This document shows positions 1 to 64,000 of a stretch of DNA of 64,000 bases, piece by piece. The notes below the pieces were generated by a model that did not search any database, was not told where the DNA came from, and was given only the letters and a program-made list of their open reading frames with translations. The position numbers were made by a program, and so were the translations under genes. Source of the DNA: Ostrea edulis. Lineage: Eukaryota. The stretch spans positions 43,090,001 to 43,154,000 of the forward strand of contig NC_079170.1 in assembly GCF_947568905.1 (NCBI RefSeq). Direction: 5' to 3'. Every line of letters starts with the position of its first letter. Position 1 is the first letter of the stretch.

Positions 1-451
1 GTTTACAGCCAGCTGCTCATCAGTTTACAGCCAGCAGTTGATCAGTTTACAGCCAACTGTTAATCAGTTTACAGCCAACTGTTCATCAGTTTACAGCCAG
101 CTGCTCATCAGTTTACAGCCAGCAGTTGATCAGTTTACAGCCAACTGTTAATCAGTTTACAGCCAACTGTTCATCAGTTTACAGTCAGCTGCTCATCAGT
201 TTACAGCCAGCAGCCGGTCAGTTTACAGCCAGCAGCTGGTCAGTTTACAGCTAGCTACTGATCATTTACAGCCAGCTACTGACCAGTTTACAGCCAGCTG
301 CTCCCCAGTTTATAACAGGCTACCCACCAGTTTACAGCCAGCTGCTTACCAGTTTACAGCCAGCTACTCACGAGTTTACAGCTAGCTACACATCATTTAC
401 AGCCAGCTACTGACCAGTTTACAGCCAACTACTCACCAGTTTACAGCCAGC
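1..451 (-). repeat. 22-bp minisatellite = FBXL13 exon tail + 5' splice site
   Basis: Minus-strand unit GCTGGCTGTAAACTG|GTGAGTA, about 20 copies in window; the terminal unit is the real exon end (437) and donor. Confidence 0.95.
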
Positions 452-3400
452 TAAGTTTAGGGATGTTAGATAACGACAGCAGAAGGCAAGGTTCTTGATA
501 GCACCATCTGTCAACAGCTGGAAATAAAGAAGAGTATGGGTTGAAAGGTGTTTATCTTCACTAACACCCACACCAGGTATAAGTACTCAGAATCATCTTT
601 TTTAAATTTTCGTTTGACTTCTCACAATTTGTTGTACAGGGGAGTGGTACCTTGCAGTGTGATAAGTCCAGCCTCTCGATGTCCTTACATTGCTGTGTGA
701 ATTTCTGTAGACCCAGGTCAGTGATGTCTGCACACTCGGAGAGGGTAACGTCCCTCAAGTGGTTATTGTATTTCCCCAAAGATGACAGCCCCTGTAAATA
801 AACAAAACAGAATACAACTCCACATACTGATGGTCATGGCTCATTTATATTGTAAATTTGTGGAATTATTTGAATTTTTGGAAGTCAATTATCATAGATT
901 GGCAAGATTGTACCATTATGTTGGGATGTCAATTTGTGGATATGGTTTCTGTAGATTCATACATCATAGGACTTTGTGTAAGATTGTTGTGGTTTGAAAT
1001 TTTTTGAATAAGGGCATCCATTGACAGCCTCAAAAATTGAGCCCTCATAAAATGTAATGACTCCACAGAATACACATGTAAGGGCCAGATATCATCTAAT
1101 TGACAGGCATATTGATAAAAACAGGATCTGGAAACATATCCCTCACATGGCATACCAAGGAGTGCTTCATACAGAAACACAAAATACTGCTTTATAATAC
1201 TTCATCCGAACAGTTACAGCCGGATATATCCAGAAACACTAGACACTGCTTACCTCATCCAAACAGTTACATCCGGATATATCCAGAAACACTAAACAGC
1301 CGGATATATCCATGCAGAAACACTAAACACTGCTTACCTCATCTGAACAGTTACAGCCATGCAGATATCTCCAGGGAAACTAAACACTGCTTACCTCATC
1401 CGAACAGTTACAGCCGGATATATCCAGGGAAACTAAAGCATGCAGCTGACCCAGAAGTTCTATCCCTGATTTCTCACTGATGTGTTCACAGAAACAAACA
1501 CTCAGGTACACCATATTCTTAAACCTGCAATTCGAATAACCACAGTCATGATATTTCACATTAACTTTCAAAACTGATACATACTGTAAGTTGCTTTGAT
1601 TTCACATTAAGTAAAATCTACTTTTAAAATTTTGATTATGAAAGCAATATGATGTTATTTGAAATATTCTGAATAATAATGTCATTCACTATAGGTTTGA
1701 TTTCGTGGAAAAATGATAAATCATGAACATAGTGAAATTAAAACCATCCTGTTCATTTCCCAGTCTTTAGTATTCATATCTTCATCGCTGTTTTGCAAGT
1801 CTGGGTGTTATTTTGGAATAAAGGACTGAATCGCATCATTTTCCTTTTAAAGCGAGCGCAGTTTGGTTGCAGTTTTGACTGACAAGCACTTACTTCCTGA
1901 TATTAAACATGGCCATGTCTCCCACTCGTATACAGTTAGTCAAGTTCAGTTCCCTCAGGGACCCAGCACATGATCCTTCAGCCAAGTTCTGGACGCCCGT
2001 GTTGGTTATCCTGCCAAAGAATTGTAAGCATTACTTCAGACACATAAACTATCCAGTCATTATCTCACAGGTAGAGGTGCTCTTTTTATATAAGTTATCT
2101 TTAAATCATACGAGGACTTAGAGATTTTGTTACTTATAGAAATGTTCTAATAATGCTCATTCTTATGCACTACACATGATAGTGTAGACTCCTTCTTTTA
2201 CGTACTAAATACTTTTGAAATATCACGAAATGTCTCAAATTGTGAAAACATGAATTCGCAAGTAGTCTGTTGATTAAGAGTTTTTACATGTATGTCAACA
2301 ATATAAAAAAAAGTGAGTAATTTTATTTCATCAGCGTTGCTTTTCGATAAAGTACCCAATAATGAATTCTTCACATCGTATATCTACAAATCTTCATTAC
2401 CTGTTTTTAACATCACAAATTCAATCATATTTTGTTCTCATTAGATAAATGGTTATTGTGCGTAGATTACTTACTGCACGACATCAGCTATGTTACAGAC
2501 GACAAGTTTCGTGCAGTTTGCGATTGCCTTCAGTGACACGTCTGTCAGTCTCTGGCAGTCTGCCAAATACAGATGCTCCAGGTCTGTACAGTTTTTCCCT
2601 ATTGCTTTCAGGGATAAATCCGACATTCTCTGGTTACCTAAAAAAACCCAGAAATAACATGTCACACTGAGGAAAAAAACCTCTGATTAATCAAAGTGAC
2701 ACAAATAAGTAGAATGAGTGACTCAGTACCTTGATTATGAATCACATATAATTCATCACTATCAGTTTAAACATGTTTTCGGCAAACACAAAGTCATGAT
2801 GTCTATATCAAAGTTATAGACCCAAACAGATAAACAGAAAACTTGATCTCCAAGTGCCACATTGCTCTACATGTACATGTATATGTTCATATGATGCAAA
2901 ATCTACCAGCACACAGAAAAGTTTTAAAATGCAATATTTTACAATGCGCATATTCATATTACAATACTATTGCGAATTGCAAATTAATTTCACAAATTTT
3001 CGTACGACGGTATACAGTTGTGTCTGTATAGGAAATAACTAGTGTCTGTATTACATAGTAAAATATCAGCAAGAAGGCTATTAATACTGTAATGCGTTGG
3101 GGTCGATCTAACTGTCAGAAAGAACATACATTTTGTTTTTTCATCCTGACAAGTCCATTATGCTACTAAATTCTACATTACATATATTAGCATAAATCTG
3201 ATCTGTGTTATCACCACAGAGATGCATATTAGTTACCTTCTACTCGCAGTTTCCGGAGATGCCTGTTGTTAGCCAGTCGTTTGAATGTTTCGTCAGTCAG
3301 CAGTGGCGATCCAAGGATGGACAGGGTGTGGATCTTGGTACATTTAGCAGCTATGGCCTAAAAAAGCATTGCATAAACCAGTACTGTATAACGTGTAAAT

Positions 3401-6400
3401 CTTCTTTTGTTACCAATGAATACACTCTGAATCCGTGTTTTATACTGAATTGTACAGGATATCTGATTTTTGGTAAGTACTGTATCTAGTTTTATTCATG
3501 AGGCTTTCATTTATAAAAATTTTTTGAGTACACTCGCATCTTTGATGGCCATGAGTTTCTAATTTTAAAATGCTAATCTTCCAGGGTTTGGAAAGAAGAG
3601 AAGCCTATCATAAAACCTTCGCAACATGAGATTACAGTAAAACTTTAGATCTCATAACAGATTTCCTGTCTGCATTTACTAACATAATATAAACACAATA
3701 TCAACCATTTTCGATAGTTTCCTATGGTGCATGCATTAAAAAAGAGTTTCGTGGAGATTTTCTGATGCAGTCATTACATGACAACGCTTGAGGAGAAGAT
3801 GGAGGTACAGAATAAGACTTCAGATACTCACTATCATACAGTCGTCATTGAGAGTCGGAAACTCATTCAGAATTAGCGTCTGTAACATAGTACAACCATG
3901 TGAGAGGCTCTTAAAACCATCTGGAGTTATCTGGAAGAAGAGCATTTAATGAGAGTTACATCCTGAAGAAAATGCAAATCAATAAAAAGAATAATTTCCA
4001 CTTGAAATAGTTTTTCTGACTGATTATTTAAAAATTCAAGCAGAATCTGAACTGCATCTTCAGTGAAATTCCCTCCGGATTCCTTACAGTGGATTAAGGC
4101 ACCAGCTTACCTGGAGGCATCCAGACAAGTCCAGGTATTCCAGTTTCTTACTGCACTTTCCAGCAGACAGGTACTGCAGTCCGCGGTCAGAGAACTTCTT
4201 ACAGTAGCCCAGACTCAGGAACTGGACATTGTGGCAGTACCTGGTCAGCGAGGAAAATGGGGTCATTTCAGTGGGTGGAGAAATGTGGTCATTTCATTGG
4301 ATGGAGACACAGGCACTCAATGTTTTAAATATATACATACTATTAGATAAAAAATATGTCTTCCTATAAATAAACTGGGAATATGTTTATAGGAAGACAA
4401 ATATTTTATCATATTAAATATTAAAAATGTTGAGTGCCTGTGGGTGGAGGAATGTACATGACATAACTATCATATGATACATATATCGTATGATTATAAA
4501 GTACATGTATATGTACTTTTATACCTGCATCACTTTAAGAATATAATTTTCTTACTTCCTTGACCATAAATGTTATTCGCATGATGAGAGCGGTACATTA
4601 CCGGCATGTATCAAATTTTCCTGGTTTAAGTACATGTATAATTCATGGGGACTTGACTTTATACTTGTAAAGTCATTATTCTTTTAAGGAGAACAACTCA
4701 AATTAATGGGCATATAATAAGGGAAATTAAACTCTATGAATATTGAATTAACGATTTTACAAAATATGTTCTGTCTTACTGATTTCAAATTACATCGATG
4801 ACTATTTTGATGATAATCAGATAAAAGACTGTACAATTTATCTGCAGTACTTACTTAGAAATGGTCCTCAGCGAAGCATCGGTAATGTGGGTGTGGGACA
4901 GATTGAGGTACAGGATAATTTTACAGCCTTTTACAACTAATTTTAGGGACTCATCCTAGAAAAAAAATTCAGATATTCATTTTATGAATAAAATGTACAA
5001 GACTTAGTATATATAAAAACACTTATAGATCTCTAAACAATTTAACAAAAAAAATTTTCACATAATATCTTTGGTTGCTTAGATTAATTAACCTCTAGTT
5101 ACAAATTTAGTCATACTAATTGTCCAAGATTAAATTAAGATAAAGCGTTCTGACAAAATACTGTCTATTTATTGCATGAATTATTAACAGTTTGTTTGTT
5201 TCATTAGTAAATACAGTTGAACTTTCAAATATGGTATTTCAAATATCGGTATCTTGAATACCATGGACATGTTAAAGTACGTGCGCTGGAAGTCCCAACT
5301 ACATTTTGTTTCTGGGCACGATCAAGTTCGAGATAACAAGGTTTGACGGTACTTACATCCAGACCCTTGCACTCTGACAGGTTGAGATCCTGTAGATTTC
5401 TGCATTCACTGACGGCCATGAAGGTGGAGGAGTGAAGCTGGGAACAGCCGCGCATGCTCAGGTGAATCAGGTACGGCCGACATTTAGACAGGAGTTTTGT
5501 GGTCACCGTGTCAGTCACTCTGTTAGTGAGATTTCCGAGATAGAGGCTTAGTCTATATAGAGTTTACATTTTCTCAAGAAAAAAAATGCTCGAATTACAT
5601 TAAAAAATTTAGATTAAAAGCTAGGAAAATAATTAACTCAACCAACTAGCCCAAAAACTGATTTTCAAACTGTATGTAATTATTAATTTAAATATGGTAC
5701 AGTAATTCATATATGAATTGTGTTTTAACTTGTATACTCGGAAGAAAACTTCTCTTCTTTAAACCTTAACATGATCAGCCATCAAAAAGAAGTCTTGAAA
5801 TTAAATTTTATAATAAAAAAAATTTCATGTTTAGTTCTAACTCTATAATCTATAAAGCAAAAATGATATGAATATTATACTTGATTTCTCTAGCAATTCT
5901 ACAAAGCTGTTGTTAATATTTACAAGTATTTCTCTTCACAAGAACATGGGTTTATGCTGCAGACATTTAACATGAACAAGACACTACACTTCACAACTAC
6001 AGCATAATTATTTCTGACGAGACTAGAAGTAGATTTCTCTATTTCTTTTCTAGGACAGCTGCAAGAGAGGTTATATACAAAGGGCAATAACTGTGATGTA
6101 TCTTGTAAGCAGTGAGTGGCTTCCCCTTCACCTGTGAAACAGTCTATTAAAAAGGATTTTTCAAAAACTCCATAATGTTCTGTGACAAAAACCTAAAGAA
6201 TATTGATTAAGGAATTAAGAAAGCCAAAACATATCTAAAATTCATTAATGAAATATGATTTGTCAATACAATGAGCATCTGATTATATCTGAATGATATC
6301 ATTCACTCCCATGAACCATTTAACACTGTAAATTAATTTGGATAAAATAGAGAATCTGTATGAAACACTGTATCATTAAAACTTAAATTCATTGCAAGTT

Positions 6401-9400
6401 AGGAATTTGTCTACGCTCTCCTATATCAGAAAATTTTGGCACAATGGATTTTTTTTTTAATGGCAGATGATGAGAAATTGCAAATATTGAAAGCTAGCTT
6501 CCAAATTTCCTTTCATATGAATCATAATTGCATAAAATAAAAATAATTATAATTAATCAAAAAGTGTCAAAAATATTTCTATGTACAGTAAAACACAGAT
6601 ACAGTGAACATGTTTATAATGAATTCACATTTACAGCAAAGTGATTTTCATTCCCTGCAGTTTTAAAACATATCATGAATTTATTGAATATAATAAATCA
6701 TTTTTTGGTGATAATTGTTTATGGGGGAAATCGGGACATCTTATGTAATGATATGACAATGTTTTATATTTGCTAATTTCCCCCTTTGTTTGTGGACCTT
6801 CATTTTTGTTATTTTTTCCAAATGATATATTTCATTCTCAGTCCATTCCTTGTCATTTAATAAAAACAAGCTTTGGTGAGCTGTTTCTTGTAAGGAGAAC
6901 TGTATGAGACAAATGTAGTTGTTTGTCCCCAGCACTTCACAATAAGCATGTTTTACTGTAATTGTTCGTCCCCCAGCACTTCACTATAAGCATGTTTTTA
7001 CTGTAATTGTTCGTCCCCAGCACTTCACTATAAGCGTGTTTTACTGTAATTGTTCGTCCCCAGCACTTCACTATAAGCATGTTTTACTGTAATTGTTCGT
7101 CCCCAGCATTTCACTATAAGCGTGTTTTACTGTAATTGTTCGTCCCCAGCACGTCACTATAAGCGTGTTTTACTGTAATTGTTCGTCCCCAGCACTTCCC
7201 TATAAGTGTGTTTTACTGTAATTGTTCATCCCCAGCACTTCATTATAAGCGTGTTTTACTGTAATTATTTGTCCCCAGCACTTCACTATAAGCGTGTTTT
7301 ACTGTAATTGTTCATCCCCAGCACTTCACTATAAGCATGTTTTACTGTAATTGTTCGTCCCCCAGCACTTCACTATAAGCATGTTTTACTGTAATTGTTC
7401 GTCCCCAGCACTTCACTATAAGCGTGTTTTACTGTAATTGTTCGTCCCCAGCACTTCACTATAAACGTGTTTTACTGTAATTGTTCATCCCCAGCACTTC
7501 ACTATCAGCGTGTTTTACTGTACTTTTCTACTTTAAGAAAAATCTGCCCAAATATTCCACTGCCAAAGTCAGCTGATATACAATTATATAGAGTTTTTGA
7601 GAGGAAACAGTATTACACACTAGATATATATAAAGCCCGAGGCTCTGGTGTTAAATATTAAACAGTGTATATATACACAGGCTGGTAATATATGACATAT
7701 AGCTTCAATAATGTGTCTCATACCCATAGGCCAATCTACATGGTCCAGTCAAAAAATCCAAGCCAAAAATAGAAGGAAAAAATCCAACACAGTTATAACA
7801 CACATTTCTGGGCATGCAAAGTTTAGTGCAGAATTAATTCATGATTTTTGATATATTCTAAATTTCTTTGCGATTTTAATGGGCTGTAATGATTTTGTAT
7901 ATCAATTATTGCTTGATTCTACTCACAAGATGTGTATGGTGTGATTGATAAGGATGAAGGAAATTCCTAATTCTTTTTTTTCACCAGGTAATGTAATACT
8001 TAATCATATCTCACTGATTGCCTGTGTCATATTATGTGTTACAGAATTATTGTATAATGCTAATATTCAGTGTGCAATAAACATCTTTCAGACAGTAAAA
8101 TAGCCCATAAAAATGGCATGCATGTTGTGCATTAATTAACCCAATCCATGATGGTTAAAATCTTAGAACACTGTAGGGTCAGTATTATTTGTGCAGGGTA
8201 GGATCAGAGGTAACAATGAATACAGGGGAAATGTTAAGGTGACCTTAAAACAGATGAACCCAATAACATGTGTATAAAACTACACAAAAAACTCATCAAC
8301 CACACCCACTCTCCCAGCCAACACCCAGTCCCATCAACCACGCCCACTCTCCCAGCCAACAACCATGCAGTCCCATCAAACTCATACATAATTGCATATC
8401 TTCAATCGTGTGTGACTAATCTTAAGACCATACGATTTTCTGCATTTCAAATACATTTTCTAGCCCATTGATATTATAATATTAATTTCCATGCAATATG
8501 TGTAATACCAATTTGATAATTGCAGGTTACAGCTATTTACTTTACAATTTGAAGCTTACAAAATGTACATATTAAGTGAGAGGGGTTTTTCATTATTATA
8601 TAAACACATCAAAAGAAGGAAATAAATTCAATAAAATTTTTTGCAAGCTTAACTAACATGAATATATGAGAGCTGAAACATTAGTCGAATAATACAGCCT
8701 CAGTACCTTAAAGGAATAGCTCCAAATTATTGACACATGCCATTACAATGAGGTATAGTGTAATTAAAGAGTTTAAATAAATGTATGATTTCAAACTTAA
8801 TGCAGTGAAGACGAGGACTATGCATTCTGTATTGCATTTATAAACATATTTTATAAGAATAATTATGGGATGAAATATTACATCTTAAAAGTATCTGAAC
8901 TGATGCTGCAATTTATCATGCGAGAAGAATTTAGAAGTACTTTGATATGAAATCTTTTCAGTAAGTGTTCTTTGGAACCTGTTTTAAATTCAGCACATAA
9001 ATCATACCTGTTTCTCACTTTGCTGAAATCCAGCTGAAGAAAAAAGAAAAATTAATTCTATTTCATATGAGTCTTATCATGCAATGTACATATCAAATAT
9101 GACATTTATATCAGCATCACAAATGACTTATCATTACATTGTACCTTATGTTCTGATTCAGAAAACCAGTCATAACTACACCATCACTGATCTCAGTCAC
9201 AAATTAAAACTACTCTAAATCTCGATGAGAAATATAACATGGACATTTGTTTCAATCTACAGTATTGTTCTGTATGTGTTTGATTTAAGCAGATTTTGAA
9301 GACTGTCACATTACCAGTGAAATTTAACAATATCCGTTTACACCTTACCCTATGGTAGGCGATGACTGCCGCACGTTACCAGTGACATTTAACAATATCC

Positions 9401-12400
9401 ATTTACACCTTACCCTATGGTAGGCGATGACTGCCACGTGTTACCAGTGACATTTAACGATGTCTGTTTACACCTTACCCTATGGTAGGCGATGACTGCC
9501 ACGTGTTACCAGTGACATTTAACAATATCCATTTACACCTTACCCTATGGTAGGCGATGACTGCCACGTGTTACCAGTGAAATTTAACGATATCTGTTTA
9601 CACCTTACCCTATGGTAGGCGATGACTGCCACGTGTTACCAGTGAAATTTAACGATATCTGTTTACACCTTACCCTATGGTAGGCGATGACTGCCACATG
9701 TTACCAGTGACATTTAACGATATCTGTTTACACCTTACCCTATGGTAGGCGATGACTGCCACGTGTTACCAGTGACATTTAACGATATCCATTTACACCT
9801 TACCCTATGGTAGGCGATGACTGCCACGTGTTACCAGTGACATTTAACGATATCTGTTTACACCTTACCCTATGGTAGGCGATGACTGCCACGTGTTACC
9901 AGTGACATTTAACGATGTCTGTTTACACCTTACCCTATGGTAGGCGATGACTGCCACGTGTTACCAGTGACATATAACGATATCCGTTTACACCTTACCC
10001 TATGGTAGGCGATGACTGCCACATGTTACCAGTGAAATTTAACGATATCCGTTCACACCTTACCCTATGGTAGGCGATGACTGCCACGTGTTACCAGTGA
10101 CATTTAACGATATCTGTTCACACCTTACCCTATGGTAGGCGATGACTGCCACGTGTTACCAGTGACATTTAACGATATCTGTTTACACCTTACCCTATGG
10201 TAGGCGATGACTGCCACGTGTTACCAGTGACATTTAACGATGTCTGTTTACACCTTACCCTATGGTAGGCGATGACTGCCACGTGTTACCAGTGACATTT
10301 AACGATATCTGTTTACACCTTACCCTATGGTAGGCGATGACTGCCGCACGTTACCAGTGAAATTTAACGATATCTGTTTACACCTTACCCTATGGTAGGC
10401 GATGACTGCCGCGTGTTACCAGTGACATTTAATGATATCTGTTTACACCTTACCCTATTCCAGAGACTGGAGTGGTAGGCGATGACCTTCCAGGATCTAC
10501 ACACACAGGCACAGCGGGCCAGGTCTGCGATGTCCAGAAAACTAAAGACCTGGAAATGGAATCATGGAGCATTATAAAACAACAGAGAATTGGGTACATG
10601 GTGCTCCAAACAAAGAGATATTTACTTTATCAGATTGAAGGCATACTTTATGTAGCTTGTAGGTATATGTACAACATACTAAATGTATGTGCCAAATAAA
10701 GATATTTTCACATGGAAAATATTTCAAATTTCACTTATTCCTGACCATAACAAACAGCCATGCTAAATAACAGGTTGGCACACATGAGTTACTTATTCCT
10801 ATAACTACTACTCTACATCATATACGTGTATAGTGTATATGTATGACCTTCATTAAGGAGAAGGTTTGTATAGGGTTTAGCCTGCTGTCTTCTAAGAATA
10901 TATTAATGTCTGTGTCAATTAAACACCAAATTTCTACTGTAGTACTAACACCATGTGCCAAATTTCCACTCTGATGATGCTGTGGTAGCACAGTGTTATA
11001 ATCTTGACAGTGAGCTCAATCTCGAGCTGTCTAGACAGTTTATTATTACCTTGACAGAGAGCTCAATCTCGAGCTGTCTAGAGTTCATAATTACCTTGGA
11101 AGGGAGCTCAATCTCGAGCTGTCTTAAGAGTTTATTTCCTTGACAGTCAGTTCAAACTTGAATTTCTAGAGAATTTATCATAACCTTGACAGTGAGTTCA
11201 ATCCCAAGCTTTCTAGAGAGTCTATGATTACCTTGACAGCGAGCTCAATCCCGAGCTGACCAGATAGCTTGTCCTGAGCGTCTCCATCTCCTTGACCAAA
11301 CGTCTCCTCATCGTCCACATTCTCTCCTCGCTCCAGCCTCTGTCGGCACAAACATAAACACATCAGTTCACGTACACTACAGTACACTCACTTCTGCTGT
11401 TAGTACTATATGGCTTTTAAGCATATAATAAATTAAATATTAAAATGATTATATTTTGGTTGAAGTAATATAGATTTTAGTTTTTGAGACAATTATTGCT
11501 GCCTTGGGGTATAAAGTTTAAGATAACTGCTCAAAATGATGCGGATATAAAATTTTGTCAGTAATTATTGAATTAAATAGGAAAATTTAATCAAACTCTC
11601 TAATTCTCATCACTTATATGCAAGATAAGAATGTTCACATTTTAAAAAAATGTTTTTGTTAATTTTATATAACAGAAAAGTAATGAGGGAATATGCTACA
11701 ATGTCAGATAGCAAAGAAGATAAGGAGACAGAAGATACACAGGTCACCAGTCGGAGAAGGGAGGTAACTTGCACTGAGATATTTGTTGACGTTAATTACA
11801 TTTTTAACAGTTCATCTTTATGAATATAATATGCCTTTATGTAATCAATGCATGCTGTAAAATTTAGCGGCAGCTATGCGCAAAATATGCTAATTCAGTT
11901 GTGAATGTAAATGAAGCAAACTTTCTCTATTATCAACAAGCAAAGTTGATACCTAAACTAATAACAGATTAATATACGCAGAGATAAAAATGTTCATTAA
12001 CTTACTATCCTTAAGACACTCTAGTTTCTTTCAGATTAATTCGTCAAAAATTTGTACTAAACTTTTAGATACTGAATCGAATTCAGACAAGGAATGTTTT
12101 TAATAAAAGAATTACAGCATTAATTGTACCGACTGGGAATTTGTAGAGAAAAGTCCATTCTAAGTTCTATGATTAAGAGAGAAAAGTTAGGAGGGGGGGG
12201 GGGGGGGTATAAACTGGTAGAGGGGTCAGGATGTGGGTGTTACTTTGTGGAGCTCTCAAGGTCACTTCAAGGACAAGAATCAATGGATCAGGACATTATA
12301 CATCACAAACAGGAACACATGATGAGGGATCCACTGAATTAATCAATTTTGTCTTAGCTATCCTTCACCATATTTTTCTAACAGTATAGGCATTATAAAT

Positions 12401-15400
12401 TTAGTTCTGGTATTATAAAGTTCAACCAATTGACAATTGAGTTTTGAGATTTAATTCTGTATCTATTGATTGAACATTCAGGGGAACTAAATCAATCATG
12501 TGTTACTGTTTGGGATATTCTGAATTTCCATCTAACGGGACAATCAACACTTCACATCTACACGTGTATTTTTGTTACACATGTAATCTACGACTACATG
12601 TCGTTAGCATGTATCTAATTATCTATTTGTTATCCTAGTATTCAATATTTTAACTAACTACTATTTAAAACAATTGAAAACAATTACCATGGCAATTGAA
12701 CTTACATTTTGGGGCAGGGGGGAAGGGGCTTACTTGATAATATTCAGAACCTTTGCATGCTTAGCAATGAGAACAAATTGTACAAGAAAATCTTTCTCTT
12801 CATACAGTATGTATTACCATTTAGAGACACACTGAATTTTGATTATACCTTTAGAAACTTCACATCACCTTGTCATCTTTATAAATAAATAATATGTCTT
12901 TAAATCAGGCAAAAGACATAAAATGCTTAAATCAGAAAAATATAAAATATTCTCAAAGAAGATTCTGAATACCATCTTCTAATAACAATTTTTCAAATTT
13001 GCTTTTCTTGCAGAAATTTTTTTTTCTAAATAAATTTTGCTACTTATATCAAAACATCTGGAGAAAGAGAATGACAAATTTATACAGTTTTATTATACTT
13101 TACATGTGTCGTTTGATTTTTGCTCTACTTCAAAATCGCAATAATGCGGACAAAATTTTACGCAGCACGCAGGTTAATGAAGCTAATTCACAGCATGCAG
13201 TGTCAAGCAGCAATACATTGTACATCAAAATAAAAACAACGTTACCCGCAGGCTGATCTTAAAAAAGTGAATGTGAAAGCACCAACATAAATTAGAATTC
13301 AAACAAAACCTACACATACACAATATAATACAGTGCTTGGTATATTCTATTGCTGGGAAGTTTACGAAGCTGGATGGAGGGGAATCCCCACGGGTAAGAC
13401 CTACAGCTAATACTGGCTTAACCTTCGTCTCCCACGTTCATTTCAGCGATATTTGCATCTAATTTCGTTATAAGCAGACCTGGTTATTGCTGACTAAGTT
13501 TGATATATAATTATATATAAATATATATATATATATAGCAAGTGTAATTATCTACTAATATATTGTCTTGTGGCCCTGAAAGAGGAATTTGTGCAGGAAT
13601 ATAATATATACAAGTAGAATACGGTTTTATTGTTCCAAATTTTTGTAGATTTCATTAAATTTATTAATAACCTCCCATTTTATAAAAACGGTATACTTTC
13701 TATGTTATGCGTTTAAACAGAAATAGTTCTATTCTTAGTGCAATTTGTATTAAGATTGTTATTGGTGAATTTGACTTTAAAGTTAACAGAAATAGTTACT
13801 CTACTATATCAAACCGTTCTTTAGGTTGGGAGAGAAAACTAGTTTTCGGAAAATAATATCATTGACAAGTACATGTATTTTTATTGTTATCTCAAATTCA
13901 CTGGTTATCAGAGAAGCGATTCACAACATGGTGACCGTTGATGACGGTCCGAGTTGTGCAACATTGACTAAGATATTTCAGGAGGAAACTTTACTTTAAT
14001 ATGACTATCTTAATAGGTTAGATTACAAAAAAACCCAAAACCAGTAGCAATAGGTGAGAGTTCATGAGCAGTTAGTTTTACAGCCAGCCCCATTAGATCT
14101 AAAAATAAAACTGAGAAACAAAGCCCAAAGTCCAAACGACACCAAGACGTGTCTCTACTGACCAGCGTCATCTGTGTACCAAAAAATAAAACGCTCAGAG
14201 TTACATGTGTGTAGTTGTACAGGACATAGGATCGAATTTACGAATTTATCCTGAATATTCAAAACGTAAAATATAAAACTTTTACTACACATTTACCGGT
14301 ATCTAGTATACTTCCTCAAAATATTACATGCATATCACAACTTTTTCTACCAAACAATAATCATTACAAGCGAAGACTATCATATTCAGGCTAAATAACA
14401 GCTGTATAACACTTTGATAGATATATATATATCATTCATTTCAAAAAAAAAATATTGCAACTAAAAGCTACTATTGCATTTTCCGGACATGCGAACTCTC
14501 TTTTGCCCTCTAAAAATGACTCCTCCTTACGAGATGAAGTGCTGTTACAGATTTTAGAGCAGTACAATGAACATGTTTAAGATCTGACACATTGTAAATT
14601 ACAAAAGTGATTAACAAAATGTGAAACCATGATATTGTTTCATACAGTTGTTTAAGGACTCAAGCCTCAGCGCATATATAAGGAGAGGGCGGGGCTTGCT
14701 CCAGATTTACCTCGAAGTACTCCCGCTGGTCCTTGTTGCGTTTGGCCACAGCCCGCCATTCTCTAAATAACACAATCCCCACACTGACGAAGTAGATCCT
14801 CTTCAGCTTGTGATAGGCCACTGTAAAACAATGTCATATTATGGTGCGCGTGCTCTCGAATAATTAGAATATGAAAAGTAAGTCCTCAAGCTTTCTCTTA
14901 TCATCTTATCAAATCCAGTACCATTACTGTACATCAATACGACACAATTACTGTCCATCGACATGATACGATTAGTGGAAATACGACTACAGTAGACTGA
15001 TACAATTATTATTGACTGTTATGATATTATTAATGTCGAATAATGTGATACAATTAATGTCGACTGATGTGATACAATTACATGACCAATACAATTAATG
15101 TCGACTGATATGATACGATTATATGATATCAATAATGTCGACTGATATGACACGATTACATATTAATAATGTCGACTGATATGATACAATATATATTACA
15201 TGATATTATTAATGTTGACTGATATGATACGAGTGCATGATATCAATAATGTTGACTGATATGATACGATTACATGATATTATTAATATCGACTGATATG
15301 ATTCAATTACATGATACTAATAATGTCGACTGATATGATATGATTACATGATATCAATAATGTCCACTGATATGATATGATTACATGATATTATTAATAT

Positions 15401-18400
15401 CGACTGATATGATTCAATTACATGATACTAATAATGTCGACTGATATGATATGATTACATGATATCAATAATGTCCACTGATATGATATGATTACATGAT
15501 ATTATTAATATCGACTAATATGATATATGATTACATGATATTACTAATGTCGACTGATATGATACGATTACATGATATCATTAATATTGACTCATATAAT
15601 ATGATTAATGTCAACTGCTCACTACTTACTAGCTTGACATCCTTTTCTATATCGTAACCAGTCCTAAAACATTTCAAAACAATTCATTTCCCTGGTAATT
15701 TTTAATCATTTACTGCATTAATATATAAACAATTCATTTCCCTGGTAATTCTTAATCATTTACTGCATTAATAAATAAACAATTTACTGCAATCGGGACA
15801 GCTCAAAGTTCAACTTGACAATTTACAAATCATAAATCATGAGAATTAGACAATTTGATCCACAGCTTTACACCGCTGTCTCTGTGTAGTGATCTAGGAG
15901 ATGCAATGAATATCTGACTTGGAGATTTTCCTTCAGGAGCTAAATTTAATTTGATGCTTACCCTCCACACATTCAGATGAACTCTCAGGATCCTATGAGC
16001 ATGATGAAGTGCAGCCCGGTTCATCTTTTTCTCCATCGCCTGTTTCTTCTTTTTCTTGTGCAGATAATACTGCATCCAGGCACTGAAATGTCCTCATATT
16101 TAACATTATCTTAATCAATTCATATCTATTTGCTATTTAAGGTTTTGATGTTTGTTGCTCAGACAGAGGTACAACTCTCGGGCAAGAGAATACTGCCATT
16201 CTACCCAGAGTACAATATATATACCTCATTCTTTCTTACCGGTACATGTATCTCAAATTCTACAGAAGTTTTTATCATTCAATTATCAACTCCCACATAC
16301 TGAATATAAAGTAGCTAGGTTAACAAAAATCTGTGGACATTTTGTTACATCTACAAGTGTTGACAGACAGACACACGGACACATTGGTCATTGTAGGAGG
16401 GGTTTCCACACCTTCGATACGAAGTCCTTACAAAATAAGTCCCACTGACAACCTCAGGATGTTCTCTATATTGCTTACACAGCCAAAGTATAACATAAAA
16501 GAACCATCCCGATTGGCTATAACAGTCTGAGATAATTGCATATATTAGATGACTGTTGAGTGTTCCTAAGGAATACCTAATTGCATATGATTGATGTGTG
16601 TAAGTGATGTTCATTATTTTGTATTGATTATACATTAGCCACAGGATTTATTGAAAATGTGATACCAGTGTGCATATAATTGGCATCAAATTGCAAATCT
16701 TCACTTGGGCCACAATTAATTACTGATAACTATGATTACTGTAAGTCACTATATATAAGACACTAATACTAGTATATACTGATCCTCACAGGAGCCAGCG
16801 GAGGGTTAAGTTTGGTCTAGAGCTACATGCATAAGACTACATTATATAACAGTAGATTTTCATAATTATGTTTATTACAAATTTTATAATGATCGGCTCA
16901 GTTTAGAATTAATTCTTACCTAAAACACATGTTTTTTAGACTCATGTTGTAATGACCATAAGCTGTGGCATACATTTCAGGAGTGGGCTGAAAAAACCAA
17001 ACAAAGCTGCGATTATTTTTTGTTTTCACTTTCTTCAATTTAACTGGATAAAAGAAATAATAAAGCGAATCAATGCTGTAAATCAAAGCAACAACGATAT
17101 TCTTATTACTTTAACTTGGAAAAAAAGATTGATTTTTCAAATTGCTGACTTCAGTTTATTTAATTTGTTTGTCAAATTTAAATGATTGATGATAAAAGAA
17201 TCGCAAATCAAGAAATATATCTGCTGTAAAATAAAGCACCAAGAGAAAATAGCATATCATAACTTATAAAATAAAATATTAATCTTACTAATCATGTAGT
17301 TGTAAATTTCTCAACTTTTAAATTTTAAAACATATCAATATATACCGATATCACTGCATGTGTACAGTCACTTATACTTACTTCTTGAGGCTCTGACATA
17401 CTAATTTCCATATATTAAGGTGATCAGTATTTATATGACAATAACCATCCAATTCTTGCTGTATATCATTAATAGTTTAAATTCTGTGAACTGTCTTAAT
17501 GTTTCCTGCACTGAGCCAAGTCATACCTGTAGGACTCAATTTACACTGTACCCACAAAATCAATACTACAGTTCCCTGGATTTTCACTGTTCTAACAAAT
17601 CCAGTCACCCTGTTAATATTTTATGACTGCATGCTTCTTAAGCAAAGTTACAAATCTATATACACACATTAACAAGCACTTGTCTCTACATCGACACCTT
17701 TCCCACCTACATATCACACGATCATCTAATTCTAAATGTATGTCTTCTACCACTATAAAACACTCCGATAATCTGTCTATTATCTGCTGGGTCTAAGACA
17801 TAGAATAATATGTTAGAGAGATTGGACAGAGAAAGGTATCCCATAATCCATTACTACTATCCCATAATCCTTTACTGCTATATCCCATAATCCTTTACCA
17901 CACCTCTTTACTGTGACTTAGACTACCAATGATGACAAGGGAGCATATCTCTATAAGGGCTTACAGCAAAGAGGTACCAAGGTTCCAAGATACACATTAA
18001 GGAGTATTGCATAAGATCCTGCATTTCCTAGTAAAGCAGTTGAAGGAATATGTCAGACCCTAGTGAGAAGAAAGCTGGTCACATGACCTGTAGTCTGAAC
18101 AATCAGAGAGGAATTATCTGACCTCAGTATCCAGAGCATGTAAGATGTGAAATTGTGTCAATCAGTAATGTGTAGTTCTATCATTATATCATTTTTATAT
18201 TAAATTAAATGTACATCCATAGTATTTCATTCTTTGTTGATCTACTGTCCATTTGGAATTTAATTGTGTTGCAGTACTACATGTACTTTAGTACGAGTAT
18301 TATGAATTATTAATCCTTTGATTAAGATCTGTCACTAAATGATCTGTTCTTGACCTGTGATAATCAATATCCTTCTTTGGTTTCTCTTTCCTTTTCTGAT

Positions 18401-21400
18401 AAATCTAACTGCTACATAATTTCAGCAAGAGGCCTGTGGACCATGACACTAGCCTGGCTGTGATTAATCATTTCATTATACGCATGAAGTCTGTCTATTA
18501 TATATGAAGGCATTGCCACCAAGGCAAGTCTGAAAACTCTGTGATTGAGTCATTCAGCAGTAATTTGACCTTGACATGTATTACTGGTATAAATCAGTTC
18601 ACTTGTAGGACTTCACATTCATGTACACAGATTCTGACCTTTAATAAACTTTTCACTTAATACATCTAAATGTGACTTCATCATCCTATAACAGTTCAAA
18701 TGATAGGGTCAGTGTTATAATTTAACCTTTGGTCTTAATATATGACTTTGAACTTTATCTTACAAGAGATTTTGACTATGGCATTTCGCTTCACTAAATA
18801 TGAAGTTTTTATTTTGTATAGGTCAAAGTGTTATGACCAAGGCTACAGGTACAAATAGGAAACCCCTAAATATGCATGATCCCACATTTTCTTACTCAAG
18901 GATTTAACAAAATTTAGCCTGTCGGAGTGTAGATGCCCATTTTGGATTTTCAACCCCTCTGGAATGATAGTGACAAACTGTCATAAGTAAATAAACATCT
19001 TACGCAAAGTTATTGCTAAGTAATCAGAAAGTCCACTTGAGACTAATTAATGGCTTAAATGATCTAATGAAAATTGAATATTTTCTACTCTGCATAATAC
19101 CGATAATTGTAAACATTTGGTTGGTCAATGTGTGTGGTGAATTCTGTGCGAAATTATCAAGGTATAAAAGAAGTTCATGGACATTCCATTTTGCTTTTTT
19201 GTTATTAAAATCATGCAATTCATCATATCTGATCTAATATTATCAAAGCATGCATCTTTTTTTCTAATTGTGCTTAATTGTCATTATAGAGTACACAAAT
19301 GGTTTGTAAACTCCTTCAGATAAATGTATGCTCATGCAAATTGCCCAGTGTACGTGTTTGTACAGGTTTGTGACAATGATTAAGGAAAGCTAGAATATTG
19401 CCATTTTCAGATGTTTCATTCTCTATGTGATCCCATGCATGCTATTAAGGTCTCCAACATGCAAGTTTTCTCAGCTGTAAGGAAATGCAAGGCTGCACAC
19501 TGGATTGACAAACATGAATTTTGTTAAACGAGTTATAGAAGACAAGTTCAATTTCACAAAATCCAAACTTCACTCATCAAACAGTCATCCTTGAAAGCAA
19601 AACCGAAGTGTTAATGGTAGAGACATTCTCTAGATTATATCTAAATACAGCAGTCTAAATTTTTTATTTAATCATTTGAACTTTTTCTCGACTTACATGT
19701 AAGCCATTGATGAGTGTACATAGGGATACACTTTCAAAATTTGCGCAACCAAAATCAAACACTTAATAAACATATATGGACACATTTTTTTCTCACTCAT
19801 TTTCTGGATGAAGCAATAGTTTAACAAGATCTCTCAATCAACTCTACGAAAACAGAAGTCAGTTTGCAGCCCAACATATGAAATGAGTTAAATGAGAACT
19901 GGACACCATTCCACGTGTGAGAGGTGAGGCTATGACAAGTATAAAGCTTAAAGAATAGAGCAGACCCAGATTGTACGGTTCTTGGTAATGCCTTCAAATC
20001 GGCCACCAAAATACCCCTGTCCTCTCTGAATGTTGACGGGAATGTCTATATAATCCTACAAAAATTCAGTCTACAAATTAAAATAACACAGTACATTGTC
20101 TTGCACCATACATAAGACTTGTTTCAAAGTTACGTGCCAACTATGGCTATTCAATCTTGGAATGAAAGTCTACATGAAACTTAATTAGTGTAACAAATGT
20201 GCACATAAATGTTTACAAAATGATAGATGACTCCCAAAATTGATAGCTTAATTAACGACTACTATATAATGCATACATTCAGACTCCATGCACCCAAATA
20301 TTTTGAAAGATGTGATTATTTAAACATATCTGTGTAAAGGGGAAAACACAGCCAATTGCGCCTATATTGTTAATTTAACATTAAATGAATTTTAACCTTA
20401 AATTAATTTAACATTATTTTAATGTTAAATTGACATTAATAGATAATTCATTGTTTAACGTCAAATGTGTTAAAGTTAAATTACATTAAATGCTTAATGT
20501 TAATTTAACAATTTAATGTTAAGCTGTGTAGGGGCCAAACCCACATATATACTTATAGACTCAGTCTTGGATTTCTCGAAAAAATCCCAAACTTAAGTTT
20601 GGGTTTTCTTTTAATTGAACAGTCAAAATATGAGTAAAATCCAAGTTTCGATTTAAGTTTATTTCAAGAAATCCAGGCTGGGTCTTTCGTGTCTGAAAGA
20701 CATGGGCGTCTTACAGTGTATGGTCTCATTGTCTGGTGACTTAATTAAGATGGCTTTCTCCCTAGATATCAAAATTACCCATTCAACCTCTTTGAATGGG
20801 TATACTTTGTATATATTGATTAGCTGAAATCAATGTGCTTGGAATATAAGATTGTGAGCATTATAACATGGTTAATAAAGTTTTTAATTCTTTTAAAGGT
20901 ATTAGAAAATTTAAAATATATATAATTGTAATACACTGGTACTATGTACAGTATTTTGCTGTGAGAATAAGTTAATCAAGGAATATGTAATGATATACAA
21001 TTGAAATGTATATTAATAAGCGTTAGTTATCTGAGCTGAAAATATTTTTGCACATTGCAGTTCTGCTAGAAAAATATAAAAATTAAATGTTAATATTTTC
21101 TCATTAAAAAAGAGGAAAAGTCTGTATTTTGTGGATATAAAAAAAATTAAAGTATCAGTATAGATCAGCTAGCTTTTAATTGTGTTCAGCATAAAAGTTG
21201 TTTTGAAAAATTGATAAGTGCAATGTTTTGTACCATGTCCTTTTCATCCTAGAAATGGGAAAAAATTAAAAGCAAAAATTTCAACAAACAATACACTAAT
21301 GAAAAATCATAATTATATCAATTCTGATGAAACGTACATTTAAAAAAAAAAACAGGATTGAAGGATTTGATTTAAACTCTCAACTGGAAAATGAATATGT

Positions 21401-24400
21401 ACAAGTATAAGTAAATAACTGAGAAAATGAATAAATAATATGAAAAAACAGTATACAATGGATTTAATGGGTATTATATTGTTTTAACTATACTGGTTAA
21501 AATGCCATAATTCCCACATTGCATAAAATCAAAAGGAGAAAATTTTCAATCCATCAAGAATTCAAAATAACAAAAACTATAAATATTGTACTAGATATTT
21601 CCATATAGTTCTGCACCTGTATGTGATAAAAAAAAAAAAATTATCTTACTGAACCAAATCACCAGAAAAATTCTGTATCCTACACTTACAAAATACAGGC
21701 GAATGGGAAAGTCGGGAAATCGTTTCATAATTTCAAGCTAAAAGTGAACACACTTTAATAAGGTAGACTTCTAAATATATATCACAATTTTTTTTATCAG
21801 TCTCAATAGTGTTGTGTAGACCCTATAGGGAATATGGTATTAAGGATTTCAGTGAATATCAATTGTTATTTTGGGTTTGGTTGGTGAACATGATTATATG
21901 GGTATGGTAATATGAATTTAGACTATACATGTATCAATATAATAACTGTTAACAGAAATACAATCCAGTCCCATATAGGGTGTGCTTTTATCATTTTGTT
22001 TCACATGAATTAAACTACATTATATTTCATATTAAAAACATATGGATTGACTTTAAAGAAAAAGCATGTAAACATGCATGAACAATGCAGCACAGGAAAT
22101 GATTTGCTATTTCAAAAATTCATATTGCACATGAATGGAAACCTATAATTGGATGGATTTACATTTTTTAAAGAAAAACCACTAAAATTACATCTCAATC
22201 AAACAATGCATCAAATAAAAAAAAAAAAGAAACATGTTCTATGTATCGGACTGACTTTCTATTAGAATAAATATGATATCTTCATACCTCCCCCCTTTTC
22301 ACTGACTATATATATATGCATGCTCTGTTATAAATGACATGTGACCAAGAAAAATGGCTGCCTATTCCTGCTGCCTAATCCTATATATGTATTTATTGTT
22401 CATATATACATGAATAAATTACTGTTCAAATCAAATCAAGTATAATAGATATACAAGAACTATTACTTTGGTGTTTAATTACCTGGCCATATTTTTTCAG
22501 TTTTATATCATGATTTATTCTCATGCATATGTCTAGCTTTATGTTTTGTGACACAGCCAAAACAACATGTAATATGTGAGGAAATGCTTCAGCATATATA
22601 TCTAAAATTCTCAATAAGGACATGATAACCACAGCATGGATTACTTACAATCATACTCTCGTCGTCAAGGTTGAAGATGAAATCCAAGTTGCTCTCTGTA
22701 ATGATTTTATTTGGAGGCCTCATGTGTTCTTCCACAAACATATCCCTACAAAATGACAGAAGTCATTGTAGTACTCCATCTTTAACTTCCACAGAACTCA
22801 TTGTAGTACCCCATCTTTAACTTCCACAGACTTTTCTTGATATTAAACTGATATATAAAGTACATGTATTAATTACTAAATAATGCCTACAAATTTACAC
22901 CAAGAAATTCAGTGGAAGTACGTTCATATGTGTAATGACATATTGATTCAAAAACTTTCTAATCATTTTGTTCTACTTTTGAATCATTTTGTAGTACATT
23001 TTTTCTACATATAAAACTTTCTAATCATTTTGTTCTACTTTTGAATCATTTTGTAGTACATTTTTTCTATATATAAAACTTTCTAATCATTTTGTAGTAC
23101 ATTTTTTCTACGTATTTATGAACTGTAGTAAGGAGTGGAGGACTGTTAACCAATGCTCTAACTAACAGGAGTATCCACAGAGCCAAAGTCATTTAAAGAA
23201 AGACAACTAGTCTATAAGATAGAATACAATAGACCCTATACTTTCTAATGAACTGATAGTTCGCTTTTAATGTGTGTAATCAATCTGTAACAGATGGGGC
23301 TATATGGACCATGGATATTGGCCTGGGTAGCTCAGTGACTGGTTAGAGCACCTTATTAGTGATGCAGGGGTCTCAGATTCGATTCCCGGCCCAGCCATAA
23401 ATTTTCTCCCTTCCTAAATATATTACATTTGGTGCAGTTGACCACCCCTTCAGGTGAAAGTCCTGCCAAAAGCAAAAAAATCTGAGTTGTGTGTCTTTGA
23501 GAGTGAAAACAATTAAGGAGGGAGTAAAATGTAGTACACCTAATTAAGTCTATATGGACTATGTGGATACTCAGTGCATAGAACACCTGACTAGTAAGGC
23601 AGAGGTCCCAGGTTTGATTCCTGGTCCAGCCCAAAATTTTCTCCTTTCCTATATTACAATTAAATAACACCAGATCTGATAACTTCATATTATTGAATAC
23701 TATTAAAGATGTACTACAATTTCAAACTTGATAGGATTCAAATACCAATTAAGCTCATCAATTCCATTTTCTTTCAGGCATCTGAGTTTATCAAGGATAA
23801 ACTGAAGTGGATCTCCAGGACACATAACTGCTAATCCTGTGAGAAGGGCCTGCAATGTAACAATAAGGTCAATCAGACAGTGAAACACAGGAATATCAAC
23901 CTGAACAGAGACACATAGCAAAAAATAACAGTTGTCCAAAGTCTCACATTATCTCATGGCCTGTGGTACTTTGATAAAAATGCACAATTTATGCTCTGAT
24001 TTAAAATTCATTTTACCATTTTGATAATCAAAGATCTATATTAATTTCGTCCAAATCCTATCAAGAAAACATTTAAATATATTTCTATAACAGAAAAATT
24101 AAAGCGTGGTCTCAAGAGGGCAACACATGCTCTGAAAGTCGACCAAATCAGCAAGATTTTAGCTTGCAATTTTTTTTTAAATTTGCCTCAATTATCTTTT
24201 GTTTAAACTTCACTTCACATCAGTTCATCAAACCAATTAACAGTCTATGCGAAAGACATCGGACCGTCGGACCTGACCGATGTGCAGTGCCTCAGGTCCG
24301 ATGTGTCATTTTTTACACCGGACCGGAATGTCCGATGTCTCAGTATTCGGTTTTAAGCTTTATTATTTTGACGCGGAGTCAATTAAATGTTTGTTATAAG

Positions 24401-25919
24401 TAAAAAATATCACACAAATCCAAATACGTAAATGAATGTGATTAAACCGCATGGACCGTCTAAAGTATTATGCGGGAGGGATCCCTGGTATAGTATTACT
24501 AGTATAATAAATAAGATTTCCTTGGTTTTGCATTTTCACGTGTTTCTCTTTTTTACATTAGGTTTTTCGGTCTGACAAAATTTGGTTCGGTCCGGTGTGT
24601 TCATTGATTACACAGGACCGAATGTCCTGTGTGGTCCAAAAAACTTTCGTATAGACTGAATTAATATATAAAAATTGATAATTTATAGGTGCATGAGCCC
24701 ATGAAATTAAGAGGTAAACACACTGCTGAAGGAGTGGCTAGTCTCACGTTATATAATGCCTCTGATATATGATGCTGGTCATATCACGTTAAAAGAATAA
24801 AAATACTTTCATATTGGGCATTTAATTCTGGTAAATATACACAGTGAACACTTTGTGAATTAACTTAAAATGAATAAAAGTTATCATGGAAACACATCAC
24901 ATCACCTCCCCTGGTCCATGGAATTAGCAGAAACGCCGAAAACTCAAGGTAATTACCAAAAACACCCCCAAAAATGCCAAAAACACCAATAATCATTAAA
25001 ACACATATACATGATATTAGATCATATTTACAGAGTGTATATACATGTACATTCCCAAAGTTTTGTTCAAATTGATAGAAAATTGAATGATTTATGGCTA
25101 ATCTTTATCAGCATGTATAGATGCTCCACAATAGTTGCCGTGCTATTTATAGCAACTTCATCGGACATATTATATCTAATCTTATTGTAATGGAAAAATA
25201 TATTTGTCACATCTTCAAAACAGAAATGATGGTTGCAATGTGAATGAATTTTATGAAATGACAAATAACCACCTCCTTTGCCAACGATGTCGCCGAGAAA
25301 TGCAATTTCAAAACTTAGCCATAAATCATTCAATTTTCCAATGTAATGGTCAACCTAGTTCGATCGCCAGTGGCCAGATAGATCAGATGGTAGAGCACCT
25401 GAGTGGAGATTCAGAGGGACCGGGTTCGAATCCCAGTTGGTCCATTGCATTTTCTCCCTTCCTTCCTGTTCCACTATCAATATGAAACTTTGGTAACAAA
25501 TGCGCGTACATGAGATTTACCTAACACCCTGTAAGTGAATTTTAATGATACATTGATGGGGGTTGGGGGGTACTTTCTGTGGAGTTTTTGGTAATTACCT
25601 GATGCTTTCGGTATTTCCTTGAATTCCATGGAACCCTCGCTACTGTACTGTATAATCATAACTATTAAACTATTCAATAGTTTATTGACAGTATTGTTGC
25701 TGTAAACAATTTTGCTTTTTACGTCACAAATACGTATTTCATTCGGTAATATAACTAAATAAATTGTACATGGCCTTTATCCTCTGTAAATTTGCTGCTT
25801 CGGGTTGTTACTACATTTCCCTGCACGCACCTACACCTTACCTCGTATATATCTGGGAGCTTGTTAGAGCGAAGATAACGCTTCAATTCGGGCGTCTGCC
25901 CCTTCATTGAGGCAGCCAT
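437..25919 (-). CDS. FBXL13: F-box and leucine-rich repeat protein 13 (dynein regulatory complex subunit 6), 3' end outside window
   Basis: 20 GT-AG exons joined in frame: 25842-25919 (alternative in-frame ATG at 25928), 23746-23849, 22649-22745, 16920-16987, 15962-16082, 15630-15663, 14711-14820, 11232-11339, 10454-10549, 9008-9033, 5357-5519, 4855-4955, 4111-4240, 3832-3930, 3237-3357, 2475-2637, 1894-2010, 1395-1524, 651-791, 437-517. Product: N-terminal D/D-like segment (ELKRYLRSNKLPDIYEALLTGLAVMCPGDPLQFI), basic helical region, F-box (VFSFLDIADLARCACVCRSWK...LWN) and AMN1-type LRRs (CRNLQDLNLSEC, KKLEYLDLSGCLQ), collinear with vertebrate FBXL13 as recalled. Confidence 0.93.
1185..1438 (-). 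repeat. ~54-57-bp repeat = FBXL13 exon tail + donor
   Basis: Copies of CTGGATATATCCGGCTGTAACTGTTCGGATGAG|GTAAGCAGTG; donors at 1394 (true), 1337 and 1253, plus a degenerate copy. Confidence 0.92.
6921..7521. repeat. 43-bp intronic minisatellite, ~14 copies
   Basis: Unit CCCAGCACTTCACTATAAGCGTGTTTTACTGTAATTGTTCGTC. Confidence 0.95.
9310..10458 (-). repeat. 65-bp minisatellite containing F-box exon sequence and donor, ~17 copies
   Basis: Minus unit GTCATCGCCTACCATAGG|GTAAGGTGTAAACAGATATCGTTAAATGTCACTGGTAACACGTGGCA; period 65 (9481, 9546, 9611...). Confidence 0.96.
11001..11260 (-). repeat. 44-47-bp repeat = FBXL13 exon tail + donor, 5 extra copies
   Basis: Variants of AGCTCGGGATTGAGCTCGCTGTCAAG|GTAAT with exon-end equivalents at 11232 (true), 11185, 11139, 11095, 11050, 11003. 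Confidence 0.9.
14940..15616. repeat. ~37-bp minisatellite starting just inside FBXL13 intron 6
   Basis: Unit ATGTCGACTGATATGATACGATTACATGATATTATTA, increasingly degenerate toward 14940. Confidence 0.9.
20365..20522. repeat. AT-rich imperfect palindrome (foldback/MITE relic)
   Basis: ATTGTTAATTTAACATTAA ... TTAATGTTAATTTAACAAT inverted arms. Confidence 0.45.
20557..20685. mobile_element. Short MITE-like element
   Basis: Inverted ends AGACTCAGTCTTGGATTTCTCGAAA / TTTCAAGAAATCCAGGCTGGGTCT. Confidence 0.45.
23286..23658 (+). mobile_element. TRIM-like miniature LTR element with tRNA-like cassette in both terminal repeats
   Basis: Repeat 1 23286-23427 (TGTAA...TTACA), PBS-like TTTGGTGCAG at 23428, purine tract AAGGAGGGAGTAAAA before repeat 2 23530-23658 (TGTAG...TTACA). 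Both repeats contain A-box/B-box-like motifs (TAGCTCAGTG; GATTCGATTCC / GGTTTGATTCC). No clean TSD. Confidence 0.6.
24241..24658. mobile_element. MITE, CAG...CTG termini, 6-bp TSD
   Basis: TIR CAGTCTATGCGAAAG / CTTTCGTATAGACTG; AATTAA on both flanks. Confidence 0.8.
25342..25473 (+). mobile_element. Solo tRNA-like terminal repeat / tRNA-derived repeat
   Basis: GGCCAGATAGATCAGATGGTAGAGCACCTGA...GGGTTCGAATCCC...TTTTCTCCCTTCC..TGTTCCA; same organisation as the 23286 repeats. Confidence 0.55.
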
Positions 25920-26674
25920 GGTTGCCATTTTTGTAACAAAAAAGAAAACTGTGGTACTGAACTACAAGTTAATCAGTGCAGAATGGGAAAAAAGCATTTC
26001 AAGTTGGAAAGAACAAACATCCCGCCATATTGTTTGGTAGCAACAAGATACCCGGATGTTAGGTTAGATAATGGGAAGTTTGGTTAATTCGTTCTTTATA
26101 AATTCGGGGGGGGGGGGTCATATTGTTTATGCATTTATATATATATATGAACATTGGACATGCATATTTACATTCTCAATGTGTTTGCCTTCGATATCTT
26201 TACCATAATTGGTTAAAAAGCTCAACAGAGCTTGTGTTGACTTATTAAATGTATACGGTATCGACTTCAAATAAAATTTACTGTACTACATTTAAGTTTA
26301 TTGAAAAGATAGCCATTTCCTCATGAATTCATGTGAACGATGTGCATATGAATCTTGTTAAATATAGAACGACTATTCCATAACGACTGGGAATTCTCCG
26401 ACATAAATGAAAAGAGAATGTATATACATGTATATAAAAAAAAAAAATGAATTTCAGTCTTGAAAATACATTATAGGGTATGAACAGCAACGCTTTGAAC
26501 AAGCTTTTAAGTTAACTCGATACTCACAGTTTTATCTGATACAAGTTTAAAATGTGTATTTCTTTCCATTCATTAGAGTTAAAACTAACAAATTATCATA
26601 TAAAATACACAGGTCATCACACTTTTTAAGATATGAGACGTACATAAACAGAATCAGGAGAGTAGTCAGCTGAT

Positions 26675-27830
26675 ACACAATCTGGTACATCATAATACTC
26701 CTGGCATGGGCTCTACGCTCCTGTAGTAAGGGCCAGTTGAGTTACTGGGTCATATTGGAGACACTGCTGGTTGTCCTAAAATCGTTCATTATCATTCTGG
26801 CAACTCTCCTCTGTACCATCTCCAGTTTGTTGATATTTTCTGTCGTATTCGGGTCCCAGATAACACTTGCATATTCCAGCAAGAGACGGACTACTGTCTT
26901 ATAGCATAGGGCTTTGATCTCACGTAGGCATTGATGGATGTTACGCCGCAGAAAAGCATTCTTAGCAGGGCCGTAAATTACATGGAGGCGGAGGAGGCAG
27001 TTGCCTCCTCCAACTTTTGAGCCAAAAATAATTAAAATTTAAAGTTCATTAAAATTTATGTTGTTTCCAATAACTAAGAACATGATACTTCCCTTAAAAA
27101 GCATTCCAAATCTTTCTTTTAGAATGAGTTAGTCAAGTAACATCTTAGAAGGCCCCAGAATCAAGGATTTTGTACGAAACGTGTTCAGTGTTCACAAAAT
27201 GTGCTCAACGTCTGGGGGCCTGGGCGGCCCCCAGACCACCGCCTAATTTCCTGCCTCCTCCAAATTGAAGGTTAATTTACGGCCCTGCTTAGTGATCTGG
27301 CTGAGGTGCTGAGTCCATTTCAAACTCTTGTGGATATTCACCCTAAGGTACTTGAATGGCAAAATCAACTACTTCAAGAGTGTGTGCATGGATGTTGTAG
27401 GGGTATTCTACACACTTCCCTTTGTTGGTGACATGCAGTACTTGAAATTTCTTGGAGTGGAACTCCATCAACCAATTGCTATACTGCGCATGCTATACAT
27501 AGAGCTTCTAGGTCTTCTTGAAGCTTGATGGCGTCCTCCTCCTATCTGATATTCCTATAGAGGGCACTGTCATCTGCAAATAATCTTGCTGTAGATCCCT
27601 GTGAGACACAATCTGGTAGGTCATTTAAAATAAACAGGAACAACAAATGGTCAAGCACACTACCCTGGGGGACTCCTGATTGTACTTGGGCTGTAGATGA
27701 TGTAACACCCTCCAGTAACACTTGTTGGGTCTGGCCTACAAGGAAGTCTTTGATCCATTGTAGATGACTGTGTCTAACCCCATAGTGTTCTAACTTATAC
27801 AGAAGACGATTGTAAGGAACCTTGTCGAAA
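26675..27830 (-). mobile_element. Non-LTR retrotransposon reverse transcriptase fragment (degenerate), interrupted by a MITE
   Basis: FDKVPY..LLYKL..YG..WIKDFL..SGVPQGSVL..LFL..NDLP..RLFADDSALY, continuing to ..YKTVVR..LEYASVIWDP..KLEMVQRR; stops and frameshifts present. Confidence 0.9.
26966..27287. mobile_element. MITE with CAG...CTG termini and 5-bp TSD inserted in the LINE
   Basis: TIR CAGGGCCGTAAATTA / TAATTTACGGCCCTG; CTTAG on both flanks; removal restores the RT frame (LSQITKNAFLRRNI). Confidence 0.88.
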
Positions 27831-28221
27831 CTCACTATAACCATAAATATAGATTTATGGTTACAGTGGTTGTTTCGTAACTTAAATATAGATAAATTAT
27901 AAATATAGATTTATGGTTACAATGAGTGTCAGATCAAAACGGGCTTATCCCCTTTGGATGTAACGTTTCAAGTCGAAAACAATATTTCAACTTAGCTCGT
28001 ATAACTTGATGTAGTACAATGGAACTCTACCAAGTTCAGATAAAACTGGAGAGCTGTGGTGGAAAAAATTATGAAACGTGTAATCTCTTTAAATATGTGC
28101 ACAATACTTTCTTTCAAATGGTCTTTAAAAAAAAATATCAAGCCGATTTTTTACCGGGCCATTTATCTGTGTATCGGTTTCTTGAGACTTATGATTTAGG
28201 TGAAGGAAAACAATTGTTGTA

Positions 28222-28435
28222 TGAATGATCGATTGTTTGTTTTACGTCCCGCAGAGAATGTTTCTCTCATACTGAGGTATCACCAGCTGTGGGTGAAGTA
28301 CCACAAATTTAGACCTATGTTTTCCTCTCAGAGCTGTAGCAGTGAGGGTTCTATAATATGCCAACGCCAGCCACGACCTCAGGTTTTAATTAAGGTCATA
28401 TCCGAAAGACCCGTAGTTCTCACTTCTAAATACCA
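28222..28435 (-). mobile_element. SINE 3' portion (inverted copy of the 28439 family)
   Basis: Reverse complement aligns to AGAACCCTCACTGCT...TAGG(C/T)CTAAATTTG...TTCAC...AAAATTCTC...AAACAA tail. Confidence 0.7.
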
Positions 28436-28438
28436 AGA

Positions 28439-28765
28439 CCGCCGCGGTGGTCAAGATGTAGAGCGTACACCCCGCATGCGGAAGGTCGGGTTTCAAATCC
28501 CGGCCGTGACATGCGTAAATTGTTAGAAGAGGAAGTGACAGTTCCATCGCCAATCGCTTGGCATCAGGTGTGAATGTCACGGGTTCCCGAACGGATGTCC
28601 CGTGTCACAGTAGGTGTGGCACACTAAAGAACCCTCACTGCTCAATGGTCGTAAGCTCCGGGTATATAGGCCTAAATTTGAAGATTTCACCGGTATTGTT
28701 GACGTATCTATATGACTGAAAAATTCTCGAGAGTGCGTTAAACAATATACAATCAATCAATCAAA
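28439..28765 (+). mobile_element. tRNA-derived SINE, near full length
   Basis: tRNA-like head (GTGGTCAAGATGTAGAGCG ... GGGTTTCAAATCCCGGCC), body, and (CAAT)n tail. Confidence 0.8.
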
Positions 28766-28959
28766 ATGTCGAACGTTTGGAGAAGGAGCAATGACATGGC
28801 AATGACACGAGCGGGGCTCGAACTCACGACTGGTGTATGATTTTCTGCGATTTGTCAAGTTTTTGATCTGGTGTGGCATAAGGGACTTCCTCTCAAGTTA
28901 CAACCATATGGCGTTGGCAATAATTTACCTCATGCAATGATTCAAGAGTTTTACATAAA

Positions 28960-29960
28960 AATACAATATGTCTACCTGTAAATCTTTAGATGCTGGAGTT
29001 ACGCAAGGTTCTGCACCAAGTCCATTATTATTATTTTTTATATATATATACATGTATATCAATGGTAAACTATACCTGAAAATATGTCAAGCTTATGTAG
29101 GTTGTATGTCGATGATAACTCTCTACATTGTTCTTCCAATATATGATATCCAACAATTGAATAATTCATGACTTGCACAAATTATAGACTTGTGGTCTAA
29201 ACGACAGTTGATGAATTTTAATCCTTTAAAAACCGAGGCTATGGTTTTTAGCAGAAAAAAAAAAATGCTTACCAGGTATTTAAGATGTTTAGAGATTCAG
29301 AATTGTTACTTAGATTTGAGTCAACACACATTTTAAACACTTCTAAAGGTGTCATATCCTCGCATGATCTCAGCTGATCAACATACACTGATTCATTACT
29401 AGCCAACGCTTACAAGAACCTGGGATTGCTTAAAAAACGAAATTTAAGTCAAAAGTCAGTTCTAAAACGTTATCGTTTTTTATACATGTACACTACTTTC
29501 GTAAAACCCCATCCGGAATATGCATCCGAAGTAAGGGTTGTGTGTTCAAAACGAGATTCTGAAAAACTACAGCGAGCAGCTGTACGAGTAGTAACCTGCA
29601 TCTCTCTCTCTCTCTCTCTCTTTAGAAAACGATGTGAACCGCTTATTGATAGACAAAGCACCAAATCAAGATCAATTTTGTATAAAGTTTAATACAATAT
29701 GGTTCCTGACTATCTCAAAAGCATATATTACCAAATACACGTTGATACGAGTCAAATTATATTACCAGACAGTCACAAAATTTTAGCATTTCCAAGTGTA
29801 TATTGATTACGTACACTGTATCGTCTTTTGTTCCAGTAGTGATAGACGAGTGGAATTCTACATCTTTGGAAGTTTAAGACAATCTGTTACATTCGTTTAA
29901 AAACTGTCTACGAATGTCAAAACCACGCCTCCTCCATATTTCTCTCATGGAGAATTTTAA
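28960..29960 (+). mobile_element. Heavily decayed LINE RT fragment
   Basis: DAGVTQGSAPSPLLLFFIYI and YTTFVKPHPEYASEV...RDSEKLQRAAVRVVT remnants with multiple frameshifts. Confidence 0.7.
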
Positions 29961-30670
29961 TGCTAATGGAACGTAATATATACACACTAGACCGAGGCCA
30001 TTCTTTACCCAGAGTTCCGTGTGCTACTCGCACTACATTCTCTCCCCAGAGATCCGTGCGCTACTCATTCTGTAGAGGTCACGTCATCAAGCTAACACTA
30101 ATGATGTGAGTAGCACGTGACCTGTGTGTACACAATGGTGCCCTACTCGCACTACGAAGCTTGCGTAACGCGCCCTCTGGTGAGAAAATGAACTGAGGCA
30201 TTTGAAAAGATTTATGAATAGTAGATGTAATTAAATAGATCATTGACAGTCCATAACTTGCTCCTGTGGAAAAACAGGAGACACCTACCATTTCTTTTTC
30301 TCTAATAATTTAAAATATTCCATTCTTAGGAATGGCTTATTTAATGTTATTTTTAGAATGAAAAATTTACTCATAGTGGGTAATCATGTACTACTATGGG
30401 AAGACAAATCCATAAGTATAAAATATTAAAGACAATTAAGGCAAATTTTCTAAGCGACAAAATTGCCTATCGCACTGTAGACTAGCCTATAGAGTACTTC
30501 AATAAGTTTAAGCATTACATTATATTTGCACACATATTTATAACATCTTTTATGTATAACTTCTTCATGCAAGAAATGACCAATGATGCCATTATTCGTA
30601 TACATGCATAGAATATTATATATGTCTATAAATATATTGATCATTTATTTCTGCATTTTGTTTAGGAGCT

Positions 30671-30811
30671 CATAGGCGTAGCTTGGGTTCGAATATTACC
30701 GAGGCAGGGGGTCTGGGGGGCTGCTATCGACATTTTAACAACGTAAAAGGTGGGTTTTTTTTTTTTACCGAGGCAGCTGCCTCGGTTGCCTCAATGGAAG
30801 CTACGCCACTG
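30671..30811. mobile_element. MITE, CA...TG termini, 5-bp TSD
   Basis: CATAGGCGTAGCT / AGCTACGCCACTG; GAGCT on both flanks. Confidence 0.8.
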
Positions 30812-31379
30812 GAGCTTAATTAATATATTGACAATAAAATGTATAAGAATAGCTTTTCGTTGTTTTCCTGAACACAAAATATTGATTAATTTTTAAAAGA
30901 GAAAAAATCTTCCTTCCTTAATTTTTACCAAGCTTTAAAATAATTAAATTCAAAGGTGATTTAACTTACAGTTACTTGAGTAGTAATTAAAGGGGTGATT
31001 TCAGAATACATGTTGGGCAATTAAAAAACCGGAAGCACCCACCTAGGATCACTATCACCCACACATATCTCATTATTTCTTTCTCCCCTCATCCCACTTA
31101 CCCTATGGTAAGTAGGATAAAGATGAACCATTTTTAATGACGTGAAAGACATTCATTTGAAATTCAATATTTTCCCGCCACATGAGATAGATGGCGTTTC
31201 CAAAGATGAGACAAGTCGACTTCCTGTACCGAAAACAACAAAATCCCCTTGAAACGCTGGCGAGAAAATAAGCTATTTCGGTGAGATTTTCATCAATTTT
31301 TGTTAAATGAACGTTTTCCCCAATCTATTTACTTGAAATAGAGCCTTCGTTATTGATAAATAACCTGTCATAACAAAGT

Positions 31380-31706
31380 CTCAATCCGCGCAGACGCAGA
31401 TAGCATTGCTTCAATGCTTGTCCCATCGAGATAGCGGTGCCCACTTTTATTTTCCTTCATAAATATGTAGAAATTACGACCAACATTACGTGTCTAAGCC
31501 CTGGAAATTTGATTTCATTCCTTCTATATACAACAGATCTTGCAACCGATTGACTGGTCAGACCAAGTTTTCGTTGCACCTGTCTGTACTATCCCTTGTT
31601 CGCGCAAGCTCGAGTGTGGCGCAGTCGCACCACAAAATCTCATCACCTGCCCGTGTCCCTGCGCACGCAGTGTTAAATTTGCTAACAATGTTTACAAACG
31701 AAGCAC
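31380..31706 (+). promoter_or_regulatory. Probable NRF1 promoter / first exon
   Basis: Locally CpG-rich island in an AT-rich background, ending in donor GCAC|GTAAG at 31707. The next exon acceptor TTTCAG|G at 33095 lies upstream of the NRF1 ATG. Inferred, no transcript data. Confidence 0.45.
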
Positions 31707-32336
31707 GTAAGAGGAGAAAATGGGAGAAAAGAAAGAAATGTACATGTATGGATGTATTAAGCTAATCAATATGGCCGTTTTCACAAATATAATTATCTCC
31801 CTTTAGCATGTTACCCTCCATATAGATATATCAATATTTACTGGTGTTAACTCAATGAGACAAAAAAAACGCAAGAACTTTACGCGAGTTGTAATTCATT
31901 TGATATCAATAAAAAAAATGAGCCTGGGTAGTTTTACTTTGCTTTAGTTGTTGCAATTAACATGCATACGGTATGGTCATCCCATATTGCACCCATCTAG
32001 CTTGCATCTTCACGGATCAGTGCCCCATATTGTTAGAATGCCAAAACATACAATATCTGAAGGATGAGGACATAGCAGGAAAAAATTTTCACTCTCTCCA
32101 TGAATGTCCAAATTCGACATTACAAATTTGATTGTGCAGCTTTTGATCATATTGTATATATTGCATATAAATTAACAATGTAATGCATGTCCTTTGGAAT
32201 AAAACGGTATGTTTTCACCCAAAATTTAACCTTAAATTCATTACTGGTTCAAATGTCATGAAGATTATACCTCCATTACACTGTACCTGATTACATTGTA
32301 ATTAAATGTAGTTTTGCACAATTATTATTGTGTATG

Positions 32337-32677
32337 CAGGGCTCGAAATTAACATATGCCCGTCAGTCTGACTGGTTAAAAATCTGGCGGGCTGACATAC
32401 ATTTGTTTTAGTCAGTCCGATGGGACTGGTTAATTTTCTAAAGCATCATTTTGGTAAATATACTTATGAAATCTTATACACGCTGCACATTTGGCATGCT
32501 TCGATCTGTAGATGTCAGAGGCAATAAGTTAAATTTCATTTTATTAGCATTAACGAAATATGTTTCATTATTTCTTGAAAGCTCTGTTGGACTGGTAAAT
32601 TTTTCAGCGGACTGGTTGAAATTATACCCCATCAGTCCGGCTGGACTGGTGACATAAAAAGTTAGCTTCAAGCCCTG
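32337..32677. mobile_element. MITE, CAG...CTG termini, 5-bp TSD (NRF1 intron 1)
   Basis: CAGGGCTCGAAATTAAC / GTTAGCTTCAAGCCCTG; GTATG on both flanks. Confidence 0.85.
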
Positions 32678-33166
32678 GTATGAACTGTCAGTAAAGATTT
32701 TGAAGTCAAGAATTACATGTCAATTGTGACATAAAGATTTAAATGTCGCATTTCAAATGATGAATATTTTGAAACTTGAACTTTAAAATTAAACAGATAT
32801 GTTTAAGTGAATCTTTTATAAATCTCTCTTGTCCTACTAAATTTGCATGAGGTGAATTGCAAACAAATTTGTAGAAACTAAAGATCTCTAAAAATTTTCA
32901 GAATGTGTTTTTGTTTTATATGGGGGGAAAATTCCATTCTTTTATAGATTGAAATATGATCTGCCCCTGTAATTTATTGATATTTCAAACTTAGAATAAT
33001 CTTGAAGCTTGATGATCATCAACAGTGACAATACATGCCCAGTTGCATTCACTACGCCTATGTCCACAAACATTCTTTGGACTTCATCTTTCAGGTTGTG
33101 AAACTCCCACTAAACGGCATCGCCTCCTATTGGACCCAGGTGGGCAGAGCTAAATTCTTCGCTCCG

Positions 33167-36100
33167 ATGATGAATAATCTGGTCTCCAGTGGGGGTGCCA
33201 TTCAGGGTAACTTCACCATGACGACCTCCATGAACTCGGGGATGATCAGCGATGATCTCAGTGAGCCGAGTTCACCAGAGAGCTCGTTTGATGCCTCCGA
33301 CTTGCTGGGATCAAACAGCATTAATGACGAGGTCACAGCACAGTTAGCCAGTTCAGGTACGACAGATTTGACGACTGAGAATACGATGTTATGATAATCG
33401 CAGACAAACAAGGATTATGGGGATATTTTGTATTTAAAGACAAGTGCGAAACTTGTTCTTGATGAAAAAATAAGAAAACATTGTGCACTCCTAACATTCT
33501 ACAACTTCAGAAAATCAAGTAAAATGGCACAATTAGTGTATATTATTATTTGAATAGTATGAAAAGTATTAAAATTTGATGCAAACTAAGACAGGGCCTG
33601 TTATGGTGATTATCACTGATTTTATTACTGATTTTTAGGTACAATAGGAATGGCTGCCGCTGCAGCAATTGCCAGTGGCAGAAAACACAAGAGACCTCAT
33701 ACATTTGAGACCAATCCATCGATACGAAAACGACAACAGACCAGACTTCTAAGGTAAGCGGGGATGTAATTCAGTATACTTCGACATAGACTTAATCTTT
33801 TTTTTTTAAAATGATTCAGGTAGGTTATTATCAAATTAAAAGTTGTAGATTATTGAAAGCAAACAATGTACAGCTGTCATAGACAGAAAAAGTTCTATTA
33901 ATACATACACAGTGTACAACACTAGAAAATATATAAACGCTAGTCAAACATACTCTCATGAGTTCTCATGATTTTTACCTCATTTGCATACTGTTCAAAC
34001 CTCACTCACAGTTGAATCACATTTGATTCAGATGTGACGAGGTTAGGAAATTCTGTACGGACAACGCTAGTCCGGTAGCCTGAGGCTAGTAAATTTTGTC
34101 CCAGACTATCTGAATATCATTTATAAGTAGTCCGGTGGACTACTAAAAAATTCGAACTCTGTACTTTCTTGCAAACTTCCTTTCTGCTTTCATTTCTATT
34201 GTAAATCGGTATGAATACAATGAACTTATCTTTGATGGAGCTGACTAAATTGAATGTTACAGTGTCACTACCGAGCTTAGAACTATATTCATAATACATC
34301 ATACCGTGATTCAAGCAGATGGTGGTTTAATGTGAGACTCAGAAAAAATAGAGGCTTAATTCGGTCTTCAAATTTTCATTTATTTGTTTCAAAATTTCGC
34401 ATTTAGACTTTGAAAATCAGGAGAGGACAAGCCCCCTCCTGCACTTTCCCCCCCTCGTCGCTTTGCGATTTAGTCGTCTGCCTTTGGCAGAAGGACTAGT
34501 CACTCTACAGTTTTAAACATCTGTGCTCTATCTCTAATATTTGTAATGTGTGGTCCCTTGTAGGAAGTTGAAGTCCTGTATAGAGGAGTACACAACCCGA
34601 GTAGGACAACAGGCAGTGGTGCTGTGTTGTACACCAGGGAAGTCTCAAAACTCTAACAACTACAAAGTCTTTGGTTCCCAGCCATTAGAAAATGTGGTAA
34701 GTAGGTACTTCAGCCATTAGAAACTGGTAAGTAGGTTAGGAACTCCAGCCATTAGAGACTGTGGTAAGTAGGTTAGGAACTCCAGCCATTAGAGACTGTG
34801 GTAAGTAGGTTAGGAACTCCAGCCATTAGAGACTGTGGTAAGTAAGTTAAGAACTCCAGCCATTAGAGACTGGTAAGTAGGTTAGGAACTCCAGCCATTA
34901 GAGACTGTGGTAAGTAGGTTAATAACTCCAGCCATGAGAGACTGTGGTAAGTAGGTTAAGAACTCCAGCCATTAGAGACTGGTAAGTAGGAACTTTCATA
35001 ACTTGCAGGTTAGGGATCTCCGGTGGATTTTTATTTGGTCCTGTAAAATTTCTTGGCACTACCAAATTTTCATTTATCAAGTTATAGGATATGATGCACA
35101 AATTATATGTCAAGTTTCCACCACTTAGATGTAAACAATGTTCAGTTTGTACCCGAGACTTATACAAGAAAGAATAGCTATTATCTTTACATGAAGGCAA
35201 GCATAGATGTGCAAAGTATAGGAGTGACTGTTCCTGTTACCACAAACTTTGAATGGTTTCAATGGAGAACAGAATAAAATGGCACTCACGAAAGACATTG
35301 CAGTAGTTACTTATTGAGTGACAAACCTCTATGATATCTACTTGTCTAGAGTTGCATATGAGTTCTAAGATGTTACGGCTCTGAATGATCCTGTTTTCTT
35401 TTCCCAGATAAGGAATTGTAAATCAGTGGTGCTACAGGATTTAGAATCTACCTTAGCAGAACAAGTCCCACAGTCTCAAGATGTCACAGGCATGCAGGAG
35501 TTACCACCCTTGTCCATCGACGGAATTCCAACTTCAGTTGACAAAATGACTCAGGTTCAGTCAGCATACATAAGAAAAATTGTGAAATGATGTGAAAACA
35601 ACTTTATTGTCTAAGAATATGTGTAAAAGATGCACTGATTTGTTAACTTTTGATATACAAAAGCACATCCTGGGTAACTGTCACACACATGCTCTGGTAA
35701 CAGGAAACACTTGCATTGTGCCGTGTACCTACAACATGTGATCTAGGCCTAATTGGTTTTTTTATGTTCATCATAGAATTATGGTATGACACAGTGTGTT
35801 TGTCTGTCCATCTGTCAGCATGTTGTGGGTCAGGAATATTAAAACTTAAACGATCAAAGATCATCAAACTTGATAAACATGTTCTCAATGATTAGAGGAA
35901 AAAGCCAATCAGCATGTTGTGGGTCAGGAATATTAAAACTTATACGATCAAAGATCATCAAACTTGATAAACATGTTCTCAATGATTAGAGGGAAAAGCC
36001 AATCATTGAAAGGGACTGGTTCACAATTTTTGAAATAAAATATTTTTTCAATTTTGATGTTAAACATTGAAAATATAACTCATTTATTGTTGACAGCCAA

Positions 36101-39100
36101 AATTTTTACCTTCTGAATGCTAGAATAAAAGCAATATTTTAGCCTTAAATCCGTGTTATGTAAACAAAGACTTGAGTCTTTTTATGTATAGAAACAACCC
36201 AGTGAAAAATAAATTTTGTATGGTGTCCGGATAGGGCCATTTGCAAAGCGTAACTGCGCGTTAGTCACAACACGACTAAGCGCCAACGAGCAACGCGCCT
36301 TTGCGCTTTCACGACAACAAGCAACACACCTTTGCGCTGTCACGCCAACAAGCAACGTGCCGTCACGCCAACAAGCAACACGTCTTCGTGCCATGTTGCT
36401 TGTTGGCGCGTCGCTTGTCTGTGCGAAGGTGCATTGCTTGTTGGCGTGAGAGCGCGAAGGTGCATTGCTTGTCTGCACAAAGGCGCGTTGCTTGTTGGCG
36501 TGACGGCGTGTTGTGACTAACACACAGTCACGCTTTTGCAAATGTCCCTATCCGGACACCATAATTTTGCAATATAAAGCATCTTAATTTTGCATAGTAA
36601 AGAATTTTAACTTTTAGATGACACATTTTGCCCAAAGAATGCTTGAAATGTAAAAGATATGATAAACTTGGATCGATATCCATTTCTTTTGAACATTTCG
36701 TAAACAATAACATACTGCAATCTTTGTTTACAAGACAAATAATAAACTCTATAAATGAGCTTCTGTGATATTGTATAACCTTAATTTTTATGTGAAATCT
36801 TTTAAACACATTAGACAGTAGATTTTGATCATTAAAATTGATAAACAAAATTTTGGGGAAAATCATGAATCAGTCCCTTTAAAGTCAAAGGCTGAGGTTA
36901 AACTTATATGATTACAAGTTTAGTATCATCAAACTTGGTACACATTTCCCCCCTGATCAGAGGAAGAAACCTATTGCTTTATGCCTGTCATAGATGGGTC
37001 ATATTTATGGTATGAGAGAGTATCTGTTCATCTTGTGTTTGTCATTTGTCTGCTCATCCATCAGCACCTTTTGGGAAGATAAAAAGAGTGCTAAGAAGGC
37101 TAGGATTATTAAACCTGATCACATGTTCCCCATGGTGAGGTGATTATGGCCGTTATTTTTTTAAGGTCAATGTCATACTTTCATGAGTAATTAGGCCAAC
37201 TAAAAAAATACATATGTTTTCATTCCCCCAAACAATTTTCCGCCAGCCCTAACATTTTTTAATCGGCAATATATGCAATTTCAAAATATACAGCCTTTTC
37301 CATTAACAATTCTGTTATTAGATGTTTTCTCAACATTGAATGAACACATTTACAACTAGCCTGACCTGTAATGTTTTGTCTCTCACTTTCAGTCTGATAT
37401 TTTAAAAGAGACAAAAAAATGTCATAGTCCCTTTGAACAATTCCATGAAATTTTATGAGATTGTCGATCAATATCACAATGTCAGTGTAAAGTGTTTACT
37501 AAATTAAATGAGGTACATCGTACATGAGGTGACAACTCCTGTCCAGATAGTTGGAGAGTGACAAAAAAATGTCTTCTTTTGTTTCTTATTTGTTATATGT
37601 TCTTTTGTAGGCGCAGCTGCGAACCTTTATCCCAGAGATGTTGAAGTTTAGTACTGGACGTAGTAAACCAGGGTGGGGCAAGACCGAGTGTCGTCCCGTG
37701 TGGTGGCCCAATGATGTCCCCTGGGCTAATGTACGCAGTGATGTCAGAACCACAGAGCAGAAGAAAAAGGTCAGATTATCATCGAAAAGATATAAAATCC
37801 CAACAAAGTTAGAGAAACCCAACAAAGTCTATGTAGATGTGTGTATAAAATGCACTTGCCTGGGGGGGGGGGGGGGGGGGGGGCTACTCATTTTAAAGTT
37901 GTCACTTATGAGTTTTGAAAAAGATCACTTCCCCATGTGTCAAGAAATGGAGTTTTGTTCCCTTCTCTTTAATGTAGCTTCTGAAGCTTGACATTTTTAG
38001 TCTACAGTTGACTGTCGAGGGTTTGAACTTTGATCTCTCAAAGTTCTTGATTTCTCCAAGTGAAATCACGATCACAGTTTTTCTCTCAATGTAATGAAAC
38101 ATGTTTACTCTTGATCTCGCAAACATCTAATCTCTCAGAGTTCTTGATTTTGGTTTTATTGTTTTTCACTCTTCATATGAGGATGTGGTGGTAGTGTACA
38201 TAATGTAGATGCCATCAGTCAAGTGAATAATTATTAACACTTGTACTTACATGTACCTGAATAACTATGAATGCTTCATCTTGAGATAGATAATTGTTTA
38301 ATTACAAGTACAATTTTAATGATAACTGGATTCTGAAGGATGCGGTGTAATTTTGAAAAGTTTGTTTTGACGTCATTTTGATAAATTTATGTAGAGACAT
38401 GCCAATAAAAAAGTGTGACAAAATGACCCCCAGGATGTTGTAAATATACACTTCTAGTTACTATAAAATCTGAATCATAACGTTTTAAATTTCTGGATTT
38501 AATTCAACCTTCGATCTCTCAAATCCTCAATCTCTTAAAGTTTTATCAAGGTCACTTAAACTTCGAGTAAACTGAAGTTATGGGTTATGCATTTGATTGG
38601 AGTGTTAATGCTGTTAGAGTTTGATAAGTACTAGCTTGTACAAGTTTATATATGTGGCAGTCAGACAGGTTTAATCGCCAGTGGCCAGATAGCTCAGTTG
38701 GTGGAGCTCCTGACTAGAGATTCAGGGGGCCTGGGTTTCAATCCTGGTCTGGTCCGTCACATTTCCTCTGTTCCCATTACATATTTATTCGAAAGATAAC
38801 ATTTGATTTGCAACATACAAGCCAATTACTGAAATAAAACTTTAAGACTGTTATAGTATGCTTTTTTGATATTTTGTTTGAAACTGAGTCTTGTGTGTTC
38901 TAGGTGTCTTGGACAGAAGCCCTTCGAACCATAGTTAACAACTGTTACAAGCACCATGGAAGAGAAGATCTGTTACATGTTTTCGAGAGCTCGGAACAAA
39001 AGACAATGTTACAAACTATAAATAACCCTGACGGGACGATCTCTGTGATACAAATAGACACCACTCCCAATCAGGTGGTAACATTGCAGGATGGTACCCA

Positions 39101-40904
39101 GGCCACAGTGGTGCATACTGTGAGTTATCTCCCTTAGATTGAGTCTCATATTTAACTTTTATAGGCTGGTAGTGTTGTTAATGGTCAACAAATTAGTGAC
39201 GTGCAAGAATTAAATTTTCACATTTTTAAAATGTTTTTATGGAATTTTTTTTTATTTTTTTTTTACAGTTTCAGCATTGTGGTATCAGAAAATTAATTTA
39301 ACTGTGTTTGATAGTATGTTGCAAAAGTATTAAAAGCGAAATATCTAGATCAGTGAGGAATCACCTGATTATGCTGTTGTCCCAGTGTTTGCTTTGTAAT
39401 TTGATGTGCAGTGATGTATACTATTAATTGTAAAAATCTACAAAGAAAAAAAAAGGCTAGCAAAGCATTTTATGTTTTAAAATTTCTTTTATAGCAAAAG
39501 AATCCGAAGTTGTTGAGATAAAAATGAACAATTTAGCTATAAAATTATCAAAACACATTTCTGGGGTTTTCTGTTTGCTTTTTGCTAAGCTCAAATGTTT
39601 CACATTTGTTTTTTATATATTATATGGTAATATCATTAATTATTTGAGATATTAGTCAAATTTTCCATGATAAATTTCATGTGATGCGGGAAGGTGTTTG
39701 TAATTGTAGGTCAATCAAGATGTACCACAGCAGGAAGCAACGCATGCCGTCCAGACATTAGCCGACGTAGCGGTCAATCAGCAGGAAGTAGTCACGATGT
39801 CCGGCATGCAGATGACCCCAGTCAGCGTCGAGATAAATTCGGACACTATTGGACATCGCATCGCTCATATAAATGAGGACGGCCACATTGTTCTGTCGGG
39901 GGATGACCTCGGAGGATCACAAGGTAGGACTCGGTTGCCGACTTGTAATTAAGCATACCTGTATATGGCAGATATACGTAATTGATACTTTAAATAACTG
40001 GTGTATCTCGGCTGGATTGTGTGTGCAGGTCTGTAACTCAGAGGTTATGTCACAAGACTAGAGATCCACAGATTGCAATTTTAATTATATTTAGAATATT
40101 TGTTTGTTTTATAGTTCCACAGTTTTGTAATTATTTGGGGGGTCTTCAATTTTCATTTAATATGTTCATAAGTTAGGCATCATTACGATAAGCTGACTAG
40201 TGAAACTTCTAAATAAAATGAAATTTCCATCAAGATAATCTGATAGTAACACCGCATTGCACACTTTTTGGAATTGAGAATTTTATTGAATGTAATGAGA
40301 CACCTCAATATCTTGGTACTTGAAGTATTATAATGATCAATTTTACATTGACTTTTGGTAGGATGTTAAAAGATTTCAATGAATTGAATTTTTTCAAAAG
40401 GTTACATGTCCTTATCTGTGTGATACTTTGAGCCACTTGATCACAGGATGCATAATTCTCTAAAGCAACATGATTTATAAAAGCAGAGGTCAATTGTTTA
40501 TGTCCAGACATAATAAGTTATAAACTTAAAACGATAAGATATAATCTCCGTTTATGTTTGTCATGTGAAAGTTTGTGATCAGAATCAATTACGTAGCTCA
40601 AATGCCTTAAAACATCTAGTAAAAAATTGGAACTTTGATTTGACCTAATTCTATGAGATTTTTCTAATTTGACCTAATTCTATGACATTTTACAGGAATT
40701 GTGATCCCCGTCTCCTACACCCTCCCTCATTCAGCCGTCGTTTCTGTGACAACTTTTGATGCCCTACAAACACAATCCGGACTCCAAGTCGCCATGGCTC
40801 CAATGACAATAACAAAACAAGAAGCGTCGGAGAACATTCAGGAGGAGATCACCGAAGCATCATGTGACATGTCACTGGAGGACAGTGACGATAAATTAGA
40901 GTGA
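33167..40904 (+). CDS. NRF1: Nuclear respiratory factor 1 (NRF1/erect wing/P3A2 family transcription factor)
   Basis: Exons 33167-33356, 33639-33753, 34564-34696, 35408-35554, 37611-37769, 38904-39119, 39710-39923, 40696-40904, all GT-AG and in frame. Diagnostic peptides RPHTFETNPSIRKRQQTRLLRKL, YTTRVGQQAVVL, FIPEMLKFSTGRSKPGWGK, WWPNDVPWANVRSDVR, VSWTEALRTIVNNCYKHHGREDLL, QVAMAP. Confidence 0.96.
34676..34992 (+). repeat. 35-37-bp minisatellite = NRF1 exon tail + donor, 8 extra copies
   Basis: Unit CAGCCATTAGAGACTGTG|GTAAGTAGGTTAGGAACTC derived from exon end CAGCCATTAGAAAATGTG|GTAAGTAGG (34696). Confidence 0.95.
36011..36878. mobile_element. Non-autonomous Kolobok-like DNA element with nested foldback MITE
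   Basis: AGGGACTG(G/A)TTCA termini, TTAA right flank (TGAA left); homologous to 43713-44214 in opposite orientation. Confidence 0.75.
36219..36563. mobile_element. Foldback-type MITE with long TIRs and inverted internal sub-repeats
   Basis: TATGGTGTCCGGATAGGG..TTTGCAAA..TTAGTCACAACACG / reverse; CCAACAAGCAAC arrays mirrored by GTTGCTTGTTGG; ATTTTG duplicated on flanks. Confidence 0.85.
38653..38781 (+). mobile_element. Solo tRNA-like terminal repeat / tRNA-derived repeat (NRF1 intron)
   Basis: TG...GGCCAGATAGCTCAGTTGGTGGAGCTCCTGACTAGAGATTCAGG..GGGTTTCAATCC...ATTACA; same family as 25342. Confidence 0.55.
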
Positions 40905-41765
40905 TCTTGTGGGGGGGGGGGGGGGGGGGGGGGGGGAGGTAGATCTCATCACGTGTGTGGAAATTGGAAACATCTGTGTGTGTTTGTGTGCAAGCTTTCT
41001 AATCATCATGTTTTCTGTGATTTTCAATTTAGTTGTTACAAACATTTTGATTGTATGAATATTTATTACATGTTTAATATTCAGTTTCTTATTTCATGTT
41101 GAAATGCATCTTGGGTGTATATGTTATATTGTACAATCTGTTTGTTGTCAGCAAGGAGCATGAAATTTCAGTACTGCCTTTCTGGATCAAGTGATATTGT
41201 ATGTCCTCCGTATTTAAAATTTGTAAATACCAGCCAGCGTGACAAGATTGAAATTTCCGTCTGTAGCGACTGACTGCTAGCGTTAAAGTGGGGTAATCAT
41301 TTCCAGATATCAACAATATAAAAACGAGTGATATTGACAGTAACACTGATTTTGGACTGGCAGTATGTTTTACACAACAGAAATTACAAACTCAGTGACT
41401 GTGAAATAAATTACAAACTCAGTGACTGTGAAGCTCATTCATACTTGTTCTGACACACTGTTGTATCTGTAGATAATAAACGATTTAAAACTTTTCAAAT
41501 GCTGGATTTCATTCAATACTTTTTCTTGTACACTAAGAAAATTTGACATGTGAACAGTTTTCCAAACACAAGAGGGATAGAACCTCAGTATTTACCGAAG
41601 TAGATAAAACGTGATGTAGAGTTTCTATATCTTCTACCTGGACAGTGAATTATGTTTATTACCAATACATTTACTATACTTAGCATTGTAAAACCATATA
41701 GCAGGATCATAGCGGCTTTGTAATGCTAGATAGTGCTATGAAATTGAACAAACATCTAGGCTATC

Positions 41766-42530
41766 CTAGGGTATCAAGTCCCTATTTATTCCTATATTTT
41801 CCTATCCAAAAATTGACAGTCCTATTTTTAAAAATGATAAAACAAGACCCCCCCCCCCCCCCCAAAAAAAAAAATCCAGGAGCTGATGCTAGATTGATAT
41901 TTAATTACATTGTTGTGTCGCCTGCGTTACACGCAGTGGCGACATATAGGGATCACTATCCGTCGTCCTGCGTCGTCGTCTGGCGTCGTCATCGTCACAA
42001 AAAATTTCTGTCACAGTTTTCTCAAGAACCACATGGGGCAACTCCCTGATATTTGGCACAGAGCATCAGTGTGGCCAACTGTATTGTGTAAGACATTTTC
42101 GAATCTGTCGCTTATCAACTTCCTGTTTGCCGGGACTTAGAATTACTTTTTCAACATTATACGTGATATATTACATATAGAATGAACTAGCAGGCGACAC
42201 ATGTCTTCCGGGGAAGACTTAATACTGAGTTATGAAGAGAATAACTATCATGATGATTGTATAAGAACTGTCTATTGGATGGAAAACTGTCCACATCTGA
42301 AAGGATTTTTTCTTTTGTTTATATGTTTAATGTTATTTCTTCTCCAGTAAGATGCTATGCTTGCTAGATTTTTAAGCAGAAACAATAAACTTTTATACCA
42401 ATTTTTTTTAATAAAACCCCTATTTATTCCTATGAATCTACTGTAAAAATCCCTATATTTACCCTATAAACTGCAAAAAAAAAATCCTATAATCCTATAT
42501 TTTTTAGACCAAAAGTGGCTTGACACCCTG
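41766..42530. mobile_element. MITE (CAGGGTGTCAAG-type termini) carrying a nested Helentron/HINE-like insert
   Basis: TAGGGTATCAAG / CTTGACACCCTG, flanks CTATC/CTATA. Nested 41905-42230 has sub-terminal IR GTGTCGCCTGC / GCAGGCGACAC, (GTC)n tract and 3' hairpin GTCTTCC-GG-GGAAGAC. Confidence 0.6.
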
Positions 42531-43286
42531 CTATACCTACGTAGGGATAACGAGCGTCAATTCATACAGTCCATTCTACAGACCTAGATGTCTATCTAGG
42601 CTAGCTGCTATGATCTTGAACGCAATCCAGTGCTATATAACCCAAGAAATTCAAATATACAATTACGTACATTTCATATTGGTTATAGCACCCAGGACAT
42701 AGCTAAAGGGGTTTTGGTGTGTACTAGGCAGGGGTTTATGGGTCCATGGCAAACCCTGAAGGGGGAGGGATGCAGCCCCAGGAAGCCGGTGGATTCTTTG
42801 GCATCTTGACAGGAGCTTAGCACCTTCCAGAGGACATGAACTTCATTATTTTGCTCAGATAATTCCATGCATTTTTATACAGTAAAAATAAGAATTGTAA
42901 TAGAAATTTCAAAATTGAAGAAAATTTCTGTATTTGTTTAATTTTCTTGATATTTTTGGTGAACACTGATAATGAGAAGAGAAAGGATAAACGATGTTTT
43001 TTCCTCGAAATGAAATATGTAATGACTTCATCCAACTCAATGGAAAATTCAGCTTTATTAATATATATTTTTAAAATATATTTTGTATATTTATTGCAAT
43101 TGGACGTGGACACTTTGAAGTAGGTCTTATGGCTAAATACGCCCCTGTGTAGCACTATTGTTACCGACGCACAGAGTGGCGATAGAATAACTCCATTCAG
43201 AGGGAGTAAAAGGAAGATAGTTTTATTTCCATAGTAAACATGTACATACCAGTTCCCATTCATATAATTACTCTGAATTTTGAATA

Positions 43287-45905
43287 TCAGTGATATGTTT
43301 GACACCAGGGTGGGCAGTGTGACCAGCACAAGATTCTGGACATCATGTTAACGAAGGGATGGACAATGGTGTACATGGGTCTGTACGGACCGAAGCGCTT
43401 GGCGAAGTTCCTGGCACACGTCTTCAGGCAGTGGACGCTGAGACGGCTGTACCCGGCAGGACGAGATTCAATTTGGTTGGTACATTTTCCATTCCCGTAC
43501 AATGTTCTACTGACGTGAACAGCACGTGATATCCCAACTCCATATTCAAAATAATATCCTTTGTACACTATCCAGACGTGTTCAGGCTCTTTGAAGGAGA
43601 ATCTCTGAGGCGCATAGTTCCTTTTCATTCGGCCAATGCAATCAACGTTTGTTCTTCCGAAGAAGTACGGATATTTCCCGGGGCTCCTCTCTAATGAAAG
43701 ATAAAATATTAAAGGGACTGATTCATGATTTTCTCCAAAATTCTATTTTTCACTTTTAATGATCAAATATGTTTAAAAGATTTCACATAAAAATTAAGGT
43801 TGTACATTATCACAGAAGCTCATTTTAGAGAGTTTATTATTTGTTTTGTAAACAAAGATTGCGGTATGTTATTATTTACGAAATTTTCAAAAGAAATGGA
43901 TATCGATCTAAGTTTATTGTAACTTTCACATTTCAAGCATTCTTCGGATAAAATGTTTCATCTTAAGTTAAAATGTGCGACTATGCAAAATTAAGATGCT
44001 TTTTATTACAACATTGATATTTTACTTGTTTGTTTGTATACATAAAAAGACTCGAGTCTTTGTTTACATAACGCATATTCAAGGCTAAAATATAGCTTTT
44101 ATTCTTGCATTCAGAAGGTTAAAATTTTGGTTGTCAACATTAAATGAGTTATACTTTTAATATTAAACATGAAAAATAAAAACTAATTTGTTCAAAAATC
44201 GTGAACCAGTCCCTTTAATATCGATGTATTCATTTCTAGTATGAGGTTTTGATAATACCTTATTTAACAGCGCAACTTTGTATGCACATGATTATGTCGC
44301 CCTTTTCACCAAATAAAAAAAAAAAAAAAAAAAAATCTTATATCGTGGATAAAAAAAAAATCTTTGCCTCATTCTCAACTAAGTGTTATAAGAAAGAATC
44401 CTAGATATATACATATATACATTCAGAAATATATATGAGTAAAGAAATATGAAAGAATTATAATGTTTTATAATTTCAATCACAATTTTTAAAGAAAAAG
44501 TTTACAGGTCTTTTCTAAAGGCATAGGATATTAGTGAAAGGTAAAATTGTTTGTGTGAATATTGCTAAGACGTATCTCCATGGTAATTTTCTCCCCAGAA
44601 CTCATCAAAACGAATTCTTATCGTCATGCAATATCGACTCAAAGCTGGGTATTCATATTTCTATTGTACCTCCCGCAAATTTTCATGAAATAATGAATTT
44701 TATTTGTTTTTGTGATCGCTTTACGTTAATGTGAAAATATCTTATGATATCGATATTTTTTTCTGTGGATTTTTCTTTTATTTGTCAAGTATCTGTAAAT
44801 GTCCGAATGCAACTGAAACTCTAGCTTCAACAAACATTGCTCCTTCGCGTAGTCGGTCAAATTTTAATCCCATTTATTACATTTATTGTTCCCAAAATCC
44901 GTGGTATAGTGTTCGGTCGTCATCGCCTATACCGATAGTTTATCCATACAGTGTTGAAGTTCTGTAGTTAATCATTTCGAAAGTTACATACATGTAAAAG
45001 CCCCACATGTCTCACCAAAATTTGCATAAAGATCTCACCTCTACAATTCCCACCAATTACCCGAAAGTAGGACAGCAACAACAGTCCACAGAGACAAAGC
45101 GATATCTGTAATTAAAAATCAACAACGGTACACAAAGCCATATCTGTAATTAAAAAACAACGGTCCACAGACACAAAGCGATATCTGTAATTAAAAACAA
45201 TAGTCCACGGACACAAAGCGATATCTGTAATTAAAAATCAACAGTCCACAGAGACAAAGTGATATATGTAATTAGAAATCAACAACGGTCCACAGACACA
45301 AAGCGATATCTGTAATTAAAAACAACAGTCCACGGACACAAAACGATATCTGATTTTTGAATTACAGATATTGTTCTGTGTCTGTGGACTGTAAATTATC
45401 AGACCGGTTGTTTATTTTTAGTCCGAAGACAAAGCGATATCTGCACATGTGATAGTTCTACCGGACTAACTGTTTCATGTATAGTCCATGCTCGCTATAT
45501 GTACAGAGTACCAACCATGTACAATTTGATACATATATAACGGTGTTTTTTAACAACGTGAATTGAAATAATGATAATGATTAATGGTGATTGGTTTTTA
45601 TATAGCGCTTTTCCAGCGTATGCTGCTCAAAGCGCTTTACAATACATTATTACCCCGACAGACCTTACTCTCTCAGCTTCCTGGGAAGCATACAGTGCAA
45701 GCTGCCATTACAGGCGCTAGAGCACTAACATCCTAACAATATCCTTCACTTCACTTCAACTTCAATTCAATAACACTTCAATTGGTACGTCACCATGGTA
45801 ACACATTTAGGAGTACATACAATATATACTATTAAGTACTTACTCTGTTTAACATTTTCGTCAGCGACCACTATACTGAGGCAACGCAGACCAGACTTAA
45901 CAAAA
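43287..45905 (-). CDS. Uncharacterised Cys-containing, probably secreted protein (PPPDE/permuted NlpC-P60-like motif pattern)
   Basis: Terminal exon 43287-43690 (acceptor TTCATTAG, 133 open codons: RSPGKYPYFFGRTNVDCIGRMKR...HVWIVYKGYYFEYG...HPFVNMMSRILCWSHCPPWCQTYH*). A 62-nt upstream exon 45844-45905 (TTTTCAG / AGA|GTAAGT) joins in frame giving ...SIVVADENVKQKRSPG. Start exon not found. Confidence 0.6.
43713..44214. mobile_element. Non-autonomous Kolobok-like DNA element
   Basis: TTAA|AGGGACTGATTCA ... TGAACCAGTCCCT|TTAA. Confidence 0.85.
45075..45445. repeat. ~42-bp tandem array with one inverted unit
   Basis: CAACAGTCCACAGAGACAAAGCGATATCTGTAATTAAAAA x~7; inverted copy at about 45352-45392. 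Confidence 0.85.
45580..45765 (-). mobile_element. SINE 3' part (Deu/Nin-domain-like)
   Basis: Reverse strand GCTTCCCAGGAAGCTGAGAGA...AAAGCGCTTTGAG...AAAAGCGCTATATAA followed by a simple-repeat tail; family assignment from memory. Confidence 0.5.
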
Positions 45906-47971
45906 CTGAAAATTAAACCACCCAATCTCCCCCAGCCCAGACGTTACAGACGCTGCACGTGAGAGGTCAACACTTCTCTCTTTATCCTGTGGCTGTACGT
46001 AACACGAGATAGTAAATGTTTGTAAACATATTTTAAAACCGAAGTTATGTTGACCACCCACATATAGCTAAAGCTGTTACACTGACTAGAGACCGACTTA
46101 ATATCATAACACATATCGCAAACACATTAGTTTACAGTGAAAGCAAAACTATACACACGTACGGTGTAGTATCGGATAATCTGAAACAATAGTGGTACAA
46201 TTCGATTTCCTCCCATGGGTACCCCTCCTCCACCCCCCCCCCCCTTGTTTTCCCTTTATAACCTACTTTTATCTAGATATAAAAAGGGGACGCAATCGCA
46301 TGGGACATGTAATAATCCAGATGAAATAACATAATTAACATGATAATATTTTCAATATAATAAATATTTAGATTTAAATAATATTTAAAAATCGGTGTAA
46401 AAGTAAGAAGCACATACTACATGTACATGCATTCCATCGATGAAGCCTTGGACTTTGACGGAAATCTTGCGTTACATTGTAATTTAATTAGATTTATTTT
46501 CTATGAGAAAAAATGTTCTTTTCTAAAAATTAATTTAGACAAGGAAGTACATGTATCAGACAGAACACATTTAAAAAAAAAAATGATATCCCTCGTCTTA
46601 AGGACGTGACATCTCTCATACGTTTTTATCATAGACATAATATGTCTATGGTTTTTCTTCACTGATATCCGTCCTCTTTTGCTGTTTAAAAAATGACAAG
46701 CGAGGCAAGAATAGTAAGTACATTTTTCCGTTTCTAAATTTTCCTAGGCATATTGGACTTTACATGTAGGTACAGATATAATGAAAGGAGATTGAATGAT
46801 TTAAATCAAGATAAATGTTTATCAGTTGTAAATAAAAAAAAAAAATGATGAAAGTGAGATTGATCAAATATGACTTTAAAAATGACTAGAAGCCGATCTT
46901 TTTGCGCTTGAAACTTTGTAGAAGAGCTATCAGCTCTTGATCAAAATATAAAAGAATCTAATTTTATAAAATTGTCTACGGTAATTATGAATTGATTTTA
47001 TTTCATATTTTTGTAGAAACGGTTCAGGTAATATTTTACCAAAATATTTGCATGAAAATACAATTTCATTAAAATATCTTGATAAAACATGCTCTTCTTA
47101 AAGTCATTCAAGGTGAAATAAACCAAACAGTAATCAAAATTTTGTAAATTCTTATTGTTGATATTTATTATTTGATTCAAAATGATACCATGATTTCCAA
47201 AATCACACCGTCCATTTCTCAGATATGAATTTATACGATCGTCAAACATTGAATACTTTAAAGTCCTGATATCAACGTATATATAAAGATCAAGTATCAA
47301 AGGTTTTAGAACTACATGTATACAGTAAATAATTGAAATATCTAATTTGATTGATAATCAATCATCAAAAATCGCCAGACTATTCAAATGTAATTTTTTT
47401 TTTCTATTCCTTTTCTTAAACTAGGTTAGTCAAGGTATCAGGTCCTCAATACTAAACCTTGGTATTGCCATATATAATTAATATCAATCAAAATTTTTAC
47501 AACAGTTAATTATAGACAAAGTATCGCATGTTTTCTGATAGTATATCAATGTATTTCGAAGTATCAACAGGTTTGCCATATCAAATCATAGTTAAGGGTG
47601 TAATCTATTTACATGTATATACTGTATTATTGGTTTATCAGGAAAATGAAAGAAAAGGGGGCAAAACCGGTTCCTGACCACATAAGTGAATAAGAGATAA
47701 AGAAACTTGGAAAGAGAGACAACCCGAATGAGAACTAGTGAGAAACCGATAACCTACAAGAAGACTATAGACTACAGGAACATTGTGATAGTACTAAAAA
47801 AATCAGGATTTAAGGCTATCACGGTCAGGAAAGATACAAACATAGCAAAGAGGAGGTATTGGGTTTTATAGATTACACATCATGTATTCACTTAATAATT
47901 GTAAGGGTTTTAGCATGCCCTTACAAACCCACCTGCCGAGGGAAGGAAAGGTGGATAAAAAAACGCACTAT

Positions 47972-48385
47972 ATATCAGGGATCAAACAGAAGTGGGTACA
48001 GTATATCAGGGATCAAACAGAAGTGGGTACAGTATATCAGGGATCAAACAGGAGTGAAAATGCAGAAGTGGGTACAGTATATCAGAGATCAAACAGGAGT
48101 GAAAGTGCAGAAGTGGGTACAGTATATCAGGGATCAAACAGAAGTGGGTACAGTATATCAAGGATCAAACAGAAGTGGGTACAGTATATCAGGGATCAAA
48201 CAGGAGTGAAAGTGCAGAAGTGGGTACAGTATATCAGAGATCAAACAGGAGTGAAAGTGCAGAAGTGGGTACAGTATATCAGGGATCAAACAGAAGTGAA
48301 AGTGCAGAAGTAGGTACAGTATATCAGGGATCAAACAGGAGTGATAGTGTAGAAGTGGACACAATATATCAGGGATCAAACAGCA
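47972..48385. repeat. 30/45-bp compound minisatellite
   Basis: CAGAAGTGGGTACAGTATATCAGGGATCAAA +/- CAGGAGTGAAAGTG; explains the repetitive ORFs at 47859-48414. Confidence 0.92.
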
Positions 48386-49147
48386 GGGAAGTAAATACTG
48401 ATGGCATCAACTAGAAACAATTCTCAAAGGACTACGTATTAAAGAGACGATATGGATAAGTATGCAAGGGAGTTCCGCTCGAGAATCCTTGGAAGAGTAG
48501 AACGAGCATGCATTACAACTGCTTTGATCAAAGAAGAAGAAGACGAAGAAGAAGAAGAAAAGCGAACACAAGATCTGCACCTGGACTACTTGGTATTCCA
48601 TGTAATTTGTATAAAGAAAACTGATAGATGCTAAGAAAACGGGAGAATTCCCTCAGATTGGTGAAAGTGGACTTTGATTTGTTCTAACGACAGGAATTGT
48701 CGTGAAATCCCGAGGCATCTCACTGGTAAGTGTGGAGGTCAAATAGAAGATACGTAGTTTCAGATATTGCCAGACGTATCACTGCATGATTATGACAGAG
48801 AACGAATCCTAGACAGAGAAAAGAGACTTGTAGTAAGTACCTTTTGAATAGAATTTCCAGTGCATACATTTTACGAAAACAGGAAAATGTCCGTAACAGG
48901 GAAGGCAGGATTTTCAAACGAAAGGCGACTAGTGTTTCCAGATGTACAGGTATATGAGGCTACTACATGTATGTGACCAGATATAGTGGCAGAAGACTGT
49001 AGTAGTGGTTTTAATGTTAATGGTACCCCGGAAAGAAAGATACGAGGTAAAAACGTACAGAAGACAGATAAGTTTATCATATCTGAAACTGGTTTAAACA
49101 TATCAGTTGCTTGGATTATACCCCAAAGTTTATTTTACTGGAATTGG

Positions 49148-49420
49148 TTGGTTGGTTGTATGATTGTTTAATGTCGTGCTCGAGAATTTCTCACTCATGT
49201 GGATACCTCACCACTGACGGCGAAGGGCTGCAAAATTTAAACCTATGCTCGACACTTAGCACTTACAGCCTTTGAGCAGGAAGGAGTCTTTATCGTACCA
49301 CACCCTGTTGTCACAGGGACTCAGTGTTTGCGGTCTCATCCGAAGGGCTGCCCTATTTAGTCGCCTCTTACAACAAGCAAGAGGTACTAAGTACCTATTC
49401 TGAGAAAGACCCCCGGGCTA
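49148..49420 (-). mobile_element. SINE 3' portion related to the 28439 family
   Basis: (TTGG)n tail then GAGAATTTCTCACTCATGTGG..AAAATTTAAACCTATGCTCG..GAGCAGGAAGGAGTCTTTATCGTACCACACC. Confidence 0.6.
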
Positions 49421-49591
49421 TGATGCATACTAGAATTTGTATATATGTATGTTTGACATTTACTGTCGGTAGTGAGGACGTATAGAGAAATTTGGTGGAC
49501 GAAGACAGCATTGACGTGAATCAGTGCAATGACTGAAGGTAAAGGATGCTATTCTGTAGGCTCAATATCACAACTAAATTATACGTCATCA

Positions 49592-49712
49592 TGTCAAATT
49601 GTACGTCATCATGTCATTCTTTGTACGTCATTATGTCATTCTTTGTACGTCATTATGTCATTCTTTGTACGTCATCATGTCATTCTTTGTACGTCATCAT
49701 GTCATTCTTTTT
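49592..49712. repeat. 22-bp tandem repeat, ~5 copies
   Basis: TACGTCATCATGTCATTCTTTG. Confidence 0.9.
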
Positions 49713-49863
49713 ATTCGTAATAACCACCAGACTTTTTCATTTTAAAGCAAAATAACGTACTACTATACATTAGACGTCACTAATCTGAAACAACCCGATG
49801 TTGTCACCTACCTCTCATCGATTGATGTGTAGCATGCATTACAACAATTTGTAGAAACAGAGA

Positions 49864-49950
49864 TCCAGGGGTTCGTGTTTGCACAACTCTCTACTCTGTA
49901 TTCCTTAATGAAGTTATGAGATTGATCACTGTTCGTTATCTTCACCTTTC
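49864..49950 (+). mobile_element. Penelope-like retroelement 3' end fragment (copy a)
   Basis: CCAGGGGTTCGTGTTTG...TATGAGATTGATCACTGTTCGTTATCTTCACCTTT. Confidence 0.65.
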
Positions 49951-50231
49951 AGATAACAAATTGTAGAAATAGAGACAATTAAACATGTGAAAGCTCACTA
50001 TCCCGTATCCCGCCTTCTCCCCATCTTAACAGCGAGAGTTTATCGTTACTATTAAATGTGATGTTTAAGAGTCACTTAGCGAAAAATGCATTGTAGTTTG
50101 AATAACAATATCTTTTTCCCATCCGTATCAATACTATAAAAACACAGAGAAGAATTTAATCTGATAATTTAGTATAGCGAAATGATTCTATTCACCAGTC
50201 AATTTTGAAATAGAGGCAATTTGTTCATATA

Positions 50232-50532
50232 CAGGGATTCAACAGTCTCGTTTGAAGTCAGCATTTGGCAAATTCTATTGTCGTCCTAATGATCTTATCT
50301 GCAAAATGTTAGACTATTTCTCACACAATGGTTTGACTACGAATTACTCCGTTTACCTGATCAAGATTTATAGGGCTCACGGCGGGTGTGACCGATCAAC
50401 AGGGGAAACTTGCTCTTCCTACGCTCCTGATACCATCGCTGGTGTGTCCAGGGGTCCATATTTTCCCTACCCTTAATTCTGTATTCTTTATGGGATTCAT
50501 GAGATTGATCACTGTTCGTTATCTTCACTTTT
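50232..50532 (+). mobile_element. Penelope-like retroelement 3' end (copy b)
   Basis: Encodes a remnant of QSRLKSAFGKFYCRPNDL followed by the shared 3' tail. Confidence 0.7.
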
Positions 50533-52309
50533 TCATGGAGACCCTTAACGCACTTTGAAAAAAAAAAATATATGTAGCACAAAATTTCCGGAACTTTAAT
50601 TTTAATTAGTAGAGGGAATAATCAAGTGTGGTATTTCTTCATCAATAAAGATATTACAAAATCGATAAGTGATTATGACGTCATACAGCATGTGCACTGA
50701 GTGTATTAAAGTCGCGTCCGTCAGTCATTGACTTCCCTTCGATTACAGTAAATGAAAGTTTGATCATAGATTCCAGGTTTCTTTTTCTTTAGTAAATCAC
50801 TTTCAAAGTTTTAATTTGGTCATACCTTTACAATAGCAAGTCGAACTAACGATTTCATGATTTGAATTAGAATTTTAAGGAAATCTATATTCAAATGCAG
50901 GCGTTTAAATTCTAGTTTATTTGGGCCACAAAGGTAGAGTTTGTCAAATGGATATGCAAAGATCCTTGGGTAGCGTAGAATTCATGTAAATGTACACTGG
51001 AGGCAGACAAGGTGAATCACTTCTTCCATTTTCTCTGTCCCCCTCTCCAGCTTCCCTATTTCCATTCTTATTCTGCACCTCATCCTTTCTCCTTTACTTT
51101 TACCCATTGCCCTTATCATATCTTACCCTTCCAGGGCCCATTTTCCCACTTCTTTTCTAGCGTGTTTGCCCCACGTATATATAACATTTCCATGGCCAAT
51201 GATGTAAGAAATAGGAAGTTAAAAAGTTTTCTGTTCTGAGAGAGTTTTTTTTTATTTTTGGAAAGCTTTGTGTGCTTAAAAATTTATCTATTGTTCAATA
51301 ACCAACATCATAATGAATACAATATATTCTTTCGATAATTCATCCCGGTAGTTCAGAACGTAAACCACTCGTTTTACATGTGGAATGACTCTGAGTTCGA
51401 TCCCAGATCACGACAGATCAAGAACTCATGAAAGTGAGGGTTTCGGGTCTTTGAGAGACATCTCAGAAACCGAGGTCACTTGCCTTGGTAAGTGCTTGCA
51501 TGGCAAAGAACTCCTACAACTATAAGACCCCAAATGGCTAACAAAATTGGTGGTGCATCTTCTACAGCTTGTATATTTAAACTATTGTCAAAGTGACGTT
51601 AAACTAAAAAAGAATTCCAGCACAAATACAGAAAACTCACATAATCGCAAACATTACGGATTGTGCGTAAGAAATCTGATGGAAAATTCAGCGGGAAGCA
51701 ACTTTCACTTTTTCTTTCAAATCCAGGAATAATTGATCTAAAGTGATTAAAGCACGGAATTCACACCAAAACGTAACAGGAAATCTAACAAATGAACTAA
51801 AAATAACGCAATGCAGATTTTTATGAGAACATTTTCTGAAAACGGGTCTATAAGTCGACACGTTTAAAACGCAATCAATACACTCATACTGTTCTGTATT
51901 ATTTAGAGCTTTAACCAGACAATTCTACATTGAGGTAAGTTCTTGTGAGGCTTACTCTATCACAATAATGCAGACTATCGTTTCATAAACATTTCTGGAT
52001 ACCTCTGGCAATGCTAGGTACATATAGTTTTATTTAAGGCTGTTGAGAATATTGTGCTCTTGTTGAATATTCATCGGTCATGCAGTAGTATTTGTAACAC
52101 TAAATAACAACAAGTATCTATCAAAAACAATTTTGGTAATTTAATTTTGGGCGAATATTTTGGAATATCCTTTCATGATTTCATGTGTCTGAACATATTG
52201 TCTACGCTCTGATTAATCTAACTGATTATGATTCATAAGCATCACACACAACAGGTTTTATGCATAATAAAGGCTTATATTTTCAAACATTATATTAGAT
52301 ATATCCTCG

Positions 52310-52405
52310 ACACCTGGTGTGTCCAGGGGCCCGAGTTTTCTACTTTTAATTTTGCGTGCGTTATGCGATTTATGAGATTTATCACTGTTCGTTATATTCA
52401 CTTTT
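52310..52405 (+). mobile_element. Penelope-like 3' end fragment (copy c)
   Basis: CTGGTGTGTCCAGGGG...ATGAGATTTATCACTGTTCGTTAT. Confidence 0.6.
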
Positions 52406-52909
52406 TTATTTACAAAGATATTTTATATAATGGCTTCTTTTATCTTTATTTCGGAAAGAGAAAGATACTAATAGCTTATAAGCAAACCAAATATTAATAT
52501 TATGGCCTAATACGAATGGATTGTATCAGAATATCATGTTATGGGTCAGGGCATGTAGATCTTTATAACGGTAGATATCTTCACCATGTCACAGAACACT
52601 TTGATGTTATCATTTATCGTGTGCTTTATGGGACTGATAATACACATTGGTATTTAATATAAAACATTGCAGCCATTCATATTGATGAGAAAAACGGGAG
52701 CTCGTAAGTGAACGCTTGCTATCATTATATACAATATCAGATGAAATTCAAATCAATTATATTTTCTTTAATAGATGAGTTGATTTATGTTTAACTAAAT
52801 ATTTTAAACGTACATGTTTTGTCACCCAATTTGACTATGAAGTTTTTCTGAATGTGCATTTCTTTGCGATGGTGATCTTAGATTCATATCTTGCATTTTA
52901 TTACAGACA

Positions 52910-55900
52910 ATGGTAGTACACCCATTGTGCATTCAAGTGTTACTGCTATCAATTGTGGTGTTTACTGTAGGAAACCTGATTACTCAACGTGAGTTATGAA
53001 ATAAGGCAATCTCTAGTCTCTTTTGCAAAACTACATGTCTTTATTGATCAATGAATCAACAAAAACAGATTGTGTTTACTGTAGGAAAATTTATTCTCTA
53101 TCAGGCTATCAGGCTTCCATTCTCGACCTAAAACATTTAACGTATTTGGTTACGGATAACCCCGTTTACCTGATCAAGATGAAGGACAGACGACAGGTGT
53201 GACCGGTCAGTAGGGATGCTTACTCCTCCTAGGCATCTCATCCAACCTCTTGTATGTCGAGGGATCCGTGTTTGCCATACTCTTGGTTTGGTATTCTTTA
53301 CAGGATTTAAGAAATTGATCACAGTTCGTTATCTTCACTTTTTCATAGATAGCAAAAGCCAAGCACACGGCGATAAAAGTATAAGTCACGCTTCTTTCGG
53401 AAATGACTTTAAGAAATATAAAGAACTGTCATTTCTAAGGTTCTAAGCACCATGCTTAGGTCCAAAATCCGTGATACTTTACCAAATGCTCGGACGTCTC
53501 TATAGGTGTGAAAAATTCTCGAATGACACATCACACAAAAATGAAACAATGAACCTAAACAAGTCAGGAATAAGAAATGTAGATTGACTTTTCTGGTTCT
53601 ATACCTTACTAGTGGTGTCTGTATAGTTGAAAATGAGGACTTGAAGTCACTTATTTTAAAAAGTCCCAAATTCAGAGACCCCCCCCCCCACCGGTCTTTC
53701 CATAGGCGACAAGATTTCATCTCTGCTATGAATTCTGTAGAAGATTATGTTAGACGATGGGCTAAATATGAAAAAGAAAAACTTGATGAATTGTCAGAAC
53801 ATTAGGCCTTTTTTACACACTGATTTTTGACTACGGATTACTCCGTTCACATGATCCAAATATAAGACTCATGGCGGGTGTGACCGGCCGAAAGGTGGTG
53901 CCTACTCTTCTTAGGCACCGGATCCCACCTCTGGTGTGTCCTCAGATCTGTGTTTGCCCAACTCTTAATTTGGTATACTTTGTAGGATTTATAAGATTGT
54001 TCCCTGTTCGCTATCTTATATATATATGTTTGTTTTAAAGCGAAATGTCCACCTGGAAAACACGTGTTCACCAACTGCACCAACCCCTGCCTTTATAATG
54101 GATCAATCACTATTTGTGCGACCAAGCCAGATAGTCTGTGTGTTTCAGACTACTGCGGCGCATGTGTCACTCGATTCTATGACAATACCGGGAAGGAAGT
54201 TCACTGCGAATTAGGTATTTTTTCTAATCGGCTGTGGGTTAGTTGATTTTACTTGGAATTATGTATTTGTATATGAAAATGATGATCATTCATATCTATT
54301 TATGATCTATCTATCTATCTTTCTATCGTTCTTTCTTTCTTTTTTTCTATGTATTTGTTACGTCCTGCCCGAACCAAGAGTCGAATCGTCTGTATCAAAC
54401 TGTAGCCAGGAAACTCAGCAGATATGGAGATGAATAGAAAGTTACGAAGGAATTTAGCTCTATGGCCTCGGAAACACTTTATTCGTTTCTGATAATAATA
54501 CTTTATTGAGAGAAGGTGACCCGATCGTGCATCAAAGTATTCTTCCACTGGTTCTTCTATATTTCATATGATCCAACGTTTTACAAAGAACAATTGAAAG
54601 ATATAGATGGACAAAGTATTCTATACAATATTAGTACAGAAGGGGATGAAGAACGTTAATGAAAATACATAACAATAACCTAGGGACTACGAAAAAGACC
54701 TATATTAAGTCAAAGGGAAGAAATCCAGGATGATGAAGGTTTCTTATAATGAGTTATCCATATTATGTTTAAAAATTGCCAGCGATGGAGATTATATCAC
54801 ATTTAAAGGTAAATTATTTCAAAAGTGTACATTTTTGAAGTGAAAAGAATATTTAAAAGTATTTGTGAACAGTTTTAGTAACGAATATCCTAGTCATTCA
54901 ATTTTGATTTAGTATGTAAATATTAGAACTCTGTACTAAAGCAAGAAACATTTTGGAAACATAAAAGGATGCCCTAGTGTGACAATATTAAAAAGGATAA
55001 ACATTACATGTAGAATGTTTGTAATGAGAGTGAAAAATATGAGTTATTTACTAGTCAGAAGCAACCACCATATTACATTTGATCTCACAAAATACTGAGC
55101 AGATAACCATTTGATCCATGACCTTTGACCTTGTAACTCCAAAAACCAATGAGGGTCATCTGCTTTTGATGGGTAACCAATGCACGAAGTCTATCAAGGA
55201 AATGTTTGTTTAAGATAGATAGGTCACATAGAGTAGTTTGATCCTTGGTCTTTGACCATGTGACATCGAAATCAATATTGGTCATCTACGCCTTAGGTAG
55301 AACCAGTGTACCAGGTGTGATGCCTGTTAAGCAACGGGTTTTTGATATATTGAACAAACAACTCTTGGTCTACTGATCGTAATATTGACCGAACTATATA
55401 CTCAGTATCGACCGACAGATGTAAACCCATACGCCTCCTTTTTTCAAGGGGCATGTGGAAAAAACCTGAGAATATTCAGGGTTCATACAATAAAAAGTTG
55501 TGTACAGCAATTATTGTTGTACCATATATAAATGCGTTTCATACAACTATTGAGCACTTTCCCGAAGCAATGAGACCGTAGCTGATAATTGGGAAAATGT
55601 ATGCATTATAGAAAGGCTTTCTCGTATGTCCAGGGGTCCGTGTGTGCTCAATTCTTTATTTTGTATTCCTTGTGAGAGTTATGAGATTTATCACTGTTCG
55701 TTAATTTCACCTTTTATGATAGAAATTTCTAAATTCTATGTAATGTAAATGATTATGTAGATGTAATTATTATGTAATATTATGTAATGTAAATGATTCG
55801 AGAGCTTGAAGCACATGGAGCATTACGGAAGAACCTAACAACACTCTTGTTCAAGCGTGAATATGCCCAGTGGATGTAAAATTCAGTGTAATATCAAGGA

Positions 55901-57336
55901 TTCCATGTACAAGCTCTTGCAAACTGAATTTTGATCCAGCATACGAATACCTGTATGCCAATTGTATCTTGTCAACTCTAAGTCAACCACTTCGTCATTT
56001 TACTACCATGTTTTATTTAAATTCTTTCTATTGTTTTATCACTTTCTTTATAGCTCTTATAGGTCTTTTATTAGTATATTATCAATGATTATTAACACAA
56101 ACATTGTACAGCGCATAGAAACTATAGGTAATTTTGCGCTTTATAAATTGATACAATAATAATAATAATTATTATTATTATAATTCAAAGATTTTACGGA
56201 CTGGATGTGAATTTTCTGCAAGATTTGTACGACTCTATATGTCTAAGCATATGCACAATATATTAACTTTGGAGGTGTTGATAAGAGCTATTGAAAATCA
56301 GTAAAACCAGAGGATGCCTTGATGTCATCCAAATATTACTAACAATATTACTTATTACAATATACAAGTAGATAGTGTTGAGCCCAGTTGACGATCAGTT
56401 GAAATCAATTTGCACAAATTGGGGTACAGCAATTGTGTCTTTTCATTGCAATGGGACAACGATACATTGAAAAGGGAATTTTAAAAGAGTAATTCATTAT
56501 GAATAATTCCACAATAATATAAAAAGCGTTAAAAGATAAGCCAGTGCAGGAGCATTCTGTATTTACATGTACTTTATGTTTTATCATCATGAAATAATAC
56601 CCATATTTTTTATAGAAATGGCGAAAGATGTCATCGTCTATGTTAAAATTTTGTTGATTCGAGTTAAATGTTTTTTGTCATCTACGATTTATTTGTTGCA
56701 GAATCTGGTATCATATGTGAGCAGAAAACACATACTATCAGTTGCTCCAGTGGGCGAGTGATTTATGTGAAAGAAGCCAATTTCGGAAGGACATCCAAAG
56801 AGAGATGTCGACATCCCTACGATATCGAACGCCTTCATAACAGCACAACCTGTAGAGCCCCATCATCTCTTCAGGTCATGCAAAAGCTGTGTAATGGCCG
56901 CGTGAGTTGTGAGGTGACGGTGGAAAACGAAATGTTTGGGGCGGATCCATGCTATGGAATTTACAAATACCTGGAATTTGATTTCAAATGTGTCCTCAAA
57001 AGTAAGTAATTAACACCAATTGTAATTACTTGCCAATTTTCGAGAGGGTTATTTGTCGCTCGCGAAAATGGGTGAATAGTTATGATTGATTACACATACA
57101 TGTATATTTGTAGTTTTAACTTTATTTGGAACTTTAATTTTCTGCTTGATATGGATTCATCCAGTTCTGAGATATTCTTATCGTGTATTAGTGTAATAAT
57201 AGGCAATATTCGGACACAATAGAATTGATTCTTTTTTCTTCTTTCAGATGAAATCAATTCCAGTAAACGGAACATACCCGCAGTACCTATTGGTTTTCTG
57301 CTGTTGGCTTACAGTTTGTTGTACAGAAACCTTTAG
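52910..57336 (+). CDS. SUEL/rhamnose-binding (Gal_Lectin) domain protein with signal peptide, Cys-rich module and GPI-type C-terminus (~213 aa)
   Basis: Exons 52910-52988 (MVVHPLCIQVLLLSIVVFTVG...), 54041-54214 (KCPPG..NPC..C..C..DYCGAC..FY..G.EVHC), 56702-57001 (ICEQ...ANFGR...C...C.G..SC......FGADPCYGIYKYLE..FKC), 57248-57336 (EINSSKRNIPAVPIGFLLLAYSLLYRNL*). All introns phase 1, GT-AG. Possible 5' UTR donor at 51935. Confidence 0.85.
53139..53343 (+). mobile_element. Penelope-like 3' end (copy d)
   Basis: TACGGATAACCCCGTTTACCTGATCAAGAT...GGGATGCTTACTCCTCCTAGGCA...TTCGTTATCTTCAC. Confidence 0.65.
53814..54016 (+). mobile_element. Penelope-like 3' end (copy e)
   Basis: ACACTGATTTTTGACTACGGATTACTCCGTT...GGCGGGTGTGACCGG...GATCCCACCTCTGGTGTGTCC. 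Confidence 0.65.
55045..55445. mobile_element. Probable Helentron/HINE-type element with internal ~150-bp repeats
   Basis: Two TGACCTTTGACC..AAA(C/T)CAAT..GGTCATCT units and a terminal hairpin region; family from recall. Confidence 0.4.
55626..55715 (+). mobile_element. Penelope-like 3' end fragment (copy f)
   Basis: TGTCCAGGGGTCCGTGT...TATGAGATTTATCACTGTTCGTTAATTTCACC. Confidence 0.6.
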
Positions 57337-57709
57337 TGATCAAAAGTGGATAGAATAATGCATGTGAAAGAATGAATAAGACATTTTCTATTTATTTTTT
57401 TATGCAAATATTTGTCATACTCAAGTACATGTATATCATTGTAAAACAAAACATCGCTCGAACCTTGGACTTCTTAGATTTCGTATACACTGTCACGTGT
57501 ACTAAATGTTTTTAAAATTGATCGGAAATTATAATCCTTATGCAACTTTAATTCATTGGTTAAAAGAGTTCGAAATGTTTGTCTAAAAGGAGTGTACAGA
57601 ATTCCGCATTTATAAAATAACCTTTATAATGATATAGTGACATTGTCAGCCAAAATCTATAAAACATATACAGAGATAGAAATGTTGATACAGCCGCTTC
57701 TGGTTAATC

Positions 57710-57990
57710 ATACTCTTCTGACTCAGTCAAAAAGACCAGTAACAGGCACTCTACTGACTCAGTCAAAAGAACCAGTAACAGGTACTCTACTGACTCAGTC
57801 AAAAAGACCAGTAACAGGTACTCTACTGACTCAGTCAAAAAGATCAGTAACAGGTGCTCTACTGACTCAGTCAAAAGAACCAGTAACAGGCACTCTACTG
57901 ACTCAGTCAAAAAGATCAGTAACAAGTACTCTACTGACTCAGTCAAAAGAACTAGTAACAAGTACTCTACTGACTCAGTCAAAAAGATCA
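57710..57990. repeat. 36-bp minisatellite, 8 copies, each containing TGACTCA
   Basis: CTCTACTGACTCAGTCAAAAGAACCAGTAACAGGTA; TGACTCA at 57719 + 36n up to 57971. Confidence 0.95.
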
Positions 57991-58565
57991 ATAGCATTGA
58001 TAATGATACAGTAATTTATCTAATGTACACGTATTTCTGATTTTCGTTGCAATTTGATTGATTTTAATATAAGATATTATTACATGTACAAACAAATATA
58101 CTGGATGTAACTGACTGTAATGTCGTAACATCTAGATACATAATTCATGTGAATACCTACCACTTCATTACAATCATAACTGTTTGTTGTTAGATAAATG
58201 TATTTACTCATCCTACTAACGATCAACATCAATGTATATATACTTACTTTTAAATAAATACGAGTGAAGTGTTTGTGTGTTTGATTCAGATAGGCTTTGA
58301 TGCTTGTGTTAATTACAAAGATTAATGGTTTTCTCGAGTATCTACTTCTGTGTTTGATCATGAGCGCGTACTCTTGTCACGAGTACACCAACCTGTGAAT
58401 CGGCACAAACTTGTACATGTAAAACGTTCATACATAATGTAATGTAGAAAGGTGTTTGTTAAAGGCAAAATAATTACCAAACAAGACACCAAATACTTCT
58501 ATATCATTTACATGTATATGTATTATTATTCGGGTTTATAAAAACAATATTCTGGAAAATAACGG

Positions 58566-58950
58566 TGTTCTTCTGCGTATGATAATTTTTTCAATCGAGG
58601 CAGGTTACTGACAAACGAGTTAATGTTACTGTGATTTTAACAGTCTCGTTTATGATCAATATTTCGCAAATTTTATGGTCGTTATAACGGTCTAATTTAT
58701 CAGTTTAACCTTTAATTGGGCAAAATGCTGTCTGACATGTTTCATACCAATTGAGACTGTTCTTTCCACACTGATTTTGACTACGGATTAATACGTTTAC
58801 CCGATTAAGGTATAGGGCTCACGGCGGGTGTGACCGATCGACAGGGGATGATTATTCCTCCTAGGCACCTGATCCCACCTCCGGTATGCCCAGAGGTCTG
58901 TGTTTACCAAACTCTTAATTTTGTATTGCTTATGGGAGTCAAAAGATTGA
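58566..58950 (+). mobile_element. Penelope-like retroelement, longest 3' fragment (copy g)
   Basis: Decayed translation CSSAYDNFFNRGRLLTNELML...QSRL.SIFRKFYGRYNGL...LGKMLSDMFHT, resembling the C-terminal extension of Penelope-type RT, then the shared tail. Confidence 0.72.
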
Positions 58951-59190
58951 TCACTGTTCGCTATCTTCATATGTACATGTTATTGACATGACTGCAATCT
59001 TGTTTATCACAAGATTTATGAAATTATTACTTTACGGGGATGTTTGATGACGGAAGTGAAGCTTTAAACAATATCATATTTATAGATATCATCCTCGAAT
59101 ATTTTATCCACTTTCATTTGTGGTATGATCCATCAAAATTGTTTGGTGTTGATATTATATTCTCTCACGGTACCTGTGAACGTGTAATAT

Positions 59191-59300
59191 TATAGGATTA
59201 TTGAACTTATATTGGTGAATATTGGCACGAGTTGCCAAGCTCGTGCATTTTGACAGCCAACTAGTGTCAATATTCACCTATATAAGTTTAATAACCCTTT
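59191..59300. mobile_element. Short palindromic MITE
   Basis: TATAGGATTATTGAACTTATA..GGTGAATATTG / CAATATTCACC..TATAAGTTTAATAACC. Confidence 0.55.
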
Positions 59301-60410
59301 TATTATATAACTAAAGTATTTAGTTGTTAAATTATATCCCGTTTCACTCAAAATACTCCAAAATAGATAAGAATTAATCAATATTGGCATCTAAGGTGAA
59401 AGTGTGCAGTATCAGCATGTATTTCTTAACTGTTCAATATTAAACTCGTTATTGATGGATGAAGCAAATCGATTTTGTGAATGGGGACATCATAATTTAT
59501 GTACAGTATACATTTTGTTTAAGTAAATAAAATGAATATCAAATACCGGCTCTGTCAGATTCGGAGGACCGTCGTCTGCTATTTTGACTTGTTTATGTCG
59601 TTACGGTAAGGTCAATATTGAACGCTCATACTCGAAATGTTTCGGGTGCACACTATTTATGCAATGCAAAGTTAGCGTTCAATCAATTCTCAGGATATTG
59701 AACCTTAACATTCTTTAGATTTTACGCAGATTTTATAATAGACTATTTATTAGCTGTATAATAATATGGCATATGATACAGTGTGGGGAAGATAGTTAGA
59801 TTCTATAAAAAAGTTCTTTACTACGATGTTTGATATTTGGGAAGCCAACATATTTTTGAGGACCCTTGTAACCATTCGTACGAAGTTGCGTTGTGTGGAA
59901 GGATCGAGCCAGCTGGGTTTGAACTGGGATTCTAAAGCAAGCAGTGACTGCTCTTGAATATAATCGTGCCATTTAAGAAATAAATTTCATGTTTGGAAAT
60001 ATGTTTACGCCGCCATACCCCATGAAGCGTGCAAGCCCTTTAAAGTACGCCGACATGAAGCGTTGCGGTTCACACCCTCAGGCATGCTCAAAAATGCAAT
60101 TTATTTCTTTAGACTTATATTCCACGTTTATGTTGAATGGAATTCCCAGACGTCAAAAGAGGTGTACTATATACATGTACAACACGATTCATACGCAAAT
60201 TATTTACAACTGCAGGGCTTTCAATAGGAAACGGCTAATACATGTATTATAATTTGTGAAGATATCAACGGCAAAAACATCGAAATTGTAAATATTATTG
60301 TACCTCATGTACAAAACCAGGCGACATCTAATTTACATTGTAACTATATACCAATTTAACAACGAGGAATTGATTACGATTTTATTCATTCAATAATTTA
60401 AAAGAAACCT

Positions 60411-61516
60411 TCACACTACATGTACTGATTCAGAGATCCACGCACGTCTATAATAGGTGAAAGCAAATACAGTGACAGATACGAGAGTGAAAGGAGCAAA
60501 TAAGGCAAAATAAGATTTAGTAGCCCAAACAATTCCAAAGGCAAAAAGACAGAGAAAACCTACGAAAACTAAAATCAATGAATATCGAAATGTTTTCTTT
60601 GTTTTATAACTGAAATTTGGTTGAACGTATTTAGTTGAACAAAGCGTTTCTCTTTCTGTGTCTTTGTCTTCGTCATTAAAGTCCTTGTACTGTAAATTTC
60701 CCGAAACGTTCTCATTCCTTTGGTTTGGTTTCCGACCATAGAACCATACAACTTGAATTACATTTACGTAATTAACGCTACTGGAAAAATAGGTCATCAC
60801 AACGTACTGAATTGGCATGACGAGACCGTATGTTGATAAAAAGTCTGTCATTTTTCCCACGGAGGCGATGGTAACCGACCTTGTAGATTGACCGGAAGTG
60901 GACCTTAATTTGAAGTTGAGGAAAACCTACGAGAAACAAATGCGTATATAGATCATAGCAAAATGCAATTGCAGATATATTGTATCAAAATTCATTTCTA
61001 TAACGTTTAATGTCGCATAGCAGTATTATATATCTTTACCTGTGGAAATGTCTCAATACACCACAGGCTAATGGCGATCCACTGAATGTAAGGGTACAAT
61101 TCCAGTCCCAGATTGAGAGAAATCAGCGTCGTCCACACACATAGACAGGTAATTAAATACGCGATTTTGTGTTTTTTGTTGTAGTGATCCCCATATATCC
61201 AAAACTGGACAAGAATGGTGAACTCCAAAATCGGCATATATATGGAGTTAATTTTTCCATATAGAGGGATTTCAGCGTATCCATAAACGAAGCAGAGGTT
61301 TATTAGTGATGCCGTGAAATTCGCAGTCCCCCACAGGACACTTAGACCGACTACAGACTTTTGGCGAAAATTCTTCCATACTTGCGGAAGCAGAACTAAG
61401 AACCATAGCGTGGTGCTACATAGACCACACACGTTAGCTCCCAGGCACGTCCACTCCGGCCACTCTGGACGGCAGTTTTTTAGCAGTGGATCATCGGACG
61501 TTTGGTTACGATACAT
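60411..61516 (-). CDS. PQ-loop repeat (SLC66/cystinosin-like) membrane transporter, ~330 aa
   Basis: Exons 61040-61516 and 60411-60926 (CAG|GTAAAG ... TCGTAG|GTT) in frame. Two PQ motifs (LLPQVWKNFRQKSVVGLS; TFPQVFLNFKLRSTSGQS) and multiple hydrophobic segments. Confidence 0.88.
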
Positions 61517-63183
61517 GGTGTTTACAATACGCTTGATTGTTCCGAGTAACTAAACTATCTCTACTTTCGTTTTTGATTTAATGTGTCAAGGGCACCCAGA
61601 CGGAGCAGCGCATGCACGACGTATACAATTTTCAAGCACCCCTACTTCATAAAGGAGTTCATACATCAATTGTTATTGCACATGGAATGGGATAAAACAT
61701 CTGAAGTGGGGGAGTATGACAGGATCCAAAATAGAACAAAGAAACAAGGAGGTGCGCGGATCAAGGAATTAATTTTTATTTTTCGATGTCAAACGGCTCT
61801 TGCGCCCACATTAATGTACGTGCTGCTGGTCAGTTATGCACAGAAAACTGTCTGTTCGTTGTGTGATAACACAACATGAACGCCTGTCATATAATGAAGG
61901 GTGTATCTTGTCAATGCACAACAAACAAGAAAGAGATGAAGATAAAGAACAATAATCAATAGCAAATCCTATAAAGATTACAAAATTGAGAGTAATAAAT
62001 CGGAGGTGATATTTAGAGGAGTTCACAAAACTGACTTTTTTATTTACATTCACCATATGGTCCTAATATGATTTACAAGCGTTCATGAAATGAGTTGGGT
62101 GAAAGGACAGTACTTTGCGAGTTATCATGGAGTCGGAAGAGAGACAATTTTAGTGTATTTCTTGACGTGATACGCTTTTACAAGGCGTTAAGATTGGATT
62201 CATAGCGTTTGAATACTTGATAGTGTATCTCTGAGTACTCGGTATTAATCTATGTATTTATATCACATTGAGGGAGTGTAAAACAATTTGGGAAGAGAAT
62301 GTGTATTTCTTCTAGTATTTTCATACCGATCTTTACGACTGATTACGAAAAACACATTCTGAAGAGCACATCATTTATTCTAAAATCAAGCAAATACATT
62401 GTCCTCCTCATCTACATATTTCATAAAGTTATTCAATGGCTAACGAACTATTTCACTTTCATCATTATCTAACAATGAACAATTATCTTGATTTAAATCG
62501 TTCAAAAGTGTTCAATGTTCTTTCTTTAAACATTACATACCTCAACTATCGAATATCTAACGTTTAAAATCACAAAAGTACAAAAAGGATTTTACTGAAT
62601 CTTTCCCCACTTTTCCAGCGTCATTTCGTTCTCCTGACCATGATTTCGATTCCTTTGAGTGAGTAGTACTGACCTCGCCAGGCACTATAAGTTATTCCCT
62701 GTGCGCGCTGTTCATTTTTTCCATGAAGATACAGTCCATTTGGATTACAAGCATGACATTTGTTGTACCACCACCCGCCTTTATATCGTACAGCACAGTT
62801 ATGGTCAGCACTATCATTATCCTGATCCCATGTTGAGAACATCATATCGTGAATTGTGTTTTCTGCGGTGAAGCAATCTCCTGGATATTATACAAGATGG
62901 GATCATAACCAGAAGTTACTGAATATATAAAAATTTTTATACAGATGCATTTGACTGACATAGTTTAGTACTGTTTTAAATTTGTTCAAAGTCGTATTTT
63001 TTGGCTACTTTAGAAGAAGAATAAGTGAGTTGAATTTATTGACAGATCTTTTTCCACACACAGGATGGTGCTAAATGACACTCTCACTGTATACAGTGTG
63101 AGCAGCTCTAAATGTGTTAACATTGTTCAAGTAATTCCATGCATTCTATATATAGCAAACTTAATTTAGTGTTTGATAATGAT

Positions 63184-63470
63184 GTATGTCGTCAATGCAA
63201 CCTATCATTGGGTCAAATGCTCTCTGACGTGTTTCATACCGATTGTTAAGCCGTTCTTGGCACACTGATTTTGACTTCGGATAACTCCGTTTACCTGAAC
63301 AGGATATAGGGTTCACGGCGGGTGTGACCAGTCGACAGGGGATGCTTACTCCTCCTAGGCACCTCATCCCACCTCTGGTGTGTCCAGGGGTTCGTGTTTG
63401 CCCAGCTATCTATTTTGTAATGCTTGTAGGAGTTATGAGATTGATCACTGTTCGTTATCTTCACCTTTCA
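63184..63470 (+). mobile_element. Penelope-like 3' end (copy h)
   Basis: CGTCAATGCAACCTATCATTGGGTCAAATGCTCTCTGACGTGTTTCATACC + full tail. Confidence 0.7.
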
Positions 63471-63551
63471 TGTTCTAGATACTGAGTAAATGCACATAGC
63501 ACAGAAGTTAAGGTATAATGTTTAACTGATACAGTTATATATAAAATGACA

Positions 63552-63720
63552 TAGGGTTCACGGCGGGTGTAACCTGTCGACAGGGGATGCCTATTCCTCC
63601 TAGGTACCTAATCCTACCTCTGGTATATCCAGGGATCCGTGTTTGTCACATTCTCTATTTTGTAACGTTTATAGAAGTTGTATTATGAGATTGATCACTG
63701 TTCGTTATCTTCACCTTTCT
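63552..63720 (+). mobile_element. Penelope-like 3' end (copy i)
   Basis: ATAGGGTTCACGGCGGGTGT...TATGAGATTGATCACTGTTCGTTATCTTCACCTTT. Confidence 0.65.
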
Positions 63721-64000
63721 AAAGACGTCCAGCATTTTAATCACGGTTCAGACTTTGATTTAGCTACAGTGTATCATTATTGTGCTCGAATATTATACCT
63801 GTATTTCCTGAGTATCCAGATATATTCATTCTATATTTAGATCTTTCGTCACCGATACTAACGCTCTTGTATTTGACAAATCTTGAATCTCCTTCAAAGT
63901 CTCTCATATCCATTCTAAGTTCGTAATTGTTTTGCCATAGAATATTGTACAGGTATTAGTTTCCTACAAATTTGCAGTACACTGTATATGAGAAACTAAA

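What the first reader, a model, noticed from the sequence alone, without database searches (positions are those of the whole stretch)
1..34992. Recurrent splice-donor-anchored minisatellites: five unrelated arrays each built from an exon 3' end plus its 5' splice site
Seen: arrays at 1-451, 1185-1438, 9310-10458, 11001-11260 (FBXL13, minus) and 34676-34992 (NRF1, plus) share no sequence with each other, yet each unit = last 15-40 nt of the upstream exon + GT donor + start of the intron, amplified into the intron. That is 5 of roughly 27 coding donors in the two genes. I found no array spanning an acceptor plus exon start. By hand translation, use of any downstream donor copy introduces a stop or frameshift. 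Inference: a mutational process targeted to donors (e.g. slippage or R-loops at co-transcriptional splicing or pausing sites), and/or a selected system of decoy U1 sites that tunes productive versus NMD splicing or protects introns from premature polyadenylation. Intron creation from tandem arrays is known; this donor-only, exon-tail-copying pattern is not something I can place in a named category.
Basis: partly seen in the sequence, partly recalled or inferred. Interest (0 to 1): 0.85.

Follow-up and report, generated by a model that had tools for sequence, protein, structure and literature searches.

The report
Splice-donor minisatellites in oyster genes
In two flat-oyster genes, short stretches spanning an exon end and its splice donor have been copied head-to-tail into the intron; this is real and far more frequent than chance, but it is a known kind of repeat ("mirage" minisatellites, as in human F7) and the cell still uses the first, true donor.

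Summary
All five arrays exist, and each starts with the last 16-43 nt of an exon plus its GT donor. The genes are FBXL13/DRC6 on the minus strand and NRF1 on the plus strand of Ostrea edulis. Every spare donor would give a stop or a frameshift.

The pattern exceeds chance. In the whole O. edulis FBXL13 gene, 5 of 25 coding donors carry such an array, one of them outside the window. Counting NRF1, 10 arrays span donors against 1.7 expected (P about 1e-5), and none spans an acceptor.

A spliced transcript contig shows the first, authentic donor in use at both arrays tested. No RNA contig lies on the repeat units.

The category is not new. Human F7, IFI6, CBS, LMNB2 and PDGF carry donor-spanning minisatellites, and amphioxus has "mirages". 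The donor-only rule is not general: the same gene has acceptor-spanning arrays in a pearl oyster and in amphioxus.

The copies look young and tolerated, not selected. One old array has lost GT in about half its units.

This scan had already found the same phenomenon at three other places in this genome. The cause of the donor-side excess is unresolved.

The parts
1..452 (-). Array A1. The 22-nt unit is 16 nt of FBXL13 exon 23 tail (AGCTGGCTGTAAACTG) plus GTGAGT. The last exon base is 437. The array runs on about 194 nt beyond the window start, for about 30 units in all.
   Evidence: (L002 26477-27122)
1198..1437 (-). Array A2. The 53-57-nt unit is 43 nt of FBXL13 exon 21 tail (..LDISGCNCSDE) plus GTAAGC. 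The last exon base is 1395.
9311..10458 (-). Array A3, 65 nt x17.7 at 95% identity. The unit is the F-box exon 11 tail (with a 15-nt internal deletion) plus GTAAGG plus 47 nt of intron. The last exon base is 10454. The array fills about 1143 of the 1420 nt of intron 11. All 17 copies keep AGG|GTAAGG.
   Evidence: edges present in DNA runs X2, X3, X15
10996..11258 (-). Array A4, 47 nt x5.7 at about 77% identity, the oldest array. The unit is 27 nt of exon 10 tail (..GIELAVK) plus GTAATC. The last exon base is 11232.
   Evidence: spanned without gaps by contigs of three other DNA runs
34678..34994 (+). Array A5, 37 nt x8.8 at 90% identity. The unit is 19 nt of NRF1 coding exon 3 tail (CCAGCCATTAGAAAATGTG) plus GTAAGTAGG. 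The last exon base is 34696.
437..25928 (-). FBXL13/DRC6 gene, coding exons 1-23 of 26. Exons 24-26 and a sixth donor array at exon 24 lie beyond the window start.
   Evidence: window coordinate = 26929 minus L002 coordinate
33167..40904 (+). NRF1 coding region: 8 coding exons, 460 aa.
9009..9034 (-). 26-nt exon 12 of FBXL13, the acceptor partner of the intron that holds A3.

Best explanation
These are junction-spanning ('mirage'-type) minisatellites. A short segment covering the end of an exon, its 5' splice site and the first bases of the intron was duplicated in tandem. Slippage or unequal exchange then amplified it, so the intron now begins with 3 to 30 near-copies of the donor.

Shown:
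- The anatomy of each array.
- The independence and youth of the arrays.
- Their excess at donors in two oyster genera.
- Splicing at the first, authentic donor for A3 and A4.

Inferred:
- They persist because the spliceosome takes the most upstream of a run of identical donors, as shown experimentally for human F7. Copies lying downstream are therefore silent pseudo-sites, and any rare use yields a premature stop and presumably decay.
- They are tolerated by-products that lengthen introns, not a regulatory device.
- Why they arise or persist about six times more often at donors than at random gene positions is unresolved. Possible causes are a mutational bias at junctions, or asymmetric purifying selection on top of a general junction bias.
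For: - Anatomy.
- First donor used: X20 contig record 17 joins 11232|10549 and 10454|26-nt exon|5519, and the RNA run has zero depth over both arrays.
- No RefSeq isoform uses a copy.
- All copies are poison sites.
- Excess: 10 donor-spanning arrays against 1.72 expected (Poisson P 1.3e-5). The unselected C. virginica replicate gives 4 against 0.66 (P 0.002).
- Youth and turnover: within-array identity is 76-100%, while orthologous O. edulis and C. virginica introns share no detectable similarity, and arrays sit mostly at different junctions.
- Decay of donors: about 17 of 30 A1 units lack GT, and the GT-less type was amplified as a higher-order repeat. In A4, of the five repeat units read in the sequence, three keep GT and two have GA or AT.
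- Precedent: the most upstream of identical 5' sites is selected in F7, and the same architecture occurs in IFI6, CBS, LMNB2 and PDGF (PMC1557585). Amphioxus mirages do not disturb splicing (PMC3087553).
- Negative control: Sinanodonta FBXL13 has 32 arrays and none spans a junction.
Against: - A purely neutral, uniformly arising process predicts about 1.7 donor arrays, not 10. Something favours donors, and tolerance alone does not explain that.
- RNA evidence is one assembled contig from one run. Contigs drop rare isoforms, so low-level use of spare donors is not excluded. Human IFI6 and CBS do use the two nearest pseudo-sites.
- A1, A2 and A5 have no RNA or read evidence here.
- In the young arrays all copies keep an intact donor (A3 17/17, and A5 6 of 6 copies found by the probe scan). 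For A3, by my own reading of the sequence (not counted), the variable sites look like CpG transitions that the donor 9-mer lacks.
Confidence: 0.78

Rival explanations
1. Donor-targeted mutational hot spot. Tandem duplications start preferentially at 5' splice sites, for example at sites of polymerase pausing, R-loops or U1 binding in germline-expressed genes, or because donor-like motifs favour slippage or recombination. The arrays are the neutral residue. This concerns the origin of the excess and is compatible with the best explanation for everything else.
For: - About six-fold excess over uniform placement, replicated in a second genus, and 10:0 donors against acceptors (binomial P 0.001).
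- Further arrays start at +0, +7 and +22 after donors.
- Three short O. edulis arrays end 10-14 nt before acceptors without including the AG. This fits junction-proximal origin plus a filter against extra acceptors.
Against: - No direct evidence of mechanism.
- Acceptor-spanning arrays exist in the same gene in Pinctada and Branchiostoma and, by earlier unchecked scan notes, elsewhere in O. edulis.
- The sample is two genes and two oyster species.
- Differential survival could mimic a mutational bias.
Confidence: 0.3
2. Selected decoy-donor system. The spare U1 sites tune productive against decay-bound splicing, or protect the intron from premature polyadenylation, and copy number sets expression.
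For: - Spare donors are intact and as strong as the true one in A3, A5 and L002 E24, and in the C. virginica arrays.
- All are poison sites.
- Human IFI6 and CBS use proximal pseudo-sites.
Against: - No use seen in the RNA contig or in annotated isoforms.
- No conservation between genera.
- Donors decay in the older arrays, and GT-less units were amplified.
- 17-30 sites in about 1 kb far exceeds any known need.
- A4 has the same copy number in four individuals, so it is not an obvious dial.
Confidence: 0.08
3. Coincidence or artefact: a repeat-rich genome in which some arrays abut exons by chance, or mis-assembly of repeats.
For: The window was picked from a very large scan, so a one-window P value is inflated. 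A3 is collapsed in short-read contigs.
Against: - Replication in an unselected locus of another genus.
- A repeat-richer mussel orthologue has 32 arrays and none at a junction.
- A4 and both A3 edges are confirmed in three other DNA runs.
- Diverged copies cannot be made by assembly.
Confidence: 0.03

Closest known systems
Human donor-spanning minisatellites: F7 intron 7 (37 bp), IFI6/6-16 intron 2, CBS intron 13, LMNB2, PDGF (PMC1557585)
   Same: The first monomer spans the exon-intron boundary and the donor is reiterated in the intron. The most upstream site is used and the pseudo-sites are silent or little used. Periods run from tens of bp to about 100 bp.
   Different: The human cases are isolated, one per gene. 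Here about one donor in five of a gene is affected, in two oyster genera and at different junctions. Copy-number polymorphism, the VNTR hallmark, was not shown here.
Amphioxus 'mirage' minisatellites (Adh3, globins, TnC, PGBD5; PMC3087553, PMC3902484)
   Same: Tandem duplication of exon-intron boundaries that recurs in many genes of a highly polymorphic marine invertebrate genome. It does not disturb normal splicing.
   Different: Amphioxus mirages occur at both 5' and 3' boundaries, and the FBXL13 example found here is at an acceptor. In the two oysters all ten are at donors.
Intron gain by tandem duplication of an AGGT-containing exon segment (Rogers model; discussed in PMC3087553)
   Same: Tandem duplication creates extra splice signals.
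   Different: In that model the duplicate becomes a new intron inside an exon. Here the intron already exists and is only lengthened. No new exon or intron is seen.
U1 telescripting / intronic decoy 5' splice sites (own knowledge, not tested)
   Same: Multiple intronic U1-complementary sites.
   Different: Those sites are dispersed and not exon-tail copies. No evidence of such a role was found here.

Membership tests
Junction-spanning ('mirage' / F7-type) minisatellite | Head-to-tail array with a period of about 10-100+ nt | tested here: met
   Periods are 22, 53-57, 65, 47 and 37 nt, with 2.5-30 copies.
Junction-spanning ('mirage' / F7-type) minisatellite | The first monomer contains the exon end and the authentic splice site, and later monomers repeat both | tested here: met
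   Exon ends were mapped exactly. Copies carry the exon tail plus GT at 80-100% identity.
Junction-spanning ('mirage' / F7-type) minisatellite | Normal splicing uses the authentic (outermost) site, and the copies are silent pseudo-sites | tested here: met
   Met for A3 and A4: the spliced contig in run X20 uses the first donors and no RNA contig lies on the units. RefSeq isoforms agree. Not tested for A1, A2 and A5, and rare use is not excluded.
Junction-spanning ('mirage' / F7-type) minisatellite | Copy-number instability or polymorphism | tested here: inconclusive
   A4 is identical in length in three other DNA runs. A3 is collapsed in short-read contigs. Between genera, turnover is complete.
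Selected decoy-donor / NMD-tuning element | Measurable use of spare donors | tested here: not met
   None in the RNA contig or in annotated isoforms. Contigs cannot exclude rare use.
Selected decoy-donor / NMD-tuning element | Conservation of arrays or of donor motifs | tested here: not met
   Arrays lie at different junctions and have unrelated units in C. virginica. GT is lost in about 17 of 30 A1 units.
Intron creation by tandem duplication | A new intron bounded by duplicated AGGT inside a former exon | tested here: not met
   All 25 intron positions are shared by O. edulis and C. virginica. The arrays lie inside pre-existing introns.

The most novel reading that the evidence does not exclude
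Oyster (Ostreidae) genomes have a junction-directed, strongly donor-biased tandem-duplication process. It hits about one donor in five in some genes, turns over completely between genera and is a major driver of intron growth. That would point to a splicing- or transcription-coupled mutational mechanism in the germline, not to mere tolerance.
Probability: 0.3. Interest if true: 0.6.

Novelty: new member of a known kind. Interest (0 to 1): 0.4.

Why it matters
The individual arrays are ordinary members of a known repeat class, so they need no new category. Their density and donor bias are worth recording:
- About 20% of the donors of one gene are affected.
- The arrays arose independently in two genera.
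- They stand 10:0 against acceptors and about six-fold over a uniform null.

Practical consequences:
- These arrays place hundreds of perfect pseudo-donors in introns.
- They give a natural test bed for first-come 5' splice-site choice outside mammals.
- They explain part of the intron length differences between oysters. For example, intron 21 is 148 nt in C. virginica and 603 nt in O. edulis, and intron 23 is 400 against 1271 nt.

If the excess proves mutational, exon-intron borders would be hot spots of structural mutation in these genomes.

Tried and rejected
- Assembly artefact: rejected for A3 and A4 from independent DNA contigs. It is implausible for the others because the copies have diverged.
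- Chance: rejected by permutation and by the C. virginica replicate.
- Shared origin of the arrays, or a mobile element: rejected. There is no similarity between arrays and their depth is local, unlike the 43-nt array at 6914-7522, which is a genome-wide repeat.
- Exonisation, with the exon tail derived from the repeat: rejected. The exon tails encode conserved F-box, LRR and Nrf1 residues that are 90-100% identical in other oysters.
- Three short arrays just upstream of acceptors (E3, E7, E16) were inspected as possible acceptor mirages. The AG is not included, and the similarity to the exon head is weak (only E3 shows TGTGGAAG). They were not counted.
- The array at 15022-15607 starts 22 nt after the E7 donor and does not clearly carry the exon tail. 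It was not counted.
- Look-ups that returned nothing: Saccostrea and C. gigas loci (P0186, P0234, P0242) are not on record.
- My splice mapper first failed on the 12-nt micro-exons. It later produced zero-length exons in the Pinctada array, which I removed.
- I found no paper on such arrays in oysters in the searchable library.
- Arrays at 45077-45352, 47971-48390, 49582-49710 and 57711-57987 lie outside the two modelled genes and were not assigned.
Full report
**1. What is in the sequence**

- 1-452: 22 nt x20.6
- 1198-1437: 53-57 nt
- 9311-10458: 65 nt x17.7, 95% matches
- 10996-11258: 47 nt x5.7
- 34678-34994: 37 nt x8.8

On the transcribed strand, each array begins inside an open reading frame and its first unit runs across a GT:
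- ...AGCTGGCTGTAAACTG|GTGAGT
- ...GGCTGTAACTGTTCGGATGAG|GTAAGC
- ...GTCATCGCCTACCA[15 nt]TAGG|GTAAGG
- ...GATTGAGCTCGCTGTCAAG|GTAATC
- ...CCAGCCATTAGAAAATGTG|GTAAGT

Later units repeat the exon tail and the GT. In A3 every unit lacks the same 15 nt of the exon tail.

**2. Gene models**

A 54-aa exon found full-length FBXL13 (dynein regulatory complex subunit 6) proteins. The 90% cluster of the oyster representative holds the Ostrea edulis RefSeq protein P0241 and the Crassostrea virginica protein P0239. Their loci were fetched as L002 and L001.

Exact spliced mapping gives 26 coding exons in both species, with identical intron positions. The window coordinate equals 26929 minus the L002 coordinate.

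The window holds exons 1-23. The arrays sit at the donors of:
- exon 10 (A4)
- exon 11 (A3)
- exon 21 (A2)
- exon 23 (A1)

A1 continues about 194 nt beyond the window start. A sixth array (103 nt x7.5, 40 nt of exon tail) sits at the donor of exon 24, outside the window.

NRF1 was modelled as 8 coding exons giving an uninterrupted 460-aa protein, with Pfam Nrf1_DNA-bind hits. A5 sits at the donor of coding exon 3.

In-window coding donors therefore number 30, of which 5 carry an array.

**3. Consequence of using a copy**

All five introns are phase 0. Every spare GT with at least 6/9 match to CAG|GTAAGT either includes an in-frame stop or shifts the frame.

**4. Is it more than chance?**

I placed each minisatellite (period at least 10) at random within its gene span 20,000 times. 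The test counted arrays that start within the last 60 nt of an exon and run into the intron.

| Locus | Observed at donors | Expected | P |
|---|---|---|---|
| O. edulis FBXL13 | 5 | 0.79 | 0.0007 |
| C. virginica FBXL13 | 4 | 0.66 | 0.002 |
| O. edulis NRF1 | 1 | 0.27 | 0.24 (not significant) |
| All three | 10 | 1.72 | 1.3e-5 (Poisson) |

- No array spans an acceptor, against 1.70 expected. That deficit is not significant on its own (P 0.18).
- Donors against acceptors, 10:0, gives P 0.001.
- Its arrays sit at exons 11, 14, 15 and 25. One more starts exactly at the GT of exon 24.
- Their periods are 98, 102, 77 and 69 nt, with 23-56 nt of exon tail.

**5. Independence and age**

No two arrays share sequence at blastn-short E<=1e-3. 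The orthologous introns 10, 11, 21, 23 and 24 of the two oysters share no detectable similarity. Identity within arrays is 76-100%.

All arrays are therefore younger than the Ostrea-Crassostrea split and arose separately, even at exon 11, where both species have one.

They account for much of the intron length difference:
- Intron 21 is 148 nt in C. virginica and 603 nt in O. edulis.
- Intron 23 is 400 nt against 1271 nt.
- A3 fills about 1143 of the 1420 nt of intron 11.

**6. Read evidence**

Run X20 was listed as a guessed RNA run. It holds a 2788-nt contig whose pieces lie on 11230-11341, 10454-10547 and 5360-5519. The first two pieces join directly. The last two are 26 record bases apart, which matches the 26-nt exon 12.
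- It is therefore a spliced transcript.
- Allowing for the GT shared at the joint, the junctions are 11232|10549 and 10454|9034. These are the first, authentic donors of A4 and A3.
- X20 has zero depth across both arrays.
- Contigs cannot exclude rare isoforms.

Three DNA runs from other studies (X2, X3, X15) were also laid.
- They span A4 with no gaps, so all have the same copy number.
- They enter both edges of A3 and then break, as expected for a 1.1-kb array at 95% identity.
- The 43-nt array at 6914-7522 has depth of about 10^4, so it is a dispersed genome-wide repeat, unlike the junction arrays.

RefSeq isoforms of the O. edulis gene differ only by two 12-nt micro-exons and skipping of exon 4. 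None uses a spare donor.

**7. Are the spare donors maintained?**

- Young arrays keep them: A3 17/17, the exon 24 array 7/7, A5 all copies found, C. virginica exon 15 7/7 and exon 25 5/5.
- From my reading of the A3 sequence (not a formal count), the variable sites look mostly like CpG-type transitions. The donor 9-mer has no CpG, so its intactness need not mean selection.
- In the older A1, about 17 of 30 units lack GT at the homologous position (CTGGTGAGT became CTGATGAGC and related forms). A four-unit block of GT-less variants was itself re-amplified.
- In A4, of the five repeat units read in the sequence, three keep GT and two have GA or AT.
- This argues against selection for decoy donors. 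It fits neutrality or mild selection against them.

**8. Other taxa, same gene**

- Pinctada imbricata has a 60-nt x28.8 array that spans the acceptor of exon 3. The unit is 31 nt of intron tail plus 27 nt of exon head. The authentic copy is the last one.
- Branchiostoma lanceolatum has a 65-nt x3.9 acceptor-spanning array at exon 5. Another array ends 3 nt before an acceptor.
- The freshwater mussel Sinanodonta woodiana has 32 arrays in a 67-kb gene. None spans a junction.
- So the excess is not a simple by-product of repeat richness, and donor-only is not a general rule.

**9. What is known**

PMC1557585 states that several human genes hold minisatellites whose first monomer spans an exon-intron boundary, so that the donor is reiterated in the intron. 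The genes named are F7, IFI6/6-16, CBS, LMNB2 and PDGF.
- With 50 constructs, it shows that the most upstream of identical 5' sites is selected by a 5'-to-3' scanning-type process.
- In IFI6 and CBS the two nearest pseudo-sites are also used.

PMC3087553 and PMC3902484 describe 'mirages' in amphioxus Adh3, globin, TnC and PGBD5. These are tandem duplications of either boundary that do not disturb splicing.

I found no paper on this in oysters.

Earlier notes of this scan report the same phenomenon at three other places in this genome, including acceptors and 'about one border in five' in DOCK7. I used them as leads to the name and the papers, which I then read. Their counts were not checked here.

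**10. Reading**

The arrays are new members of a known class.

Mechanism, shown:
- Tandem copies of junction segments.
- Independent and recent origin.
- First donor used at A3 and A4.

Mechanism, inferred:
- The copies are tolerated because the splicing machinery takes the first of a run of donors, and any mis-use is a poison isoform.
- Extra acceptors upstream of the true one are probably less harmless, which would contribute to the asymmetry.

Not explained:
- The six-fold excess at donors over random positions is unaccounted for.
- It calls for a junction-biased mutational input or differential survival.
- In O. edulis three short arrays also end 10-14 nt before acceptors without including the AG. 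That hints at junction-proximal origin on both sides, with a filter against extra acceptors.
- This is an inference from very few cases.

**11. Limits**

- Only two genes and two oyster species were examined.
- RNA evidence is one assembled contig.
- A1, A2 and A5 have no read support here.
- Copy-number polymorphism was not measurable.
- Four arrays in the 3' half of the window lie outside the modelled genes.

Noticed in passing
L002:27807-28586 (outside the window, just beyond its start): A sixth O. edulis FBXL13 donor array: 103 nt x7.5 at 94% identity, with 40 nt of exon 24 tail plus GTAAGT. All 7 copies keep GT.
   Followed up: yes
L001 (C. virginica FBXL13): 12151-12480, 16543-16794, 17819-18560, 23825-24241; also 22672-23478: Four donor-spanning arrays at exons 11, 14, 15 and 25, with up to 56 nt of exon tail. 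One has six 100% identical copies. In addition, a 339-nt x2.4 array starts exactly at the GT of exon 24.
   Followed up: yes
L003:6953-8681 (Pinctada imbricata FBXL13): A 60-nt x28.8 array spanning the acceptor of exon 3 (31 nt of intron tail plus 27 nt of exon head), about 28 spare acceptors upstream of the true one.
   Followed up: partly
window 22756-22830, 15677-15791, 4255-4307 (minus-strand gene): Three short two-copy arrays end 10-14 nt upstream of the FBXL13 acceptors of exons 3, 7 and 16 without including the AG. About 0.2 would be expected by chance, by my own rough calculation rather than a simulation.
   Followed up: partly
window 15022-15607: A 37/111-nt array of about 600 nt starts 22 nt after the donor of the 34-nt exon 7. 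It shows no clear exon-tail homology.
   Followed up: partly
window 6560-7560: The 43-nt x14 array and its flank have summed contig depth of about 10^4 in three DNA runs and are also present in the RNA run. This is a dispersed high-copy repeat family.
   Followed up: no
window 13246-13257 and 7724-7735: Two 12-nt micro-exons of FBXL13 (ISLR, LAYG), conserved in C. virginica. The RNA contig in X20 lacks LAYG. The RefSeq isoforms seen differ only by these two micro-exons (both absent in one isoform) and by skipping of exon 4 in another.
   Followed up: partly
window 25928-33167: FBXL13 and NRF1 are arranged head-to-head, about 7 kb apart. The spacer holds reverse-transcriptase fragments (RVT_1 at 27545-27910, minus strand).
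   Followed up: no
window 40911-40936: A run of 26 G directly after the NRF1 stop codon.
   Followed up: no
window 56668-57006 (+), 61010-61549 (-), 62624-62887 (-): Exons of three further genes: SUEL-type lectin, PQ-loop protein and a fibrinogen C-domain protein. Arrays at 45077-45352, 47971-48390, 49582-49710 and 57711-57987 were not assigned to any exon.
   Followed up: no
window 50300-63700, many places: Recurrent short ORF pieces with the motif ..RLITVRYLH.. on the plus strand, suggesting a dispersed repeat family.
   Followed up: no
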